DNA of 64,000 nt from a virus (taxonomy: Duplodnaviria; Caudoviricetes): the IMG/VR virus record IMGVR_UViG_3300033463_000056, positions 1 to 64,000 of that record. One strand, 5' to 3'. The translations under genes were made by a program, and so were the position numbers. How positions within the stretch are numbered: position 1 is the first letter of the stretch; the number at the start of each line of letters is the position of its first letter. The notes under the pieces are model-generated. The model was given only the letters and a program-made list of their open reading frames with translations. It did not search any database and was not told the DNA's origin. Positions 1 to 64,000 of the stretch are shown here, piece by piece.

Positions 1-3000
1 TACTTGAACAGATCGATGGCCATCTTTCGGATTTCTTCGAACGGAGAAACCGACATCATCGCCCAGTCATAGGTAATCTTTTCGCCGAAGTTATCCATCG
101 TGACACCGCCTTTCTGGAAGAACAGGCGGGGCTTCTCGGATTCTCCCTGAGGCTCGTCAACGGAAAGCTTGTCAATGAAGATATTGTTGACCATACTTCT
201 CGCGGCTTCATCGAGAGCAGGCTCATTCTTCTCCATACGATATTTCTCGCGCTTAACACGATCCGCGAACTGCATGAACTTCTTCGGGAAATTGATGACG
301 AGTTCTTTCCCTTCCTCGTGAACATTTTGGATGAAAGCAGAAGACTTCATAAGGTTCCAGAGAACCATTTCATTACCGACATTACGGTAGATAGCCTCCT
401 TCTCTCTCTGGGAAGCGCGGAAGCGACCAACGATATTGTCCAGAACGGTTCTCCACTGCTTCTTCGCATACGGGAAATACGGAGCGAAGAAACGATAGAC
501 CTTATCCTGCATCAGTGCTTCCAGTGCAGTGATACGCTTGATAGGGCTGACAGCTAGCTTCTCGGCGATATCCGCTTCGCTATCGTCATCGTAAACCTCG
601 ACAGGCGCGACAACGCTCTTGATACCTTCAAGAAGCGGGAGCTGCTTGATTTCCGGAATGTCCTTTTCGTTCTCGGCTTTTTCAACTTGCTCGTCTTCGT
701 TTTCGATTATATCCTCCTCGTCGAGTTCGTTATCTACAATCCTTCCACGAAGCTCCTTCAGCTCGCTGGTAACAACCATCGTCTTCGCGAGAACAGAACC
801 GATACCATTTGAAGTAGCCTCGGGGCGCGTTCCCTTGATGACCTTGGAAAGGAGCATTGCGTATTTGTTCTGGTTCAGCAGGACAGAGAGAATACCTATC
901 TGGTTTCCGAGAAGCTGTTCGTCTTCCGCCTTACCGGGATTAGCCTTGAGAAGTTCCTCATAATGCAATGGCATCATACGAATCCAATCGTCTTCCTTCA
1001 ACTTGAAAATCCTGTCGGCAGAACCACGGAGATAGCCAAGTTCAGTAAGGTTTTTCTTATTAGCGGTAAGCTCTTTCTTTATTTGGAGCATCGCATTTTT
1101 GAAGGAGATATTCTGCTCCTTCATACGACGGACAGTTTCGATAATAACCGGCTGATTAAGGATAAGGTGAACCTGCTCCTCGCTCAAGTTGACGGCGGCA
1201 AGATAATTAGTAATCTCCGCTAGCTTCGGGTCCTGATTCAGATAACCGAGCCGGGGATTCTTACCGTTATCAACGGCGGAGTTAATCCATCCGGACTGGG
1301 TAAGTGAGCCAAGCTGACCAGCATTGTTGACAATCTTGTAAAGGTCATCGATGGGCTTTCCGAAGAAACCGATGTTATAAGATTCGATTTTCTTCGTCTT
1401 CTTATTGTAGTATCTACCCTGATTAACCTTCAGGCCAAGACGCTGAAGCATTTGACCGGCGGAGGCATAGAGGGCGTAGACGGAAATCATCTTCTTGCCG
1501 CCCATCATATAATCAAACGCCTCGTTGGAGTGTTCGAAGGAGAACGGAACGACATTGCCGTTCACGATATCCATTATCTCGGAAAGCTTCTTCCCACTCA
1601 TCGCACGGAGCGACTTGTAGATAGTCACATCATCCGTGAAATCGATTCCGTATCCTTCGAGTTTGTCTTCGAGAGAACTGTCATCGTGGAGAGCGCGAGT
1701 GATGTGGAAGGTAGCACCATAGACATCAGTATCGGCGCTTCCGCCGGGAATAAGCATACGACGGGAACCGGAGGGAGAAGTCAGCTGAGCGAAAGCGAGT
1801 TGAACCTTTGCGTTGTCACGCTGCTCCTGCGTATTCTCGTGAGCCTTCTTGGAATAATCATACTGATACATCGTAATGATGCCTTCGGTATAATTGTCAG
1901 GATTGGCAAGCCATTCCTTCTTGAACTTCTGATATCTCTGCGTTACGGCATTGTCTTCACCGAGAGCAGCCTTGACGATATTCTCATCTTTCGCCTGCTC
2001 CTCCATATACTTCTGGTAGAGATAATCATCACTGACATCAACATTGAAATCCTGGAAGTGGCAGCGGAGTTTATCACCATCGAAGTCGTGACCGGTCATC
2101 TTCATCACTTCCTTCGGAACGATGATATTCGCGCCTCTCGCCTTGGAAGTGAAACCGACTACGCGAAGCGGAAGGATAGAGTGGATATCATCGGAAGGAG
2201 TACGATAGGCGATGAACTGAATCAGGTCTTCAGGAATGATTTTCTTGTCAAGGAGTTCCTGTAAGCGCTCCGGCGTAATCTCGCCGTTCTCATCTGCGAA
2301 GATTTCCAGACGGGAATCGTGGATAGGCATATAGCACTCGATGTACTTGATGCGCTTGTCCTTTCCATTTCCTTCGAAGCGGATGTGGAGCTTGTGCTTG
2401 TCATTCAGACCGAAGGAATTGCCAAACGGATCCATATCCCAGCCGAGAGAAGTGACCTGAAGCATATTCGCACCCTTGGTCTTCGGTCTCGTCATCCGTT
2501 TCTTGATGATGGAAGAGAACAGCTGTTCGGCTCCACGGGCAATTGACGGATAGAAATATGGAACCTTCCCACTGTTGATAGCGAATTCAAGTTCAGGGGA
2601 ATTGTAAGACTTTCCAGCGAGTTCCGTCATTAGGACATCGCGGAGTTCGTCGGGGTCATCGAAGATTTCCTGGAGCTCCTTATAATGGGCAGCGGCAGAA
2701 GCGGCATCGATTTCATCATCAATATCGCGAGCCTCGCTGGATTTCATTTGTCTGCCGTCAATCTTCAGACGCTTGTCAATGAGTTCGTCATCCGCCTCGA
2801 TGTTTCCCCAGATATCCTTCTGGGCTTGCGAGGACCAGCTGATTTCATCGTCTTCGCCGTGAGCAGGAGTAGAAGCAGCTTCTCCATAGTATTTCATCGG
2901 AAGGACATGAACCGCCCAGGGAGAAGCCTTCACGCCTTCAGTGATATGACGGGCAATCTGGTCAGCAGAAATGCATTTGCGAATAGGATGGCCATTCTCA

Positions 3001-6000
3001 TCGAGAATACGCTTTCCATCTTCATCCTCCTCGAAACCGAACGGATCGAGAAGCGTGTGGGCTCCAACCTTGACACAGCTGTGTGTCAAAAAGATATCGA
3101 AAGGATTGTTTGCTGTATTCAGTTTGGCAGCAGCCTTCGCCATACCGAGAATCTGTGCGGGAATATTGTCTCCCATCAGTTTCCGAAGGACGTGCTCAGG
3201 GAACAGAACCGTTTCGGAATACTTATGAAGAACCGGGACGCGGACATTGTTTACAATTTCCCATCCTGTATAGACAGGTTTCTCATTGGGATTGTAAATC
3301 CGACGCATCTCCTTCGAGATTTCCTCCTGGGAAAGTTCGCCCTTTCCATACATCAGATAATCATAGACACGTTCGCGCTCGTCATCCCATTTACCAAGTT
3401 CAATCTGAACAACGCGATAGGAAGGATAATAACGGAAAGCCTGACCATCCGTGGATGTGTTGTCCTTATATGAAGCAATATATCTTTCGAGATGCTTATC
3501 ATCGATGTAATCGAGATTCTTCAGCTCGGTCAACATCTCGCTGATATCATCGTAGTAATACGATTCGGAGATTTCGTCTTCAAGATAAATGGCGTTCTGA
3601 TTCTCGCGACCAACCTTTTCGCCATTCCAATAAGCCTCGGTATAAACGGGACGACGGGTTGCGTGGTTCATCATATTACGCTTCTCGAAGTCGAGCAATC
3701 CCTTGAACTGCTGAAGACCACCGTTCATCAGCTTGACCATCTGGATTCTACCGTAATAATAATCCAGGAAGAAGTTCTGGAGAGTGAGAAGCGCGGCGGC
3801 GGATTCCAAATCCTTTATCTTGCCAGTCGAGCTGTAAATGTTCACGGTCTTGTTATCGACGGAGAAATTCATCAGCTGCGGATTGGTAAGCGCCTTGGTC
3901 TTCTCAAGATAAGCGAAGTCCTTTTCAATCCTTTTCTCGAGCTGCTTGGCAACTTCAACCTCAACGAATTCACGAGCATCGACATCGCTCTTGATGGCGT
4001 GATACTTCTCATAAAAGCTGTTGTCGTTCAGCTCGGGGAAAATCTGGAATTTCAACCCCTGCTTGTCGTAGACTTTCATCCGAGGACCGAATACACCAGC
4101 CGAATCGTGATAAAGTTCATCGCGAAGACGGGCAATGCGGTTGATTTCAATCATCACCTCATCGGCAATCTCCTGAACAACGGGCCACTGCGTATTATAG
4201 GTTCCATCAGGTCGCTTGATTTTACCGTACTGGGCAGTAACCTGGTTCTGAATACGAGTACGGATACGGACTTTCTGATTAAATGATGGGGCTTTACCCT
4301 CCACTTCGCGGAACTTGGCAATCTCCTCATTGACTCTCTGCTCGATAATCTCGTCGAGTTCGGAGATCTTCGTTCCGGGTTCGATACCTGCGTTCTGGAT
4401 GAAGTCCCAAGCATTGGCGTAGTCGGCCTGAATAAGACATTCGACAGCGCGATTCATACTTCCCCACATCACAAGCTGTGCTGCGATCTTCTGCGGAATG
4501 GACAAGTCCTTATACTCGACATGATTGAACGCTGTCATATGGACAAGCTTATAAGGACCAGCTTGCTGTCCTTCCTTACCGGCGAATTTGAAAGCACTTC
4601 CGTCACGGAGTCTCTTGAGCCAGCCTGTAGGTTTCCCGGCGAGAGTCATATCCTCATAACGAAGATATTCCTTGTCGAGGAATTCATTGTATTCCGTTTC
4701 GTCCAGCTGAGCTTCGTTATTCAGACCATCCATCGTGTCGTGGATAAGACTGGGATAGATATAAGTCTGGAGCGAAGTGCTTTCAACAAGAACCCGGGGC
4801 TCAAGTTCATCGAAGAAAGAAACGGCGAACGCGGAATTCAACTTCGTGAATTCCTTTGAAACGACATTGCCGACATCGCGTGCAGTCTTATGCTTCAATT
4901 TGTCGGAGTCTTTCTTCTCAGTCCTCGCCGCTTCGTTATAGACGGAAATCAATTCATCGATGATGGAGACAAGACGGTTGGTTCCCTTGTGGTCATCTTC
5001 ACTTGTCTGACCAATAATCTTCGCCGTGGTCTTGTTGATGGGAGACAGGATCGCATTACGCACCTGATACTCATCAAGGTCAATTCCAATACCACGGGAA
5101 GCACTGGTCACCGCGGAAACGACACCAGGATTATCTTCCAAGAATTTCTGGAGAGCCGCTTCGCCCCCTTTTTCTTGTGCAAGTTTGGAGTATTCGGTAT
5201 AATCCGGGTAATTGGTTGCTTTCCCTTTCTTGTTGACGGAGGCACGCTTATCGAAACCGCCATTTACCATATTGACGAAGCCGAGCTTTTCTTTGTAATC
5301 GGTAAGCGTCTTCTCAACATCAGAAGCGACAGTCTGGATTTTCCTGACAATCAGACCGCCGTCATCATAGATGCTCCACTTTGGATCGAGCCTGGTTCCG
5401 CCCATATTTCGATTTGCGGAACGGACAAGGGCATTACCCTGCGCACGGGTATTGGCTTTATTCGCACGATAACTACCCTTGTTCAGGTCGATATAGCCGT
5501 ACAGGTTGGCGGCTCGTTTGAAGTTAGTATAGATAAGAGCCTGATAGTTCTTGTCCTCCTTCCGATAAACACCGTCAAGCTTTTTGGCGAGATTCAGAAG
5601 GAAGGGATAACGGTCAGCAGCCTCCTTCAAATCGGCAATCATCGTCTCCGACGTCGAGAAACGAAGGATTGACGGAAGGACATAAGCAATTTGTCGCGGG
5701 TCAAGGAAACGGGGACGCATCATATCGTCGCGGACAATCCTCCTCGCATTATCCGTCATCGGGATAGTGGACAGAAAAGCCTTGGTCTCAGTGCTGATAG
5801 TGTCCATAATCTTCTTGACGCGGACATCAATGTATCTCTCACCGCCTTCGCCGCCGGTATCGTCCTTCTGGTTATCTTCCTCGTCCTCGTTGTCCTTATA
5901 TGCCTCGAGGGACATTTCGATACCGTTGTGGTTCACGACAAGACCGAGGGAATTGGCAAGCTCGCGAGTGACAAGCGTAGCAAAACGCTCCTTGTTCTCG

Positions 6001-6608
6001 GCGACCTTGTTCATCTCCTTCGCATTGTATTCGGCTCTGTCACGATAGATTTTCTTCTGATTATCATCTTTCGGCTCGCCGTAGGCGTTGACAAGATATT
6101 CGTATTCGCTGTCGGCGGTAGCTTTTGCGAGACGATTGAAAGCGCGTTCGAGAACCTTCTGATATCCACCGAGCCGACGGATTGCGGCAGGAATAGAAAG
6201 TTCGACTCCCTCCTCGCGCTTAATCTTGTCGGTGATGAAACGAATCTGATTGATGAAGTTTGTCTTCACCAGGTTCACGCGGCTCTCCAACTGGGTACGG
6301 TTGTATCCGAGCTTCAGCATCGCCTTATAGACATCGATAGCCTCACGAAGCGGCTTACTGTTCATCCGACGAAGGAGTTTCTGGTTGCGTTTCTTTGCAA
6401 CTTTCCGCAGGTGCGATACAAAGGAAAGATACTCATCTTTCTCGCTATCACCGGGGAAGTATTCTCCGAGCTTCTCGTACTTCTCACGATACTGCTGGAT
6501 ATCCTCCATCACATCGTACCACTCGACATCCGAATCGGTATACCAGGATTTGACCTTCTGGAAATCAGGATTCGCCTCTACCAAGGACTTTACAGAACAA
6601 TGAGACAT
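1..6608 (-). CDS. Giant virion-packaged double-psi beta-barrel RNA polymerase (crAss-like vRNAP), at least 2,202 aa, 3' end beyond the window
   Basis: Hand translation from ATG at 6608 (MSHCSVKSLVEANP...). The same frame holds FIAYRTPSDD...IIVPKEVMKMTGHDFDGDKL (DFDGD at 2087-2073, about residue 1508) and is open at positions 1-60. Not every codon was checked, but the ORF track lists no terminated ORF in this frame, consistent with no stop inside the window. Confidence 0.92.
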   Translation of the reverse strand, partial: MSHCSVKSLVEANPDFQKVKSWYTDSDVEWYDVMEDIQQYREKYEKLGEYFPGDSEKDEYLSFVSHLRKVAKKRNQKLLRRMNSKPLREAIDVYKAMLKLGYNRTQLESRVNLVKTNFINQIRFITDKIKREEGVELSIPAAIRRLGGYQKVLERAFNRLAKATADSEYEYLVNAYGEPKDDNQKKIYRDRAEYNAKEMNKVAENKERFATLVTRELANSLGLVVNHNGIEMSLEAYKDNEDEEDNQKDDTGGEGGERYIDVRVKKIMDTISTETKAFLSTIPMTDNARRIVRDDMMRPRFLDPRQIAYVLPSILRFSTSETMIADLKEAADRYPFLLNLAKKLDGVYRKEDKNYQALIYTNFKRAANLYGYIDLNKGSYRANKANTRAQGNALVRSANRNMGGTRLDPKWSIYDDGGLIVRKIQTVASDVEKTLTDYKEKLGFVNMVNGGFDKRASVNKKGKATNYPDYTEYSKLAQEKGGEAALQKFLEDNPGVVSAVTSASRGIGIDLDEYQVRNAILSPINKTTAKIIGQTSEDDHKGTNRLVSIIDELISVYNEAARTEKKDSDKLKHKTARDVGNVVSKEFTKLNSAFAVSFFDELEPRVLVESTSLQTYIYPSLIHDTMDGLNNEAQLDETEYNEFLDKEYLRYEDMTLAGKPTGWLKRLRDGSAFKFAGKEGQQAGPYKLVHMTAFNHVEYKDLSIPQKIAAQLVMWGSMNRAVECLIQADYANAWDFIQNAGIEPGTKISELDEIIEQRVNEEIAKFREVEGKAPSFNQKVRIRTRIQNQVTAQYGKIKRPDGTYNTQWPVVQEIADEVMIEINRIARLRDELYHDSAGVFGPRMKVYDKQGLKFQIFPELNDNSFYEKYHAIKSDVDAREFVEVEVAKQLEKRIEKDFAYLEKTKALTNPQLMNFSVDNKTVNIYSSTGKIKDLESAAALLTLQNFFLDYYYGRIQMVKLMNGGLQQFKGLLDFEKRNMMNHATRRPVYTEAYWNGEKVGRENQNAIYLEDEISESYYYDDISEMLTELKNLDYIDDKHLERYIASYKDNTSTDGQAFRYYPSYRVVQIELGKWDDERERVYDYLMYGKGELSQEEISKEMRRIYNPNEKPVYTGWEIVNNVRVPVLHKYSETVLFPEHVLRKLMGDNIPAQILGMAKAAAKLNTANNPFDIFLTHSCVKVGAHTLLDPFGFEEDEDGKRILDENGHPIRKCISADQIARHITEGVKASPWAVHVLPMKYYGEAASTPAHGEDDEISWSSQAQKDIWGNIEADDELIDKRLKIDGRQMKSSEARDIDDEIDAASAAAHYKELQEIFDDPDELRDVLMTELAGKSYNSPELEFAINSGKVPYFYPSIARGAEQLFSSIIKKRMTRPKTKGANMLQVTSLGWDMDPFGNSFGLNDKHKLHIRFEGNGKDKRIKYIECYMPIHDSRLEIFADENGEITPERLQELLDKKIIPEDLIQFIAYRTPSDDIHSILPLRVVGFTSKARGANIIVPKEVMKMTGHDFDGDKLRCHFQDFNVDVSDDYLYQKYMEEQAKDENIVKAALGEDNAVTQRYQKFKKEWLANPDNYTEGIITMYQYDYSKKAHENTQEQRDNAKVQLAFAQLTSPSGSRRMLIPGGSADTDVYGATFHITRALHDDSSLEDKLEGYGIDFTDDVTIYKSLRAMSGKKLSEIMDIVNGNVVPFSFEHSNEAFDYMMGGKKMISVYALYASAGQMLQRLGLKVNQGRYYNKKTKKIESYNIGFFGKPIDDLYKIVNNAGQLGSLTQSGWINSAVDNGKNPRLGYLNQDPKLAEITNYLAAVNLSEEQVHLILNQPVIIETVRRMKEQNISFKNAMLQIKKELTANKKNLTELGYLRGSADRIFKLKEDDWIRMMPLHYEELLKANPGKAEDEQLLGNQIGILSVLLNQNKYAMLLSKVIKGTRPEATSNGIGSVLAKTMVVTSELKELRGRIVDNELDEEDIIENEDEQVEKAENEKDIPEIKQLPLLEGIKSVVAPVEVYDDDSEADIAEKLAVSPIKRITALEALMQDKVYRFFAPYFPYAKKQWRTVLDNIVGRFRASQREKEAIYRNVGNEMVLWNLMKSSAFIQNVHEEGKELVINFPKKFMQFADRVKREKYRMEKNEPALDEAARSMVNNIFIDKLSVDEPQGESEKPRLFFQKGGVTMDNFGEKITYDWAMMSVSPFEEIRKMAIDLFK

Positions 6609-6630
6609 AGTTATCTGTTTATATTATAAG

Positions 6631-6681
6631 CAAAGGTATGAAAAGCAGAAAAGGGAAATACTTAACTAAGCGTTTCAGTAT
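6631..6681 (-). promoter_or_regulatory. Putative late promoter for the vRNAP gene (tripartite class)
   Basis: Sense TACCTTTG (-7 box), GTATTTCC 15 nt upstream, half-conserved TAAG-N7-CTTA box. Confidence 0.6.
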
Positions 6682-6686
6682 CTCCC
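6641..6686 (-). terminator. Intrinsic terminator after the 1,734-aa gene
   Basis: GGGAGATACT...AGTATTTCCC stem followed by TTTTCTGCTTTT. Confidence 0.6.
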
Positions 6687-6728
6687 TAAAAGGATTATTA
6701 TTACACCGTTGAAATCGGCACGATTTGG

Positions 6729-9700
6729 CTACATGACATCAACACATCGGAGCATATTCTCTCGCTGTTCAGGTGTTTTCGCCTCCCATTTCGCTTCAAC
6801 GCTCGGACCATAATATCCAACAAGTGCTTCTTTCTGCGTATCAGAAAGCAAGTCCCAAAAGCGCTTTACCTGCTCTCCGACTTTCTTCTGTTCTCCGGGG
6901 CCAAGTTCGTCTTCCTCGACAGGCATCGATTTGAACAAGGATGTTTCCGGTTTGAAAGTATCAATCTTCGGAGCCTCAAGAGTTCCGGATTCAGGAGCCG
7001 GACCGACAACGGGTTCTTCGGTAGTGGCTTTCACCTCCGCCTCGACGGTGGAAGGAGTTTCCTTATCAAGCAATTCCTTCTGGTCATCGGTGGAAACGAA
7101 TTCTCCGTCTTCGAAATGAGTGATATAGACATCAACCTGCTTCGGAAGAAGTTTCTTCGCATTGGAAGTGATAAAGCCTTTCTTGATGAAGCTTTCCAGA
7201 TTCTGTCTCGGATTCAGATCCATCGAGACACGCTCTTCGGCGAACTTGTCAAGCAGCTGATTATAGTTATCGTGACTGAGCCAGAAGCCGTCAACCTCAC
7301 CATCCTTCTTGTTCGCAGAATTCCTGTCATATCTGAGCCAAGGCTTTCCTTCCTTATCAATGATGAAGGTGAAGAATCCGTGAGTGAGGTCGACATATTT
7401 CCGAAGACCATTCGCTACGAGCTGATGCAGGTTCTTATTCTCCTCATCGAGAATTTCCTGCTTCGCTGCATCGTCAGCAGCCTGTTCAACTTCATTGAAG
7501 AACCTTCCTGCAAGACCCTCTATCTCGGACAGATGACTTCTGATCGCCTTGAAGGTAGCATCCTGTCTGGTTGTCGCATTCTTCGGAGTGAAGTGCTCGA
7601 TGCCAAGACGAATCGGCTTGTATCCGCCGTTTCCATCATTGGCAAGATAATACAATGCGCCGCGAAGTTCGTTCCTTCTTTGCGGACTCATATTACGCCA
7701 AGCGTAAATAGACCTGGCTGCGCTTGAATTACCACGAAGCGTTTCGAACAAACCGTCTCCGTTCACCCACACGATAGGAGCGCTTGCGTCATATCCTTCA
7801 ATCCCAGGGACAATCTGACCATTCTCTTCGCGTGCTATAGGACGTTCACCTGCGTAGTTCTCGGAATAATCATAATCAATGATACCGTCCCGTTTCCCCC
7901 AAACAGTCGCCTGCTTCGGGAAAACATATTCGCCGTCCTTATAACCGGCTTTCTGGAGACTGATATCGAAAGCATCCAAGAAATCCTTCAATCCCTTGTA
8001 CTGGTTGATTCCTTCACCATACCGGCGCATCACATTGAAGATATAACGCTGACCATCTTTCTCGACAGCCATAAAAATGACGGGCTTTCCGTTATCATCG
8101 TTATATCCCTCAAGCGCTACGAGCTGAACCTTGTCATCGACAGCGACTTTCGTCACTGCATTCGTCCAGGCATTATCAGAAACGAGCTTCTGAATAACCC
8201 TGTCGCCCATTCTCGGACCAATAAAATCGACAAGTTGCTGGATAGCAATCTTGCGTTTCTCATCCTTGTCCGGATCTTTTTCGGAAATCTCGAAGAAAGC
8301 TTTTGCCGACTCGACGGTGAATTCCGGAATTGCCGTCTGATAGTATTGTTTGCGACCACCGCGATCAACTTCGCTTTCTGCTTTCTTCTTCTGGGGTGGA
8401 GTATATGGCGGAGTATCTACTACTTCGTTCAAGAGCTGTTCTTTCGTAGGACTCGTAACCTTATCCTCGATGACGGTTGTTTTCGAAGTAATGGGTCTCG
8501 GCTCCTTATGAATCATATAGGTCTGATTGGTCAGACTGACGCTCCAATCACGGGAGCCAGTAAGATACATTCGGACATCACCATTCTTCCCAACAGCGAA
8601 TTCCTTGACGGTGAACTCCTCAACGATATCATTGGTCTTGTTCTCGTCATAGGTATAAATCTTTTCACCGACAGTCCAAGTGCGACCAGCGGCATCGACT
8701 GCCGTCTTCATTTCCTGGTCAACAGTAGCTGGTTTCTTCTTCTGCTCGACAGCCTTGCTGGATTCGGCGGAAGGTTCAGTCCCACTTCCCTGAACAGTAG
8801 TAGCGGCAGGAGCGGGCTCCGGTTCGGGAGTAGGATTTTCGCCTTGTCTTCCGGAAGAAGCACCACGGATATCGCCAAGTGAATTCATCGCGGCAACGAC
8901 TTTCGCGACAGCCTTATCATAAGTATCTTTCGACACTTCCATAATACCGGCACGACGGCTCAAAGCTGCATCGAAGTTGGGGGCATTCACGGTCTTCTCA
9001 CGCTCCTTCGCCATCCACTGCTCGTAAGTGTCTATTCTGGAAGCATCAACCAAATCGGAAGCGTCGACAGCTTCGTCGAAAAGCTTGTCGATGATACCAG
9101 CTTCAATACCGGAGAGCGTCCCACTCTGCTTTACATAAGCCTTTCGCAAATCGGAATAAGCGTCGTGCAAATCAAGGAACTGCGATACGAACTGATTCTT
9201 ATCCTTTGCTTTGCGGAGCTTGTCAATGAATTCGCCGACATCGCCGCCTTTCTTTTTTCTGGCGACATTATACTGCGCCTTGACTCCAGCGAGATTGATA
9301 TAGGATTCGAATTCCTTTTCGGCTTCTTCTTTCTTCTGCTCCTCTACAACCTTGTCCGCATTCTGTGCTTTGTTAGCGAATTCTTCAGAAGATAATCCCT
9401 TGAGCGTCAGGAGTTTATCGACAAACGCCTTGCGGTCAGCGGCAATCTTCTTCAGATCTTCATATTTCTGTTGAAGCGCAGTATCACCAGAAGCATCAAT
9501 CTCGGATTTAAGTTTTGAGAGAACGGGGATAACGCCGAATTCTTCAATCAGATTAGGATTAAGCGGAATCCGGATATTGGTAAGAACCTCGGCAAGGGTA
9601 CTGCGAATATTTTTCGCCTGCTCGAGACTTTCCTCCTTCTTGATGAATTTGCCTTTATCGTCGCGGGCGGAAAGAATCTTGATTTGCGGCTCGACAGATT

Positions 9701-11933
9701 GAAGGACATCACTGAACATCTCCATAAACCGTTTCTCGAAAGCCTTGATGTTCATCGAAGCGGCAATCATCTCCTCCAGCTGGTCACGGGAAGTATTTAC
9801 AGGAGCTATCGTAGACATCGCATCGTACATATCGCTATACAGCTGGATATTGTCCTTGATGTCCTTTGCCTGCTCCTTCACATTGCTAACCACTTTCTGC
9901 GGATTATTCTTGACTTCCGTAGCGTTATGTTCTCCAGTCGCTGCCTGTGTGACTTCCAAGCCATTGGAATCATCAGCCGGCATCTCGGAATAGTAATCTA
10001 CGATATCCTTCAAATCCTGAAGCCGACCAGCATTGGCGAAAGTGATAATATCGTTTATCAGCTGCTTGTCGCTCGCGGTCTTCCAAGCATACTTATCATC
10101 ACGGACAAGACCGTCAGCCATTTCCGTTTCGTATTTCTGATGACGGATATAGCCCTTGATTGCGTTCTGGAACCGTTCGGAATTCACAAGAGTATTTAGA
10201 GCATCAGCGGCAGACTGCGCTCCTGTAACTTCATCCTTCGCTGTACGATAAGCTTCGGCGACACCGCCGTTCCATCTTTTTCCAGGAATACCTACAAGAC
10301 CGGTCATCATACCGAGGAAACCTTCCTGCCAGTTACGACCATCCTTGAGATATTCCATACCGCCTTCAAGCATTCCGCCGACCCAGGAACCAAGATCTTT
10401 CAGGGATTCGCGGTCAAAGCCATCGTCGTTGAAGGAAGTTAAGCGAGCGTCGGCAACATTCTTCGCTCCGGCAGAAATGAAGCCCTGAGACATTTCCTCC
10501 GCAGCTTCGGTAGCACCATTCTTCAAAGAATACAATGCGGTCTTTCCAAGAAGCGCACCTTTCCCGGCATTCTTTGCAGCAATATCCGCGACAAGTTTTC
10601 CTTTGTTTTTCGCTATATTCCCAACGGTCTTTGCAACGTTCCGCGTTGTGTTGAATCCGCCGGAAAGCATCCGTCCAAACTGCATCGTATTAGACATCGT
10701 AAGGATAGGAAGATTCCAGAGGAAAGTCGTGGCAGCAACGCGGTCTCCGAGTTCATACATGAACTGCTGTGCCTGAAGATATTCATCCTGCAATTCCTTC
10801 CGCTTCTGGGCAAGAAGTGCGCGTCCAGCATCATTCAGTTCATACTTGACGCCAGTTGTCCCATCCGGATTAACAATGGGAACACCCTTGGCGTATCTCG
10901 GATTGGTCATATTGGCGAACTGCTGTTCGAGTTCTGCAAGATTCGTCATATATTCCTGTTGGAGTTCGCCGGTGCGACCTTCAAGAAATTCATCCCTTGC
11001 CATCACGCCTTCGAAAGTCCCTTCACCCATAGCTCCGATGACGCCGCCAAAAAGTTGATGCAAAGTGGACATCTTGTTCAGCCCCTTCGCGGAACCAGCA
11101 ATCGCTTTCGCTGTTGCAGCGTCATCAATGCCGGTGATAGAACCACTCTTGACGAGCTTCAGCACATTCTCCAAGGCGGCTTTTGATTCTGCATTTCCTT
11201 CAGCGGAAGCAAGAACTCCCTTCAGTAAATCAGAAGCAGCTACAGATTTAAGACCGGCGCTGAGGACTTTCGACCAAGCAGCACCGCCTGCAATAGCACC
11301 GACAGTAAAACCGAAGTTCTTAAGGAAAGAATCGCCGATGAAATTGGCAGAACCGATGTGCTTCCACCACTCATCCTGATATTTGTCAGAACGTTCGTAT
11401 TCGGTACGGTAATTCGGGAACCATTCTTCGCTCAATTTCTGGATATCCGCCATAGTACGGGCGGTAAAGTTGTTCACTCCGCGTCCTACAGCCGTAGACA
11501 GAGACACATCCTCTCCGCTTGCAACTTGTCGAGCCAATTCATATCCACCTTCCAGGAGTCCGTCAATGACACCGGCAACTGTCTCAACCGCCGTTGTTGC
11601 TGCGGTGATACCACCTTTGATTGCGCCGTTGAGGATTTTAGAACCACTGGACTGTTCAATTGCCCGCTGGTTCTCAAGATCCAAATCGGGATTGAAAGTG
11701 CCCCGGTCAAAGCGGGAAGTGCCCCAGCCCATCTCGACAGCTTCATCCGTAACGGTTTGACTATTTGACTGTATAGGTCTGCTGGCAGTAAGTGAAGGAA
11801 TGGAACTAATATGAGTTGCGCTATTTCCTAATCTTTTCCGTGGCTTCTGAGCAACATCTATATCGTTTTCATCGGGAAAATATTGACCGGTCTGCTGCTG
11901 CTGAAGAAGGTTACTGATATCTTTCGTATCCAT
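6729..11933 (-). CDS. Large internal virion/ejection (cargo) protein, 1,734 aa
   Basis: Gly/Ala-rich hydrophobic N-terminal helices, a helical coiled-coil middle, and position between the cargo genes and vRNAP as in crAss-like phages. Confidence 0.75.
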   Translation of the reverse strand: MDTKDISNLLQQQQTGQYFPDENDIDVAQKPRKRLGNSATHISSIPSLTASRPIQSNSQTVTDEAVEMGWGTSRFDRGTFNPDLDLENQRAIEQSSGSKILNGAIKGGITAATTAVETVAGVIDGLLEGGYELARQVASGEDVSLSTAVGRGVNNFTARTMADIQKLSEEWFPNYRTEYERSDKYQDEWWKHIGSANFIGDSFLKNFGFTVGAIAGGAAWSKVLSAGLKSVAASDLLKGVLASAEGNAESKAALENVLKLVKSGSITGIDDAATAKAIAGSAKGLNKMSTLHQLFGGVIGAMGEGTFEGVMARDEFLEGRTGELQQEYMTNLAELEQQFANMTNPRYAKGVPIVNPDGTTGVKYELNDAGRALLAQKRKELQDEYLQAQQFMYELGDRVAATTFLWNLPILTMSNTMQFGRMLSGGFNTTRNVAKTVGNIAKNKGKLVADIAAKNAGKGALLGKTALYSLKNGATEAAEEMSQGFISAGAKNVADARLTSFNDDGFDRESLKDLGSWVGGMLEGGMEYLKDGRNWQEGFLGMMTGLVGIPGKRWNGGVAEAYRTAKDEVTGAQSAADALNTLVNSERFQNAIKGYIRHQKYETEMADGLVRDDKYAWKTASDKQLINDIITFANAGRLQDLKDIVDYYSEMPADDSNGLEVTQAATGEHNATEVKNNPQKVVSNVKEQAKDIKDNIQLYSDMYDAMSTIAPVNTSRDQLEEMIAASMNIKAFEKRFMEMFSDVLQSVEPQIKILSARDDKGKFIKKEESLEQAKNIRSTLAEVLTNIRIPLNPNLIEEFGVIPVLSKLKSEIDASGDTALQQKYEDLKKIAADRKAFVDKLLTLKGLSSEEFANKAQNADKVVEEQKKEEAEKEFESYINLAGVKAQYNVARKKKGGDVGEFIDKLRKAKDKNQFVSQFLDLHDAYSDLRKAYVKQSGTLSGIEAGIIDKLFDEAVDASDLVDASRIDTYEQWMAKEREKTVNAPNFDAALSRRAGIMEVSKDTYDKAVAKVVAAMNSLGDIRGASSGRQGENPTPEPEPAPAATTVQGSGTEPSAESSKAVEQKKKPATVDQEMKTAVDAAGRTWTVGEKIYTYDENKTNDIVEEFTVKEFAVGKNGDVRMYLTGSRDWSVSLTNQTYMIHKEPRPITSKTTVIEDKVTSPTKEQLLNEVVDTPPYTPPQKKKAESEVDRGGRKQYYQTAIPEFTVESAKAFFEISEKDPDKDEKRKIAIQQLVDFIGPRMGDRVIQKLVSDNAWTNAVTKVAVDDKVQLVALEGYNDDNGKPVIFMAVEKDGQRYIFNVMRRYGEGINQYKGLKDFLDAFDISLQKAGYKDGEYVFPKQATVWGKRDGIIDYDYSENYAGERPIAREENGQIVPGIEGYDASAPIVWVNGDGLFETLRGNSSAARSIYAWRNMSPQRRNELRGALYYLANDGNGGYKPIRLGIEHFTPKNATTRQDATFKAIRSHLSEIEGLAGRFFNEVEQAADDAAKQEILDEENKNLHQLVANGLRKYVDLTHGFFTFIIDKEGKPWLRYDRNSANKKDGEVDGFWLSHDNYNQLLDKFAEERVSMDLNPRQNLESFIKKGFITSNAKKLLPKQVDVYITHFEDGEFVSTDDQKELLDKETPSTVEAEVKATTEEPVVGPAPESGTLEAPKIDTFKPETSLFKSMPVEEDELGPGEQKKVGEQVKRFWDLLSDTQKEALVGYYGPSVEAKWEAKTPEQRENMLRCVDVM

Positions 11934-11943
11934 ATTGTTCGGT

Positions 11944-14280
11944 TTATTCAGTCAAACCCAAATCATAAACGGGACCAGGATGACTTGCGGTAGCAGAGAA
12001 ACCCTGTCTATTATTACCATGATCGCGAGGAACACTAAGTCTCGCATTAATGAATTCAACAACAGAATTTCTTAACTGATCTTGTAATTTCTCCGAATAA
12101 ACAACGTCTTCGGGATAAATGGCACCAATAGGTTTTCCAGAAGTGTCAGTTATATAAAACTCCATATATGGCTCAAGCAACTCGGCTGTATTGATAACCC
12201 ATTCTTTTTTGTCTTTATCAGACATTGTAAAAGCAGATACTGGATCAACAATTGGCATCATCATATAATGTATAACCCCCTTTTCATCAAGTAATTTACG
12301 AGACCCATCATCATAATATTCATAGAAACTTTCCCTCATGTCCTGATATGCCGATTCAAGATCGTCACCAAAAACAATTGGATTAATGGAATATTGTTGC
12401 GCATCATGAGTCGTGGTAAAACGAATCTTATTATCAATTACATCTTCTGGGGTGGCGGAAATATCATGTATTGTATCAGTCTTTATATCGTCAGAAGAAT
12501 CAACGCCTAAAACCTTTCTGATGTCTCTAACCGAATCCACTATTGTACCATCTTCTTTAATTTTATAAGCTACAACATGACTTGTTTTCGCAACTCGCTG
12601 CTTTGTATCTTTGTCGGCATGAATATAAGAAGAATATAACTTAGCAGCCGCATCGCGTCTTGTCTTTTTCATCAAATCATCATCGGGCGAATCGGTGGCA
12701 TAATATGCTGGTGTACGAAAGCCGATACCAGCCTTCGTTTCCATTATATACGGAAGAGCAGTTCTCGGTACGCTTTCAGGAATTTCCTCTTCCTTGTACT
12801 TCTTCTCCCATTCTTTTTCGGGAATGGTCATATCGAAGATATCAACATTGTTGTTTTCCTTCCGCCAGTTATCAACAGTCTCTCTGAAAGCCTTGTAATC
12901 GTTAGTGAATTCTTCAGAGAGCTGCTTGTCGAACTTTCCATCATAGTAAACACGGAAAGGTCCCTTGCCGTCGCTGGCATATCCGGAAGTGTTTTGGACA
13001 GAAATGGTATGTTTCTTTCCATCGCCATCAATAGGATGATAAGTCCCGACAGGATTATTCGTGCTCGGGTCTACTCCGTAAACAGCGAGGAAGTCTGAAC
13101 GCCCCATTTCATCAAGGATTCGCTGAGCGTCATATGCGCTTTCGATAACATCAGCAGTTCCATCAACACCAGTAACCGGAATGGGTGCATCGAACTTCTT
13201 CAGGTTCTTATTGACATAAGCGACCCTCTCTTTTCGTTCATCAGAATCGAGATAGGACGAAAGCGTCTGGAGTGAATAGCCGGAGCTTGTCTTTTTCTTC
13301 GAACCACTTCCACTACCAGAACCGCTTCCAGAACCACCGGCAGGATGGTCAAGTTTCCATTGCTCCTTGCGTTTCCACATATTGAATTCCTCTTCGGGGT
13401 CAGTGAAATCCTTGATTTCGGGAGCCATAATGCCACCGGCAAGGCCAGATTTGCCGCGATTGATAAGCTTCTGCCGTTCATTGGCATCAACATCATAACC
13501 ACGGATACCGGTAGCATCATACCTGTTAATCAGAGACTCAGTAAGCATTTGAACAACAGGAGAAACAGTTTCCGAATTTGCCCTGTAGAACTTATCACGG
13601 TCACTGGCTGACATATTAATCAGCTGGTCAACAAGAATACCTGCCGCATCAACTTCTTCATTGGTGACGCCTTTGTTGATTACACGGGTCAGTTCCTGTT
13701 TCAGTTTTGGATTGGTCACAATGGCATTGGGGTCAGACAGCTTACTATAAAGAGCCTGCGCCCTTGCCTTGGTCTCGTCAAAAACATCTTTCTCGAACTG
13801 GGCACTGTCATAAGAGAACCAATTCAAACCGTGATTGGCATCGCGAAGATAGTCATCGAGCGCGTCAAGACCGGGATCTCGACCAGTAACGAGATTCGGA
13901 TTCTTATGCCTCGCATCCCAGTAAGCGGCACTTCTTTCAGAACGGTCCTTCACTGCTGTTGCAAGACGGGTAATATCACTCTGATAACCTGCGCGGGCAG
14001 CAGACAAATCACGACGGGTGTTTGCATTGTATCCTTTCTCCCAGAGATTGTTCTGAACACGGTCAAGCTTCGCCATATAGGAATCATAAAGCATCCGCGC
14101 CTCGGAATCTTCGGGTTCACGCAGGATATACTGACGAAGTGCTTCCGCCCCAGATGAGAGCGTATCATAAGCATCAGCCGTAGCATTATGCGCTTCGACA
14201 GCCTGCATAATCGGCTTAGCCAATTCATCATATGTAAACGGGTTGAAATGGGAACCGTTTGTTACCAAATACTTCGCCAT
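11944..14280 (-). CDS. Internal virion/cargo protein, 778 aa
   Basis: N-terminal FNPFTYDELAKP motif recalled from crAss cargo proteins, a GSGSGS linker, and synteny. Confidence 0.7.
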   Translation of the reverse strand: MAKYLVTNGSHFNPFTYDELAKPIMQAVEAHNATADAYDTLSSGAEALRQYILREPEDSEARMLYDSYMAKLDRVQNNLWEKGYNANTRRDLSAARAGYQSDITRLATAVKDRSERSAAYWDARHKNPNLVTGRDPGLDALDDYLRDANHGLNWFSYDSAQFEKDVFDETKARAQALYSKLSDPNAIVTNPKLKQELTRVINKGVTNEEVDAAGILVDQLINMSASDRDKFYRANSETVSPVVQMLTESLINRYDATGIRGYDVDANERQKLINRGKSGLAGGIMAPEIKDFTDPEEEFNMWKRKEQWKLDHPAGGSGSGSGSGSGSKKKTSSGYSLQTLSSYLDSDERKERVAYVNKNLKKFDAPIPVTGVDGTADVIESAYDAQRILDEMGRSDFLAVYGVDPSTNNPVGTYHPIDGDGKKHTISVQNTSGYASDGKGPFRVYYDGKFDKQLSEEFTNDYKAFRETVDNWRKENNNVDIFDMTIPEKEWEKKYKEEEIPESVPRTALPYIMETKAGIGFRTPAYYATDSPDDDLMKKTRRDAAAKLYSSYIHADKDTKQRVAKTSHVVAYKIKEDGTIVDSVRDIRKVLGVDSSDDIKTDTIHDISATPEDVIDNKIRFTTTHDAQQYSINPIVFGDDLESAYQDMRESFYEYYDDGSRKLLDEKGVIHYMMMPIVDPVSAFTMSDKDKKEWVINTAELLEPYMEFYITDTSGKPIGAIYPEDVVYSEKLQDQLRNSVVEFINARLSVPRDHGNNRQGFSATASHPGPVYDLGLTE

Positions 14281-14282
14281 AG

Positions 14283-16016
14283 TTACTTCTTGCGTTTAAC
14301 TGTTAAATATTGAGATTCGCTGCCCGGGAACAAGGTCGGTCTGGATTTTGGAACATTATACTGCAACGGAATAAAAGGACTGATTCCTGCGGGTGTAGCG
14401 GTTACTGTTTCCTTTTCCACTTTCGGCGCAGCAGGATATTCATAACGATGTGTCAGCGGATTGTAGTAAATCCCACCATTCGGGCCAGTACCGTAACCAA
14501 TGAAATAAGGATTGGTATTAATCTGATTCATTGCGAAGTCCTCCTGACCGATACCGGAGAGCGCTTCAAGACCGGAGTTGATCTGATTGCTGATAGCGTT
14601 ATATTTCGCTGCTTCCGCTTCATTGTTAAGTCTCTGAATCATCAGGTCGTTCTGTGCATTACGGACCGCTGCATCACGGAGAGCCATCGTCCTGTAATAA
14701 TCTATGTTCGCATCGAACTGAGCGCGCTGAGCTTCGGACTGATTGTTCGCTGCAATGACAGCATTCTTTCTCTGGTTATTCGCATCCCAAGCCTGGATAA
14801 AACCAGTTCCAAGATTCCCGGTAGTATTATTGTCGGCGGCAAGGATAGATGCGGCGGCAGAAGGACCAAGACCGGAATTACGGAGAGCGCGATTCGTAGC
14901 ATTCGCCTGTGCAATCTGCGCATTGGCGACCATATTCTGGTCAATCGGATTGTAGACCTGATTCTGGAAATTGATTCTTCCTTCCGGAGTATACGGCTGA
15001 ATTCTCTCTGCCTTATATTTATCAGGCTGCTGGAACACATTATACAAACCAAGAAGCCCGGAACCAATCGCTCCGGCATAACGAGGCCAAGTAGGAAGAA
15101 GTTTGCTAGCGCCGGATTCATCATCGGAAGTAGATGCAACGGAATCGCCAGAAACATCAGCGTCAGGATAAGAAGGCCAAGGCATCATCGGATGCGGCGT
15201 TGTCTTCAACTTCTCCTGCGGAGTAATAACGCGTTCTGGGAAATCATATGTCCTCGGAGCATCTGCGGTTACGCGTGCGGTATCAAGAAGAATATTATCC
15301 TCAGGAATCTCATAACCGGAAAGGTCAAATGCGGCAGGATTGATAGCGTGGGAAGCCGAACGAAGCCCGTTGTTTCTCTGAGACTGCAACCAGAGATTCC
15401 AAAGGTCATAGTTTCTCGGGCCTTTCGCGGTAACATATACGGGGTCAAGACTGCCGCCATCAGGATATTTCTTCATCGCGCCACCGCAAGCCATCACTGG
15501 AATACCGGATGGTTCGGAAACACCAACCGCTTCTTCCGGAACCATCTGCTCTGGCTGCTGTTCCTGAGAAAGCATCGCCTCCAGCTGGTCGAGTTCTTCA
15601 GGAGAAAGATTGGCGAGTTCAGCTTCCAAATCCGCCTGCTCCTTCGCCTGCTTCTGTCCTTCCTGAGCATCAGCCAAACGACCAAGAAGAGCCTCGAGTC
15701 CATTCCTGGAAATAGGGTCCAGCGGTCTTTCTTCTGCCTCGGAGAACAAATCATCGGCAATCTTCGAGTAAAGTTTGCCGGCATATTTCTTCGGAAGGTT
15801 GTTGTCTACGAGAAACTGCTCCTCGGCTTCGATATTATCGGAGTAGACATAATCCTTATATACCGGCTCGCCTTCTTCAAGGAGATTCGGATTGCCTTCA
15901 GGATCGACTCCAATCTGCACGCCACCGTTTGGATTCTCCTCGTGGGAACCTCCTTCGTTGACTCTCATGTAATCTTTCGGCGCAAAGTATCCGCCGTGTG
16001 TATCGAACTTCGACAT
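14283..16016 (-). CDS. Cargo protein (crAss001 gp45/C1-like region), 577 aa
   Basis: GGSHEENPNGGVQIG motif, Asn/Gln/Ala-rich helical C-terminal half, position after the muzzle gene. Confidence 0.7.
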   Translation of the reverse strand: MSKFDTHGGYFAPKDYMRVNEGGSHEENPNGGVQIGVDPEGNPNLLEEGEPVYKDYVYSDNIEAEEQFLVDNNLPKKYAGKLYSKIADDLFSEAEERPLDPISRNGLEALLGRLADAQEGQKQAKEQADLEAELANLSPEELDQLEAMLSQEQQPEQMVPEEAVGVSEPSGIPVMACGGAMKKYPDGGSLDPVYVTAKGPRNYDLWNLWLQSQRNNGLRSASHAINPAAFDLSGYEIPEDNILLDTARVTADAPRTYDFPERVITPQEKLKTTPHPMMPWPSYPDADVSGDSVASTSDDESGASKLLPTWPRYAGAIGSGLLGLYNVFQQPDKYKAERIQPYTPEGRINFQNQVYNPIDQNMVANAQIAQANATNRALRNSGLGPSAAASILAADNNTTGNLGTGFIQAWDANNQRKNAVIAANNQSEAQRAQFDANIDYYRTMALRDAAVRNAQNDLMIQRLNNEAEAAKYNAISNQINSGLEALSGIGQEDFAMNQINTNPYFIGYGTGPNGGIYYNPLTHRYEYPAAPKVEKETVTATPAGISPFIPLQYNVPKSRPTLFPGSESQYLTVKRKK

Positions 16017-16019
16017 ATC

Positions 16020-16823
16020 TTATTTAACTTTTACTCTGTAAACACAACCACCGTTCGTCATAATCCGCTGGACATTTGAAGGTTTTCTATCACGCTGCAT
16101 CACCGCTCCCTTCTTCAGAACCCGGTTCGCAAACTGTTGGATACTCTGCCTGCGAATCTGTCCACCTTCAGCCACAGCGTTGACTGCATTCCGCCTATGG
16201 ATATTATCTCCAATCCTTTCGTGAGCCGCCTCAAAATTCCGCTGAGCAGAATCTGCTGCAAGGTCTGCCTGAAGTGCAAGAGTCTGCCGTCTTGTTTCTG
16301 TAGCACGATTACCTGCGATAACTCCACCAAGACCAGTTAATCCTCCAACAGCCCCACCAATCAGAGCGCCCCAAGGACCACCAATCTGCAAGCCGGTAGC
16401 AGCGCCGGAAAGTGCGGATGTTGCGACTGAACCGACTTGCTGACCGGTAGTCATTCCTCGGATATCCTGATAATTTATATTAGGTCCTCCGAAATTCGTC
16501 TGAGCATAGTCGTTAGCAAGCTGGTCGTAGTTGCTGTAGTTATATGCACCAGCACGGGCGAGATCCGCAATCTGACCCTCCTGCATACTGGTATCGCGAA
16601 TCTGTGAGTCCTTATACGCATTGGAAAGGAGAGTAGTGGCACCAGTAAGACCAGTTACGATACCACCGGCAATAGCCTGACCTTGCTGGGCGCGAAGAGC
16701 CTGGTCCATCAGATAACCGGAGTCATCATCATTGGCGGCGATGGCTTCACTGTTTCTCAGACGAGCAGCGTTCTGGTATGAACCCAAGAACGACTGGTTG
16801 TACATATTATCCCACCAGCTCAT
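16020..16823 (-). CDS. Glycine-zipper membrane-inserting cargo/ejection protein, 267 aa
   Basis: SGAATGLQIGGPWGALIGGAVGGLTGLGG glycine zipper; directly follows the muzzle gene. Confidence 0.7.
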   Translation of the reverse strand: MSWWDNMYNQSFLGSYQNAARLRNSEAIAANDDDSGYLMDQALRAQQGQAIAGGIVTGLTGATTLLSNAYKDSQIRDTSMQEGQIADLARAGAYNYSNYDQLANDYAQTNFGGPNINYQDIRGMTTGQQVGSVATSALSGAATGLQIGGPWGALIGGAVGGLTGLGGVIAGNRATETRRQTLALQADLAADSAQRNFEAAHERIGDNIHRRNAVNAVAEGGQIRRQSIQQFANRVLKKGAVMQRDRKPSNVQRIMTNGGCVYRVKVK

Positions 16824-19800
16824 TACTCAAAATATTTAACAACTATGTCGTGCAGCTGCATAAGATACTTGCCGTCGACATCGTTCTTGCGGAACATAAG
16901 GTTAATCCAAGGATTGCGAATCCTGTCCATACCGTGAATATTGGTTCCTTCCTTCAGGGCCCTCGGGATAGCAAGTCTCCAGATACGGAACTTCTTACGG
17001 ACATCATCGCGATCAAACCGCTGATGCGTGAAATCGGTGAAACCGGTATTCTGATACTCATCCCAGACACGATAATCGGAGAAGGTTTCCCATTCCTTGT
17101 AAGTATCTGTCATTGAACCAAAGACATCTCCATTGATGAGATTCTCCTCAGGCACAATAGCGGTTCCGGAAGAATCAAGGACTTCATAGAAATCTGCGCG
17201 GTAATCAATGTTCGTCCAAATCTTGTCAGAGAACGGTTCGGGAGTGACCCGATACTGCATCCAGTATGGATACTGACGACCAAAGAAATTGCAATACAGC
17301 CCTTCGTTCTGGAGCCACAGTGCGTGATTCTTATAGGAAAGGAACCGGTCCTCAACATTGGACATCATCAAGACTGCACTATAATCGAAAAAGCTCGTGA
17401 ATGCTCCAAGGTTTTCGTTATACACGAGGCAAGGCATATCATCATCCGTATTCCGAACAAGATATACATCAGAGTGAATCTTATCGTAATACGATACGAT
17501 ATTATTGAAATCGACAGGTCTCCAAGGTTCGGTGTTATTGATTTCGCGGAACCAGGAAGAGAATCCGAGTTTCGTGGAAAGATTCTCGATTGCCTGACCA
17601 TTGAAACCACAGAACGCTTTGTTGATATTGTCGACGAAGTACAGGGCATTCTTTCCTTCCGTGATAGACCACTTGTTGGTGCAACCGTACTTGTTCGTGA
17701 TGTACCGCTTGCCATCTACTTTCCCGGAGTTTCCAATCTCTACAGGAATACCTTCAGTAGTGGAAAGCTGAGTCCTCGAGTTAAACAGAATCTCGGAGAT
17801 ACCACGATCCTGGAAAGCAATGATGGTATTACCGAGTCTACGGAGCGCACGGCAAATACCCTTATCGCCGTCGAGTTTCAATGAACTGGCAAGGGTGATA
17901 TGAGTCCAGGCATCGACATCTTCAGAATCGTGTTTCTCCAAAGTCCAAGTCAAGGAAGAACGATAAGTATCCAGATTGAAATCAGTATCAAGATCACGCT
18001 GGACGATGAAATTGTTATCCTGTGAATAAACTGGATTCAGACTTCCCCACTTCTCTGCATCGATGGAGGCAATATAACTTGTTCCGCGCTGCAAATCAGT
18101 ACGACCATCAATATTGATATGCGTCTCGAGCATCACGGAGGTAATATCAATGACATTATTGACCGCATCGGTGGAGAACGGTTTTGTCTTCAGGCAGTCC
18201 CAACGCTGGATGTATGTATCACCCTGATTCGCAATCAGAACATCCTGTCCGTTGCCAACCATATCGGAAAGTCGCACCTGGGGACCGGCAATGATGAATC
18301 GGCAGTTCTGAATAGCAGCATCAGATGTTCCGCCGTAACGAATCTGGTCATTATCCTCCAAAGCCGCATACAGTTCGCCGATATAGACATACTGCTTCGA
18401 CGAATCGAGCGTTGTGCTTGTGCTGAACAAGTCCTGATCAACAGAATAATCCTTGAATGGATACGAGCCGGAAGTAGTATTTTTAATCCACGGAAGCAAT
18501 GCTCCGGATGCAGAACCGGAATGCCCAGGGAAAAATATTCCGCTTTCAAAAGAAAGACGAGGAAGGATAGTCTGCCTGTAAGTAGAACCAATCTCAGTCG
18601 GAAGCGAAATAACCGCGTGCGGAGTCGAGTTGTATGTAATAGAAACAGGATCGGACAGATACAGATAAGGCTGTTCAGTACTGTCGATTACATCAATTGG
18701 ATTCGGAGAGCCAACAGAGTAAAGAACAGGATACTTATGAGAACCAGGAGGCATGATGGAATCATTGATGACGCCATCGTAATTTCTTGATTCAGCGTTA
18801 CTTCCCTTTCCTATATTGATACCGACATACTGGCTCGAAGTATAGTTGAATATCCGAACGGAATCCGGCGAACAAGTCCACCAGGACGAAGACGGATTAT
18901 AGTAAGTATGATTGGAGTATCTCGAATTCGCAAACACCTTACGAATCAGACGGGAGTAATCATCGCCCTGATAATCGGTATATCCGGATATCTTATCAGA
19001 GTGATTCCACATATGGAGCCAGTATTTCACGATCGCTCCACCCCAAACATAATCATACGGAGTTCTGAACTTGATATCAGTTGTCGGAATGTAAACATCA
19101 TTATCATTCGAAGACTCGCCCCCATCGACAACGGTTCTTTCATCAAGGCCATATTCTTTCCAGAGAGGCCAAGCAATTAGGGCTTTTCCAAGCTTTTCTT
19201 TTGCAAGGCTTTCGCCGGAAATCTTTGCAGATGTCGCTTCGACCGTATAGTCACTATAGTTGCCGTCAATTTCAGCAACGCCGACAATACGGAACTTATA
19301 TCCATCAACCTTATCGAATGATACGGCTTCATATTCGATTTCCGGGGAATTCAATGTAACGACATTCTCGTCTACAAAGCTAAGATGCTTCTTCCGATAA
19401 GACGGAATATAATCATCGGTAGAACCAGAAGGGACATCCCCAACCAAGGAAATCCATCTACTGATTCCGTGACTTCCACTGATATCGTTTATTGCATTCT
19501 CTATGCCCTCATATATCTCGCCACTATTGCCCTTTACGAAAAATCTATCCGTATTTGCGTCAACCGCATTGTTAAGGCGCTCGCACCATTGATACATCAT
19601 CGTGCGGTCAACGAGTTCGTTGGAACCCAGGAAACCGAATTTCGTATGCAATTCTTTAGTAACACCGGACCAGGCTCCGTCAATCGTATGGTTTGTTTCG
19701 TCGGTCCAAGTACCGCTATAACCCTTTGTGTTGGTTACTTGTATTTTAAGTCCTCCGCCGGTTATAGTAATTGTGCGCTCGTCTCCGGTAGAACCAAGAC

Positions 19801-21733
19801 TTCTTATCGTATTTAATGCGTTCCCGGAGAAAGTAAATGTAGACGCATTGAATGTACCGCTAAGAACCTTAACCAAAATAACAGTCGCACCGGCATAGTA
19901 TTGATTGTTGACACTATGCTTATAGAACAAGCGATAAGTAATTAAAGCATAATCAAAATCGCTTTCACCGTCGAACTTCTCACCGTATTGCTTTGTATTA
20001 TAATTGGCCCAAGTGTAATAAGGAACTGGTGTATTCTCGGTCTCCCAGTAGTTGCAATCTATCTCACCAGTAGAAGTCGTTGAATTATGAATCGGCTCGA
20101 AGTGTTTCCACGCATACTCAGCATTCCTCGGGCGCATAATCCAAGAGGAAGCGGAATACACTCGGTTCATATACCGATTCCACACATTGAACACAGTAGG
20201 ACAGACGATACCCTGTGCCTTGATAGCTCTATCGGCATATGTTGCTTCCGCAATCATCAATTGCGCCGTACTGTATTCCTTATCACGCATCATCTGTACG
20301 ATGGATTCGGGGAGCGTACACTCGGCGATAATGCGCTGAATAGAAGTATCACCAATGATAGGATAGAGATTATTCACCTTGTCTCCAATCCAGAAAGCAT
20401 CGGTCATCGTTCCATCTTTCTTATGAAATACCAGAGCGAAACGATACTTCTCACCACCTTTGAATGATGTAATCTCTGAAGACGATTTTACAAGCTGACT
20501 GTTATATGTGTAGTTCCCGTCACTTGTCTCGTATGGAATACTCGAAGCATGCTTAAATGTGATGAATCTACTTTCCCAACCCTTACCACTTCCACTCGTA
20601 GCGATCATCGTAGATTTGAGCAGGTTCTCGACCTGGTTGTAATCCCTGTCGACAGAACTCAGATCCCCAAGGAACAACGTCTGGTCCTTATGCGTAAGTG
20701 TACTTGCAATGACATTCTGGCTCCCAAGATATAGAAGCTGAGAAGCATCAACCGCAGTAAGATGGGCGTTGTTATCCACGACAATCGCAGAACCGCCATC
20801 GGTCTTTCCCTCGAAGACGATGTTGCCAATCGTCGTTCCGTTCAACGCGCTCCTGAATACGCTATAAACACGGAAATAGCCAAATCTTGTATCAAGATTC
20901 TCAATAGTCAGTGTTACGGAATTGTTGTTTGTTCCGTCAGCAGCACCACCAGAAGCGACAGGGGAGAGATACACAAGATCAGAAATCCAGACATATCCGG
21001 ATTCCTGCCCGTGCTTATTATAGTAAGTTAAGAGATATTGGATGACGCCATTTGGTCTCGTGTTTCCAGAGTTGTCCTTTTTAATGGAGACGTTGACGCC
21101 GAAGTCAACAGCGCGATTAGAATCGAAATATGTATAATCGTAATCGCCATAAGAATTCTGCCACGGATAATGACCGAGAGAATCTGGCTTCGCGACAAAA
21201 TTCATAAACCGAAGGACATTCTTTCCGTCGACCCAGTAGATCTTCTGAATATCTTCGGTCTCATAATAGACAACGGATTCAATAGGATAATTCAGGGAGA
21301 AACCGAGCTCGCCTTCGAATAGAAGCGCGGGAGTAAATTGATTGTTCTCCCGGTCATATTCGATACGATAAATCCTGTCGGTTGTTCCTTCGTTCGTGAA
21401 AAGAATAACGAATTCATTCAGGACATTCCATCCGATAAGAACTCCCTTGAAGTCAATAACATCTTCCTGTTCGTATCCATCAACCTTACGGAACAATTCG
21501 TCTTCCGTGATTCGAATCTCCCTGTCTTCCGTAACGCGAAGGTTATCGTTAACAATTCCGTTGAGAATAACCCGCTTATTCCCGCGTTCATTCGTGACGG
21601 AAAGCATCGTATCGTGATCGCGGGAAAGGACTCGGATATTATGGTTCTCATACGCAGAAGACTCGCCTGCCTTGGAGATAGACAGGTCGCGGTTCATACC
21701 TCTGTTCTGTAAGACGAATGCCTTCTGTTTCAT
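16823..21733 (-). CDS. Tail muzzle/stabilisation protein (P22 gp10-like, crAss001 gp44-like), 1,636 aa
   Basis: N-terminal GMNRDLSISK...YENHNIR, KIYWVDGKN, GDTYIQRWDCLKT, C-terminal KKFRIWR...DRIRNPW; follows the ring-1 gene. Confidence 0.85.
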   Translation of the reverse strand: MKQKAFVLQNRGMNRDLSISKAGESSAYENHNIRVLSRDHDTMLSVTNERGNKRVILNGIVNDNLRVTEDREIRITEDELFRKVDGYEQEDVIDFKGVLIGWNVLNEFVILFTNEGTTDRIYRIEYDRENNQFTPALLFEGELGFSLNYPIESVVYYETEDIQKIYWVDGKNVLRFMNFVAKPDSLGHYPWQNSYGDYDYTYFDSNRAVDFGVNVSIKKDNSGNTRPNGVIQYLLTYYNKHGQESGYVWISDLVYLSPVASGGAADGTNNNSVTLTIENLDTRFGYFRVYSVFRSALNGTTIGNIVFEGKTDGGSAIVVDNNAHLTAVDASQLLYLGSQNVIASTLTHKDQTLFLGDLSSVDRDYNQVENLLKSTMIATSGSGKGWESRFITFKHASSIPYETSDGNYTYNSQLVKSSSEITSFKGGEKYRFALVFHKKDGTMTDAFWIGDKVNNLYPIIGDTSIQRIIAECTLPESIVQMMRDKEYSTAQLMIAEATYADRAIKAQGIVCPTVFNVWNRYMNRVYSASSWIMRPRNAEYAWKHFEPIHNSTTSTGEIDCNYWETENTPVPYYTWANYNTKQYGEKFDGESDFDYALITYRLFYKHSVNNQYYAGATVILVKVLSGTFNASTFTFSGNALNTIRSLGSTGDERTITITGGGLKIQVTNTKGYSGTWTDETNHTIDGAWSGVTKELHTKFGFLGSNELVDRTMMYQWCERLNNAVDANTDRFFVKGNSGEIYEGIENAINDISGSHGISRWISLVGDVPSGSTDDYIPSYRKKHLSFVDENVVTLNSPEIEYEAVSFDKVDGYKFRIVGVAEIDGNYSDYTVEATSAKISGESLAKEKLGKALIAWPLWKEYGLDERTVVDGGESSNDNDVYIPTTDIKFRTPYDYVWGGAIVKYWLHMWNHSDKISGYTDYQGDDYSRLIRKVFANSRYSNHTYYNPSSSWWTCSPDSVRIFNYTSSQYVGINIGKGSNAESRNYDGVINDSIMPPGSHKYPVLYSVGSPNPIDVIDSTEQPYLYLSDPVSITYNSTPHAVISLPTEIGSTYRQTILPRLSFESGIFFPGHSGSASGALLPWIKNTTSGSYPFKDYSVDQDLFSTSTTLDSSKQYVYIGELYAALEDNDQIRYGGTSDAAIQNCRFIIAGPQVRLSDMVGNGQDVLIANQGDTYIQRWDCLKTKPFSTDAVNNVIDITSVMLETHINIDGRTDLQRGTSYIASIDAEKWGSLNPVYSQDNNFIVQRDLDTDFNLDTYRSSLTWTLEKHDSEDVDAWTHITLASSLKLDGDKGICRALRRLGNTIIAFQDRGISEILFNSRTQLSTTEGIPVEIGNSGKVDGKRYITNKYGCTNKWSITEGKNALYFVDNINKAFCGFNGQAIENLSTKLGFSSWFREINNTEPWRPVDFNNIVSYYDKIHSDVYLVRNTDDDMPCLVYNENLGAFTSFFDYSAVLMMSNVEDRFLSYKNHALWLQNEGLYCNFFGRQYPYWMQYRVTPEPFSDKIWTNIDYRADFYEVLDSSGTAIVPEENLINGDVFGSMTDTYKEWETFSDYRVWDEYQNTGFTDFTHQRFDRDDVRKKFRIWRLAIPRALKEGTNIHGMDRIRNPWINLMFRKNDVDGKYLMQLHDIVVKYFE

Positions 21734-21736
21734 ATA

Positions 21737-22474
21737 CTAATGTCTTTTCCAGATTTCCTTCGCTCCGTTGTCGAAGAACGCCTTCCAGTGTTCGTGGTTT
21801 CTCGGGAGCAGCGTCTTGAACGAATTGAACAGTGTCTCCGCCTTATCAAGATCCAGGCGAGAGAATTCATTCTGTGCATCACCCGCAGCCCAGCAATACT
21901 CCTGCTGCGCATTAGCGAACACCTGCTGTGAAATCTTACCCATATCAAACTGAATTGTGAACCATTGGAGTTTGATATAATTCTCCAAGCCGCGAAGGAA
22001 GCTCGCATTATCAGGAAGAAGCGGATAACCTTCCTCGTCTACTGCGAAACCACGATAAGCAATCTCTACATCAACATCCTTCGTGGAAGTGAAGATAACC
22101 ATTCCTTGCGTCTTGTAAGTCAGTTCGCCTGTAATGAATTCGTTCGGCTTCATATCGGACATATGGAACGAGTGTCCGGAATAACGATAAACGGGACCGA
22201 CAGGAGTAAAACGATGACAGCAGTCAAGCCATCTCTTTGAGTGCTGGCTGCCAGCCATCCTAACTTGAATCATCTGTTCGAAGTCGCAGGGAAGCTGACC
22301 ACGCCAGTTATGAACCTCGACGATAGCGGTCTTCTCTTCATACAAAGCCGGAGTTCCCATCAGCTGAATGAAATCAACGGCATACTCGACAGCCGTCTCG
22401 AAAGGGATGTCGCGCATCATCGGATGCCGCATCACCCTGTCAAGGATTCTCCGTATGTTCGTAGTCTGATTCAT
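21737..22474 (-). CDS. Tail tubular/ring protein 1 (P22 gp4-like, crAss001 gp43-like)
   Basis: LPCDF, YKTQG, AVDEEGYPLLPDN motifs; synteny. Confidence 0.8.
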   Translation of the reverse strand: MNQTTNIRRILDRVMRHPMMRDIPFETAVEYAVDFIQLMGTPALYEEKTAIVEVHNWRGQLPCDFEQMIQVRMAGSQHSKRWLDCCHRFTPVGPVYRYSGHSFHMSDMKPNEFITGELTYKTQGMVIFTSTKDVDVEIAYRGFAVDEEGYPLLPDNASFLRGLENYIKLQWFTIQFDMGKISQQVFANAQQEYCWAAGDAQNEFSRLDLDKAETLFNSFKTLLPRNHEHWKAFFDNGAKEIWKRH

Positions 22475-22929
22475 ATCATTTCTTTTCTATATTCCATCGG
22501 AACCCACGGACAATCATATCCATTATGAAGCTCCTTCATCTTTTTGAATAATCTCCTGTTCGCAACAAAACCGTAGCATCTCAAGTTATGGGTCTTGTCC
22601 ATCCTCGGAAGGAAAGCAAGTCCGAATGCTTTCGGTTCTCCATCGTAATGACCTTTCTCCCAATTGAACGAACCATATCCGATAAACTTCTTTCCACGAT
22701 ACTGGGGTCTTCGTTCAATTATGACGGCTGCTATTGTTCCAAGACCAGCAGGAAGGTCAACCATTCCATCTTCTTTCAAATCTTCAGCGAGCAGACTGCA
22801 ATAATCCTTGATTACTTTGGTATATATATCCTGAGTAACGGGCTCATTCCCTCTTTTCCTTTTGCAATAAAGAGCGTATCCATCCGTCATATCAGGATAC
22901 CTTGCCTGTCCGCTGAAAGCTAATTTCAT
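22471..22929 (-). CDS. IHF/HU-like DNA-binding protein
   Basis: Basic protein with YTKVIKDY...VDLPAGLGTI; conserved crAss position between ring genes. Confidence 0.65.
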   Translation of the reverse strand: MKLAFSGQARYPDMTDGYALYCKRKRGNEPVTQDIYTKVIKDYCSLLAEDLKEDGMVDLPAGLGTIAAVIIERRPQYRGKKFIGYGSFNWEKGHYDGEPKAFGLAFLPRMDKTHNLRCYGFVANRRLFKKMKELHNGYDCPWVPMEYRKEMI

Positions 22930-23687
22930 TCTTCAGCCCCCTCCGCCTTTGGTTTGTAACTGCTGTTCTCAACAGGTCTCGAATGCCTTGGAGAAGCCAC
23001 GTTCATATCAGCCAGGCCATCCTTCGCATCGTTCGTCTTGTCCTGCGGGGCATATCTCGAACCAATCAGCTCCTGAACGGTAAGCTCGATACAGGAAGGA
23101 ACAAGCGCATCCTCCAACGGGAATTCCATCTCAAGGATATTGCACTTACCGTTCCCATTACCATCACAGGCGAGTTCGGCGGCTTTCTGCGGGTCAGCGA
23201 ACACGGCGGTCATCTTGATTGTATCCAGATACATGAACTGCGGATTGCTTCCGGTGATATACAGATGCCCGTCGCTACTCTTGGATGCATAGAGGATTTT
23301 CTTCAGCCATTTGTTATATCCGACATACGGCATCCGTTCAGCAGGAATGAACGAAACGGTACACTGCAGCATATCATTGACCGTAGCGAGTTTCGCATTA
23401 TTCACTCCGATAGTATCCGGAATCTCCTCAACGGAACGGAGCCACATACCGGAACAACCAGCAGGCTGCATCTCGGAAGGTTCCAGAGTCAGGCAGATAT
23501 CCTGCATGTTCTGGTCCGACATCTCGGTATAGGTCTGATTGCGGGAGTTCTTGTACTTCCGTTCCAGAAGCAATGCCCGCATCTTCGAAGCAAGAAAGAT
23601 GACATGCTCCTCGGTATAGTAAGCATCGTCATGCTGCTCCTTGAGTATGTCGAGCACAGCGTATGTGATCTCGTCGAATGTAGCCAT
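22926..23687 (-). CDS. Tail ring protein 2 (crAss001 gp40-like)
   Basis: DDAYYTEEHVIF, ERMPYVGYNKWL, EFPLED, DKTNDAKD motifs; synteny. Confidence 0.7.
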   Translation of the reverse strand: MATFDEITYAVLDILKEQHDDAYYTEEHVIFLASKMRALLLERKYKNSRNQTYTEMSDQNMQDICLTLEPSEMQPAGCSGMWLRSVEEIPDTIGVNNAKLATVNDMLQCTVSFIPAERMPYVGYNKWLKKILYASKSSDGHLYITGSNPQFMYLDTIKMTAVFADPQKAAELACDGNGNGKCNILEMEFPLEDALVPSCIELTVQELIGSRYAPQDKTNDAKDGLADMNVASPRHSRPVENSSYKPKAEGAEE

Positions 23688-23689
23688 AG

Positions 23690-24076
23690 TTAAATGATTC
23701 TAATTGTATCGTCCTCCGTATACCTATCCTTCGTCCCGATGTTATTGCCGTTCTCATCAACGGAATGGTCTTCCGTGATACGGTTCTTCAGCGTGCCCAT
23801 ATAATCATTCGTTCCGAGCTTCACCTTGTCTACGCAAGTAAGGTCGTAAGGAAGCAGGCAACCGCCATTGGCAAACAGTTTTCTCAAAGCATTATCCACA
23901 GCGTTGTAATCCTCGTCAGTGAAGAACCGGTGCGTATAATCTACAAGATCCAGAAGGAACATATAGATGAAGTATCTCTGCATCATAGCCGGATGCAGAT
24001 ATCCCGTATTCTTCAGGATATCGAAATACTTGTTTGTCACTTTGAGGGCCTTGCCCTCGTCAATCATCTGGAGCAT
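23690..24076 (-). CDS. Tail hub protein B-like
   Basis: Probable start MLQMIDE just after the upstream stop; YFDILKNTGY, CLLPY and C-terminal RITED/RYTED motifs. Confidence 0.6.
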   Translation of the reverse strand: MLQMIDEGKALKVTNKYFDILKNTGYLHPAMMQRYFIYMFLLDLVDYTHRFFTDEDYNAVDNALRKLFANGGCLLPYDLTCVDKVKLGTNDYMGTLKNRITEDHSVDENGNNIGTKDRYTEDDTIRII

Positions 24077-24084
24077 AGTTTCAT

Positions 24085-24705
24085 CTATCTGCAACCGCAA
24101 CCGGAAGACTTCGCAACCGGTGCATAAGTTCCAATCGTATCGGCAGGAGCAAGCAGGAACTTGTTCCAGAGGTCCTTGACAAGGTTCCAATCGCAGGTGG
24201 AAAGCGCCATCTTCAGTGCATTCCAGAGAACAGCGAAGTGCTCGAGACCAGTCAAATCAGGACAAGGATTACAGCCGTTGAACAAGGAATTCACATACTG
24301 CATTCCACGGTCATAGAACGCACGCCAGTCAAGGATTGCACCCCAGCGGTACGGATCGTCGGAACCACAAGGCATATTCGTGATTTGATAGGAAGGCTCC
24401 CCCGCGCATTTCACGATGACATAGAACAAGCCATTATCGAAAGTGGTAACACCCATTTTCGTAGCATCGGCATCCTTGAGACGATAGTATAACCGCTTGG
24501 CTCTGATTGTGTTATCATCATTCGTATTCTCCCAGACAGTCACAGCTTTCTCACCAGGAGCACCGGCAGGATTAGCATTCTTATAGTATTCGAGATATAC
24601 TGCCTCGACATACATGTTCTTGAAGACATCGACGTTTTCGACCTCGAAATCGATGATCAAGCAATCTCTTGTATCGGATATCCTCAGTTCGTTGAAAGTA
24701 ACCAT
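24085..24705 (-). CDS. Tail hub protein A-like
   Basis: MVTFNELRIS...LIID, PCGSD and C-terminal GCGC; synteny. Confidence 0.65.
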   Translation of the reverse strand: MVTFNELRISDTRDCLIIDFEVENVDVFKNMYVEAVYLEYYKNANPAGAPGEKAVTVWENTNDDNTIRAKRLYYRLKDADATKMGVTTFDNGLFYVIVKCAGEPSYQITNMPCGSDDPYRWGAILDWRAFYDRGMQYVNSLFNGCNPCPDLTGLEHFAVLWNALKMALSTCDWNLVKDLWNKFLLAPADTIGTYAPVAKSSGCGCR

Positions 24706-24721
24706 AACTCGTTTATTTGTC

Positions 24722-24772
24722 CAAATGTAAAAAGAAAAGGAGTCCAGAATTAAACTGAAACTCCTTTACTTA
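24722..24772 (-). promoter_or_regulatory. Putative late promoter for the tail operon, overlapping the terminator of the upstream gene
   Basis: Sense TACATTTG; ATAAG half-site at the conserved spacing; hairpin AAAGGAGTTTCAG/CTGGACTCCTTT plus a T-tract at 24729-24767. Confidence 0.5.
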
Positions 24773-24791
24773 TCCAATCCAAGGACTCCTG

Positions 24792-25541
24792 TTACAAGCC
24801 ATAATGTTCACGGAGAATTTGTTCCAATTCGGGTTTCCATCCCTTCACAGAATTGGATATCCATATCTTTTCATTCAAGGCTTCCTCAACACCGTCTATA
24901 TCGTGTTTCCCTTCCCAGACCTTATACTGATAATTGTTCGGTTCTTCCTCTATGACAACATAGTCTGAATCACCGTAATAGATATTGAAATACAATTGTT
25001 CGACAACACGGCTTTTCTCGTCGCAATCATATCTTTCATAGATATCGAACAGTTTGTCCCATTCATAATAGACGGGTAAATGACAGACCCAATTCATCGT
25101 GGGATATCTGTCCCTGATAAGAAGTTTCTTGGTCCTGTAGTTATCGACAACCCATTTGTTCGTAGATGTGAAGTCTCCGTCTATCTGCCGACATCTGGCT
25201 TTCGGTTTCATCACGTCTTCCATAGTGAATTCGTTCACGGCATAGATATCATCGCAGGAATAGATGAATCCTTTCGATTTCGGATAAGCGTTCCATACCG
25301 TCCTGAACTTGTTAACGTGATCTATATGGGCCCAGTAGTTACCTTCTCCGGGCCACTTCACTCTCGGACATTTGATGAAGGTTATATCATCGCCCGAATC
25401 AACTATGGGATGATAGTCTCCGACAACGACGATACGAAACTTCTCCTTGAAGTATTTTCTCCATCCGGTGACAGCAAGCTCCAATTCCGAACCCTGCGCA
25501 TCCTTTGCAAGGTAGGGTATGACAACAAGTATCTCTTCCAT
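24792..25541 (-). CDS. Stealth-like/GT-A glycosyl(phospho)transferase-like protein
   Basis: ELELAVTGWRKY...IVVVGD, FIYSCDDIY and CHLPVYY resemble Stealth-family conserved regions (ELRYSLRS, FIYFNDD, HxP). Confidence 0.5.
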   Translation of the reverse strand: MEEILVVIPYLAKDAQGSELELAVTGWRKYFKEKFRIVVVGDYHPIVDSGDDITFIKCPRVKWPGEGNYWAHIDHVNKFRTVWNAYPKSKGFIYSCDDIYAVNEFTMEDVMKPKARCRQIDGDFTSTNKWVVDNYRTKKLLIRDRYPTMNWVCHLPVYYEWDKLFDIYERYDCDEKSRVVEQLYFNIYYGDSDYVVIEEEPNNYQYKVWEGKHDIDGVEEALNEKIWISNSVKGWKPELEQILREHYGL

Positions 25542-25547
25542 AACAAT

Positions 25548-25576
25548 AAAAAGGGGCGAGATATTTCACCCGCCCC
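25548..25576 (-). terminator. Intrinsic terminator ending the capsid operon
   Basis: GGGGCGGG-TGAAATAT-CTCGCCCC-TTTTT. Confidence 0.75.
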
Positions 25577-25607
25577 GGACATGTTTCACTGTATACCTAA
25601 TTGAACA

Positions 25608-26594
25608 TTAGGAAGATGCAACGCCAGCCTTAGCAGCGGCGATAGCATCATACAGAGTACCCGCAGCACTGGTAGCCTGGGAACCGGAACCGGAAACCTC
25701 GCATGCGAACTGGATCATACGAGGGCTCTTCTGGACGTTCTCGGCAGAACCCTGCCAGTAGAACTCCACGGAGACGATATCGTACTTCTTGGTCAGATCG
25801 ACGAGATAGGTCGGCTCGTAGTTCATCGGATAGAAGAAACCGCGCTTGTCATCACCACGCTCACCGAGGGTGAACCACTCGAGATCGGCGATATCATAGG
25901 TGCTGGAAATGACGGTGTTACCGGACACGTCAGAATCAGCAATGGTATCAGTACCCCAAGCGATGTCGCCGGTATTGCCATCGTGCAGGACGAAGGCAAC
26001 CGTGAACTCGTACGGCTTGTTATCCATCAGGCCACGACGATACTTCTGGGCTGCCTCAACGAGGATCACGCCACCGGCGGCACCAGTAGCAGTGTCACCT
26101 TTCTTGACCTCAGTGCCATTGCTGAAGACCTTCAGCAGCGGATACTGGCGAACAGGAAGAACATTGGCGATAGCCTCGGCGAGAGCCTTGTGCATAGCGG
26201 TAGCATTGGCAGTGTTGGTGGAGTTGCCAACGACGGAAGCGGTAACAGAGAACGTATCATTCGCGTCATAGGAACCGACACCGTGGAAGGTGATGATGCA
26301 GTTCAGGGTCTTGCCAACGAGGTTGGAAAGAGTGACAGCACTCGTATCAACGGCGAGGGTGTGCTTCTTGAGCTTATAGTCCATGTCGGCAGCGGCGGTC
26401 TTCTTGAGACTGACGATGCTATCGGGACGGATAAGATCGGTACGGGTAGCCAGGCCATCACCGTTGACATACTTGAAGAAGATTTCGCCAGTCGCAGCGG
26501 TGCCCATGTAAATGTCACCGGCGGTGTCAAGGCTGGAATCAACAGCCTTCACAACGTACAGGTTGCGAGTCTGGTAAGTGTTGAAATTTGCCAT
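25608..26594 (-). CDS. Auxiliary capsid protein (crAss001 gp36-like)
   Basis: MANFNTYQTRNLYV, IADLEWFTLGERGD, YLVD, VQKSP motifs; high-expression codon bias. Confidence 0.8.
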   Translation of the reverse strand: MANFNTYQTRNLYVVKAVDSSLDTAGDIYMGTAATGEIFFKYVNGDGLATRTDLIRPDSIVSLKKTAAADMDYKLKKHTLAVDTSAVTLSNLVGKTLNCIITFHGVGSYDANDTFSVTASVVGNSTNTANATAMHKALAEAIANVLPVRQYPLLKVFSNGTEVKKGDTATGAAGGVILVEAAQKYRRGLMDNKPYEFTVAFVLHDGNTGDIAWGTDTIADSDVSGNTVISSTYDIADLEWFTLGERGDDKRGFFYPMNYEPTYLVDLTKKYDIVSVEFYWQGSAENVQKSPRMIQFACEVSGSGSQATSAAGTLYDAIAAAKAGVASS

Positions 26595-26625
26595 AAGCTT
26601 ATGAGTTTTTATTGGTTTCGATTAT

Positions 26626-27315
26626 TTAGGATATCCAAACTGCCTTGGCCCTTCTGACAGCTTCCTCAAGGATTGCCTGATGAAGCGCCTCGGGGAGCTT
26701 GCAAGTCATCGCCTTGCTTTCTCCCTCAATGGTCAGACCGTCGGGAAGGTCTTCCAGGATGATGGGTTCAGGCTTCCGCAGATACCGCACCGTATACTTC
26801 ACGATATCGTTGTCGCTCACGAGCTCGGAATACCGTGAAGCATACAGGCCGTTTCCAAAAGTGTCAGAGGAACCGTAAGCAAGTCGAAGTACACGGTCAC
26901 CATTCTGTCTCTTGAAAGGATTGCGGTGAGTCCGCCAGAATTCATCCTGCGTTACCGGAACGACTATCGCCTGCTTGACGCCACATCCTTCTACATCAAC
27001 CGAACAAATCTCCAGCGTAATGAACAGGAGGTCTTCCGGAAGTTCGAATACCTTGGACTTGTCGATGAGTTTCGGAGCGTTGCTTGCAACCGAACAATCC
27101 TCCTGACAGACGTGGGTGGCGAGATAACTCGTCAACTCCTCGGTCTCTTCGAAAGAATTGCGCAGCGTCCCGTTGTACAGGGCTACATATACGGAATACT
27201 CAGCTTCGGTCAGGAACACGCTCTTTTCATACGCGTTCAATCCGGGAGCCTGATTGCTCGTTATGTTCTGGTACAACAGGTCAAACCCGTTTTCCCACTC
27301 CTGGCAAGTTTTCAT
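26626..27315 (-). CDS. Tail ring protein 3-like
   Basis: FDLLYQNITSNQAPGLNAYEKSVFLT, YLRKPEPIIL, LHQAILEEAV motifs. Confidence 0.75.
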   Translation of the reverse strand: MKTCQEWENGFDLLYQNITSNQAPGLNAYEKSVFLTEAEYSVYVALYNGTLRNSFEETEELTSYLATHVCQEDCSVASNAPKLIDKSKVFELPEDLLFITLEICSVDVEGCGVKQAIVVPVTQDEFWRTHRNPFKRQNGDRVLRLAYGSSDTFGNGLYASRYSELVSDNDIVKYTVRYLRKPEPIILEDLPDGLTIEGESKAMTCKLPEALHQAILEEAVRRAKAVWIS

Positions 27316-28223
27316 TAGGCATTACGAGTTTTTCCAACTTCGCTCTCAAGGATGAACTTGATATCCTGATGCGACGGAAGGTTGAGGAATCTGGCGGCGA
27401 TGGACAGCGTAGGATTCTCACCGGCATCGCAAAGCGGAGAATTATCAGACTTGAGATAGTAGTAGTCACCACGTTTCGCAAGTACGCCGACCTCCGTTCC
27501 ACGACGGATGAGAACCTTCGCGTGAAGGAGAGGGTCCGTAATCTGGGCAAGGAACTTCTTCGGATCGTTGCTGATGAGCTGGCTGATGCGCGACTTCAGG
27601 AACACGGCCTTCTCGTTAGCCGAATAAGGACGGGCATCAAGAAGCTCGACAAGGACGCGCATCGTATCGATGTCGTTTTCAATCTTGCCGAATTCCTTAT
27701 AGCTCTGCATCGTAGCATCCATCTTGGCGGTCTCGAGGGTATCTTCCTCGGTTTCACGGACAATCTCGAACTGGTAGGTAGCCTTGGGGCGGTCAATCCT
27801 TTCCTGAACGGAAGGAGCGACGAAATCGGAATTCGCGAGAAGAACCTTATACTTGATATAGTCCTCTGGATCGGAAAGGTCAAGATGAAGACCCTCCTTC
27901 GCGTTTTCGATTCTAACCCTGTAGTTATCCCAGTAGTTGTTCTCCTTTTTGTAGACGGACAGGGCATTGTAGTCAAGGCCGAGGACTTCTTCAAGATAGT
28001 CCTTCTCCGCATTGGTCAGTATGTTCTTATACTGATTCGTGGAGCGTAATACCGGCACGACGAAAGTAACATATGCGCCGTCAACCTTGCCGCCGAATGC
28101 GGCGTGGTTCTTCGGGAGCCCGTTGTCTTTCGGGACCCAGCGCACATAGACCTTTTCGTTCCTCAACGGATTGACCTTGACTTCGCTCATTTCTTCTTTA
28201 GCCTTAGCAGTTTTTCTTTCCAT
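27315..28223 (-). CDS. Conserved crAss-like protein immediately downstream of the major capsid gene
   Basis: LDLSDPEDYIKYKVLLAN motif; synteny. Confidence 0.75.
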   Translation of the reverse strand: MERKTAKAKEEMSEVKVNPLRNEKVYVRWVPKDNGLPKNHAAFGGKVDGAYVTFVVPVLRSTNQYKNILTNAEKDYLEEVLGLDYNALSVYKKENNYWDNYRVRIENAKEGLHLDLSDPEDYIKYKVLLANSDFVAPSVQERIDRPKATYQFEIVRETEEDTLETAKMDATMQSYKEFGKIENDIDTMRVLVELLDARPYSANEKAVFLKSRISQLISNDPKKFLAQITDPLLHAKVLIRRGTEVGVLAKRGDYYYLKSDNSPLCDAGENPTLSIAARFLNLPSHQDIKFILESEVGKTRNA

Positions 28224-28249
28224 AATTATCTTCTCCTATTAGTTACAGA

Positions 28250-29779
28250 TTAAGCCTGAAGGATGGCGGGGATAAGGGACACGCAACGGGTTGGATCGAG
28301 AACGACCAGACCGAGGGTAGCCTTGTAATGGACCACCGCGGAATCCTCGTCGTAGGAAGCAGAGCTGTTGTTCGTCTCGCCGGTGAACGGATTGGCGAAC
28401 GGACCCCACTGATAGCCACGGAGTTCGGGCATGCCCTTCACAACGCACTTCTGGACATTCGGCTGCTGCTCGTCGGCGGCATAGAAGATGTCGAAGCGAT
28501 AGGACTCGGCAGTACCACCCAGCGGGTGCATAATCTTGTTGGTCATCATATCGTCCTTGGAGGAATCGATCATGATGGTGACCTCAAGACCGTTGGCAGA
28601 GAGCCAGCGGGTAACCTGGAAGTCGGCGATGGTAGCGGCGTTGCCCTTGGTGAAGTTGGTCTCCGGTCCCTTCTGGAGATAGGACGGGGAGCTGGCGGAA
28701 TACAGAGGAATCCAGCCGGACATCTCCTTCTTCGCTTCCTTGCTGAACAGGATAGCACCACGCTCACCAGTGCGGACAACGAACTTGCGGTTCTTGAAGT
28801 CCAGCTTGCCGGCGGAGATACCATAGAGAGCATCCTCGACGAGACCGATGGTGAACTTGTTGTAGTACATCATGTTACCCTGAGCCTGCTGCTGACGGAA
28901 GCCAGCACCCTGCTCGTTGGGAAGACCAGACAGACCGAAGTTGGAAATCTCGCCGTTCTCCATCCGGGTGCTGACACCACGGTCGAGGGCGTTGTTCTTG
29001 TAGTCAGCCCAGGTCTTTTCAATCTCCCAGGTCACGTTGTAGATCCAGCGGTCCACCGTGGTGTGCTGCATCTTACCGTTGACTTCGCGAGAGACGGGGA
29101 TACGGCAGCAGAGACGCTTGCCGAGCTCGCGACCACCAATCTTGTGCTGGAGACGGACGTGGCTCCAGCCCTGACGCATCTGGGTAGGAGTGCTGAAACG
29201 GACATCACCGACCTTGCGGGAGAAGTCCTTCTCGATAGGAGCATAGGCCCAGCTGAAACGCTCACCGGCAAGCAGACGCTCGGCGGGGATACCACCAGCA
29301 AGATGGGCACCGAAAGGCTCCACGAGATAAACGGTGTTCGTGCCTTCAGCGTGACCGGCTTCCTTCACGATGACCGGATACTCCTCGTTGTAATTGCCCC
29401 AAAGGACTTCACCGAGAGCGAACCAGTCGGTAGGGAAGACGAGATAGAAAGGCTCGAAGCCGACACCGATGTTGCCGGAAGCGGCAGTAATCTTGGTGCC
29501 GTCGCACTTACGGGCCTCAACCAGCGGAATATTCCGACGGGAGGAGGAGGCGATATTCCAGAAGAGATCGGAATCATCCTCATACTCACGCACGGGAACC
29601 TCGCGGGAGAGATAGGTGTCCAGAGTCGGCAGATGCATCTGGCTCATGAGGACGACCATAACATCACTGGCCATCTGCGGATTGCTGCGGAAGATGCTGT
29701 AAAGATGGTTGTCCTTCGTTACAGTACCGCGCCACGCAGTGATACCAGTCATAGCGGAATTGACTAAAGGTCCTGGCAT
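28250..29779 (-). CDS. Major capsid protein (crAss-like), 509 aa
   Basis: Size, strongest codon bias in the window, KFVVRTGERG, HPLGGTAESYRFDI, C-terminal DPTR...LIPAIL; downstream of the acidic scaffold gene. Confidence 0.9.
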   Translation of the reverse strand: MPGPLVNSAMTGITAWRGTVTKDNHLYSIFRSNPQMASDVMVVLMSQMHLPTLDTYLSREVPVREYEDDSDLFWNIASSSRRNIPLVEARKCDGTKITAASGNIGVGFEPFYLVFPTDWFALGEVLWGNYNEEYPVIVKEAGHAEGTNTVYLVEPFGAHLAGGIPAERLLAGERFSWAYAPIEKDFSRKVGDVRFSTPTQMRQGWSHVRLQHKIGGRELGKRLCCRIPVSREVNGKMQHTTVDRWIYNVTWEIEKTWADYKNNALDRGVSTRMENGEISNFGLSGLPNEQGAGFRQQQAQGNMMYYNKFTIGLVEDALYGISAGKLDFKNRKFVVRTGERGAILFSKEAKKEMSGWIPLYSASSPSYLQKGPETNFTKGNAATIADFQVTRWLSANGLEVTIMIDSSKDDMMTNKIMHPLGGTAESYRFDIFYAADEQQPNVQKCVVKGMPELRGYQWGPFANPFTGETNNSSASYDEDSAVVHYKATLGLVVLDPTRCVSLIPAILQA

Positions 29780-29829
29780 AATGCTATAAGTTTTGGTTAA
29801 ACAAAAGTTTTTCTAATGGCCTTCGACTC

Positions 29830-30954
29830 CTATCCGAGGTCTACCTTCCAGCCTCCGTCGAGCAGCGTATCGTTGTCGATGTTGCCGCCGTTCATCAGTT
29901 TCAGGGAACCGTCGGAATCGAAGTTCGAAGAGTTGATCTTTCTTTCCAGTTCACGGATGCCCTTGTTCTTTTCGACGATTGCCTGTTGCTTGACAAGTCC
30001 GCCCAGTTCCTTTCCTCCGTTGGTCAGGACGTACCACATGCCGATCTGCTTGAGAAACTCCATCGGGTTCTCCTTCTGGAATTTCTGAACCTGCGTAAGA
30101 AGCTGGCCCGTATCAGGGTCCTTGTACACAGGTTTCGATACAGCATCGAATACGCTTTGCTTCGTGCGTTTGTCAAGTTTTGTTTCGCCGATAACAATGT
30201 CATCTTCAAGAATCATCTTGCGGAACTTCGCCTCATCCTGCTGACGCGCCTTCTTCATGTTCTCTACCCTATCCTTCGCATCCTTCTGGATCTTCTCATA
30301 TCCAGTCTGGTAGAAGTTCTTCAAGGCGTCGAGCGCATCCTTCGCATCATCGATGTCGGAAGCAGACTTGAACGACTTCTCGACCTCCTTCATCGCCTTC
30401 TCCTGCGTGTATCCGCGATTGATAAGGTCGTTGTAGATAAGGCTCTTCCGAAGCTGCTCGCCCTGTTCTCCTTCGTCGCTGATAGCTTCGTCGGTAACAG
30501 AGCCGAGATAGGAAAGCGTCTGTTCGTACATCTTCACGGTATCAGGAGCGATTCCATTACCGAGAGCTTCATCGATACGCTTCTGCCTTTCATCCAGCCT
30601 CGAAGTGACTGCACGTTCAACCAGTTCGGCAAATGCCTCGGGCGTATTCGCCGCAGATAATTCTTCATCAGTGAACTCGGGGAAGATGCCATCATTCTTC
30701 AGAGCAGTGGCTATGGAAGAAAGTATGGATGGAGAAGAACCATCACCCTGTGGCGTGACAGTATCTTCCCCGTGTTCTTCCGTACCTACTTTCTCCGAAT
30801 GACCTTCGCCATCCTCGGTCGGCTGATTTTCTTCTTCTTTTTCCTCGGCAGGTTCCTCATCGGGTTCCTGCAGAGGCTTGGTTTCGTCAAAGAGCTTTTC
30901 GGCTTCCTCCGCAGAGAGAAGTCCGCTTGAAATGTCAAAACTAAAATCTTCCAT
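29830..30954 (-). CDS. Putative capsid scaffolding protein
   Basis: Highly acidic N-terminus and helical body, directly upstream of MCP; probable start MEDFSF downstream of the -7 box. Confidence 0.7.
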   Translation of the reverse strand: MEDFSFDISSGLLSAEEAEKLFDETKPLQEPDEEPAEEKEEENQPTEDGEGHSEKVGTEEHGEDTVTPQGDGSSPSILSSIATALKNDGIFPEFTDEELSAANTPEAFAELVERAVTSRLDERQKRIDEALGNGIAPDTVKMYEQTLSYLGSVTDEAISDEGEQGEQLRKSLIYNDLINRGYTQEKAMKEVEKSFKSASDIDDAKDALDALKNFYQTGYEKIQKDAKDRVENMKKARQQDEAKFRKMILEDDIVIGETKLDKRTKQSVFDAVSKPVYKDPDTGQLLTQVQKFQKENPMEFLKQIGMWYVLTNGGKELGGLVKQQAIVEKNKGIRELERKINSSNFDSDGSLKLMNGGNIDNDTLLDGGWKVDLG

Positions 30955-30975
30955 TTTTCTCCATTTTGGTTTACG

Positions 30976-31026
30976 CAAATGTATTTAAATGGGAAAAGCG
31001 AATTACTCTTGTAAGTAACTCGCTTA
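30976..31026 (-). promoter_or_regulatory. Putative late promoter for the scaffold-capsid operon (best consensus copy)
   Basis: Sense TAAG-CGAGTTA-CTTA, N5, GTAATTCG, N15, TACATTTG; overlaps a terminator-like hairpin at 30994-31025. Confidence 0.7.
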
Positions 31027-31064
31027 TCGCTAATTAAGAAATTTAATTATTTGAACAGAAACGA

Positions 31065-31448
31065 TTACAATCTTACGATTTCAACGGTTATTCCGTTCAT
31101 ATATCGCATCAGTTTCTGTTTGAGTTTGAATCCTTCTGTCAAAGGAGCCGTCTTTCCCTTCACGTCTACAACGTGTTCTTTCCCTGTTGCAGTGTCAATG
31201 TACACAAAATCAGCAACATAGTGGGTTGCTTTCTGGATGGAATACTTCTTTTCCTTCGTCTTTGTCTTCAGATGCTGTATCTTCGTTCCCCAAATAGCAG
31301 GTATGATTTCATACGGAACTTGCATCCGAAGATTGGATATCTCGTGATTCTCCTGCAACTGTTTCAGATACAAGTAATAACTGCCTTCCTGTGTGGAGGC
31401 GAACTTGATTCCGTCGTGGACGACCGGTTTATTATGCCACTTGCTCAT
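31065..31448 (-). CDS. DUF1064-like PD-(D/E)xK endonuclease
   Basis: DGIKFAS..E, YVADFVY, VVDVKG motifs. Confidence 0.8.
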   Translation of the reverse strand: MSKWHNKPVVHDGIKFASTQEGSYYLYLKQLQENHEISNLRMQVPYEIIPAIWGTKIQHLKTKTKEKKYSIQKATHYVADFVYIDTATGKEHVVDVKGKTAPLTEGFKLKQKLMRYMNGITVEIVRL

Positions 31449-31484
31449 TTACAACGCTGCCAAACTGATAGCAATGGCTCGAAA

Positions 31485-32243
31485 TTATTTTTCTCCTCCA
31501 CCGCCTTCGGAATCAGAAGCAGGAGACCAAAAAGTACCGTTTTCCTGATCGAATCCAAATATAATAATACCGTCTTCGGCGTATGTGGCAAGACTTATCC
31601 ATACAGGAACATCTGGTTCTAATTCATCAATTGATATAAAATAAACCAAGCCACCAGCAAGTATATGCGCATAAGCCTCCGACCAAGTGGGAGAACCTTC
31701 GGCTGGGCTAACACCTTCGGAATCGCCGCTAGTTCCTCTTACAATCATCGGAGAAAGCGGAACGCTATATGTGGTGTTTCCGACCTTGATGTTTTCAAGA
31801 GCTGCGAGAGCCTGAGTCTGAGTATTGGCTTCAACTGGATATGTGTATGCAATTGTATATTCCCCGTCAGGCTTGCTTGCCGTGAAATAAATAGACCTTA
31901 CGCCGCCAAGGACCGTCGCAAGACCAATCTCCTTGTAATCTATCCCGCCATTGGAACTGAATGTCTTCCGGAAATACTTCCCCTTCATTACAAGCAGGCA
32001 GTTGTCGCTGTCGAGTTTTTCAAGGTCAGAAGCACTCAGTGTACCAGTTGCGGGAAGATGATCATAAGTCAGTTCAACAATCTGAATGTCAGAGTCTGAG
32101 CCTCCGCCACCACCAGAATTGCCGCCAGATATGGCTACCCATTCGCCGTTCTGGAACTTCTTCAGCGTTTTACCGTTCAACCACAGGTCGTTCTCGTTAG
32201 GAGCACCTTGGCTCTCTACTATTCTTTTCATGTCTGTTTTCAT
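31485..32243 (-). CDS. Putative head-fibre/decoration protein
   Basis: N-terminal RIVES..APNENDLWL anchor, Gly linker, beta-rich domains. Confidence 0.45.
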   Translation of the reverse strand: MKTDMKRIVESQGAPNENDLWLNGKTLKKFQNGEWVAISGGNSGGGGGSDSDIQIVELTYDHLPATGTLSASDLEKLDSDNCLLVMKGKYFRKTFSSNGGIDYKEIGLATVLGGVRSIYFTASKPDGEYTIAYTYPVEANTQTQALAALENIKVGNTTYSVPLSPMIVRGTSGDSEGVSPAEGSPTWSEAYAHILAGGLVYFISIDELEPDVPVWISLATYAEDGIIIFGFDQENGTFWSPASDSEGGGGEK

Positions 32244-32254
32244 AATCTATATCT

Positions 32255-32743
32255 TTAGAATGTATATCCAAATGTTACTCCGGCTCCGGCATATGGCTGA
32301 AATCCTTCCGGAGTATATCCTATACCAACCTGCGGTCCGACAGTGAAACTCCAGCGTTTCCTATATGGAACAGTTATCTTCGTTTCCTTCTGCTTGATCC
32401 ACATTTCGACAAGCTCAGGCTGGAAGCCTTTGATGACGGCGTGATAGTATTCTCCTTCGTATGTCTTCTCGGTAATCGGAACGTCCACGAGGACCGAATC
32501 CCGTATCTTCGTCGTGTCGTGAACATCAATCGTATCGTGAACCGGAAGATAAACTGGTTTCCATTTGACGATGAAACTATCCTTCGGCTCGTAGATGGTA
32601 TCCCGTATCCATTTCGTAACGGTTACGGTATCGGGCTTCATCGTCTCAATTCCTTTCTTCGCCCCATATCCTTCCCCAAGAAAGAAGGATATAATCAAGC
32701 CAAGAAGGATAGCTGCGATGAGTATGATTGTTTTCCTGTCCAT
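32255..32743 (-). CDS. Membrane-anchored lysis accessory (spanin-like) protein
   Basis: N-terminal TM helix, DT-rich repeats, C-terminal beta-hairpin ending in GVTFGYTF; downstream of the endolysin. Confidence 0.55.
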   Translation of the reverse strand: MDRKTIILIAAILLGLIISFFLGEGYGAKKGIETMKPDTVTVTKWIRDTIYEPKDSFIVKWKPVYLPVHDTIDVHDTTKIRDSVLVDVPITEKTYEGEYYHAVIKGFQPELVEMWIKQKETKITVPYRKRWSFTVGPQVGIGYTPEGFQPYAGAGVTFGYTF

Positions 32744-32745
32744 AA

Positions 32746-32823
32746 AGAAGTCCGGAGAAAGCCTGACGAAACGAAATAAAGAAACAACAAATAATTACTA
32801 TTATACACCATCTCCGGACTTCT
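32746..32823. repeat. 13-bp perfect inverted repeat with a 52-nt spacer
   Basis: AGAAGTCCGGAGA (32746-32758) and TCTCCGGACTTCT (32811-32823). Confidence 0.85.
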
Positions 32824-32962
32824 ATGTCACCGTGATAGTCCAGCCTTCAAAACCAAGATTGACAGAAGCAAATTCAAAAGCGGTTGCATAATCCTCGTAT
32901 GGTCCGAAGCAGCGCTCGTCGCTCGTAATCACCCAGTAGTTGTAATACTTATCGTCCGGCAT
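32822..32962 (-). CDS. 46-aa hypothetical protein (not in ORF track)
   Basis: MPDDKYYNYWVITSDERCFGPYEDYATAFEFASVNLGFEGWTITVT*, starting 1 nt after the endolysin stop. Confidence 0.55.
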   Translation of the reverse strand: MPDDKYYNYWVITSDERCFGPYEDYATAFEFASVNLGFEGWTITVT

Positions 32963-32963
32963 G

Positions 32964-33401
32964 CTACTTTACATTCAGATTCTTTGTTTCTCCCCTTTGC
33001 GAGCCCGTAGACGAATACAGTGATATATGGACCCATTTCGTCTTTCCCTGCATTTCAAAGAGAACCTGGTCGAACTTAATCTTGTTCTTGATGAGCCATT
33101 CCTTCACAAACTTGCCGAAGTCGTCAATCTTTCCGTTACCCGGAGTTAAATCTGCAGCGTATCCATTCTTATGTGCAGAAGTGGACACGCCGCCGACAGC
33201 CTTGTTCAGAGCATCGCAACGATAACCGGAATTGACTTTGATGGATGAACCCCAGGCAAGGCGAAGCGGCTCCAGAATCTTTTCCGTAAGCTCGGATAAA
33301 TGCGCGACGATAGTGAACGAAGGGAAGTTATCAATCTTCTTCTTCGTAGCAACGTCAGAAGCGCACAGTTCCTTCAGAGAGAAATACTTGAAGTCAGCCA
33401 T
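32964..33401 (-). CDS. Endolysin, peptidase M15 family
   Basis: SGYRC..LN.AVGG...SAH..GYAAD and WVHIS zinc-peptidase motifs. Confidence 0.9.
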   Translation of the reverse strand: MADFKYFSLKELCASDVATKKKIDNFPSFTIVAHLSELTEKILEPLRLAWGSSIKVNSGYRCDALNKAVGGVSTSAHKNGYAADLTPGNGKIDDFGKFVKEWLIKNKIKFDQVLFEMQGKTKWVHISLYSSTGSQRGETKNLNVK

Positions 33402-33850
33402 CAGTCTTCCTCCTTCTTGGCAAACTGTCCTTTGTTGTTACGGTTCTGATTCTGTGCGTTGACGCTTCTCTTACTCGGCACTACGTCAGGGCGGATTTCG
33501 CGGAGAGCATCACGGAGTTCTTCGTTTTCCTTCTTGAGCCGACCATTCTCCTCCTTGAGTTCCGCCATCTCTTTTTTTAATGTAGCGTTCTCGTCTTCCA
33601 CAGATTGGACACTGATCCGTAAATCATCGACCATCTTTTTCAAGTCATCGATAGCTGGCTTGTAGATATCGTCAACAATCTTCTTGATGTTGTCCACCTG
33701 CTTCTCCTTGGCTTCTTCAACGGTCTTCTGCGCTTCTGCCTGCTCCTGTTTGACGTGCGATCTCACAGTAAGGAGTCTAATGAGCCAGCCGCCGCCTACC
33801 ACGACAACCAGCCCATCAATTACGAATTGAATGATTTCAAGTGTAGACAT
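33401..33850 (-). CDS. Holin-like protein (one TM helix plus coiled coil)
   Basis: N-terminal TM helix, long heptad region, translationally coupled to the endolysin. Confidence 0.55.
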   Translation of the reverse strand: MSTLEIIQFVIDGLVVVVGGGWLIRLLTVRSHVKQEQAEAQKTVEEAKEKQVDNIKKIVDDIYKPAIDDLKKMVDDLRISVQSVEDENATLKKEMAELKEENGRLKKENEELRDALREIRPDVVPSKRSVNAQNQNRNNKGQFAKKEED

Positions 33851-33861
33851 GACTATAAGTT

Positions 33862-34080
33862 TTATTCTTCTTTATGTGTGCGCTTATACTCGGCAATGAA
33901 GGGGAAAGCCGAAAGTATGATACCGACGATACCAGCAATATTGAACAATGCTCCGTGTTCTACGCCCCAGTTGAGTGCACCGATACCGGAGATAACGCCG
34001 AGGAAGCACATCGCTCCAGCCGCAATGAAGCGAAGGCCCTCGTTATTTTTGATTTTGTTCCACATAATTATATAGTTCAA
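33862..34080 (-). CDS. Small two-TM membrane protein (holin/antiholin candidate)
   Basis: Two hydrophobic helices and a charged C-terminus; in the lysis cassette. Confidence 0.55.
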   Translation of the reverse strand: MNYIIMWNKIKNNEGLRFIAAGAMCFLGVISGIGALNWGVEHGALFNIAGIVGIILSAFPFIAEYKRTHKEE

Positions 34081-36981
34081 TTACAGTGTCGGCACATCGT
34101 TCGGATCGAAAGTAGGACCGCTCATGGTATAGACGCCTCCACTTTCAGTGAACGTTGCAATCAAATTAGTATTTACAGTTCGTACACCGCCCTGACCGCT
34201 TGCAATCCTGACAACACTTGCAGAATAACCGTAAGTCCTATCAGGTTCAATCGGCATGATAATATACTCGCCAACCGGCAATTTGCTACTTGCATAATTT
34301 GCGGCAGTAGGTTTAGAGTAATATGTATCAAGATAATCTCCATCCATATCTGGCTTCGTAACACTGAAAGTGCTCATAGTGTACGGATCGAGATACAGCT
34401 TTACATATACTCCACTATTAGCGGCGGTTTCAGAATATCGATAACCAGCATCATATCTGTAGGCGGAAGTAGCTGTAGTGGGATCAATCGTTTCGTTACC
34501 GGCAAATCGATTCCCGGAAGAAGCAATAACTTTCAATTTCGTCCATTCGGGAACATTAATCGGACCATTATCCTTCATAAGACCACCAGGGCCCAAGTCA
34601 TATAGAAGCGTACCGAGCTGAGAGGAGGAACCGTCACTGTCATAGAATTTCAGAACCGGAGAAGAATCACCCGATTCCTGCCCCATGATAATACGAACGC
34701 GCCCCTGGTCATCGTAGAATTTAATCAGTCCATCATCAATAACAATATATGAATTGTTACCAGCGTTCGTGGTCATGTGGTCCACGGTAAGGCCACCAAT
34801 ATAGGCCGAAGTCGCTACGAGAATCTGAGCGTAAACAGCTCCGAGATTCTGGAATACGCTATAGACACGACCCTGATTATACAGAAGCTCAGATTCGTTT
34901 CTCGTAGAAGCAATGGTATTCGTGTAGCTCGCGCTTGTGGGAAGCGACAAGTTCGTTCCAGAATAGCCACTTGCATAGGAACTCGAATAGTTCACGAGCA
35001 ATAGGACAGGAGTTTCAACCGTACCAGTTCCAATAGGGTTGGAAATATTGAACGGATAAGGAACACGAGAAGGATAATATCCACTCGTAACAACAATCAC
35101 ATCACGGAACGGAGCGTCCTCCTCGAAGCCAGAGAATACGCGGTCATTACCGGTAAGCGTAACACCGCCGATTTCGCTCCAGTTACGAATACGGATAGGA
35201 AGCGCATCTTTACCATCTACACCATCAGTTCCATCAAGGCCATTGATACCGTAATGGGAATACAGGCGAGCCTTATTATTTGTAGTACCATACCAAGCGC
35301 TCCAGACTCCGTTCTCCTTCTTTCTCCAAGCAACCCAGCAGAAAGGATATTCTGCACTTACACCACCGGGGTCGTCAGTCCAACCTTCTGACGTGGGAAC
35401 ATAATCATCCGTATTTGGAGAAGATGCAGGCAGATTAGGCGCAGTCGCCGTTGCAGTAAGCTTGAAGATATATTCATAGCCGAAACCATCCTGACCCTTC
35501 CAGTATTTCCATGTATAATCAGCAGGGTCGCTACTATCAGAAACGGTATAATCCCAGTAAACACCGATGTAATCGCCGGGATCCTCGCCGTCATTACCGG
35601 AGAAGTCTGCAGAAGCGGGAGTAGTCAGGACTCGAGGATCGTTGGAATATTTGATATGAAGAATAGCGTTAGAGCCATTCGCGCCGGGATCACCCTTAAT
35701 TTGTCCGCAATCCTCCCAAGAATCGCCATCCCAGACATAAAGATGACCATTTGTCGAAAGGATATAGCCATCTCCAATTTCATTATCCGTAGCAGGAAGA
35801 TCGCCGACATTACTCACGGAACCCTTAATATTGACGCTCGTACCATCCTTACCATCTTCGCCTTTAACCTTCACAAGCATCCAAGTGCTTCCGGATTTAT
35901 ATGCACCATTACTGACTTCGCGCATGGCCATCCAGATGGTATTCTCATCAGCAGTATTGGACCACTGTGGATTGGTGTTGGCGGAAGTCGGAGAAGTCTT
36001 CACTGGAGCTGAAGGATTCTCGGCACTGGAAAATTCATAATCCATGAATTGACTATCGGCGACGAGTTCCGGAGTAGACCAGTTCGCGTCACTATGCGTA
36101 TTGTCCGAAGCAAAAGTACGAGAGCTCATCCACACGGCGTCATTCCCAGAAGGGATACCATCGCTCCATCCATTAGCGGGACTCGGAACAGGAGAAGAAT
36201 AATTACCACCAGATGGTCTATCCGGTTGAGACGCGGCCCTCTTGAACACAAAGCTCTTGAAAGAAGCATAAGGAAGAACCACATCTCCGATATTAATTAT
36301 CGTCCACTCGCCCCAAGCACTTCCGGTCCAAAAACGAAGAGCCATCCAAACATCAGCGCCGGTACGAGTAGCGTGCCAATTGGCAGGTGTTGTAGCGGGA
36401 GTTCCAGGATTAGTCGCTGCCGCAGAGAACATCATCTGAGCAGATTCAGAAGGGACAGAAGGAGTAGTGCCACCACCAGATGCAAGGTTCTTGAACACGA
36501 ACTCAAAAATCTTCGCGGTATTCGGACCGGAAGCATTGACAGTAACGCCAACTTCTCCACTCTCATCGGTAGTAACACTTGCTGTCGGAGTGCCGAATCC
36601 AGCCGAAGTTCCGGGGGTTCCAGAAGCTCCAGCAGGTCCAGTTGCACCCGCAGCACCAGCGGGGCCTTGCGCACCAGTATCACCCTTATCGCCTTTATCT
36701 CCTTTCAGCGACTGAAGAAACTGAAGCGGTGTACCCTCATTGCCCTGCTCAAGCCAGATATCATATGCAGACTTTCCATCTTCACCGTCGGCGATATCAT
36801 CGGGAAGATAATCATGAATGAGCTTACGGACACCAACCTTCTTATTAATACCGCCCTGAACGATAGCAACAAGTTCATCTCCACTCAGAGCAGAAGCATT
36901 CGGAAGGTCAGTATCGCGAACACCGAGTGTCGCAAGCTGTTTCCGAATCTCTTCAATTTGGGCTTTGGTAAAGTATTTCAT
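34081..36981 (-). CDS. Collagen-containing fibre protein, 966 aa
   Basis: Gly-X-Y repeats, GKSAY...SLKG motif, DGKDG linkers, Trp-rich modules; N-terminus resembles a crAss head-fibre anchor (recalled). Confidence 0.75.
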   Translation of the reverse strand: MKYFTKAQIEEIRKQLATLGVRDTDLPNASALSGDELVAIVQGGINKKVGVRKLIHDYLPDDIADGEDGKSAYDIWLEQGNEGTPLQFLQSLKGDKGDKGDTGAQGPAGAAGATGPAGASGTPGTSAGFGTPTASVTTDESGEVGVTVNASGPNTAKIFEFVFKNLASGGGTTPSVPSESAQMMFSAAATNPGTPATTPANWHATRTGADVWMALRFWTGSAWGEWTIINIGDVVLPYASFKSFVFKRAASQPDRPSGGNYSSPVPSPANGWSDGIPSGNDAVWMSSRTFASDNTHSDANWSTPELVADSQFMDYEFSSAENPSAPVKTSPTSANTNPQWSNTADENTIWMAMREVSNGAYKSGSTWMLVKVKGEDGKDGTSVNIKGSVSNVGDLPATDNEIGDGYILSTNGHLYVWDGDSWEDCGQIKGDPGANGSNAILHIKYSNDPRVLTTPASADFSGNDGEDPGDYIGVYWDYTVSDSSDPADYTWKYWKGQDGFGYEYIFKLTATATAPNLPASSPNTDDYVPTSEGWTDDPGGVSAEYPFCWVAWRKKENGVWSAWYGTTNNKARLYSHYGINGLDGTDGVDGKDALPIRIRNWSEIGGVTLTGNDRVFSGFEEDAPFRDVIVVTSGYYPSRVPYPFNISNPIGTGTVETPVLLLVNYSSSYASGYSGTNLSLPTSASYTNTIASTRNESELLYNQGRVYSVFQNLGAVYAQILVATSAYIGGLTVDHMTTNAGNNSYIVIDDGLIKFYDDQGRVRIIMGQESGDSSPVLKFYDSDGSSSQLGTLLYDLGPGGLMKDNGPINVPEWTKLKVIASSGNRFAGNETIDPTTATSAYRYDAGYRYSETAANSGVYVKLYLDPYTMSTFSVTKPDMDGDYLDTYYSKPTAANYASSKLPVGEYIIMPIEPDRTYGYSASVVRIASGQGGVRTVNTNLIATFTESGGVYTMSGPTFDPNDVPTL

Positions 36982-36992
36982 ATCTTTCTATG

Positions 36993-39449
36993 TTATTTCT
37001 TTGTCGTAGATGACGTGCCTTTCATTCGGGCAATCTGTTTTTGAGCTTCGATTTTCTTGTACTCGATATCTTTCTTGTCTTTCCTTTCGTTTTCCTTTTC
37101 GTGTAACTCTCGATCAAACTGTCTGATTTGCTCAGCAAGTTTCTCTCTTTCGATATCAAGTTTTTCATGCACTAACTGCTCGTCGTTTTCCTCCGCATAG
37201 ATACCGAGGCGGAGGTACTCGGCCTGGGAATTAATCTTCGCAACTTCAATCTTGGTTTCGTTGTCGCGCTGGTTGAGAACATCCTTCTGCTGCATCTCCA
37301 TCTGCTTCGCCTGCATATCAGCCTGGATTTTCTGCTGCTCAATCTGCTGTTGCTGCTGGGCGGCTTCCTGCTGCTGGGCCTGAATCTTCTTTTCAGAATC
37401 TTCAATAGCACGAATCTTTTCCTGCATCGAAAGCGAAGAATACATCTTCAAAAGCGTAGAGAACGGCATACCGTTCTGAGCCATAGCCTGACCGATGGTG
37501 TCAATCTGGGAATTCAGCTTCTGCGTATCCTGCGAGTTATCAACGACAAGACCATAATCGCATTCGCAGAATTCATCGCCATCAATCTCCATAATCTTTC
37601 GGGAATAATCCGAAAGGATATATTGGAACTTCTTGCTTCTTCCACGGAGTGCCGCCTTCGCATACTCAATAAAGCATTCGATAACTCGCTTCTTGGTATC
37701 GTCGTGCTTCTGGAACAGCCAGTCTGTGATATACGAAGACTGCAGGACAGCCCTTTCAATGCCGCCTACAGTCTCACGATTGTATGTGTTTCCTTCCCGC
37801 TGGCGATTGATACCGACAAGATCCGACATCGCATCCTTCGTCCACTGAAGCAGATTCATGTAGTTCTGGATGGACTGTCCCCAGTCAGCATCGACATAGC
37901 CTTTGCTCGCATTATTCAGACCACCAGCCAGCTTTCCGGTAGCCGCACCCTTGTTTCCTTCATTGAACGAATCCTTGATGAGAACCTTGTTGGCGCGGGC
38001 AAAATACATCCATTTCTCAACCTCCCAGTTCTTCGGCTTCATCGCAAGATCCATCTCGAGAAGCTTTCCCCAGTTGGTAGCGATAAGGTCAACAAGTTTC
38101 GCGTGGACGGCATCGTACATATAGTTGTACGGCTTCATCATATCCACGAGGGAATAAGGACGCGATTCGTTGAGGTTATAGATGGTTCCGATAATACCGA
38201 AATGACATCTCGATGGATTGGAGATGCTGTTATGCTGGACAAGACAAGGACGCATCTGAACGTAGATGTGGTCGCCAATCTTCGTACCTTCCCAAGCTTC
38301 GTTCACCCAAAGCGGAGTAGCTTCCTCGCCAGCCGCCTTATCGGGGATATAGGTCTCCGGGTAGAAGTCGAACACTTCCTCGCCGGTAACAGGGTCATAG
38401 GATTTGACCTTGAATATCTTTCTCTGGGACTTCCACCAGACGTGGATAACGCGGACATTGCCAGCCACATCATAAGGAAGAAGGTTCGTTCCGAACCCGC
38501 CGTTCAGTTCAGGGAACGCATCATATACATAATGGAGATTATCGCCGTTGATGTTGATTCCGTTCTCACCGACGAATGCGCCCTGCATGAAGGGATAGGC
38601 GTCGTTCACGCTGCCTTCAGGAAGTGTGGGTTCGGAGCCGCCGAATTCGGGAATCTCATCGGAGAGCCACTTGACATCTTTCGCGGAAAGATCATCATAA
38701 TAGGTATCCAGAATCCTTCCACGGCTCCAGTAGTCCTCGTAGATGATGACATCGGCATCTTCGATACGGTTCGAATAACCTGTTCCGAAAGCGCGAAGCT
38801 TGATAGGATTCGCCCTGTCAACAAACGGTTCGCCACCAACGATTCCGAGCATATAGATTTCCTGACCGACACAGGCGTCAACGAAACCGTCGTTGAACTT
38901 CTGTTTCCAGTTCTGCTCCTTGGAGTAATGATGGATAAGCTCATTTGCCCGTATCTCGCGCAGGTCCTGCCAGTTGTAGTTGTAATACTCCTGGGTTTCC
39001 TGCATCTGTTTCTGGGCCTGCTGGTCATCTATTCCAGCATCTTCGACGATGTTCTGGACAGTCTGGAAAAACTCCTGTTTCTTCTGTTCCTCAATCTGCG
39101 AAACGGAATAAGGATTGGTGACAATCACCTTCCAGTCAAACACGCGGGCTGCTTCCTCGCCACGAAGCGTGTTTATCTTGGAGTTCATTATCGGATAATG
39201 CTGGATCTTGTCCGGAATGAAAGCGGAAGCAATGTTGCCCGGATTCAAGACAGCCGCGATATCCTCCATGTGGATGATGCCGTTCAGAAGGTCATAGTTG
39301 ATCTTCAGGTTGACGGTACTCGTCCTTACCGGAGAATAGTTAAAATATGAACGCACGCATCCCCAGTCCACACACTTCTTACGCCAGGCATCTCCCTTCG
39401 ATTTGAAGGGCAGCCTCTGGGCGGGGAACGTTGTCGTACTTAAATCCAT
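36993..39449 (-). CDS. Portal protein, 818 aa
   Basis: KIQHYPI, WVNEAWEGTKIG, SLVDMMKPYNYMYD, GINRQREG...ETVGGIERA motifs, Gln-rich coiled C-terminus; follows TerL. Confidence 0.92.
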   Translation of the reverse strand: MDLSTTTFPAQRLPFKSKGDAWRKKCVDWGCVRSYFNYSPVRTSTVNLKINYDLLNGIIHMEDIAAVLNPGNIASAFIPDKIQHYPIMNSKINTLRGEEAARVFDWKVIVTNPYSVSQIEEQKKQEFFQTVQNIVEDAGIDDQQAQKQMQETQEYYNYNWQDLREIRANELIHHYSKEQNWKQKFNDGFVDACVGQEIYMLGIVGGEPFVDRANPIKLRAFGTGYSNRIEDADVIIYEDYWSRGRILDTYYDDLSAKDVKWLSDEIPEFGGSEPTLPEGSVNDAYPFMQGAFVGENGININGDNLHYVYDAFPELNGGFGTNLLPYDVAGNVRVIHVWWKSQRKIFKVKSYDPVTGEEVFDFYPETYIPDKAAGEEATPLWVNEAWEGTKIGDHIYVQMRPCLVQHNSISNPSRCHFGIIGTIYNLNESRPYSLVDMMKPYNYMYDAVHAKLVDLIATNWGKLLEMDLAMKPKNWEVEKWMYFARANKVLIKDSFNEGNKGAATGKLAGGLNNASKGYVDADWGQSIQNYMNLLQWTKDAMSDLVGINRQREGNTYNRETVGGIERAVLQSSYITDWLFQKHDDTKKRVIECFIEYAKAALRGRSKKFQYILSDYSRKIMEIDGDEFCECDYGLVVDNSQDTQKLNSQIDTIGQAMAQNGMPFSTLLKMYSSLSMQEKIRAIEDSEKKIQAQQQEAAQQQQQIEQQKIQADMQAKQMEMQQKDVLNQRDNETKIEVAKINSQAEYLRLGIYAEENDEQLVHEKLDIEREKLAEQIRQFDRELHEKENERKDKKDIEYKKIEAQKQIARMKGTSSTTKK

Positions 39450-39470
39450 AAATCTGCACAGTTTACATGG

Positions 39471-39521
39471 CGAATTTATCTTTTAATCCACCACGAACTA
39501 CGCAGATAAGCGAAACGCTTA
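39471..39521 (-). promoter_or_regulatory. Putative late promoter for the portal-lysis operon
   Basis: Sense TAAG-CGTTTCG-CTTA, N5, GTAGTTCG, N15, TAAATTCG. Confidence 0.65.
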
Positions 39522-41795
39522 CTGGTCGAAAGTTGATTTATATTGAGGTCCTAACTTTTCGAGATGCCGCTTCCAATCCTTGTCGAAGAAATCGTCATCG
39601 GAATCATCCGGTTCGGTCTTCTGCACCTCATCGCCATCGCCGTATAGGATTTGATACTGATGACGATAAAGCATGACTTGCATAAGGGCGCTGACCCTAT
39701 CCGTATTTGCGCCACCGCCATACGAAATCATTTCCTGAATCATGGCTCTGCTCCATAACCTATAAGCGCCAGGAACCAAAACAGTCTGTACTTCCCCATT
39801 TTCGTCAACCTGTTGTTCGACAGTTTCTTTCAAGAGCCAGTCGCGAATCAAATCCTGAGCGAAAGCGATAATGGCGGGTAGTGCCTGAACGCCCTTACTT
39901 GAAGAACCCGTAGTAGAATACTTCACCATCTCCCGCTCCTTAAGGTACTCTGGGCAGTCGGCGAGCATGTGTAATGAGTGTTTCTTCGCAAAATACGCAT
40001 AAACATTTTTCTTGTTCGCCTCAGGCATACACTTAGCGTTATAGAAACGGCACATCAACCAAGCCATACGGCAGTTATCCTCATTAAGCGGAAGCCGACC
40101 TGTATATTCGGCGACCGGAATATCCTGAAATAAGTCAAACATTACACAGGAAAATAACGATTCCGAATCTGCCTCTTCATCATTTTCAACTGGGTCAATA
40201 CCTAAAACGTATCTGTTCGGAGTGTTTTCGGTCCCGGGTGCAGGCATCTGGAAAATCTCCAATGCACCATGAACTCCAATGGTATTCTTATGGTTCTTGT
40301 TTATCGGCCATTCACGAATTGGAATATCATTCGTCGTTATGAACTTCACACTACCGCCAGATTCGATAAGATTACCGATATACATCTTATCATAAAAATG
40401 AGGAGACTGGTCTATCTGGCGCAGGCGTTCATTCAGCAAATCCGTCGGGAACAATCCACGGCGAACACGAAGAATTGCTTCTTCAGGGGTTATAGGACGC
40501 TGAGCTATGACACTAAGCAGTGTTTCTGGCTTCGACTTGCGAACACTGTTTCTATTATTCAAGATAGCAAGAATAGACTTAATCACATCAGAATTGCCAT
40601 CCTTATCCATGCATCCAGTGCGAGAAATATAAGAAGGAAAGAAATATCCGAACTTATCTCTACCCTTTCCGCTCATATCATACACGTTCTCTATTGCATA
40701 GATTTCATATGCGTCCGGATCATACAGTATCTCCCTTGCTCCAGAGAAATCCGAATCCTTATCGCCGGCGGTTCCAACGAGATATATCAGGGCGAACACT
40801 TCTTCACCATCCTTTACCGAGTCACGAGTATTATTATATGTGGCGAGTAGATTTTTGAACGAGCCCATTTCCTCAAATAGGATAAATCCTCGTTTACCAC
40901 GAACCTTCGCTTCGTCATCCTTGACGGCTACGCCCATAACAGAGTTTTTTGAACCATCGTTTACCCCATTTGAATTTATCCTTCCGGCAATCCATAGCAT
41001 ATCGGACGGTCTATTGGTGCTGAGAAGACGAGGAAACTCCGTATTCGAAGCAACAAAATCCTTCATCTTGACAAATTTATCAAGAGTACCATCTTTTTGG
41101 GAAAGATATTCTTTCGTATAACCGGCAAGAATCGTAGTAACTTCAGTCTTTGAAAACTCATTTTCACCAAGAACGAGATTGTGTGACATTATCCCACCAA
41201 GAGTGTAAGATTTACCAGCTCCTCGACGAGCAAGTTCGATACAATGCTTATGTGCTTTGCGAGCTTGGTCTATATAATGAAAACGATAGTAAACACCCTC
41301 CCAAAATAATGGGAATCCTGGTATCTGCGCAGATATTCCAGTCTTTGGGTCTTTCTTCGTAATCTTAATACGACAATAATTCAGATACCAGTACATAAGT
41401 CCGGGTATCCATTCGCCGTCAGATTCCCTTACATAACCTTCCCTGCATCGTTTCGCTTCCTCCATAATCCATTTGCCATACTCGCTTCGCGGATTCGGAT
41501 TCGGTTTAAGAAAAGTATAGCAACCATTCTCCTCATAGAATTTTGCAGCTGGACGGAAGAAATCCGTATTCTCGAGGATGTGTGGATGGGCAATATCGAC
41601 TATAATCTTACCATCTCCGTCTCTCGGCAGGTCTTTCGCTTTGGGCCTATCTGGAGAAATCATCCATTGCAGGAGTGGGACATTATTCATAAAATCCAAA
41701 AATTGCTCCCTGACCCAAGGGTCGAGAGAAGCAATTAAGGATTCCGTAACCGGAGTTTGGAATTGATTAGTTGGTATAAAAACAGTGTCAGTCAT
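39519..41795 (-). CDS. terL: Terminase large subunit
   Basis: Walker A ARRGAGKS, Walker B ILFEEMG, GTAG coupling motif, nuclease LGIDP...AEYTGR...DRVSA. Confidence 0.93.
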   Translation of the reverse strand: MTDTVFIPTNQFQTPVTESLIASLDPWVREQFLDFMNNVPLLQWMISPDRPKAKDLPRDGDGKIIVDIAHPHILENTDFFRPAAKFYEENGCYTFLKPNPNPRSEYGKWIMEEAKRCREGYVRESDGEWIPGLMYWYLNYCRIKITKKDPKTGISAQIPGFPLFWEGVYYRFHYIDQARKAHKHCIELARRGAGKSYTLGGIMSHNLVLGENEFSKTEVTTILAGYTKEYLSQKDGTLDKFVKMKDFVASNTEFPRLLSTNRPSDMLWIAGRINSNGVNDGSKNSVMGVAVKDDEAKVRGKRGFILFEEMGSFKNLLATYNNTRDSVKDGEEVFALIYLVGTAGDKDSDFSGAREILYDPDAYEIYAIENVYDMSGKGRDKFGYFFPSYISRTGCMDKDGNSDVIKSILAILNNRNSVRKSKPETLLSVIAQRPITPEEAILRVRRGLFPTDLLNERLRQIDQSPHFYDKMYIGNLIESGGSVKFITTNDIPIREWPINKNHKNTIGVHGALEIFQMPAPGTENTPNRYVLGIDPVENDEEADSESLFSCVMFDLFQDIPVAEYTGRLPLNEDNCRMAWLMCRFYNAKCMPEANKKNVYAYFAKKHSLHMLADCPEYLKEREMVKYSTTGSSSKGVQALPAIIAFAQDLIRDWLLKETVEQQVDENGEVQTVLVPGAYRLWSRAMIQEMISYGGGANTDRVSALMQVMLYRHQYQILYGDGDEVQKTEPDDSDDDFFDKDWKRHLEKLGPQYKSTFDQ

Positions 41796-42340
41796 TATAT
41801 GTTTTCATATACCGCCTGTTCAGCATTACCACGAGCCGCATTCTCTGATTCGAAGTCTCTGGCAAGTTCCTTTTCGGCAACAGCAAGCATCTTGGACAAT
41901 TCAAGACCCTGCTTGATTGCACTTGTCACTGAAGAAATTTGATATAGCGGTCTTCCCTTTTCGTCAAGTGTCCTCGGATCAGCCTCACGGAAGAATGCAC
42001 GAACGTTATTAATTCCATATCGAATATCTTCAATCAGAAGAGCAGATGTCGTAACCGCGAGTTTTCTGTACTGGTCCATTGCAGCAACAAGCAATTCGCT
42101 CGGCTTCCAATCATCATCAAACCCCTCCTGGGCCTTTACTTCTGAAGCCCGTTCGGATTCATCGGTCAGATACATATACGAACTTCGCGGATCGCACATG
42201 AACCAGAGATAGGAAATCTGCTTCCAAAATTCCTCCTTCTTCTTGGATTTATCTTTCTCGAACAATTCACGGATAGGTCTGACAAGCAAAGCTTCGTCAG
42301 CAATCTTGAATTCAAGTCCATCAAATTCAATTAGCTTCAT
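41795..42340 (-). CDS. Conserved crAss protein upstream of TerL (small terminase candidate)
   Basis: Probable start MKLIEFDG; YLWFMCDPRSSY motif; coupled to terL. Confidence 0.65.
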   Translation of the reverse strand: MKLIEFDGLEFKIADEALLVRPIRELFEKDKSKKKEEFWKQISYLWFMCDPRSSYMYLTDESERASEVKAQEGFDDDWKPSELLVAAMDQYRKLAVTTSALLIEDIRYGINNVRAFFREADPRTLDEKGRPLYQISSVTSAIKQGLELSKMLAVAEKELARDFESENAARGNAEQAVYENI

Positions 42341-42554
42341 AAGAGGAGGAGTTATCAGAAATTCCCGTAGCAGTAATCTGATCATTCCACCACGGGGTGC
42401 ATGGTGTCGCGGGCGGATAGACAGGAGTAAACGGATTCGGACCCGGACTGGGTGCGACAATCGGCTCAACGGAATCCATTTCCGCAAGGAGCTCGGCGAG
42501 ACGCTCCTTCGGCAGGCACATATAATCTTCTTTGGTAAGTTTCATTTCTGACAT
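42327..42554 (-). CDS. Hypothetical protein, 75 aa
   Basis: Fills the operon gap; LTKEDYMCLPKERLAELL N-terminus, Pro-rich. Confidence 0.55.
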   Translation of the reverse strand: MSEMKLTKEDYMCLPKERLAELLAEMDSVEPIVAPSPGPNPFTPVYPPATPCTPWWNDQITATGISDNSSSYEAN

Positions 42555-42565
42555 CTCCTACTTTA

Positions 42566-42838
42566 TTACCAAGCGGGTGCCGCTGCAGGACAGGAAGGAT
42601 ACTCAAGATGAAGAGATCCTTTTTCTAACAATCCGTGGTATACACACCTGTCAGTAAGGGCCTGAAGATAATCCCTCATGGAGTTGAACTGACGATGAAG
42701 CATCTGCCACTCTAATTCGCTGAACTTTTTATTCGGATCAGAGAAACAATTGGCTAACTTAAGAGTTCTTTCAAGGAGTTCCGTTCTTTCTTCCAGAAGA
42801 CGCTTCTCCCATTCTTCGGCTGGTCTACTTTCTGTCAT
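42566..42838 (-). CDS. Small helical protein (crAss001_48-like family)
   Basis: RLLEERTEL.ER..KL..F...LHRQ..SM..YLQAL..R pattern. Confidence 0.6.
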   Translation of the reverse strand: MTESRPAEEWEKRLLEERTELLERTLKLANCFSDPNKKFSELEWQMLHRQFNSMRDYLQALTDRCVYHGLLEKGSLHLEYPSCPAAAPAW

Positions 42839-42985
42839 GATTAATCGTTATGTTTATTTTCATTGAAGTAAAATAAAAGCACGGCGGGATATATAAAGGG
42901 GCATATGAATACTAAAGCACTTCGCGTGAGAATCAAATAAGCTCTCCCTGCGTACCTCGCGGCAGACTTTTCCGTGCTTGGTTTG

Positions 42986-43390
42986 TTACTGCAATAATCC
43001 TCCTTCGTCTACCTCGTATTCCTCAACGACATATTCGATATCGCGATCCTGAAGGAACAGATATTCTACATCTTCAATGACGATGATAGGAACCTCGACA
43101 TCCCAGTTCTGATTCATAAACTGCTTGTTCTCGGCTTCGTCGATTGCGCCTGGGACATGTTTCACGACCTGATAACGGCTGAAATTGATCTTGACGATAT
43201 CGCCTTCCTTTACGTCTCTGACAGTACCGCCGACGGAAACGACAGTTTGATAAGGATTCAGGCTACCGTCCATTTTGCGCGTGTCAAGGATAAGACCACC
43301 CTTCTTTGCAGACTGGGTGCCAACATATTTCTTCGCCGTAGTGATGACTCCGGTAAAAAGCGGACGAACTTTCTTGATTACAAATGCCAT
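42986..43390 (-). CDS. GroES-like co-chaperonin
   Basis: KKVRPLFTGVI, GGLIL, TVVSVGGTVRDVKEGDIV, YLFLQDRDI; probable start MAFVIKK. Confidence 0.75.
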   Translation of the reverse strand: MAFVIKKVRPLFTGVITTAKKYVGTQSAKKGGLILDTRKMDGSLNPYQTVVSVGGTVRDVKEGDIVKINFSRYQVVKHVPGAIDEAENKQFMNQNWDVEVPIIVIEDVEYLFLQDRDIEYVVEEYEVDEGGLLQ

Positions 43391-43392
43391 AG

Positions 43393-43857
43393 TTATTTTT
43401 CTTTCGGAATGACCTGTCGGGCTGATTTCTTTCCATCTTGCCCGACAAGCCAAACGCGTTCATACATTTCTTTTCCTTTACGTTTTTTAAGCGGAGGAGG
43501 AGTTTGACCGGAGAGGATCGCGGCAGCCGTGCTTTCGATTTCACTCTGAGTCACCCGTCTCCGGTACGAACTCCTGGGAACCATATCTATCGTTTCCGAT
43601 TCGTTGGCTCTCCACTTCAGATACTTGCTGTACACAGGCCCGAGTCTACCGATGAAAGGTATCTGCCTGACCTTGACAAACCGTTGGAACCCCTCGCTGG
43701 AATAAATCTTTCTCGGCGTGTCAAACGGGAGCGACTTTGCGTCTTGACACAAAACACTGAAAAAAGAGTCAACAACCTTCTTTACTTCCGTTTCGGTCAG
43801 GCAATACCTATCAGCCAATGTACGGCATCTCGCACTATCCTTGCTGTTCCTGCCCAT
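43393..43857 (-). CDS. Basic HU/IHF-like DNA-binding protein
   Basis: LADRYCLTETEVKKVVDSFF...IPFIGRL pattern. Confidence 0.5.
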   Translation of the reverse strand: MGRNSKDSARCRTLADRYCLTETEVKKVVDSFFSVLCQDAKSLPFDTPRKIYSSEGFQRFVKVRQIPFIGRLGPVYSKYLKWRANESETIDMVPRSSYRRRVTQSEIESTAAAILSGQTPPPLKKRKGKEMYERVWLVGQDGKKSARQVIPKEK

Positions 43858-44245
43858 TGATGGGATTCGCAGAAGATGACCAGTCAAAGATGATGCTCAG
43901 CATAAACCTCGGATCTGTCGTAGTGTGCGGGATGTACTTCGGATTGATGTCTCCGTTCACGATGACTTCCGCTTCACGAAGTTTCGCGAGAATCATCTGG
44001 AAATGAGCCTGCGACATCTTCAGCGACTCGCGCATATCCTTCCGTGACGTATGTGACCAGAGTACTTCCTTCAGCATTTCAGGGTCAGGAATACTGTCCT
44101 TCAATTTGAAATACTGGGCGATAATCCTTGCCGCGACATCACGCTCACGCGAAGTGAGCTTATGGAACGGCGTAAGGAACTCGAACCACATACGATAGAA
44201 CGAGACATTCGTACACTTCAGGAAGATGACGTTATTCGGTTTCAT
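43835..44245 (-). CDS. Helix-turn-helix DNA-binding protein
   Basis: FLTPFHKLTSRE...RKDMRESLKMSQAHFQMILAKLR pattern. Confidence 0.6.
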   Translation of the reverse strand: MKPNNVIFLKCTNVSFYRMWFEFLTPFHKLTSRERDVAARIIAQYFKLKDSIPDPEMLKEVLWSHTSRKDMRESLKMSQAHFQMILAKLREAEVIVNGDINPKYIPHTTTDPRFMLSIIFDWSSSANPINGQEQQG

Positions 44246-44531
44246 CCGTCTTCTCCTCGGATTCAACCGGTTTCATCATCTCGGCGAAGGAATACAGCGC
44301 ATCCTGAATATGCTTCGCGGTCCATTCCACGAACTCATTTTCATACATCTCAGGATGTTCCATCACCTTGAACAGCATCGAAAGGAAGAACGACGTGTAG
44401 TCGAAATCCTTGTTGTTCAAAGCCTGCATCGCCTTCTGGTAGGCGTCCACCAGCTTCTGATACTGAAGATGAAGCTCACCGAAGTTCTTGGCGAGTTCTT
44501 CATAGGTAAGTTTTTTCTGTTTTTCTTCCAT
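44232..44531 (-). CDS. Hypothetical coiled-coil protein
   Basis: Probable start MEEKQKKLTYEEL; overlaps the next gene start. Confidence 0.65.
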   Translation of the reverse strand: MEEKQKKLTYEELAKNFGELHLQYQKLVDAYQKAMQALNNKDFDYTSFFLSMLFKVMEHPEMYENEFVEWTAKHIQDALYSFAEMMKPVESEEKTDETE

Positions 44532-44551
44532 AGTCTTTCTCTGTTGAATGA

Positions 44552-44971
44552 TTATCTGTATCTTGCTTTCAATCTCTTGCTTGTTCTGCCGGATTTGTCC
44601 TTTCCTACGGTTCGCAAGGCTCCACTTCCTCTGGACAAGGCCCAGTCGAGCCATCGCTCGAATTCGTCATCAGTTCCAGTATGTATCTCCCCCGTCCCAA
44701 ATATTCGGCAATACGAAATACCAACAAGCCCGAGGAGCCTGACGGCGATTCGTCCGAAGGTATGAACAGGAGCTGTCCTTTCCTCAGCAAACACGAATCC
44801 GTATCCGTGCAACCGTTCTTCTCGCTGTCCGAGACGGTTGAGTCTGAGAAAGGCTTTACGCCCGACGGAAGCGTGGTAGTCTTCCCTGAAAAGCCTGTAT
44901 GCCTGGTCTGCGTCATCGCAAAGCCGTTCTCCATAGTAGATTCTTCCATCTTTCCTTACAACTTCTGCCAT
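44552..44971 (-). CDS. Hypothetical basic protein
   Basis: Probable start MAEVVRKDG; fits operon packing. Confidence 0.55.
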   Translation of the reverse strand: MAEVVRKDGRIYYGERLCDDADQAYRLFREDYHASVGRKAFLRLNRLGQREERLHGYGFVFAEERTAPVHTFGRIAVRLLGLVGISYCRIFGTGEIHTGTDDEFERWLDWALSRGSGALRTVGKDKSGRTSKRLKARYR

Positions 44972-45171
44972 TCTATCTCCTTCCTTCGCTTCTCCCTTCG
45001 CTGTTCTTCGGCAACCCACTCGTCCATCGTACACTGTCCGACATCCGTCGAGTGGCATTTACCGCAGTAGGAGCCATCCCACATATCACTCGCAAGCGTC
45101 TCGTCGACAACTATGCAGAGGGAGTGGCAGCTCCTACAGTAAAAAACAAGTTCATCATCAATCTCAACCAT
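44956..45171 (-). CDS. Small zinc-ribbon protein
   Basis: YCRSCHSL...YCGKCHSTD (two CxxC pairs). Confidence 0.7.
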   Translation of the reverse strand: MVEIDDELVFYCRSCHSLCIVVDETLASDMWDGSYCGKCHSTDVGQCTMDEWVAEEQRREKRRKEIEWQKL

Positions 45172-45173
45172 TT

Positions 45174-45317
45174 CTACTCTTCGGCGAAATATACCAACGT
45201 GTACGTTCCGTCATTCGACTGGAAGATATTGACTATGTGCTCTTGCGGTATCGCATGCGCGTTTACGAAATCATTGATTTCGCGCATACCGTTTTTAACG
45301 ATTGTGAACATTTTCAT
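45174..45317 (-). CDS. 47-aa hypothetical protein (not in ORF track)
   Basis: MKMFTIVKNGMREINDFVNAHAIPQEHIVNIFQSNDGTYTLVYFAEE*; first gene after a -7 box. Confidence 0.65.
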   Translation of the reverse strand: MKMFTIVKNGMREINDFVNAHAIPQEHIVNIFQSNDGTYTLVYFAEE

Positions 45318-45338
45318 GGCTAATTCCTCTTGTTACCG

Positions 45339-45346
45339 CAAAGATA
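45339..45346 (-). promoter_or_regulatory. Bacteroidetes-type -7 box
   Basis: Sense TATCTTTG 21 nt before the ATG; lacks the upstream tripartite elements. Confidence 0.5.
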
Positions 45347-45402
45347 GCCAAATGCTTTCTAAAATAAAAACATTTTTGTTTCATTTATTCTAACAGAATT
45401 AG

Positions 45403-45813
45403 TTACAAGGTATGCGGATAACTCTGCCTGCAACCAAATTCACAGACAACATCTATCAGAGCCCTGACCGAATCACCGGATATATATGCCGGTATCTCTG
45501 AATCAAGACGAACGCCCAAGGATTTCGCTATCGCATCAGCAAGATGTCTTATTTCGTGGGTAAGACTATCCTGGAATTCTGCACCTGAAGTTGTTGGACC
45601 GATAAGAACGACAGCCCTTCGTTTGTTCTGGTTAGTATAAGTAAAACCGCAATTATAGTCGCATGACAGCATCAGATCCTCCGCTTGTTCCATGATATAA
45701 TCCGGTGCATAAGCGTCGTAAAGGCAAGCCAATACTCCATCAATATCATATCGCTTTGTCGCAAAAAGGAAATCGACTGTCCAACGCCCGATGGCAATGA
45801 CACGGTGAATCAT
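45403..45813 (-). CDS. Hypothetical protein with HExxH (zincin-like) motif
   Basis: LTHEIRHLAD...SEIPAY. Confidence 0.65.
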   Translation of the reverse strand: MIHRVIAIGRWTVDFLFATKRYDIDGVLACLYDAYAPDYIMEQAEDLMLSCDYNCGFTYTNQNKRRAVVLIGPTTSGAEFQDSLTHEIRHLADAIAKSLGVRLDSEIPAYISGDSVRALIDVVCEFGCRQSYPHTL

Positions 45814-45829
45814 ATTCGTATATTTTTAT

Positions 45830-45837
45830 TATATTTG
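45830..45837 (+). promoter_or_regulatory. -7 box for the HNH gene
   Basis: TATATTTG 32 nt upstream of the ATG at 45870. Confidence 0.5.
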
Positions 45838-45869
45838 TATTATAAAAACCATTTAATAGAAACGCTATT

Positions 45870-46769
45870 ATGAATGACAATTCCTATAAAATCTTTCGTG
45901 TTAACGAACACGAATACAAGGTGTTCTCAAATGGAGACATCGTATCATTGCCATATAACACAAAAGGTTGCGTAATCGGACTAACGAAAGAGAGAATGAT
46001 TAAACCATTTATTGATAAAAATGGGTATACGAACGTAGAACTTGGTGGCATAACATACAAAATGCACTATCTTATAGCGTCATTATTCATCGATAACCCG
46101 AATAACGCTCCGCGAGTTATACATATTGACGGCGACAAATCAAACAACGCTGCCTCAAATCTTAAATGGTCAGATAGTATCTCTAAAAATCAATCATCAC
46201 TACCGATACCTAATTATTCTTTCTCATTAGCGGATTTACAAGATGAAGAGTGGAAAGCCATTTCAAATACCAATAATCATTACTTCATAAGCTCATATGG
46301 AAGGGTAAAATCATGTCATAAAAGAACAATAATTCTTTCCCCAAAAATCAATTCATATGGCTACGCCAAAATTGCAATCGTTAAAAATGGCAAGCGAGTT
46401 GACATCGCAATACATAGGCTCGTCGCATCAGAATTTATTGGCGACTGTAACGGATACGAAATTGATCATGTTGATGGAAATAGATTAAATAACAATATGA
46501 ACAATTTGCGCATCGTTACACATACGCAAAACATGAACAACCCGCTTACCACAATTCAACTAAAAAAGCGGAAAGGACCAATGACGGGACGACTCGGCAA
46601 GACAAACCATTTATCCAAACCAATATATGCAGTTAGCGATTCCGGAGAAATTCTCGAGTTTGAAGGAAGCTGGGACGCCAACAGAAAAGGATACAATTAC
46701 AGCTCTGTTCAAGCGTGCCTTCACGGAAGGCAAAAAACATATAAAGGATTAAAATGGTTTTTTAGATAA
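45870..46769 (+). CDS. Free-standing HNH homing endonuclease (tandem NUMOD4-HNH units plus NUMOD1-like C-terminus)
   Basis: VIHIDGDKSNNAASNL and IDHVDGNRLNNNMNNL; EEWKAI...YFISSYGRVKS; C-terminal ACLHGRQKTYKGLKW; AT-rich, opposite strand. Confidence 0.9.
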   Translation: MNDNSYKIFRVNEHEYKVFSNGDIVSLPYNTKGCVIGLTKERMIKPFIDKNGYTNVELGGITYKMHYLIASLFIDNPNNAPRVIHIDGDKSNNAASNLKWSDSISKNQSSLPIPNYSFSLADLQDEEWKAISNTNNHYFISSYGRVKSCHKRTIILSPKINSYGYAKIAIVKNGKRVDIAIHRLVASEFIGDCNGYEIDHVDGNRLNNNMNNLRIVTHTQNMNNPLTTIQLKKRKGPMTGRLGKTNHLSKPIYAVSDSGEILEFEGSWDANRKGYNYSSVQACLHGRQKTYKGLKWFFR

Positions 46770-47163
46770 GGTCGCTCCAGATAATCGGAATACCCTTTCC
46801 ATTGCAGTCTGCAAGGAACCTGTCAAATACTATCCCGTCGTAGCCGTCTTTGTCGTCAATAGTATCCTTGACATAAATGAGAGCGTGCATCTCATCAACC
46901 ACAGAGCTGCCGAGATAATCGCTAACGCACATGTGAAACGAAAATACCGCATCGTAACCTTTGTCATTTTTCAATTCAATCCCTCTGGAACGAAACAAAG
47001 AATCAATTTGCTCCTTTGAACGCATAGGCACTTTGTTCCCATTCATATCTCTCATGTTCGAAACAGCCCATTCGCACATCTTGCGAGAAAAATGATGTCC
47101 GTAGTTCGAGAGATATGCATCCATTCCTTCCGGAAGAATATCGTAGTAATCCATTCTTGTCAT
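46762..47163 (-). CDS. Conserved Bacteroidales-phage hypothetical protein
   Basis: YLSNYGHHFSRKMCEWAVS...DDKDGYDG..FDRFLAD. Confidence 0.75.
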   Translation of the reverse strand: MTRMDYYDILPEGMDAYLSNYGHHFSRKMCEWAVSNMRDMNGNKVPMRSKEQIDSLFRSRGIELKNDKGYDAVFSFHMCVSDYLGSSVVDEMHALIYVKDTIDDKDGYDGIVFDRFLADCNGKGIPIIWSDLI

Positions 47164-47177
47164 AGCAATAAAGATTA

Positions 47178-47197
47178 GGGGCGAGTTTCCCCGCCCC
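47178..47197 (-). terminator. GC hairpin, weak terminator
   Basis: GGGGCGGG-GAAA-CTCGCCCC, same stem as the hairpin at 25553-25576. Confidence 0.45.
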
Positions 47198-47203
47198 AGT
47201 TAA

Positions 47204-47410
47204 TTACATACGACGACGATAAGACTTGCGTTCACGAGGTTCATCCCACTCTTCGCGGTCATCGCGCTCGTCATAGCTGTACTTATCTTCCATTTCCTCG
47301 GACAGTTCGCAGAGCATCTCGATGCCTTTCTTCGCCATCTTCAGGGCTTTCTTGTATTCGTAGAGATCATCGCCTCCACGCTTCATGATATGTACAATAC
47401 CCATAGCCAA
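47204..47410 (-). CDS. Small charged hypothetical protein
   Basis: 68-aa ORF in operon; acidic/Arg-rich tail. Confidence 0.65.
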   Translation of the reverse strand: MAMGIVHIMKRGGDDLYEYKKALKMAKKGIEMLCELSEEMEDKYSYDERDDREEWDEPRERKSYRRRM

Positions 47411-47415
47411 TCCTC

Positions 47416-48219
47416 CTAACCGTTAGAAGTTGTAGAAGCGGAAGAAGTGCGGGTCAGTGCAGTCACCTGACTGAACAGCGGAGCAAGATACGCTTCGAGC
47501 TGCGCAGTCTGTGCGGCGTTGTCAGCCTGATTGCGGAGCTGAGTGATGATATCGCCCTGCGTGTTAATCTTGTCCTGCATATCGCGCTCGCGTGCAGCAC
47601 AGAACTCAGAGATGGTAGTGGTCTTCAGGTCTGCGATAGCGTCCACGATACGCTGGTTACCAGAAGTGATAGCGCCGGTCAGAGCATTGGTCTGCTCGAT
47701 AGTACGAATCTGATTCTGATAACCCTGTTCGGTGACAAGCTGTTTCATAGAGCAGCAGCATTCACACAATTTACTCTGCATAGCTGCGTTTCCGCTTTCG
47801 ATAGCATTTACAATCTGCAGGGAAGACATACCGGTCTGGGTGGAAAGATTCGCGATACCGTCACGGATACCCTGGACACCAGCATTGACGAGATTGAAGT
47901 CCTGACCAAGCATGGTAGCAAGATTCTGAACAGCAGAACGGGAAGCTTCGCCGTTGGAGTTGATAGCAGCCATCAGAAGGTCACGACCATTGTCATTGTT
48001 GATCTGGTTGGAAAGGAAACCGGCACCACCGGCGTTACCTCCGCCGAAGCCGCCATAACCTCCCCAGCCATTGCCGAAGAACAGACCGAGAAGGAATCCG
48101 AGGACACCTCCACCGAGTCCACCCCAGTTACCACCGAAGCCGCCATTGTTCATAGCAGCCATCCAAGCGGGAACAGTCCCGCCGTTGTTTTCTGGATAGA
48201 AAAAAGTTTCGTTAGCCAT
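47416..48219 (-). CDS. Gly-rich, CCC-motif coiled-coil protein common in Bacteroidales phages
   Basis: GGFGGNWGG-hydrophobic-NGWGG segment, LCECCC, QGYQNQI; strong codon bias. Confidence 0.75.
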   Translation of the reverse strand: MANETFFYPENNGGTVPAWMAAMNNGGFGGNWGGLGGGVLGFLLGLFFGNGWGGYGGFGGGNAGGAGFLSNQINNDNGRDLLMAAINSNGEASRSAVQNLATMLGQDFNLVNAGVQGIRDGIANLSTQTGMSSLQIVNAIESGNAAMQSKLCECCCSMKQLVTEQGYQNQIRTIEQTNALTGAITSGNQRIVDAIADLKTTTISEFCAARERDMQDKINTQGDIITQLRNQADNAAQTAQLEAYLAPLFSQVTALTRTSSASTTSNG

Positions 48220-48273
48220 TTTGCTTTAGTTTTTTGCAGTTAATTACTTTAGTGTTTCGTTGCGCAACTACTG

Positions 48274-48281
48274 CAAAATTA
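48274..48281 (-). promoter_or_regulatory. Bacteroidetes-type -7 box
   Basis: Sense TAATTTTG upstream of 48219. Confidence 0.45.
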
Positions 48282-48312
48282 TAATGGCTTGCTCATAAAA
48301 GACAATAATGCT

Positions 48313-48346
48313 AAAGCCCCTGCAAGTCATTGGCTTACAGAGGCTT
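48313..48346 (-). terminator. Terminator-like hairpin
   Basis: AAGCCTCTGTAAG...CTTGCAGGGGCTTT after the HTH gene stop. Confidence 0.55.
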
Positions 48347-48362
48347 ATAATAGCATCGAGTT

Positions 48363-48641
48363 TTATAACTTCTTTAAATCTTTCTTATACCAGCGAAGCT
48401 CCTTAAAGCCTGGCACCTTCTTCCCCTTTGGTATCTTTCCTTCCCGTACAAGATTATCGAATTTCGCTCGGCTAATACCGAGATATGTATATGCCTGATA
48501 CTTACTCATAGGCAAATCCCGCCTGGCGACTTCCTTCATCACCTTTGCAATATGCAATGCTTCTTCTTCGGTGAGATTGGAATTACCGGCATCAATATCA
48601 TCTACGATCCGAAGCAGGACTTCTTTCAACGCTTGCAGCAT
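48363..48641 (-). CDS. Excisionase/AlpA-like HTH DNA-binding protein
   Basis: MSKYQAYTYLGISRAKFDNLVREGKIPKG...LRW. Confidence 0.75.
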   Translation of the reverse strand: MLQALKEVLLRIVDDIDAGNSNLTEEEALHIAKVMKEVARRDLPMSKYQAYTYLGISRAKFDNLVREGKIPKGKKVPGFKELRWYKKDLKKL

Positions 48642-49048
48642 TTCTCTTTTCTATAATAATACAGCGCAAGGTATGCGAAGATACCAGATATAAGAAGATA
48701 AACCCCGAACATCGCCCTGTCACTGACCGGAATCCAGATATAATAATCAATAAGATTCAAAATATCGGTAACGAGAATATAATGAAGAAACATCCGATGG
48801 TATGCACAAAACTGAAACACATACGAAACAAGATAGAAAAAAGCGAGTGGGATAAACGAGACGCCACCGAACAATGAAAGGATATCGCATCTAAACCCAT
48901 AGAAGCTCAGACAAGTATTCAGTAGCGCACAAAATGCAAGGAGCATCGGAATTACTTTCAATGCCCCAAGCGTCAATTTATACCAGCTTTTACTTACAGA
49001 TTTTTCCACCTTTTCCAAGCCTGTTGCCATCAACACGGAATCCGGCAC
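48626..49048 (-). CDS. Four-TM membrane protein (true start possibly GTG at 49009)
   Basis: Hydrophobic helices; SYVFQFCAYHRMFLHYI motif. Confidence 0.7.
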   Translation of the reverse strand: MPDSVLMATGLEKVEKSVSKSWYKLTLGALKVIPMLLAFCALLNTCLSFYGFRCDILSLFGGVSFIPLAFFYLVSYVFQFCAYHRMFLHYILVTDILNLIDYYIWIPVSDRAMFGVYLLISGIFAYLALYYYRKEKCCKR

Positions 49049-49127
49049 GAGGAAATATCGTCTGGTTTCTCGTCACCTTCTTACTCACAGTGGTTTTCTG
49101 TTTCGGTTTCTGTTTCTTTTCCGCCAT
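48990..49127 (-). CDS. 45-aa very basic peptide ending in GKGGKI (not in ORF track)
   Basis: MAEKKQKPKQKTTVSKKVTRNQTIFPRAGFRVDGNRLGKGGKICK*; ATG 6 nt after the upstream stop. Confidence 0.55.
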   Translation of the reverse strand: MAEKKQKPKQKTTVSKKVTRNQTIFPRAGFRVDGNRLGKGGKICK

Positions 49128-49133
49128 ATCATT

Positions 49134-49487
49134 TTAGTTTATATGCCATTCTGTATTGCTGTAAACATAATTCTCAACTTCGAAATCAGGATAAACCCAA
49201 AGGATTTCAGGTTCGATTTCGAGATAAGGCGTAGGAAGGATCTGACCACAGAAGTTGTCTATCTTGACGAAAATCGGAACATTGCAGCTGGATGCTTTCG
49301 CAAGGAGTTTCGCATACGCGAAGTCTATGTTCGCGTCAAGGCTTGATACAGGCTGGACAACAAGACGAATCCTCGTCCTGGTCTTCTTTACAATCGAATA
49401 ATCGACAGAAAGAGAACCGACACGCTCCACGCAGGTACATAATCCTCCGCTAATCAGTTCGACATCTGCGCGAAGACATCTCATCAC
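49134..49487 (-). CDS. Hypothetical (probable structural) protein
   Basis: C-terminal YLEIEPEILWV...VYSNTEWHIN resembles BACON-associated C-termini. Confidence 0.6.
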   Translation of the reverse strand: MMRCLRADVELISGGLCTCVERVGSLSVDYSIVKKTRTRIRLVVQPVSSLDANIDFAYAKLLAKASSCNVPIFVKIDNFCGQILPTPYLEIEPEILWVYPDFEVENYVYSNTEWHIN

Positions 49488-49798
49488 TTGACGGGTCTTA
49501 GCGGTCCGAGAGAAATAGATTCGACTTCCTTGCGATTATGGTCGGCGAAATCGTTGTCCGGTATATACGCCGTAATCACCATTCGCATTACGCCAGGCTT
49601 CAGATTCTCCGTGTTGACAAGAAGATAGTATTCGCCGTCGAGACCCTCCTTCATGTCACTTTTGTTAAAATGCAACGGAGGATTGTCTCCGCAATAGAAG
49701 TCTATCTCGTAATTGTCATCTTTCTGGCTAAACCCTTCAGCAGTCAGGGTTATCTTGAACTTCAAGTCTTCACCGACATAATATCTTCCTTCGTTCAT
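49484..49798 (-). CDS. Small beta-sandwich hypothetical protein
   Basis: YVGEDLKF...AYIPDNDF....RKEV; coupled to the next gene. Confidence 0.65.
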   Translation of the reverse strand: MNEGRYYVGEDLKFKITLTAEGFSQKDDNYEIDFYCGDNPPLHFNKSDMKEGLDGEYYLLVNTENLKPGVMRMVITAYIPDNDFADHNRKEVESISLGPLRPVK

Positions 49799-49804
49799 AG
49801 CGTA

Positions 49805-50095
49805 TTATTTTATAAACAGCAACGCGATGTTACCGATAATCCAGTAAAGCAGGTTATGATACCATCTCAATTCGTAGTTCAAGTCGCAGTCGGCGGTCTT
49901 GTCACGACGGATATGGAGGGAATAGGCCAATGTATGTGTGGCCCACTCCCTCTTGATTGAACCCTCGCTCCGATGCCAAAGGCGACAAGTCGGATGCAAG
50001 GCGCGTATCGAACTCAACTCCCGCGAATACTTTGCCTTGGGAATGAGGTAGGAATCGATAATCTTTACCCTATCTCCGAGAATCTTGTATCTCAT
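49805..50095 (-). CDS. Hypothetical protein
   Basis: 96-aa ORF in operon; REWATH motif. Confidence 0.6.
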   Translation of the reverse strand: MRYKILGDRVKIIDSYLIPKAKYSRELSSIRALHPTCRLWHRSEGSIKREWATHTLAYSLHIRRDKTADCDLNYELRWYHNLLYWIIGNIALLFIK

Positions 50096-50478
50096 GCCAC
50101 AAGCAAGTCAAGTAGGTAGAATATTACAAGGCACAATGCGAAGAACCCGACATAGATGCCGACATACTTGAAGACTTTCTTCCAAGTCACATGTTCCTTG
50201 ATGTAGCGGAAATCATCCTTGATGCCCTCCACGAACCACCGTTTGCCATACTTGTCTTTGTAATCGTCAACCCAATGGTAGGCAATCTGTCCGAGCGAGA
50301 AGGTAAACACCTCCAGAATGACGGTCACGAACGCCCATCCGAAGATGCACTTCATTACATGACCGAAAACGCTCATCCCTGCCTCAATGGGGGAATAGAT
50401 GCCGACGAACACGAAAACGATGGCAGACACTACTGCGGTCAACGCAAAGGCCCGCTTCATAAATTTGAACTTGTCCAT
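50092..50478 (-). CDS. Three-TM membrane protein
   Basis: Three hydrophobic segments. Confidence 0.65.
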   Translation of the reverse strand: MDKFKFMKRAFALTAVVSAIVFVFVGIYSPIEAGMSVFGHVMKCIFGWAFVTVILEVFTFSLGQIAYHWVDDYKDKYGKRWFVEGIKDDFRYIKEHVTWKKVFKYVGIYVGFFALCLVIFYLLDLLVA

Positions 50479-50503
50479 AGTAGTATTGTTTTAGTTTTTT
50501 TCA

Positions 50504-51256
50504 TTAAGTTGGTATCGTCCCGTCCTCGTTCAGTTCGTATATCTTACTTGCATAGTCGCTCCATTTTGCCGTCGATTTGTATGCCGCTAAAATAGAGTGG
50601 TCGGAGGAATATGGGACATATATCTTTTTCTTCCCGCTACCACTCCCCGCGAATGTATTTGTTGCCGGAAGATTTGGCGGTGATGTCCGTCTAACGACGA
50701 CATTCCCAAGGTTGGACGTATCGTAGAATGATGCATTTGCGATGCTCGTCACCTTGCTGGGGATTTCAATGGAGATAAGCGCCGAGCATTGGCGGAAGGT
50801 GCTGTCGTTTATCGTCGTAAGGTTTGGAGGAAGGGTTATGCTCCGCAAGGCCGTACAGCCCCGGAACGGGGAGTTGGGGAGCGTCTTTACGCCCGTGAAA
50901 TATACAAATTCATCAAACGACGTTATTGCCGTGTTATAGCGGAAATTAGTCCCGATCGAAGTGACTGCGGCAGCCTGGCTTGGTTTCAGCCCGATCCCGT
51001 CACCCCACTTTGTCGCACATATCTGCTCGACGGTGGCGTCTGCGAACACAATGTACGGTTCCGGCACCCCTTCCTGATTCACCGTCAATTGGCGTATTAT
51101 ACTCCCCGTTGCGAACGTAACAACCTTTGTCCGGGTTGTGTAACCCGTGTTTGCATCGGAGGTGACGGCCACGGTCTGGTCGCCCTCCGATGCGTTGCGG
51201 GTGAGGTAGATGTTGTCTCCGGACCCGTCCCCCCAGGGTATGGTCGTAACAGCCAT
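50504..51256 (-). CDS. BACON-like N-terminus plus BspA-type leucine-rich repeat protein
   Basis: VTSDANTG...RT...LTVNQEG; ITSFDEFVYFTG; FRGCTALRSITLP and FRQCSALISIEIP repeats. Confidence 0.8.
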   Translation of the reverse strand: MAVTTIPWGDGSGDNIYLTRNASEGDQTVAVTSDANTGYTTRTKVVTFATGSIIRQLTVNQEGVPEPYIVFADATVEQICATKWGDGIGLKPSQAAAVTSIGTNFRYNTAITSFDEFVYFTGVKTLPNSPFRGCTALRSITLPPNLTTINDSTFRQCSALISIEIPSKVTSIANASFYDTSNLGNVVVRRTSPPNLPATNTFAGSGSGKKKIYVPYSSDHSILAAYKSTAKWSDYASKIYELNEDGTIPT

Positions 51257-51562
51257 TTAGGAGATCGTCCAGTTGGTGTTGGAGGAGACGGAGACACTTT
51301 GAGCCGGAGTACCAGCAGCAGGAATCGTGATAGTGGTCGGGCTGATGGTGAGGTAAGCGTCGCCAGCGGCTTGGGTAATCGCGCAAACGACGGCATCGGA
51401 ACTACCGCTATTCGGCGTAACCGTCAATTGGCTTGTCTTGGAAGAAATCGTTGTATTCTCGGCTATGTTCGAGAACGTGATAGAGAATGTGTATTGTTGG
51501 GTAGCGCCGGGGTCTCCCGTAATGGCCGAGCCGATGTAGGTGATGATTTCTCCTATTTCCAT
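51257..51562 (-). pseudogene. C-terminal half of a split BACON/Ig-like structural gene, fused to a foreign 10-aa start
   Basis: AITGDPGA...ITQAAGDAYLTISP...VSSNTNWTIS is a typical C-terminal half; MEIGEIITYI looks unrelated; a matching N-terminus lies at 55534-55605. Confidence 0.6.
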
Positions 51563-51580
51563 GGTATTTGTTCTTTATGT

Positions 51581-51598
51581 GGGGGCCCGGAGGCCCCC
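51581..51598. repeat. Perfect GC hairpin without a T-tract
   Basis: GGGGGCC-CGGA-GGCCCCC. Confidence 0.7.
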
Positions 51599-51614
51599 TG
51601 GTCCTGATCTGCTA

Positions 51615-51831
51615 AGTCAGTCAATTAGGGCCGAAAGTGGGTTACTTCTTCGTGGTTGTATAAGTTGGCGTGGAAAGTGGCTTGAACATCTTACAATGCG
51701 TTCCACAATTCCGTATATCACACCCGGCAAGGCAACCCTTTTCGTAGTCATACGGGATGCCGTTGTTATCCGTTACCACCCTTCCGAAGAAGTGTTTGCA
51801 GTTTATCATAGTCATTCAATTAGGGCCGAAA
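51615..51831. repeat. 22-bp direct repeat pair (one mismatch)
   Basis: AGTCAGTCAATTAGGGCCGAAA (51615-51636) and AGTCATTCAATTAGGGCCGAAA (51810-51831). Confidence 0.9.
51642..51815 (-). CDS. 57-aa Cys-rich peptide bracketed by the direct repeats (not in ORF track)
   Basis: MTMINCKHFFGRVVTDNNGIPYDYEKGCLAGCDIRNCGTHCKMFKPLSTPTYTTTKK*; fills the inter-repeat space almost exactly. Confidence 0.55.
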   Translation of the reverse strand: MTMINCKHFFGRVVTDNNGIPYDYEKGCLAGCDIRNCGTHCKMFKPLSTPTYTTTKK

Positions 51832-51840
51832 TTGATTGAG

Positions 51841-53283
51841 TTATGCCATTACGGAATCCATATAGGCGATTCTCTGCGTCACCCAATCGGCGATGATGGC
51901 GATTGAATCTATATCTCGGTTATCACCGATATATCCGGGGCAATCCGGCCACCTGGAGGCGTTCCGTTTATAGGCATCAAAACCTACCCACTTCGCCCAT
52001 TCATCAAACAGGCCGATGATGTTCTCCGGGGTGAAGATACCGATGGACTGCAACTCCTTGTACCGAGCCTTGATTTCATCCGCATAGATGCTTTCAAGTG
52101 CGACAAACCACGGCATAGACCGGGCCTTCTGGTTGTAGGTGTTGCTTGTTGGCGGATAGTACGGGGTGTAAATGCCGGAAGTCTTTCCACCGAATCCGTT
52201 GAACGAGTTGTTCATATCGTACACCATAGGCGAGAAATGAATCCCGTCCCAAGTGCCGTACAGGGTGTTTCTTGACCACGAATCCCACACATTACATACA
52301 TACATCATAAGATAGCAGTCAATGAAATCCTGGATGTTCAGCAACCCTTCAATGGTAGATTTCGGAGTGGATGCGGTGATGCCCCACAGGGCGGTCTCCC
52401 AATTCACGATGGCGGTCTTGACCGGGCCATCATTCGGCTCTACACCCTCCGGGAATGACGGGTTTCCACTATCGGATTTCGGGTTGCGGATTTCAACACC
52501 CGTCCAGGAGAACGCACCACTATTGGAAAACCAATTCTGTGCGTCAAGGAAGATGTGGTCGGTGTCGCTCTTGTTGAACTGATAATTGTCGCGGTGTTTC
52601 TTCAACCGCCACACATACAACCCCCAATAGACACCGTTGATGTAGAGTTCAATGGGGAAACCGTCCACCCGGCACAATGCGTTTCCTCCGAAGAATCCCC
52701 GGTAGTTGCCTCCGAAATCGTTGTGGAACAGGAACGGTCTTTCCTCCGTTGCCTTGCGTGTCATATAAATCTGCTCCATCATTTGGTTGCAGACCCAATC
52801 CCGGCACTTGATGAAGTCCTCATAAAATGCCTTGAGATGGAACGAATCAAACTCCAACCACTTGCCGAACTTGTGCTTGTTGGCGGTGTCAATGCCGAAG
52901 TTCTTTTGTGCATCGGCGAGAGATGTATTGCCTTGATAGTTGATTTCTATCCTGTCCGTGAAGTTGATGGACTGCGATGAAAATTCAAGGATTACATCGT
53001 CCGTGTCCACACTACCAACAGGGTCTCCTGCTGCGTATGGGTTTGTGGTGTAGGTCAATGGGGCAACCGTGTTGTTGGTTGCGTCCGGGGTCAGCAGTTC
53101 CGAAACGATGTTCACCTTCGGGACATCGGTTGGAAGTCCGAAGTCCATCGCCCTCCGGGTTGTCCCCGACCCGACCCCGGCAAGGATTTCTTCAAGAGTT
53201 CTTCCGTTCCCGTCAATGACGGCCTTCGTGGAAGTCCTCGGATATACGGGATTCTCGTTCCCGTCTTGGTATTGTACTATCAT
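51841..53283 (-). CDS. CotH-family atypical kinase with a fibre-anchor-like N-terminus
   Basis: QGNTS....QKNF, DGFPIELYINGVYWGLY, DSWSRN, PMVYDMNNSF, WVTQRIAYMD. Confidence 0.8.
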   Translation of the reverse strand: MIVQYQDGNENPVYPRTSTKAVIDGNGRTLEEILAGVGSGTTRRAMDFGLPTDVPKVNIVSELLTPDATNNTVAPLTYTTNPYAAGDPVGSVDTDDVILEFSSQSINFTDRIEINYQGNTSLADAQKNFGIDTANKHKFGKWLEFDSFHLKAFYEDFIKCRDWVCNQMMEQIYMTRKATEERPFLFHNDFGGNYRGFFGGNALCRVDGFPIELYINGVYWGLYVWRLKKHRDNYQFNKSDTDHIFLDAQNWFSNSGAFSWTGVEIRNPKSDSGNPSFPEGVEPNDGPVKTAIVNWETALWGITASTPKSTIEGLLNIQDFIDCYLMMYVCNVWDSWSRNTLYGTWDGIHFSPMVYDMNNSFNGFGGKTSGIYTPYYPPTSNTYNQKARSMPWFVALESIYADEIKARYKELQSIGIFTPENIIGLFDEWAKWVGFDAYKRNASRWPDCPGYIGDNRDIDSIAIIADWVTQRIAYMDSVMA

Positions 53284-53286
53284 AGT

Positions 53287-54306
53287 TTACGCAATTACAC
53301 TGAATGAACCAAGCCCGTCTGCGTGGGAGTTCCCGTAGAACTTTTGTCCCACCTTGTCCCAAAGGCCGTTCTCCCCGGCAAGGTGTGCATTACCGTCCCA
53401 AGCAGAAGTCCCAGGAATGTCGGAAACGAGAGTGCAGGGAACGAGTTTCATAACCGTCTCACTACCTACAATGATTTCATATCCATGGAGTGTCATGTTT
53501 AGGGCAAGATAGCCTGCAGCACTTCCTCCTGCAAATAGGTGGATTGGCCTATCCGGGTCAGTTGCGTAGAAAGTCCCAAAATCATAAGGGAAGAAAATAG
53601 ATTCGTCCCTGTCGGTTACGAAACCGGACATCGAAATTTCTTGTTTATATCTAACTCCGGTTGTCAGTTGGGTTGTTGATGCTGCACCGACACCCGTGTC
53701 TGATGTTGTATCGCTACCGCCAAAACGAACTGCCTGTTTTGGCGTTGCTGCGGTTGTTACGATGGTGAGCATGTGCCTCGTTGTAGGATAGGACTCTCCA
53801 CGATATGAGCCCCAAATATAACGATAAGTCGGGGTGGCAGTCGCAGTCGGGAGGGTATTGACAACATAGTCATACTTGATTTTCGTGTTACGATTGCTCA
53901 CAACATACCCGGTGTTGATTCTCGCCACACCATCGCCGACAAGTCCGGACTTTTCCTCATACACCATTCCATAGGAAACGGTTACCGTCTTTTCTGCATA
54001 GATATTGCTATCTGCTGTGGAAGTGGCACGAATGACAACAGAATTTGAAAATGCCCCGACAAGAGGGGAAAGTTCCCCGGTTTCCGCATTGATTGATGCG
54101 TATGTGCCGCCGGAAACGATAGACCAAACGATGCCCCGTTGCGAAGTGTTCGCAGGGAAATAGTTCACCTGGTAATAGGACGGCTCGGTGATTGAGTCCT
54201 CCCCGATTATAGTGATGGAACGGACGGGAACACCGTCTTGAAGTGTTACCTTTCCAAGATTTGCATCTTGAAAACTGACATTGGGAATAATAACTGCGAT
54301 ACCCAT
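53287..54306 (-). CDS. Fibre partner protein with a Big_2-like Ig domain and a lectin-like C-terminus
   Basis: PANTSQRGIVWSIVSG...ASIN Ig motif; MKLVPC...GLWDKVGQKFYGN C-terminus. Confidence 0.7.
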   Translation of the reverse strand: MGIAVIIPNVSFQDANLGKVTLQDGVPVRSITIIGEDSITEPSYYQVNYFPANTSQRGIVWSIVSGGTYASINAETGELSPLVGAFSNSVVIRATSTADSNIYAEKTVTVSYGMVYEEKSGLVGDGVARINTGYVVSNRNTKIKYDYVVNTLPTATATPTYRYIWGSYRGESYPTTRHMLTIVTTAATPKQAVRFGGSDTTSDTGVGAASTTQLTTGVRYKQEISMSGFVTDRDESIFFPYDFGTFYATDPDRPIHLFAGGSAAGYLALNMTLHGYEIIVGSETVMKLVPCTLVSDIPGTSAWDGNAHLAGENGLWDKVGQKFYGNSHADGLGSFSVIA

Positions 54307-54318
54307 AGTTGTATGATT

Positions 54319-55521
54319 TTATTCGTTGATAACTTCTGCCTTGAAGATGTTCTTCGCCCTCGCACCGTCATTGTCCACGATGAAACCGATATTGAGGTTT
54401 TCATCCACAACCGCGAATCCGTCCTCGTTGGTGTTCACGAAGGAATCTCCAAAGAATCCGGCCTCCAGGAGCGCCTGGACAAAGTGTGCAGACACCTTCG
54501 CCGCGTCAAATCCGTCTGCGGTATATTTCATCACCACATTCAGCAGTTCATCGGTAAGGAAGAATCCGTCCGGGACGGTGGCAGGAAGAAGCGCGGCCAT
54601 ATCGTCGTACACTTGATGGATTTTTCCCTCAAGCACGACACCCTGCTGGGCGGACAGTCCCTTGGTCGGATCGTTCGTCGTGAGGTTGTTGACGAGCTCG
54701 TAGGGATAGTCCACGGAGCTGCCCGTGTTGCCCTGCATACCCTGCGGGATCGTGACGTTCAGGACGGGGGCCTCCGGGATGCCAGTGATCGTCACCACGA
54801 CGGGCGTTCCAGGCTCGCCGGTGGTCACGGTGCCGACCGTGATGTTGGGAGTCGCACCCACCAGGCCTTTCGGGATGGACAGGTTCAGCACGGGAGCTTC
54901 CGGGGTGCCGGTCATGGAGGCGGCGGCAGGGGTGCTTGGATCTCCGGTTGTGACGGTGCCGATGGTAATGTCGGGAGTTTCACCTGTTTCCCCCTTCAAG
55001 GAAGCAAGCCATTGCTCTTCCGTACCCTCGTATCCTTCGTCAACTGCAACCTGGTATGCGGACTTTCCCTGCGGGCCGGTCTCGCCTTGGGGACCTGTCG
55101 CACCCGTCGCGCCCTGCGGACCTTGCGGGCCTTGCGGGCCAGTTGCACCCGTCGCGCCCGGCGCACCAGCAGTTCCATCGGCTCCCTTTAACCCGGAGAA
55201 ATTCAAATAAAGCGTATCATTTTCAATCTGCTGTGATGCCGAAGGTGTTCCGCTTGTGTTATCAACACTGATTTCAATATACGAAAACCCAGAACCAGGG
55301 ATTCCTTGCTGTCCTTGTTCACCACGCTCAAGAGAAAGAGCCCATATATTTGGATCCGTTCCGGGCCTCACGTTCTTATTCGGCTTCTTGGACACATACG
55401 AACATCCGTCGCCACCATCTTCAGTAGCATTCAGAACGAGGCATAAGGCGTCGTACTCCGTACCGTGAACATATTTTCCACACGGCGTAATAGCGACCTT
55501 GTATAATTTTGTATCAGTCAT
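54319..55521 (-). CDS. Collagen-like fibre protein, paralog B
   Basis: Gly-X-Y run, two TP.ITVGTVTTG...APVLN repeats, GNTGSSVDYPYELVNN motif. Confidence 0.8.
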   Translation of the reverse strand: MTDTKLYKVAITPCGKYVHGTEYDALCLVLNATEDGGDGCSYVSKKPNKNVRPGTDPNIWALSLERGEQGQQGIPGSGFSYIEISVDNTSGTPSASQQIENDTLYLNFSGLKGADGTAGAPGATGATGPQGPQGPQGATGATGPQGETGPQGKSAYQVAVDEGYEGTEEQWLASLKGETGETPDITIGTVTTGDPSTPAAASMTGTPEAPVLNLSIPKGLVGATPNITVGTVTTGEPGTPVVVTITGIPEAPVLNVTIPQGMQGNTGSSVDYPYELVNNLTTNDPTKGLSAQQGVVLEGKIHQVYDDMAALLPATVPDGFFLTDELLNVVMKYTADGFDAAKVSAHFVQALLEAGFFGDSFVNTNEDGFAVVDENLNIGFIVDNDGARAKNIFKAEVINE

Positions 55522-55533
55522 ATTACGAAATCG

Positions 55534-55605
55534 TTAAATATCCGGTACGGTATCGTTACCATTACCGCTCGTTTTGTTGGGATTTGCCCATGATGCGTAT
55601 GCCAT
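55534..55605 (-). pseudogene. Truncated N-terminus of the split BACON-like gene
   Basis: MAYASWANPNKTSGNGNDTV followed by foreign PDI*; W..P.KTSG.GN.TV is a BACON-type start. Confidence 0.6.
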
Positions 55606-55649
55606 ATGATATACTTTTGATTGTTATGCTAAAAGAATGACTTGACAAT

Positions 55650-56453
55650 CTATTGCGCATTATTTAAGATTCCGAAGTCCGTAGTGAACGTCCTGATGGC
55701 GGAGCTTACGATACGCGCTTCTGCGGCAGTTAAGCCATCACAGACACCACAAATGGACGTGCAGCAATATCCTTTCGCCAAGTTGAAGTAGGTCGTATTA
55801 TTGGTAGATGTAAGGACAGAGGTCGTTAACTCGTCATCATCACACACAATAACACGGCTCCCGTTGTCCTTTGCAGACATCACAATCCAGTTCGGAGTGT
55901 CGAAACCGGTCGCTTTAGGTATAGAAGCGGTCGAGCCGCCAATAACCGCACAAGACATCACGGAGGCTTCCCATTTGAAGACAATTTCACCCAACTGCAC
56001 CTGGGCGCCGGAGGAACTCTGCAAAGGATGCCCAAGCGCCAGAGTGAATGACGCAAACAGGCTCATCGAAGAATCCGTCAAACCATCCGTGAGGCTGGAA
56101 TAGCCAATGCCTTCGGTGCCTCCTGCCATAGACGCGGGCTCAACACCCTTCTTGTCTTCAATAACAACCGTCGTGGAAGGATACGATTTGGGGTACGTCC
56201 CCTCGGTGATAATGTCGTAAAGCGAATTTGAATCCGCATCTGTGGAGACTGCAAGGCACGGCATATACAGATGCTTGATCTTCGGCCAGATGCCGTTACT
56301 GCCATCCGCACCGAGTGAACGGAGAAAAGCCTCTACAGGAGCCTTGTTCGCATCTGTGAGACCACCGTAGTTTGAAACAATGGTACTCATAAGGCCGCTG
56401 ATATCGACAAGTCCATACACCGAGAAATCAGCATTTTTGATTATTATTCTCAT
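55650..56453 (-). CDS. Fibre partner protein (module A)
   Basis: MRIIIKNADFS N-terminus parallels MGIAVIIPNVSF of the module B partner. Confidence 0.7.
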   Translation of the reverse strand: MRIIIKNADFSVYGLVDISGLMSTIVSNYGGLTDANKAPVEAFLRSLGADGSNGIWPKIKHLYMPCLAVSTDADSNSLYDIITEGTYPKSYPSTTVVIEDKKGVEPASMAGGTEGIGYSSLTDGLTDSSMSLFASFTLALGHPLQSSSGAQVQLGEIVFKWEASVMSCAVIGGSTASIPKATGFDTPNWIVMSAKDNGSRVIVCDDDELTTSVLTSTNNTTYFNLAKGYCCTSICGVCDGLTAAEARIVSSAIRTFTTDFGILNNAQ

Positions 56454-56463
56454 ATGTTAATCT

Positions 56464-58521
56464 TTATAAATTAAATCGGTAGTGAATTTTCTTCGTCCGT
56501 TCCGTTTCGCTCATGTCGAACGCCTTGTACGCTCCGTAGTTCACGCGGTAGATATCCTGCGAAACAGTGTCAATTTCAAGCATCGTGAGCTTGATACTAT
56601 TCAACGTTCCATCCTGCTTCGCAACCTTGTTGAGCGCAACGCCCTCTGCGCCCATTGACGGCGCGCCAAGCATAAGCATGTCATACATCTTGCTTCCATC
56701 TGCCTTCTGTACCTGATATTCATTCTCGGAATGGATGTGTCCGAAAAGGTGACAGATGTAATGGAGATTACCGATGTTAGAAAAGTCCTCGTTGATGATT
56801 ATGTTCCTGTCGCCGGAGTCATCTGCATAGGTCTTGGAAAGCGTGGTCTTTCGCTGCATCGCGTCAATAATATCGGGAACCAGGAACGGATCTTGATGGA
56901 AGTTACAGTCAGACCTAAACGGTCCAGATGTCGTGTAATCATCACTAAGTTTTAAGTCCCCGAAGCCATAGTGCATCATCGTGATTACTTTGTATCCGTT
57001 GTTCGCAGCACCTTTTAGAGTGTTGATCAACCAATTAATCTGCGTCTGAGAAAAGACACAGTTCATCGAGGCGAATCCAGCATACGGGGTGGTTTGGTTA
57101 CTCCCATATACATTGTAGTATTCCCCATCGTCATAGTCCGCAGGATCAAGATTGATAACACGTATTGTTCCGATCGTGGCGTTCGGAGTGATATCTATAT
57201 ATCCGTATGCGCGATAGTTCGCGGAATCGCCGAAGTGATAGTTCGAGCCGTTCTTGCTCGCCATCATCGCACAGATGATGTCATAATACTGTTTCTTCGT
57301 GATTCCAGGAACGTCGTGGTTGCCGGATGAAACGATGATAGGCAACGACGTAGCTCCTATAGCATTGACGTAAGCCGTCAACTCCGGGAGTGGATTACCA
57401 GGCGCAGCCCCCTGTGCCGCATTGGCGTTATCGCCCGTGTCCACGACGAGGTCGGCAAGGTCTTTTAAGCCAATGGCTTCATTAAGGTTCGCAATGGTCG
57501 CGTGGTTGTCCGAAAAGTGCATGATTCGGAGTCTGTCGTACCATACACGATTATACTTCCCCTTCTTATAGGAGTAGTAGTCTTCCTTGAACGCCAATTT
57601 CCTCTGCGCCTTGTCGTCAACGCCCGCACTTGTATTCTTCAACTCCTCAATTTCACTGACCACCTGCTCGGAATCGAAATACTTCGTCCGAACGTGGCCT
57701 TCTTCAAAGAGAACAATATCCTTTCCGTTCTTGTCTCCGATTGACAGGTTGTTTATTCCTATATCCGAAACATCTCTATAAATCTCAGAAAGAGATATTG
57801 AAGATGCTCCATCCTTGATCTTGACATCTGTTGCCTCAATCCCGGAGGTGTCAACCCTTGCGACGAACGAGCCACCGTCTGTCTGGAATTCCAAGCACTC
57901 ATCTTGCGCCGGTGAGCTAACGAACGTGACGTTGTGCACCTTCTTGCTAAGAATATCAATATCATCACCGATACGCTTCCCCTCAGCAGCGCTTAAACCC
58001 TTCGTGGCATCGTCTGTGGTGCGGTTATTAACCAGTTCGTATGGATAATCAACGGATGAGCCCGTGTTTCCCTGCTCACCCTTAATGCCAGAAAGGGATA
58101 TGGAAAGAACACCATCGTTTACTCTCGCCGTACCGGAAGGGGATCCCGTTGTATTACTTACATTGACGGTGAATGTACCACTGTTGATTCCAGCAGGTCC
58201 GACGGGGCCTGTCGCTCCAGTGTCACCCTTCGGCCCCTGCAATCCAGGAAGCCCCTGCTCGCCTTGTGGACCACGCTCGCCGGTATCGCCCTTGTCTCCT
58301 TTCTCGCCCTTCTCGCCTCTTCCGCTTCTTGAGGAACGTTTCCAAACAGTATCATCGGTTCCGGGGACAACATTCCGGTTCGGCTTTACGGATATATAAG
58401 AACATCCATCTCCGCCGTCTTCCTCGGCATAATACACCTGGGTCAGCGTGTCATAGTATTTACCATGCACATAATTGCCGTCAACCGTAATGGATACTTT
58501 GTATAATTTGTTATCAGTCAT
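56464..58521 (-). CDS. Collagen-like fibre protein, paralog A, with a C-terminal calcineurin-like metallophosphoesterase
   Basis: Gly-X-Y repeats; SDNH, TGDN, GNHD, MMH and GHIH motifs; start MTDNK matches paralog B. Confidence 0.85.
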   Translation of the reverse strand: MTDNKLYKVSITVDGNYVHGKYYDTLTQVYYAEEDGGDGCSYISVKPNRNVVPGTDDTVWKRSSRSGRGEKGEKGDKGDTGERGPQGEQGLPGLQGPKGDTGATGPVGPAGINSGTFTVNVSNTTGSPSGTARVNDGVLSISLSGIKGEQGNTGSSVDYPYELVNNRTTDDATKGLSAAEGKRIGDDIDILSKKVHNVTFVSSPAQDECLEFQTDGGSFVARVDTSGIEATDVKIKDGASSISLSEIYRDVSDIGINNLSIGDKNGKDIVLFEEGHVRTKYFDSEQVVSEIEELKNTSAGVDDKAQRKLAFKEDYYSYKKGKYNRVWYDRLRIMHFSDNHATIANLNEAIGLKDLADLVVDTGDNANAAQGAAPGNPLPELTAYVNAIGATSLPIIVSSGNHDVPGITKKQYYDIICAMMASKNGSNYHFGDSANYRAYGYIDITPNATIGTIRVINLDPADYDDGEYYNVYGSNQTTPYAGFASMNCVFSQTQINWLINTLKGAANNGYKVITMMHYGFGDLKLSDDYTTSGPFRSDCNFHQDPFLVPDIIDAMQRKTTLSKTYADDSGDRNIIINEDFSNIGNLHYICHLFGHIHSENEYQVQKADGSKMYDMLMLGAPSMGAEGVALNKVAKQDGTLNSIKLTMLEIDTVSQDIYRVNYGAYKAFDMSETERTKKIHYRFNL

Positions 58522-58522
58522 A

Positions 58523-58921
58523 TTACACAATTCTTAAATATCCTGTTTCCTGATCGAAGACCAGATGCTGATTTACGCCGAATTCCCCTTCGACAAGATG
58601 GAGATACATGTTCTCATCGACATATGCATTCGACCAAATTGAATCGCCTTTGTCGCCCTTGATAATTTTCTGGGCTGCTTGGACTATTGCATCATACGCC
58701 TCCTTCGCATTCACGAAGGACTCGAGAAGCAATCCATAAGTGCAGCAGGTAGACATACCGATATCCCTTGTCTGGATCAACCGGTATCCATCACAATGCC
58801 TGCTTCCTCCATTCTTCAGTATCTGAAACGCATCTTTGTCGCTTGTGGCGGCAACCAACGCGATTCCGGATTCGGAACCCACCGTGAAGGAGATAGTATA
58901 CAGATGATATGCGTCGGTCAT
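58523..58921 (-). CDS. Hypothetical fibre-associated protein
   Basis: Short KGDKGD collagen element; C-terminal DQETGYLRIV. Confidence 0.65.
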   Translation of the reverse strand: MTDAYHLYTISFTVGSESGIALVAATSDKDAFQILKNGGSRHCDGYRLIQTRDIGMSTCCTYGLLLESFVNAKEAYDAIVQAAQKIIKGDKGDSIWSNAYVDENMYLHLVEGEFGVNQHLVFDQETGYLRIV

Positions 58922-58946
58922 AAAAATTTCCCTTTTAATACGTTAA

Positions 58947-58997
58947 CAAACATAAACAAAAGGGAAACTCGAACGACGAACACAAATGGTTCTGTTA
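58947..58997 (-). promoter_or_regulatory. Putative late promoter for the fibre operon
   Basis: Sense TATGTTTG, GTCGTTCG 15 nt upstream, degenerate upstream box. Confidence 0.55.
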
Positions 58998-59011
58998 TAT
59001 GGGAAAAGGAA

Positions 59012-59043
59012 TTTGCTTTATTATCCGAATTATAGTATCTTTG
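59012..59043 (+). promoter_or_regulatory. Full Bacteroidetes sigma-A consensus promoter
   Basis: TTTG-N20-TATCTTTG, 3 nt before the ATG at 59047. Confidence 0.7.
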
Positions 59044-59046
59044 AAT

Positions 59047-59436
59047 ATGATAACGCAAAACGATGAACTTATTCCGATGCCGATATGCGGAATAGAAATC
59101 CTTGATTTTCTATTAGCATTAATTTATATCGTAATTCCTATCGCAATGTTAATAATTGCAATGAAAAGCGATATGAATGTTGTTTTAAAGTCGATAATTG
59201 CAATAATATCGATAACGTCATGTATTTTAGCCACAAAAGAACTGATTGATTTCCTTGGAGCTTTCGAATCAGTTCATTGCAAGACCAGCTTGTTCCGTCA
59301 TCCTTTAGGTGTAAGCAGAAGAACGGTTTACCAATCAATAAGAATGTTCGGGATAAACACTTTCAGTTTACCGGCGACAATACTTACATTCCTCTCCATC
59401 GCATTTGTTATTATACGCGGATATTCCAAGGGCTAA
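59047..59436 (+). CDS. Three-TM membrane protein, moron-like
   Basis: AT-rich, opposite strand, own promoter; in-frame start MITQNDE. Confidence 0.6.
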   Translation: MITQNDELIPMPICGIEILDFLLALIYIVIPIAMLIIAMKSDMNVVLKSIIAIISITSCILATKELIDFLGAFESVHCKTSLFRHPLGVSRRTVYQSIRMFGINTFSLPATILTFLSIAFVIIRGYSKG

Positions 59437-62400
59437 ATTCCTCTTTTCCACTAACGCCCGCTATTTCATTTATTGCCTTTATGACGGCATCTTTCGAATG
59501 GTGCATCAGATATCGTAGATTCTTTCCTCCTTCATGCTCGAATATTTTGTCGTAGTCTGAGGATTTGAATTCCGCATTCGGGCCCATTGAATCAAATATC
59601 CCATTCTTCTGCAGGAAATATCGAAGTGCCATCAGGTCCGAATAGTTCTCGCTTGCCTCAGCGTCGTGTTCATTAACCTGTATATTCGGACGAAGAAGAT
59701 ACATCCAATACGGCGGAACCTTCGTATAGTCATTTCCATAATACGGAGACAAGTCCTTGTTTTTTCGAAGCGGATGATACCAATCATCATATCTTGTGTT
59801 AAACAAAGGATTCAAATGAGCCATTTCGTGTGCGGCAACAATGCCGGGATATAGCCCTTCGCCATATTTGTTATCTTCGGAAATCGCTTTGTCTATGATT
59901 GTTTTCCCGAGAATCGTATTTGACGTAGGAAAATCCATATAATACGGAACGAGCCCTATATTTACCTCGCCATTTCCGGACGTATACGAATCCCAAATAT
60001 CCATGTCGGGATACACATACATTTCCGTTTTCAATTTCAAGTCTTTTGCCGGCAAACCAGCATCAGCCATCCTTTTCTTATATCCATCTGACGAATAGTA
60101 ATTTTCAACAAAAGTTGTAGCGTCCCACGCGTCGTTCATATTGTCCGGAATTCTTACCGGTGTGTCAAGATATATAGCAGTTGTTCTTTTTGGACCGCCC
60201 TCTTCAAACTTATTCTCCTTAATTCTTTGAATCGCTTTCTTTAATTTGTCCGGTGAGTATTTCTCCATCATCCGCTTTGGAAGAATCATCGAACCACCTT
60301 CTTCGAACGCCCACTCCTGTTTAAGATAATCCTCTGGAACATCGACCTCATACCAGGTATTGCCCTTCGGATCGGTCACTGTACGGATTTCTGCATTCTT
60401 ATAGAGTTTCTTGAACTGCTTCGGAAAAGCATCATACTTCTGAAGAATCGTTTCAGCCGATTTCGGGTCCCCATCGATAGTGTAGACCTCCTTTTTCGTA
60501 ATTCCAGGTTTTAACTGAGAATGATTTTCAAGTATATTTCGCTTTTGGCCCTCAAGGTCTACTACATCTGAATATGTGTTTTGTGTCAGCCAAACAGTTT
60601 TATCATTTTCATGTCTGCGAAAAGCGATTGAGCCAAACTCCTCGTCTTTATTTGTTAAATCTTGAATTCGTTTTTCAATATCATCGTATTTATTCTTCCA
60701 TTCCTTTGAAAGCTCAGTTACGCTTCCACTCTTCGTAACATCGTTTCCGTTTACGTCGTAATATGCTTCGCCCTTACCATATCCTTCAATCTTCGCCGCT
60801 GTTTCCCTTGTAGGATATCGCATCTTTTTCTGACCTTTTTCAGCCGCATAACGAAGATTTTCTTGAATCTGACGAGAAGTAAAATTGTCGGCAAGGTAGT
60901 CCTGCTGAGCAGCCAGTTTTGGGTTCTTTCGCATATCAAGTTCGTTAGAAAGTTCTTTCAACAACTGCTTATCCTTGTCTATTTGTTTCCTTAAAGAATC
61001 TTCGAACCACGCTGACATATCCGACCCGTCGTTCATCTTCTTAGTCCTTAGACCTTCCATCTCGCCATTTATCGAATCCCGAAGATTTTTTATCCTTCTT
61101 TCTAGAGAATTAATTCTTTTCTGGTTATACTCACCACCAAAATTCTTTTTGTCATACCGTTGCGCCCAATCACTCTGACTTTCCATTACATGAAGCACGT
61201 CCGGTTCATCGGCTATAGTATAAGTACGAGAATGACCAAGCGTGTTTGGATCATAATGCCTCGCGGAGCCATTAGGAATACGAGGAGAAGAGAACGTGTA
61301 TGTATCCAATGTTACGCCATGCTCTTTTTTGTATAATGGCTCAAGTTGACCAATTGTATATTCGTCACCAGTTCTTGTGTCTATAAATTCACTTGGCCAC
61401 TCATATTCCTTTTGATACGGCATTCTTTCACGCGCCGGCTTATAATATCCTTTTGATAACGCCCATTCTTTTATGTCCTTATCGCTTCCGCCCCAATTAA
61501 GTGCTTCTCCTCCATAATTGTCATACCTCGTATCCGGAGTCCTATCATAAGTAATCAACTCGTCCTGAACGGCCTTCCTGAATTTATTGTAGTCAATAGA
61601 CTTTTGTCCGGCGAATTCCTCCGAAGAAAGCACCTTGTCAATGACAACCTGTTCCACTTTGCTTCCCTTATTGGCGAGCGCACGGACATTGTTCACATTG
61701 ACTGTACCATTCTTCGATAATTGCTTTTCCAACGGATTTCCTCGCATCAGAGACTTCAGCATATATCCTCCACCAAGGTCTGCAATTTCATACGATTTCG
61801 TTGCAGCCGGAACAGCCTCCATCGTCGCCCTCGCCGCAGGCAACGCATAAGTGAAGTTCGTACTAACCCTCCCAGGAGTATTTTCAAGCATCGCACGAAA
61901 AATATCTTCGCCGAAATTCGTAGCTTCGTCAACATAATTACGCAGATATCCATAACCCCTTCCCAAGGCACCCAGACCAAGACCCATAGCAGCAGCCATG
62001 CCCAGGTCCCTTCCGACCTTTCCATATTCTCCGTTCGCAGTATCAGCGCCCATGTGCCCGAGCCAGGTTATCGCACCGGCTGGAGTAGGCGTAAGACCGA
62101 CAACGGTATCAACCGTATTGAATATCTTTTGGCCAGCCCTGTTCATCGCCTCGGAAACAGGTTTCACTCCGTAAAGGTATCCTTCAGCATATCTCCGTGC
62201 GGTCTCTTGAGAGCCGTTGAACTTTTCAGGCAATGCGGCAGTGATAACGGAAGGGTCAATAGTCCCCCCATACAAATCCGGCGTCTCCTGAAGATACTGT
62301 AGATAATCTCCGCCCAAAGGAATTACGCCATAGGGACCACCATCGTCGAAATAATTCTGCAAGAATCCTCCGTCCCCGTGGTGCCACTTTCTCGAATTCA

Positions 62401-63523
62401 GCGCGAACACAGCCATCTTCTTCTGTGCCGGTGTCCCATGAGCCTTAAACCAAGAAGCAGAATGCCCAGTGCGTTTCTTCAATGCCGTGAACTTTCCGCG
62501 ATTTTCGGGCTTGATTCTAATCGGACCACCGTTCCTGCGGAAAATAGGATATTCATTCTCGAGCGTATCTATCTCCTCGAGCAATTTCTTATTCCTACCG
62601 AGCTCCTTTCCGCCAGAATATCTCTTGTAATTCTTCCGGATCATGTCCATATTCCCGGAATGGAATCCCTCCATCAACGAAGGGAATTTCTGCAATCCCG
62701 GATTATACGAATAATCCACCAGGATACTCTGTGATTTATCACTCAACTTATCCCATTCTCCCTCCCCGTACTTCTTATCATATACCCTCTTGGCCGCATC
62801 ATAATACTTCTGGGCCAAAGTATCCGCAAATTCCGTAGCCTGCTCATCTGTGAGATATCCCTGCTTCAAAGCCAACTTCGCTTCCGGAGTACCATTGGAC
62901 AGCTTGATCCCATATGCTATCGTATCAGCACCACCCTCTACAGATTTATGGGGATACCATCTACCTTCCTTCGCATTCCAACCACCTTTCGGATTCGTCT
63001 TGCTGTTCTCCACAGCCATAATCCTTCTGGCCGCATCCTTCACGGGATCGAGAATCGAAACAACGGCAGATTCTTCCACGGTTCCGCGAGACGGGTCATA
63101 CATGAAAGGAACCAATCCCCTAACCTCCGGAACCTGGACATCATACGCCAGTTCGCCGCTTCCATTCGGCAACAGATCCGGCTGGAAATACATCGGATAC
63201 GCCTGCTTGTAATTCTCCGTGAAAATCTTCGCATCCGGCGTAGACATCTGTAACGTATCACCCCGATACACGGCCCTATCATAAGCCATATCGTCATCAA
63301 ACGCATGCAACCCATCACCTACGCTCTGCACGGTAGGATACACAACAGCATTCCCCTTCCCGTCATCACGATAAGCAAGACCGTGCGTAGAGAAACTTCC
63401 GTCATCGTTCACGACATACTGCCTTCTCTGGTCGAGAAGCCTTTTCACGAAATCAGCACTCGAGGTGGAATTCACCTTCTCGGCTATACGCTTCACTCTA
63501 TCCGATGTATCAAATACTTTCAT
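59411..63523 (-). CDS. Multi-domain (polyvalent) virion protein with a lysozyme-like domain and a C-terminal zincin-like domain, about 1,370 aa
   Basis: IMAVENS...KSVEGGADTIAYGIKL...LVDYSYN (T4-lysozyme-like); IKPENRGKF basic module; HYD..TLGHSR...ESQSDW domain; AAHEMAH. Probable start MKVFD. Confidence 0.8.
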   Translation of the reverse strand: MKVFDTSDRVKRIAEKVNSTSSADFVKRLLDQRRQYVVNDDGSFSTHGLAYRDDGKGNAVVYPTVQSVGDGLHAFDDDMAYDRAVYRGDTLQMSTPDAKIFTENYKQAYPMYFQPDLLPNGSGELAYDVQVPEVRGLVPFMYDPSRGTVEESAVVSILDPVKDAARRIMAVENSKTNPKGGWNAKEGRWYPHKSVEGGADTIAYGIKLSNGTPEAKLALKQGYLTDEQATEFADTLAQKYYDAAKRVYDKKYGEGEWDKLSDKSQSILVDYSYNPGLQKFPSLMEGFHSGNMDMIRKNYKRYSGGKELGRNKKLLEEIDTLENEYPIFRRNGGPIRIKPENRGKFTALKKRTGHSASWFKAHGTPAQKKMAVFALNSRKWHHGDGGFLQNYFDDGGPYGVIPLGGDYLQYLQETPDLYGGTIDPSVITAALPEKFNGSQETARRYAEGYLYGVKPVSEAMNRAGQKIFNTVDTVVGLTPTPAGAITWLGHMGADTANGEYGKVGRDLGMAAAMGLGLGALGRGYGYLRNYVDEATNFGEDIFRAMLENTPGRVSTNFTYALPAARATMEAVPAATKSYEIADLGGGYMLKSLMRGNPLEKQLSKNGTVNVNNVRALANKGSKVEQVVIDKVLSSEEFAGQKSIDYNKFRKAVQDELITYDRTPDTRYDNYGGEALNWGGSDKDIKEWALSKGYYKPARERMPYQKEYEWPSEFIDTRTGDEYTIGQLEPLYKKEHGVTLDTYTFSSPRIPNGSARHYDPNTLGHSRTYTIADEPDVLHVMESQSDWAQRYDKKNFGGEYNQKRINSLERRIKNLRDSINGEMEGLRTKKMNDGSDMSAWFEDSLRKQIDKDKQLLKELSNELDMRKNPKLAAQQDYLADNFTSRQIQENLRYAAEKGQKKMRYPTRETAAKIEGYGKGEAYYDVNGNDVTKSGSVTELSKEWKNKYDDIEKRIQDLTNKDEEFGSIAFRRHENDKTVWLTQNTYSDVVDLEGQKRNILENHSQLKPGITKKEVYTIDGDPKSAETILQKYDAFPKQFKKLYKNAEIRTVTDPKGNTWYEVDVPEDYLKQEWAFEEGGSMILPKRMMEKYSPDKLKKAIQRIKENKFEEGGPKRTTAIYLDTPVRIPDNMNDAWDATTFVENYYSSDGYKKRMADAGLPAKDLKLKTEMYVYPDMDIWDSYTSGNGEVNIGLVPYYMDFPTSNTILGKTIIDKAISEDNKYGEGLYPGIVAAHEMAHLNPLFNTRYDDWYHPLRKNKDLSPYYGNDYTKVPPYWMYLLRPNIQVNEHDAEASENYSDLMALRYFLQKNGIFDSMGPNAEFKSSDYDKIFEHEGGKNLRYLMHHSKDAVIKAINEIAGVSGKEEFSPWNIRV

Positions 63524-63527
63524 GTCG

Positions 63528-63578
63528 CAAATATTAACCAAATATCCTTTCAGGATACACGAGTAACAAGGTTACTTA
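63528..63578 (-). promoter_or_regulatory. Putative late promoter for the polyvalent protein gene
   Basis: Sense TAAG-TAACCTT-GTTA, N5, GTATCCTG, N15, AATATTTG. Confidence 0.55.
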
Positions 63579-63854
63579 TATCAAACAAGCCGCCCCCTTC
63601 TTCTTTTTCTGGCCATATCCCCCTACCCCTGCCTACTGTAAAAAATTTGGGCTGGGTAGCAATTTCAAGAAAACAAACGATATGCGTTTATACGAGAAAC
63701 GGACAGTATGTATTTATGCAGGAGGCTGCTATAATTTGGACCCCGTACAATATGTGTACGAGCGAAAGGTACTCCTACTCATCCCCACCCCCAATACTTA
63801 GCGGGGTGCAGTGCCCCCGGAGTAAATATTTCTTAATTAAAACACACAATTATT

Positions 63855-64000
63855 ATGGAAAAGACCATTCTTGACCTGTTTCTTGACAAGGTGATTGTTG
63901 AACTTCGTTCCGAGCTCGCCGCTCGCCGTGAGAAGGACAAGGACGCCGACAGCGCTATGCTGAAGTTCGATGTCTTCGAAGTCCTTCGGGCTCTCGGTGC
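63855..64000 (+). CDS. First gene of the oppositely transcribed (probable early) region, partial
   Basis: MEKTILDLFLDKVIVELRSELAARREKDKD... open to the window end, with an A-rich leader. Confidence 0.65.
   Translation, partial: MEKTILDLFLDKVIVELRSELAARREKDKDADSAMLKFDVFEVLRALG

Follow-up and report, generated by a model that had tools for sequence, protein, structure and literature searches.

Six virion operons of a cattle-rumen crAss-like phage share an extended promoter register that is probably read by the host polymerase

Six sites heading virion operons in a crAss-like phage from the cattle rumen, a relative of the Steigviridae/Asinivirinae, are probably middle/late promoters of the virion-gene block that are read by the host sigma factor through an extended upstream register, with upstream contacts that may replace the −33 contact. 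The window is the whole 64,000-nucleotide stretch analysed, positions 1 to 64,000 of IMG/VR record IMGVR_UViG_3300033463_000056.

A fixed register upstream of six virion operons

The six −7 boxes (6631, 24722, 30976, 39471, 58947 and 63528) all lie on the minus strand, 5–25 nt before start codons, and read as the host-type TAnnTTTG or a near variant of it (TAAATTCG at 39471 and AATATTTG at 63528). Within the intergenic DNA of the late block, the strict form reads in the sense direction at 6631, 24722, 30976, 45339, 48274 and 58947 only. The cassettes, which we call class B, are listed below with their upstream blocks.

6631..6691, minus strand: class-B cassette before the virion RNA polymerase gene; box TACCTTTG at 6631–6638, 8-mer GTATTTCC at 6654–6661
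6667–6670 and 6678–6681, minus strand: upstream blocks of this cassette, CTTA and, in the TAAG position, ATAC
24722..24782, minus strand: class-B cassette before 24085–24705; box TACATTTG at 24722–24729, GTTT at 24758–24761, TAAG at 24769–24772
30976..31036, minus strand: class-B cassette before the gp31/gp092 homolog and the major capsid gene; box TACATTTG at 30976–30983
30999–31006, 31012–31015 and 31023–31026, minus strand: upstream blocks of this cassette, GTAATTCG, CTTA and TAAG
39471..39531, minus strand: class-B cassette before the portal gene; box TAAATTCG at 39471–39478, GTAGTTCG at 39494–39501
39507–39510 and 39518–39521, minus strand: upstream blocks of this cassette, CTTA and TAAG, the TAA being the terminase stop codon
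58947..59007, minus strand: class-B cassette before 58523–58921 and the tail-fibre gene 56464–58521; box TATGTTTG at 58947–58954
58970–58977, 58983–58986 and 58994–58997, minus strand: upstream blocks of this cassette, GTCGTTCG, TTTG and TAAC
63528..63588, minus strand: class-B cassette in a divergent region, before 59411–63523, which opens the minus-strand gene block; box AATATTTG at 63528–63535
63551–63558, 63564–63567 and 63575–63578, minus strand: upstream blocks of this cassette, GTATCCTG, GTTA and TAAG

The virion RNA polymerase gene (3,702 aa, DFDGD present) spans the record ends, and 24085–24705 heads an operon with an IHF-like gene, a tail tubular gene and large virion proteins. The class-B layout has TAA(G/C) at −43 to −40 from the box, nTTn at −32 to −29 and a T-rich stretch just before the box. 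The first-pass annotation had given the coordinates and sequences of the six boxes and of three TAAG-N7-CTTA palindromes, perfect at 31012–31026 and 39507–39521 and with one mismatch at 63564–63578, and all are as it described. Its wording of a merely partial palindrome at the other sites needs amending, in that TAAG stands at the same offset at 24722 and TAAC at 58947.

When the 70-nt upstream stretches of the six sites are aligned without gaps and anchored on the box, 18 columns have at least five of six bases identical and total information reaches 43.5 bits, against 26.8 ± 2.1 bits in dinucleotide shuffles (0/2000 attain the observed value), which places the shared upstream motif reported earlier above shuffled controls. 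When each site was left out in turn and scored with an upstream-only matrix, it ranked 6, 7, 24, 177, 179 and 743 of 188,422 positions, and with a matrix built from relatives only the top six positions were exactly the six sites (scores 16.5–50.5; next 3.1). The comparison set comprised 32 orthologous sites in six non-homologous intergenic families from nine related genomes. Of these, 22 have TAA[G/C] at −43 relative to the box, and no other offset accounts for more than four, so that the spacing is indeed kept in related phages. Across the nine genomes TT at −53/−52, TAA at −43 to −41, TT at −31/−30 and G at −23 are constant, and T(−53), A(−41) and T(−31) show no variation once families are weighted; recurring every ~10–11 bp, the constant bases would share one helix face.

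Hairpins packed against the promoters

MFE folds place hairpins over five of the six sites, as terminators of the preceding operon at 6631 and 24722 and as conserved stem-loops at 30976 and 39471, and at two sites (39471 and 58947) a hairpin reaching the leader encloses the −7 box.

6652..6687, minus strand: terminator-like hairpin GGGAGATACT / AGTATTTCCC, then a T-rich tail (MFE fold z −2.3)
24732..24771, minus strand: terminator hairpin AAAGGAGT...ACTCCTTT, then TCTTTT (fold and alignment of relatives)
30993..31028, minus strand: conserved stem-loop of 13–14 bp (fold z −5.3 and covariation)
39455..39522, minus strand: two conserved portal hairpins, H1 and H2 (folds, covariation)
58924..58970, minus strand: 14-bp stem with the −7 box in its loop (fold z −3.7)

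These hairpins account for the palindrome and for part of the "middle box", GTAnTTCG, that had been proposed as a common element. Conservation of that box extends to the portal and gp092 families only; it varies freely in the 24722 and virion RNA polymerase families because a terminator loop or arm contains it there. In hairpin 6652..6687, at the end of gene 6729–11933, it is the 3′ arm; in 24732..24771 it lies in the loop and is not kept in relatives, while the stem is. The gp092 stem-loop carries TAAG-N7-CTTA at its apex and the GTAA of the middle box in its 3′ arm; across seven genomes 84.7% of its cells are paired, against 22–51% in slid controls, and six pairs are changed on both sides. 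Its T tail is weak, and a simple terminator scan leaves it uncalled.

At the portal site H1 (TAAGCG/CGCTTA, 39506–39522) forms a covarying 6-bp stem with a 3-nt loop, and in H2 (39455–39504) the 3′ half of the 8-mer and the following bases pair with CGCC and the next bases, just past the box, so that the −7 box lies in the H2 loop. Among 18 sequences 85.7% of portal hairpin cells are paired (31–48% in slid controls) and 33 cells are changed on both sides (3–9 in controls), with many G-U pairs. Most relatives have TTCG in the portal box instead of TTTG, and given this and its place inside a conserved hairpin loop, the portal site could be mainly an RNA element. The 58924..58970 stem joins the T-rich stretch preceding the box to the A-rich leader immediately 5′ of the ATG. 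A similar pairing was seen by eye in genome G001. Site 63528 has no upstream co-directional gene, and the fold test there gives no significant fold (z 0.0). The class-B register is constant though the hairpins sit differently relative to the box, and it holds at 63528 too.

Intrinsic terminator–promoter cassettes are a related arrangement, since at 6631 and 24722 hairpin, T-rich tail and −7 box follow one another directly. Here, in contrast, the register of the class-B bases does not depend on the hairpin, 63528 lies outside any terminator context, and the stems at 30976 and 39471 are without a good T tail.

Two promoter classes in the same genomes

Bayley et al. reportedly described Bacteroidota primary-sigma promoters in 2000 as −33 TTTG with −7 TAnnTTTG. 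The six sites share the −7 element, and their distance to the start codons fits short leaders, but they are without TTG at N19–21 and have conserved bases further upstream instead. TTG at that spacing occurs at one of 32 class-B sites compared with 14 of 15 canonical promoters from the same genomes (48274 family 7/7, replication-module promoters 7/8), and this clade shows G, usually GT(A/T), where TTG would stand. The earlier view that a distinct promoter class heads the virion operons is supported. Two further promoters provide the contrast.

48274..48305, minus strand: canonical host-type promoter before 47416–48219, TTG-N21-TAATTTTG, with TTG at N21 in 7/7 relatives
45339..45385, minus strand: contrast promoter of another type; box TATCTTTG preceded by GAAACAAAAATGTTTT, an AACA-N-TGTT element

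Class-B upstream bases are absent at 48274, as the first-pass annotation had it, and 45339 heads a small-gene operon that includes gp11-like and gp13-like putative regulators. Full canonical −33/−7 promoters elsewhere in the genome comprise, besides 48274, plus-strand sites at 65401, 68428 and 81232. Because class B is without the −33 TTG that canonical promoters of the same genomes possess, a helper factor is plausible, and it may plausibly be a phage activator or sigma modifier.

Relation to the published crAss-like promoter

Drobysheva et al. (bioRxiv 10.1101/2020.03.07.982082; Nature 2021) describe an extended tripartite middle/late promoter of crAss-like phages, defined in the available text from phi14:2 and 126 putative promoters in 14 genomes of Betacrassvirinae candidate genus VI and located before gp66 (virion RNA polymerase), the IHF-subunit operon, gp092 and the portal gene (10.1101/2020.03.07.982082). 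The same text reports that phi14:2 middle and late transcription is rifampicin-sensitive and carried out by host polymerase, that E. coli holoenzyme needs no phage factor to transcribe phi14:2 middle promoters, and that gp66 in vitro transcribes single-stranded or denatured DNA only. The belief that no late switch had been described for crAss-like phages must therefore give way as far as the motif is concerned, this being already published before the same genes; it stands for a switch protein, none being identified in the text available.

We aligned crAss001, DAC15 and phi14:2 with the six sites. CTTA precedes the box by 28 nt and columns −23 to −21 read TTG in crAss001, DAC15 and ~35 portal promoters from the human gut; in crAss001 and DAC15, TAAn lies 39 nt before the box, in the register of the six sites, and the −33 TTG occupies the first three columns of the "middle box". 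The human-gut clade has TTAA or TAAA with CTTA, and phi14:2 has TAAA at the same columns with CTTA absent. Scored with a matrix of the upstream columns −56 to −25 in the human-gut clade, the six sites match at shift 0 only (sum +5.2; −35 to −123 at all other shifts). Host polymerase, homologous genes, a −7/−10-like block and extra upstream blocks are common to the promoter in the available published text and the six sites, whereas this clade lacks the −35/−33-like TTG block 20 nt before the box, its promoters are interwoven with covarying hairpins and its portal box is mostly TTCG. By this alignment, and to the extent of that text, the six sites are a lineage-specific variant of the published promoter.

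Candidate factors

The HTH/HU-like genes named earlier as candidate factors are retained as putative ones by homology, synteny or structural model.

43835..44245, minus strand: candidate factor, ortholog of crAss001 gp13 ("VpsT-like transcriptional regulator"; tblastn 40% identity, E 1e-28)
48363..48641, minus strand: candidate factor, small protein with a sub-threshold HTH (HTH_17 E 0.0012, below cut-off)
22471..22929, minus strand: candidate factor at the crAss001 gp42 (HU/IHF-like) position by synteny; distant homolog of phi14:2 g073 "IHF subunit" (tblastn E 0.009)

The first of these has no Pfam match but >300 conserved homologs, including ones in DAC15 and phi14:2 (g098); its AF2 model (pLDDT 75.6) gives VIA-align Z 5.5–7.0 to winged-helix domains, within the tool's noise. 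The 48363–48641 protein matches phrog_668 "HTH DNA binding protein" (E 9e-6), and 22471–22929 has no Pfam match.

T4 middle promoters depend on MotA/AsiA sigma appropriation and N4 late promoters on activation by the phage protein N4SSB. Like class B, both keep a host −10-type element with no usable −35-type element, and both need a phage protein; homologs of MotA, AsiA and N4SSB were not identified in the phage. It is possible, though on balance somewhat doubtful, that class B is inactive with host holoenzyme alone and that an earlier phage protein recruits the polymerase by binding the upstream blocks or remodelling sigma region 4, a sub-case of the best explanation and not exclusive of it. 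The predicted winged-helix gp13-like protein, the gp11-like zinc ribbon, the 48363 HTH protein and the IHF-like protein are candidates. Two promoter classes coexist in one genome, with TTG at −33 missing only in the virion-operon class, and the Crassvirales transcription programme has been described as broadly N4-like. The gp13-like protein is strongly conserved (66–92% identity among the best 120 homologs), has homologs in crAss001, DAC15 and phi14:2, is encoded under the other-type promoter 45339 and has a winged-helix-like core in its predicted model. Its fold matches, however, including the T4 MotA N-terminal domain (Z 6.1–6.4), stay within the tool's noise range (Z ≤7.0). In crAss001 and DAC15 the same upstream blocks accompany a good −33 TTG, so the blocks are no simple substitute for −33, and the activity of E. 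coli holoenzyme alone on phi14:2 middle promoters, as the available text reports it, makes a helper no general requirement of the family.

Alternative explanations

That the shared bases are by-products of terminators or stem-loops beside ordinary promoters, with no recognition role, is unlikely. It would suit the frequency of hairpins, the stems kept at 24722 and in the virion RNA polymerase family while the middle box varies, the compensatory changes in the portal H1/H2 and gp092 stems with G-U at the portal, and the terminase stop codon that supplies the conserved TAA of the portal family. Yet hairpin ends vary in distance from the box by family, whereas the TAA, TT and G register is fixed; the blocks occur with no preceding gene at 63528, which has no significant fold, and at its orthologs in G001 and G004; and the register equals that of human-gut crAss promoters, whose hairpins differ or are absent. 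A dimeric activator on TAAG-N7-CTTA, the model of the first-pass annotation, is improbable. The palindrome is perfect at two sites and nearly so at a third, and both half-sites fall among conserved columns, but two-fold symmetry breaks down both between sites and among relatives: pairs include TAAC..CTTG, TAAG..GTTT, TAAG..TTTA and TAAG..GTTG, no correspondence holds between the fourth base of block 1 and the first of block 2, human-gut blocks combine TTAA or TAAA with CTTA, and a real inverted repeat at 63528 (AGTAAC/GTTACT) is centred 2 nt off the motif centre. Inner positions covary at symmetric sites instead (portal variants TAAGCA/TGCTTA, TAAGTG/CACTTA and TAAACG/CGTTTA), with G-U tolerated at the portal, which points to a single-stranded nucleic-acid hairpin and not a protein site.

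N4-style hairpin promoters for the phage's own, newly made RNA polymerase, with a 6-bp stem and 3-nt loop, are the most far-fetched of these readings. Portal H1 has that geometry and covaries, phi14:2 gp66 is reported in the available text to act in vitro on single-stranded or denatured DNA only, and Shkoporov et al. speculated that middle-phase crAss001 polymerase subunits might transcribe late genes; but such a hairpin occurs in only two of six families, a host −7 box stands at a fixed distance in every site, and the text reports rifampicin-sensitive middle/late transcription in phi14:2.

Discussion

A search of the phage found no encoded sigma-70 region 2, and the host-type −7 box indicates that the six sites are read by host sigma-A polymerase, a reading already made in the first pass and in agreement with the rifampicin sensitivity reported for phi14:2 in the available text. 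Under the preferred explanation, the primary-sigma RNA polymerase of the host would read the six sites via the Bacteroidota −7 TAnnTTTG, and the missing sigma region-4 contact would be replaced by upstream contacts. The polymerase alpha subunit could supply these, as with an UP element, or an earlier-made phage protein such as the gp13-like winged-helix protein could do so, which would also delay the virion operons.

Six virion-operon promoters share upstream bases

Six minus-strand sites in the intergenic DNA of the virion block, referred to here as class-B sites, carry a -7 element of the Bacteroidota type (TAnnTTTG, the box) behind a common set of upstream bases:

6631, minus strand, ahead of the vRNAP gene
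24722, minus strand, ahead of the operon with the IHF-like gene
30976, minus strand, ahead of the gp092 homolog and capsid gene
39471, minus strand, ahead of the portal gene
58947, minus strand, ahead of the fibre gene
63528, minus strand, ahead of the first gene of the minus block

A first-pass annotation had described these bases as a palindrome (TAAG-N7-CTTA) followed by an 8-mer middle box (GTAnTTCG), and its sequences and coordinates for the six sites are all correct. Strict sense TAnnTTTG occurs in the virion-block intergenic DNA only at 6631, 24722, 30976, 45339, 48274 and 58947, and the boxes at 39471 (TAAATTCG, TTCG) and 63528 (AATATTTG, AA..) are one-base variants. At the six class-B sites the box lies 5-25 nt ahead of the ATG, as a sigma-A -7 element. 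An ungapped, box-anchored alignment of the six holds 43.5 bits in the 70 nt upstream, against 26.8 ± 2.1 in 2000 dinucleotide shuffles, none of which reached 43.5. When a matrix without the box was built leaving out one site at a time, each left-out site ranked in the top 0.4% of 188,422 positions. These results confirm the shared motif, in a stronger form than the annotation had stated.

The phage's IMG/VR record is 94,278 bp long with terminal repeats (the window being bases 1-64000), and its capsid protein shares ~52% identity with the capsid protein of Bacteroides phage DAC15 and ~48% with those of crAss001-type phages. On the minus strand, virion genes extend from 63523 to 1 and on over the record ends to 89651; replication genes occupy the plus strand from 63855. 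The vRNAP gene is a single 3,702-codon ORF spanning the record ends (window 1-6608, continuing at genome 89651-94151) and appears to unite the counterparts of DAC15 gp076 and gp077 in one fusion. The catalytic motif reads DFDGD, likewise in the related genomes G001 and G003, and aligns to DFDID of DAC15; the Drobysheva preprint gives I or V at the fourth motif position in all crAss-like polymerases (bioRxiv 10.1101/2020.03.07.982082). An insertion of ~950 bp (window 45816-46765), missing from G001 and G003, carries an HNH homing endonuclease gene (45870-46769, plus strand; NUMOD4 + HNH_3 + I-HmuI-like) with its own TAnnTTTG box at 45830, oriented opposite to the late genes around it. A 589-codon open frame on the plus strand (14310-16079), antisense to and nearly coextensive with a 577-codon virion gene on the minus strand (14283-16016), is probably a compositional artefact of a 46-47% G+C genome. 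The junction motif (C/T)GGCCCTAATTGAnTGA recurs immediately before small-gene start codons (window 51563-51641 and 51816-51840; genome 84270-85116).

The register is kept across related genomes

Relatives were found through capsid and portal protein searches and used as whole genomes. The close ones share 86-91% capsid identity and ~70-80% DNA identity with the phage, and portal identity is 68-75% in more distant members of the clade. A DNA-level search of 14 kb of the window against a phage collection gave no match, nor did blastn of the vRNAP intergenic region against the relatives; gene order together with the -7 box served to locate the orthologous promoters. This yielded 32 orthologous sites from nine genomes in six non-homologous intergenic families, all aligned on the box. 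Counting from its first base, T(-53), T(-52), T(-43), A(-42), A(-41), T(-31), T(-30) and G(-23) are constant after family weighting, and a T-rich stretch lies directly ahead of the box.

The claim that the spacing is conserved holds in these genomes, with TAA[G/C] at -43 in 22 of the 32 sites; no other offset has it in more than 4. The intergenic regions before the vRNAP gene and the first gene of the block cannot be aligned between relatives, yet TAAG-N7-(G/T)TT(A/G) stands there at the same distance. The middle box fares less uniformly, being kept in the portal and gp092 families and varying freely at 24722 and before the vRNAP gene. A matrix built from the relatives only returned as its six best genome positions exactly the six sites (scores 16.5-50.5; next best 3.1), and the class therefore has six members in this genome.

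Probably a lineage-specific form of a published class of promoters

In phage phi14:2, early transcription is carried out by the injected polymerase gp66, and the host enzyme, which is sensitive to rifampicin, is required for the middle and late genes; such host-polymerase transcription is demonstrated for phi14:2 only (Drobysheva et al., bioRxiv 10.1101/2020.03.07.982082). The same source describes an "extended tripartite motif" with two blocks that are -35- and -10-like, counts 126 similar motifs in 14 genomes including crAss001, and finds them most commonly before homologs of gp069, gp66, an IHF subunit, gp092 and portal (Drobysheva et al., bioRxiv 10.1101/2020.03.07.982082). Four of our six sites precede the same genes, namely the vRNAP gene with its DFDGD motif (6631), the operon with the IHF-like gene (24722), the gp31/gp092 homolog (30976) and portal (39471).

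We reconstructed the published motif by aligning promoters of phi14:2, crAss001 and DAC15 and ~35 human-gut IMG/VR portal loci in the frame of the box. In the crAss001, DAC15 and ~35 human-gut portal promoters, CTTA stands 28 nt and TAAn or TTAA 39 nt ahead of the box, as in the six sites. A human-gut matrix restricted to the upstream bases fits the six sites solely at shift 0, where the sum is +5.2; shifts of ±1 to ±8 give sums of -35 to -123. Because of these shared positions and this single fitting register, the TAAG and CTTA of the annotated palindrome match the upstream blocks of promoters common to crAss001 and DAC15, and promoters of that type probably belong to the published class. The difference lies in columns -23 to -21, which read TTG (TTG-N20-box) in crAss001, DAC15 and phi14:2, and G followed by variable bases in the six sites. 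This TTG occupies the first three columns of the annotated middle box; the six sites lack the -35-like block (TTG or TTGAC-like) of the tripartite motif. Their motif is a lineage-specific variant of the published promoter class, and thus not categorically new.

Class-B promoters lack a -33 element

None of the six sites, and only one of the 32 class-B sites across nine genomes, has TTG 19-21 nt upstream of the box, against 14 of 15 control promoters in the same genomes (48274 family 7/7; plus-strand promoters 7/8). The sigma-A -33 element, a TTG or TTTG lying 19-21 nt ahead of the -7 element, is thus not a feature of class-B sites. From this contrast, the same host polymerase meets two promoter types within one phage, and only the virion-operon type is without the -33 contact. 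We considered whether a displaced TTG (N22) supplies G(-23); this is true of some relatives only and not of the genome studied. The missing -33 element makes a helper-dependent late promoter class plausible.

Some host-type promoters also carry a near-palindromic element, AACATTTTTGTT (AACA-N4-TGTT), which is kept in relatives (window 45354-45372; genome 65385-65408, 68405-68435 and 81220-81239). It supplies the -33 TTTG at 68428 (TTTG-N20-box), abuts the -7 box at 65401 and 81232, and is reversed ahead of the 45339 box.

No sigma-70 region 2 is encoded in the phage genome, and a sub-threshold region-4-like HTH is present at genome 70568-70642. Candidate factors in the window are:

43835-44245, gp13-like gene, ortholog of crAss001 gp13 ("VpsT-like regulator"; 40% identity, E 1e-28)
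48363-48641, sub-threshold HTH gene
22471-22929, IHF-like gene, distant homolog of the phi14:2 IHF subunit

The "HTH/HU-like" labels of the first-pass annotation are weaker than stated, as the products of 43393-43857, 43835-44245 and 22471-22929 have no Pfam match. The gp13-like protein has >300 conserved homologs, including those of DAC15 and phi14:2 (g098), and its gene sits with a gp11-like zinc-ribbon gene in an operon headed by the different promoter at 45339. Its AlphaFold model (pLDDT 75.6) gave no Foldseek match in the PDB at E <= 0.001, and its sequence gave no match in the PDB. The core aligned to winged-helix domains with Z 5.5-7.0 (VIA-align) and the model to T4 MotA with Z 6.4 (6k4y_M, rmsd 6.3) and Z 6.1 (1bja_B, rmsd 4.1), all within the noise range stated for the tool; matches to the MotA N-terminal domain were no better than those to many unrelated winged-helix domains. 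This comparison bears on sigma appropriation of the T4 MotA/AsiA type, for which a MotA or AsiA homolog encoded by the phage would be expected. The IHF consensus (WATCAA-N4-TTR) was rejected as an explanation of the upstream blocks, as its spacing does not fit.

Hairpins are superimposed on the promoters

A dimeric activator bound to the palindrome, as first proposed, is not supported by the comparison of families. Two-fold symmetry is lost in most of them (TAAC..CTTG, TAAG..GTTT, TAAG..TTTA and TAAG..GTTG all occur), and in the portal and gp092 families the inner pairs covary, with G-U pairs at portal. Among 18 portal sequences TAAGCG/CGCTTA forms a 6-bp stem whose inner pairs change together (TAAGCA/TGCTTA, TAAGTG/CACTTA, TAAACG/CGTTTA), and in a second stem the 3' half of the 8-mer and the next bases pair with CGCC and the next bases, just past the box. 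Across both stems 85.7% of cells are paired, against 31-48% with partners slid. Changes on both sides affect 33 cells (3-9 in controls), a level that 0 of 500 shuffles reached. The abundance of G-U pairs suggests that it is the sense strand that folds, in the simplest case as RNA. In the gp092 family, TAAG..CTTA forms the apex of a 14-bp stem whose 3' arm contains GTAA; 84.7% of its cells are paired, the controls giving 22-51%, and 6 pairs differ on both sides.

Outside these two portal hairpins, in region 39450-39535, GCAGAT, immediately ahead of the portal ATG, pairs with ATCTGC just beyond CTTA, with a compensatory change in G001 (AACTGC/GCAGTT) and a G-U variant in the related genome G002, so that the whole promoter region could lie in one long stem of read-through RNA.

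The hairpins differ from site to site. At 6631 and 24722 they are terminator-like with T tails (stem covariation at 24722 judged by eye), and only these two are called terminators, on account of fold and tail. The 30976 stem is conserved with a weak T tail and receives no call in a simple terminator scan, which missed the 24722 and 30976 hairpins through its loop-length and T-tail criteria. No T tail follows the portal hairpins; 63528 has no upstream gene and no significant structure in the fold; and at 58947 the T-rich stretch before the box pairs with the A-rich leader in a 14-bp stem. An N4-type hairpin promoter, with a stem of 5-7 bp and a 3-nt loop, stands ahead of early genes read by the phage polymerase, whereas here such geometry is found in the portal family only, and the sites precede late structural genes, all with a host -7 box. 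Since hairpin-box distance varies by family while the conserved bases hold register, our reading is that the hairpins are terminators and RNA elements superimposed on the promoters and did not give rise to the common register.

A further type of terminator, strong and G+C-rich (GGGGCGGG...CTCGCCCC), occurs at 25553-25576, before 24792-25541, and at 47170-47195, before 46762-47163; both copies are kept in relatives, and as no -7 box follows, they are distinct from the class-B cassettes.

Implications for late transcription in crAss-like phages

The genome offers a natural contrast, with canonical -33/-7 promoters beside six that lack -33 and have precisely phased upstream bases, which yields concrete positions for mutation and narrows the candidates to a few conserved proteins. 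Promoter-adjacent "palindromes" that are hairpins backed by compensatory changes also counsel caution against operator-site readings.

We regard as possible, though doubtful, a joint reading in which host sigma-A polymerase alone could not use the -33-less virion promoters, and a conserved phage protein, either the gp13-like winged-helix protein or a partner of it, would be made from an operon expressed earlier and would bind the phased upstream bases or re-tool sigma region 4. Box-enclosing hairpins that pair with the leader, at the portal and fibre operons, would in addition make only promoter-initiated transcripts translatable, and not read-through ones. We know of no regulator in crAss-like phages, for which host-polymerase dependence and a promoter motif have been published. 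The findings bear on the hand-over from injected polymerase to host enzyme in these phages and on the timing of virion genes; if the joint reading is true, Crassvirales would have their first defined late-gene switch.

Follow-up and report, generated by a model that had tools for sequence, protein, structure and literature searches.

The 64,000-nt stretch analysed here (the window, G000) covers the first 64 kb of a virus record of 94,278 bp that is complete and has terminal repeats (IMG/VR IMGVR_UViG_3300033463_000056). The phage's MCP is 52% identical to the MCP of Bacteroides phages DAC15 and DAC17 and of other crAss-like phages, and its portal and terminase match PHROG head and packaging families (portal protein, terminase large subunit). 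Coordinates are those of the plus strand throughout, and the genes of the locus lie on the minus strand. The segment of interest is a small gene cassette in the late operon. Upstream of it the operon contains two collagen-like fibre genes, an uncharacterized 339-aa gene and a CotH-domain gene; downstream come a 101-aa Ig-like ORF, a gene with BACON and BspA-LRR domains and small membrane proteins. The parts of the locus, in the order in which they are read on the coding strand, are as follows.

51841 to 53283, minus strand: gene of a 480-aa CotH-domain protein, with which the fibre module ends; Pfam CotH, E 2.4e-20; 9 nt separate its TAA stop from junction copy A
51810 to 51834, minus strand: junction copy A; exact core 51816-51831; its 3' part and ATG travel with the cassette, and the homology to contig L025 begins inside the core
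51642 to 51809, minus strand: cassette gene, 55-aa Cys/His-rich protein (57 aa from the ATG at 51815); homologues, conserved Cys/His, dN/dS 0.14
51615 to 51639, minus strand: junction copy B, with the exact core at 51621-51636 and no ATG; the 5' part moves with the cassette, and the 3' part matches the resident site of contigs L104 and L147
51581 to 51598, minus strand: perfect G/C hairpin with a 7-bp stem and a 4-nt UCCG loop (coding strand); fold of the region -25.6 kcal/mol, z -2.7
51257 to 51580, minus strand: 18-nt leader and chimeric 101-aa ORF; the first ~12 codons resemble a holin-like start, the rest is Ig/BACON-like

Junction A is followed by an ATG within 6 nt. Junction B begins 5 nt past the stop of the small ORF and is separated by 27 nt from the hairpin, after which the leader and the ATG of the next ORF are reached. 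The initial annotation had described two 22-bp repeats, the first directly after the CotH stop and each beginning 5-9 nt past a stop codon. Both observations hold (9 nt behind CotH, 5 nt behind the small ORF), although the repeat is 25 nt long with 23 of 25 positions identical, and contains an exact 16-mer whose two copies are 195 bp apart. Both copies have the hallmarks of the junction family described below, i.e. the core CGGCCCTAATTGA with yTGA, the orientation of the genes and an adjoining upstream stop; the extensions of the 16-mer at the two local copies read aTGA and cTGA. They are the only copies in the window, and the rest of the genome adds three good and two degenerate copies at 84261-84693, on the same strand as the small genes there and each 5-7 nt upstream of the ATG of a 56-71-aa ORF. 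This 84-kb array is flanked by the genes of a 160-aa HTH protein (genome 85283-85765; L028:5283-5765) and of a 157-aa protein (83538-84011; L028:3538-4011), which are common to some carriers of the motif; 30-44% homologues are found near junctions in non-crAss carriers. No Rfam-type RNA family was matched in 51300-52000.

The Cys-rich 57-aa ORF noted between the repeats is a real gene. Its homologues P0006 and P0007 are 79-85% identical to it and start at its second ATG (51809), giving 55 aa, and a metagenome homologue in contig L026, which lies behind a GDSL-esterase fibre gene, is ~76-78% identical. Compared with L026, the small ORF has a dN/dS of 0.14, and the antisense 99-aa frame is broken there by three stops. 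The conserved Cys/His positions suggest a small metal-binding fold. The 55-aa protein has no Pfam or PHROG match, its Atlas matches are all below 0.9 and its AlphaFold model, at pLDDT 47, is unusable; the similarity to a 57-aa ORF of L017 (E 0.03) is a hint only. Neither the peptide patterns of the small protein nor those of CotH, searched in viral contigs, nor blastn against GenBank phages uncovered a close relative of the locus. In L026 (1780-2121), the cassette-gene homologue has lost its stop; its frame stays open across a short alternative junction (A-CCCC-AA-ATG type) and continues in the next small ORF, so that a 113-aa fusion results.

At 51581-51598, the perfect GC hairpin without a T-tract is present as first described, and a terminator scan called no intrinsic terminator. 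The hairpin 18-mer occurs 50 times in viral contigs and only 8 of these occurrences have the motif upstream; it is common in phage contigs that are unrelated, mostly GC-rich and devoid of the motif, for which reason we rejected it as a general part of the motif. It is a generic phage intergenic hairpin; at this locus it belongs to a fibre-to-lysis junction that came from a donor phage. The holin-like start that the 101-aa ORF resembles is the gene start that follows the hairpin in L021 and L147, and nucleotide identity to L021 (82%) extends over 51525-51603 only. The segment from the second fibre gene to the hairpin looks like a module from small temperate phages; in the closest crAss-like relative the fibre region has neither junction nor hairpin. 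Several smaller features of such regions are recorded here for completeness. The 250-aa BACON/LRR gene has its ATG immediately behind the TAA of the 101-aa ORF and in frame with it (51248-51265; 50504-51562), and a short orphan BACON-like start lies at about 55605. Contig L109 (1478-1559) carries the G/C hairpin in two identical copies, 64 nt apart, between junction and holin-like gene, and L011 (2345-2425, minus strand) has about seven ACTGCG-containing repeats in a 10-11-nt phase between junction and G/C hairpin.

Both repeats represent a 26-base gene-junction sequence that hardly varies and is common to different gut or rumen-type Bacteroidota phages. We collected 71 distinct copies from related and unrelated phage contigs, so that the sequence is not peculiar to this genome, and the consensus (~26 nt) reads TTYCGGCCC, TAA-n-TGA-n-TGA, nTTA and then often ATG. 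The exact 16-mer is found in 21 IMG/VR stretches and a one-base variant in 27 more. As a control we used 185,579 cellular genomes, which hold 69 exact 16-mer matches. The yTGA continuation follows 19 of 23 exact matches in viral contigs and 0 of 69 in cellular genomes, and on this ground the viral matches are taken as a true family and the cellular ones as chance; the full junction was found in none of the 185,579 cellular genomes. Five other complete genomes carry the motif, namely one close crAss-like relative (MCP 87%) and four 63-72-kb phages without that MCP, and complete genomes hold 1-5 copies each. In many phages, different small ORFs stand between tandem copies, which supports the repeats as the boundaries of cassettes.

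Conservation spans -2 to +23 of the 16-mer, and the anatomy of the block is that of a stop followed by a start. The stop of a co-oriented upstream ORF adjoins 59 of the 71 copies (end at -11 to +20), and the internal TAA, TGA and TGA serve as the actual upstream stop 10, 10 and 5 times, so the upstream ORF is terminated by the junction in whichever frame it arrives. Three-frame stops are kept in 58 of 71 copies (82%), whereas only 0.08% of windows drawn at random have them. The positions that vary are the single spacer bases, and of 19 changes at the central base of either TGA codon, 14 convert TGA to TAA. The retention of the three-frame stops and the predominance of TGA-to-TAA changes indicate that the stops themselves are under selection; such selection leaves the invariant CGGCCC in front of them without explanation. 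On the downstream side, an ORF of at least 30 aa begins at +16 to +26 in 31 of 71 copies, in 18 of them at exactly +23. A G/C hairpin follows copy B at the present locus and 7 of the 71 copies in all, and the array copies have none; in five loci the hairpin starts exactly 21 nt past the core.

Two groups of contigs deserve separate mention. In L012 (1740-1850), L016 (near 7560-7650), L017 (14709-14878) and L026 (2123-2413), a canonical promoter of the Bacteroidetes type (TTG, 20 nt, TATATTTG) stands behind the junction, followed by a conserved small gene with a GG-x-RPG-x-GRK N-terminus, which may encode a ribbon-helix-helix regulator. In L098, L100, L107, L110, L111, L120 and L121, contigs of ~20-36 kb from other samples, the core lies inside a longer, nearly identical palindromic context (GGAACAA arm, core, C-run, complementary arm); these sequences may be a distinct element using the same core.

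Evidence that the cassette moves as a unit comes from metagenome contig L025, which matches G000 51617-51825 at 99% over 209 bp and has unrelated flanks on both sides. Where G000 has CotH, L025 has a polysaccharide deacetylase gene upstream of the cassette, and downstream it continues with a further four small ORFs bounded by junctions, for which the nearest relatives were found in three other contigs. The homology stops inside the cores of both junctions A and B, so that the crossovers map to the 13-nt invariant core, and the 3' half of junction A and the 5' half of junction B go with the cassette. The counterpart is provided by L104 and L147, whose fibres are 75-82% identical to the G000 fibre and in which a solo junction with the 3' half of copy B leads directly into the same hairpin and on to holin-like and endolysin genes. 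These contigs resemble empty-site alleles, and the pattern is the one expected if a one-gene unit had been inserted by crossovers within the core. For metagenome contigs, chimeric assembly at shared cassettes could in principle occur; the cassette must still exist in two contexts. The same behaviour is seen beyond this locus: when all sequences were compared with one another, 44 out of 215 internal end points of homology lay at most 25 nt from the motif, for an expected share of 1.3% of bases, and both replacement and insertion end points fall in junctions when phages are compared. These observations make it fairly probable that the small gene between the repeats was passed between phages by recombination inside the junction.

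A one-off local duplication, or a target-site duplication from insertion of the small gene, would fit the presence of just two copies in the window. The same sequence, however, also borders other genes, both at 84 kb in this genome and in dozens of phage contigs besides, and L025 contains the same cassette with the same ends in a different context. Both forms of duplication are refuted by these findings, and we attach virtually no probability to them.

The junction also bears on the fibre genes themselves. Eight loci share the order fibre gene, junction and hairpin, and in these nucleotide homology begins at -2 to -17 of the motif, directly behind upstream genes that are unrelated to one another (CotH, esterase, phosphoesterase and collagen fibres). 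Since homology starts at the junction behind unrelated fibre and enzyme genes, the junction is also the downstream edge of variable receptor-binding genes. The initial annotation had suggested that fibre modules are swapped at the repeats, and this idea stands in so far as the motif lies directly behind variable tail-fibre and enzyme genes and homology starts there; it fails for the local 4-kb fibre module, which the motif does not capture. The downstream breakpoint of that module lies past motif and hairpin, about 12 codons into the holin-like gene.

It had further been suggested that the repeats are sites of a dedicated site-specific system, acting either by integron-like capture of cassettes or by inversion of a fibre segment. 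The layout of single ORFs, each followed by a conserved site, agrees with such a system, as do the crossovers in the 13-nt core and the tyrosine integrase that is present in every complete carrier tested, often no more than a few kb from an array. Other features of the locus argue against it. The att-like character attributed to the motif is lost with the finding that it contains no internal palindrome or foldable structure. The partner sites predicted in the fibre genes are likewise absent: the best match has 8 mismatches in 20, which is the level of shuffled sequence, and the two proposed junctions have 10-11 in 20. A search for inverted copies (at most 7 mismatches in 24) found none, all copies being direct and co-oriented with the genes. 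The peptides that had been read from the plus strand and compared with the fibre junctions are correctly translated, but they are those of the antisense strand, and the two fibre paralogues merely share their N-terminal ~120-155 aa (residues 1-120 versus 4-158).

The complete genome gave no match to a resolvase family, i.e. no resolvase or invertase, and no RVT_1 match that would indicate a reverse transcriptase. Its single tyrosine integrase (genome 86133-87458) lies 34 kb from the cassette, runs convergently to the 84-kb array and contains an arm domain of the Bacteroidetes type; it lends no support to a dedicated recombinase. A search for a shared reader of the motif returned the integrase as the only protein common to all motif-bearing phages, yet the homologues in the five other complete carriers are only 21-69% identical while the motif is invariant. 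Three specific candidates were accordingly rejected: an invertible fibre segment of the Gin/Cin/Min or shufflon kind (no inverted copies, fibre genes at the shuffled level, no resolvase), a diversity-generating retroelement (no RVT_1, and a 25-nt repeat that is not a template/variable repeat pair) and integron attC (no internal complementarity, no adjacent divergent IntI/attI, the sole integrase far away). A dedicated site-specific system in any form seems to us very improbable.

Instead, the explanation that we favour, and hold to be reasonably probable, is that the repeats are a portable gene-junction of ~26 nt and that the single-gene cassette was gained by short-homology recombination at this junction. 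The junction consists of a T-rich start, the invariant CGGCCC, the three-frame stops, a short spacer and usually a start codon. The 195-bp unit would be a single-gene cassette that entered a resident solo junction, in the order fibre gene, junction, hairpin and lysis genes, by crossovers inside the invariant core. The three-frame stop closes any ORF that comes to lie upstream, the fixed ATG would supply the start of the incoming gene, and cassettes with well-matched junctions would spread further, which may itself keep the junction conserved.

Exchange would most likely proceed by general short-homology recombination, during co-infection or in lysogens. Every tested carrier genome has an integrase homologue, which suggests that the carriers are temperate and would meet in lysogens. 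The phage's recombination genes match Sak4-like (E 7e-43), exonuclease VIII (E 1e-19) and NinB (E 3e-15) proteins; a Sak4-like annealing protein, a RecE-like exonuclease, NinB/Orf and the tyrosine integrase map to genome 70905-71582, 81421-82446, 88177-88650 and 86133-87458, respectively, and this set is predicted to be the crAss-like phage's toolkit for lysogeny and recombination. From these genes we infer that the first three are the candidate enzymes of the exchange; a Sak4-type gene was not detected in four of the five other complete motif-bearing phages. Other points weigh against homology as the whole account. It leaves the invariant CGGCCC and the fixed distances to ATG and hairpin unexplained, and a 26-nt stretch in which only 13 positions are invariant is a short substrate if homologous recombination is to be efficient. 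The invariant core and fixed distances would rather suggest a sequence-specific reader, which could be a protein, an RNA polymerase, a ribosome or a nuclease.

The same fixed distances raise the question of whether the motif is primarily an expression signal, with recombination as a by-product. It could be a promoter with transcripts starting near +23, in which case the mRNAs of the small genes would be leaderless and those of the lysis genes would carry a 5' hairpin; alternatively, it could be a site of RNA processing or of termination and reinitiation. In favour of this, 18 copies have their ATG at +23 and five independent loci have the hairpin at that distance, and the stop codons show selection at the level of translation. 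Promoters of single-subunit polymerases such as that of T7 form a continuous conserved block, which the ~25-nt block of the junction resembles, and conservation across unrelated phages would fit a shared, host-level reader. Against it, the motif has no match to a sigma-70 hexamer and, by eye, no Bacteroidetes -33/-7 consensus; complete genomes have 1-5 copies only, several copies are followed by a Bacteroidetes-type promoter of their own, and no polymerase is common to the motif-bearing phages. As a primary function, expression is in our view a possible but rather doubtful reading. An added expression role is compatible with the portable junction, since the fixed distances leave room for it: the junction may also act as a leaderless or 5'-hairpin promoter or as a processing or restart site.

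A bolder reading, which we consider unlikely, is that the junction serves as the address tag of an accessory-gene pool linking unrelated temperate Bacteroidota phages, the crAss-like ones included, and is read by a putative sequence-specific nuclease or recombinase or by a polymerase making leaderless transcripts. If true, this would be a system of integron-like exchange whose linker, a stop/restart sequence, is not palindromic.

Among described systems, the PeSL cassettes come closest, the promoter-early stem-loop mobile regulatory cassettes of T4-type phages (PMC2839356, PMC4122927). Like the junction, PeSLs are short conserved intergenic units that reach from an upstream stop to a downstream start and are placed before small ORFans in plastic regions; the end points of indels and replacements between phages fall in the units, and an inserted one-gene unit ends up flanked by two direct copies (PMC2839356, PMC4122927). 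Both are sometimes paired with a G/C stem-loop, although most junction copies lack one. Among PeSL units, recombination gives rise to mini-circles as well as to indels and replacements. PeSLs differ in that they contain a host sigma-70 promoter consensus and occur at about 50 per genome within one phage family (PMC2839356, PMC4122927). The junction has no host promoter consensus, neither a sigma-70-type early promoter nor the Bacteroidetes -33/-7 pattern being present in the motif, occurs at 1-5 per genome, hardly varies between unrelated phage lineages and includes a three-frame stop of its own. Integron attC cassettes share with the junction units the arrangement of promoterless single ORFs with a conserved 3' site, arrayed and common to several replicons. 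In contrast to the junction, attC sites have an imperfectly palindromic sequence, take on their folded form as single-stranded DNA and depend on an adjacent IntI for recombination; the junction has no palindrome, no adjacent integron-type integrase, and copies at two genome positions.

Two further classes of boundary sequence invite comparison. In lambdoid phages, mosaic joints fall at short conserved boundary or linker sequences between genes, and accessory genes (morons) are inserted between tail-fibre and lysis or lysogeny genes. The junction is like these boundaries in lying at mosaic joints; they are, however, weakly conserved and lineage-specific, whereas the junction has 13-16 nt that are invariant across lineages and a defined stop/start architecture. 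The start-associated sequences and stoperators of mycobacteriophages are asymmetric 13-nt motifs, oriented with transcription and located at stop or start codons in short intergenic gaps. They resemble the junction in asymmetry, orientation and stop/start placement and differ in copy number and role, being present in tens of copies per genome within one cluster and acting in translation or repressor binding; they are not known to serve as points of cassette exchange.

A portable junction of this kind would provide a sequence-defined route by which single accessory genes move between unrelated gut or rumen Bacteroidota phages, including crAss-like phages, and receptor-binding genes probably move by this route too. 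The junction would also be a searchable marker for cataloguing the mobile small-gene pool of these phages, whose members are candidates for anti-defence, exclusion or fibre-associated functions. Finally, its architecture suggests a natural, frame-independent gene linker for phage engineering.
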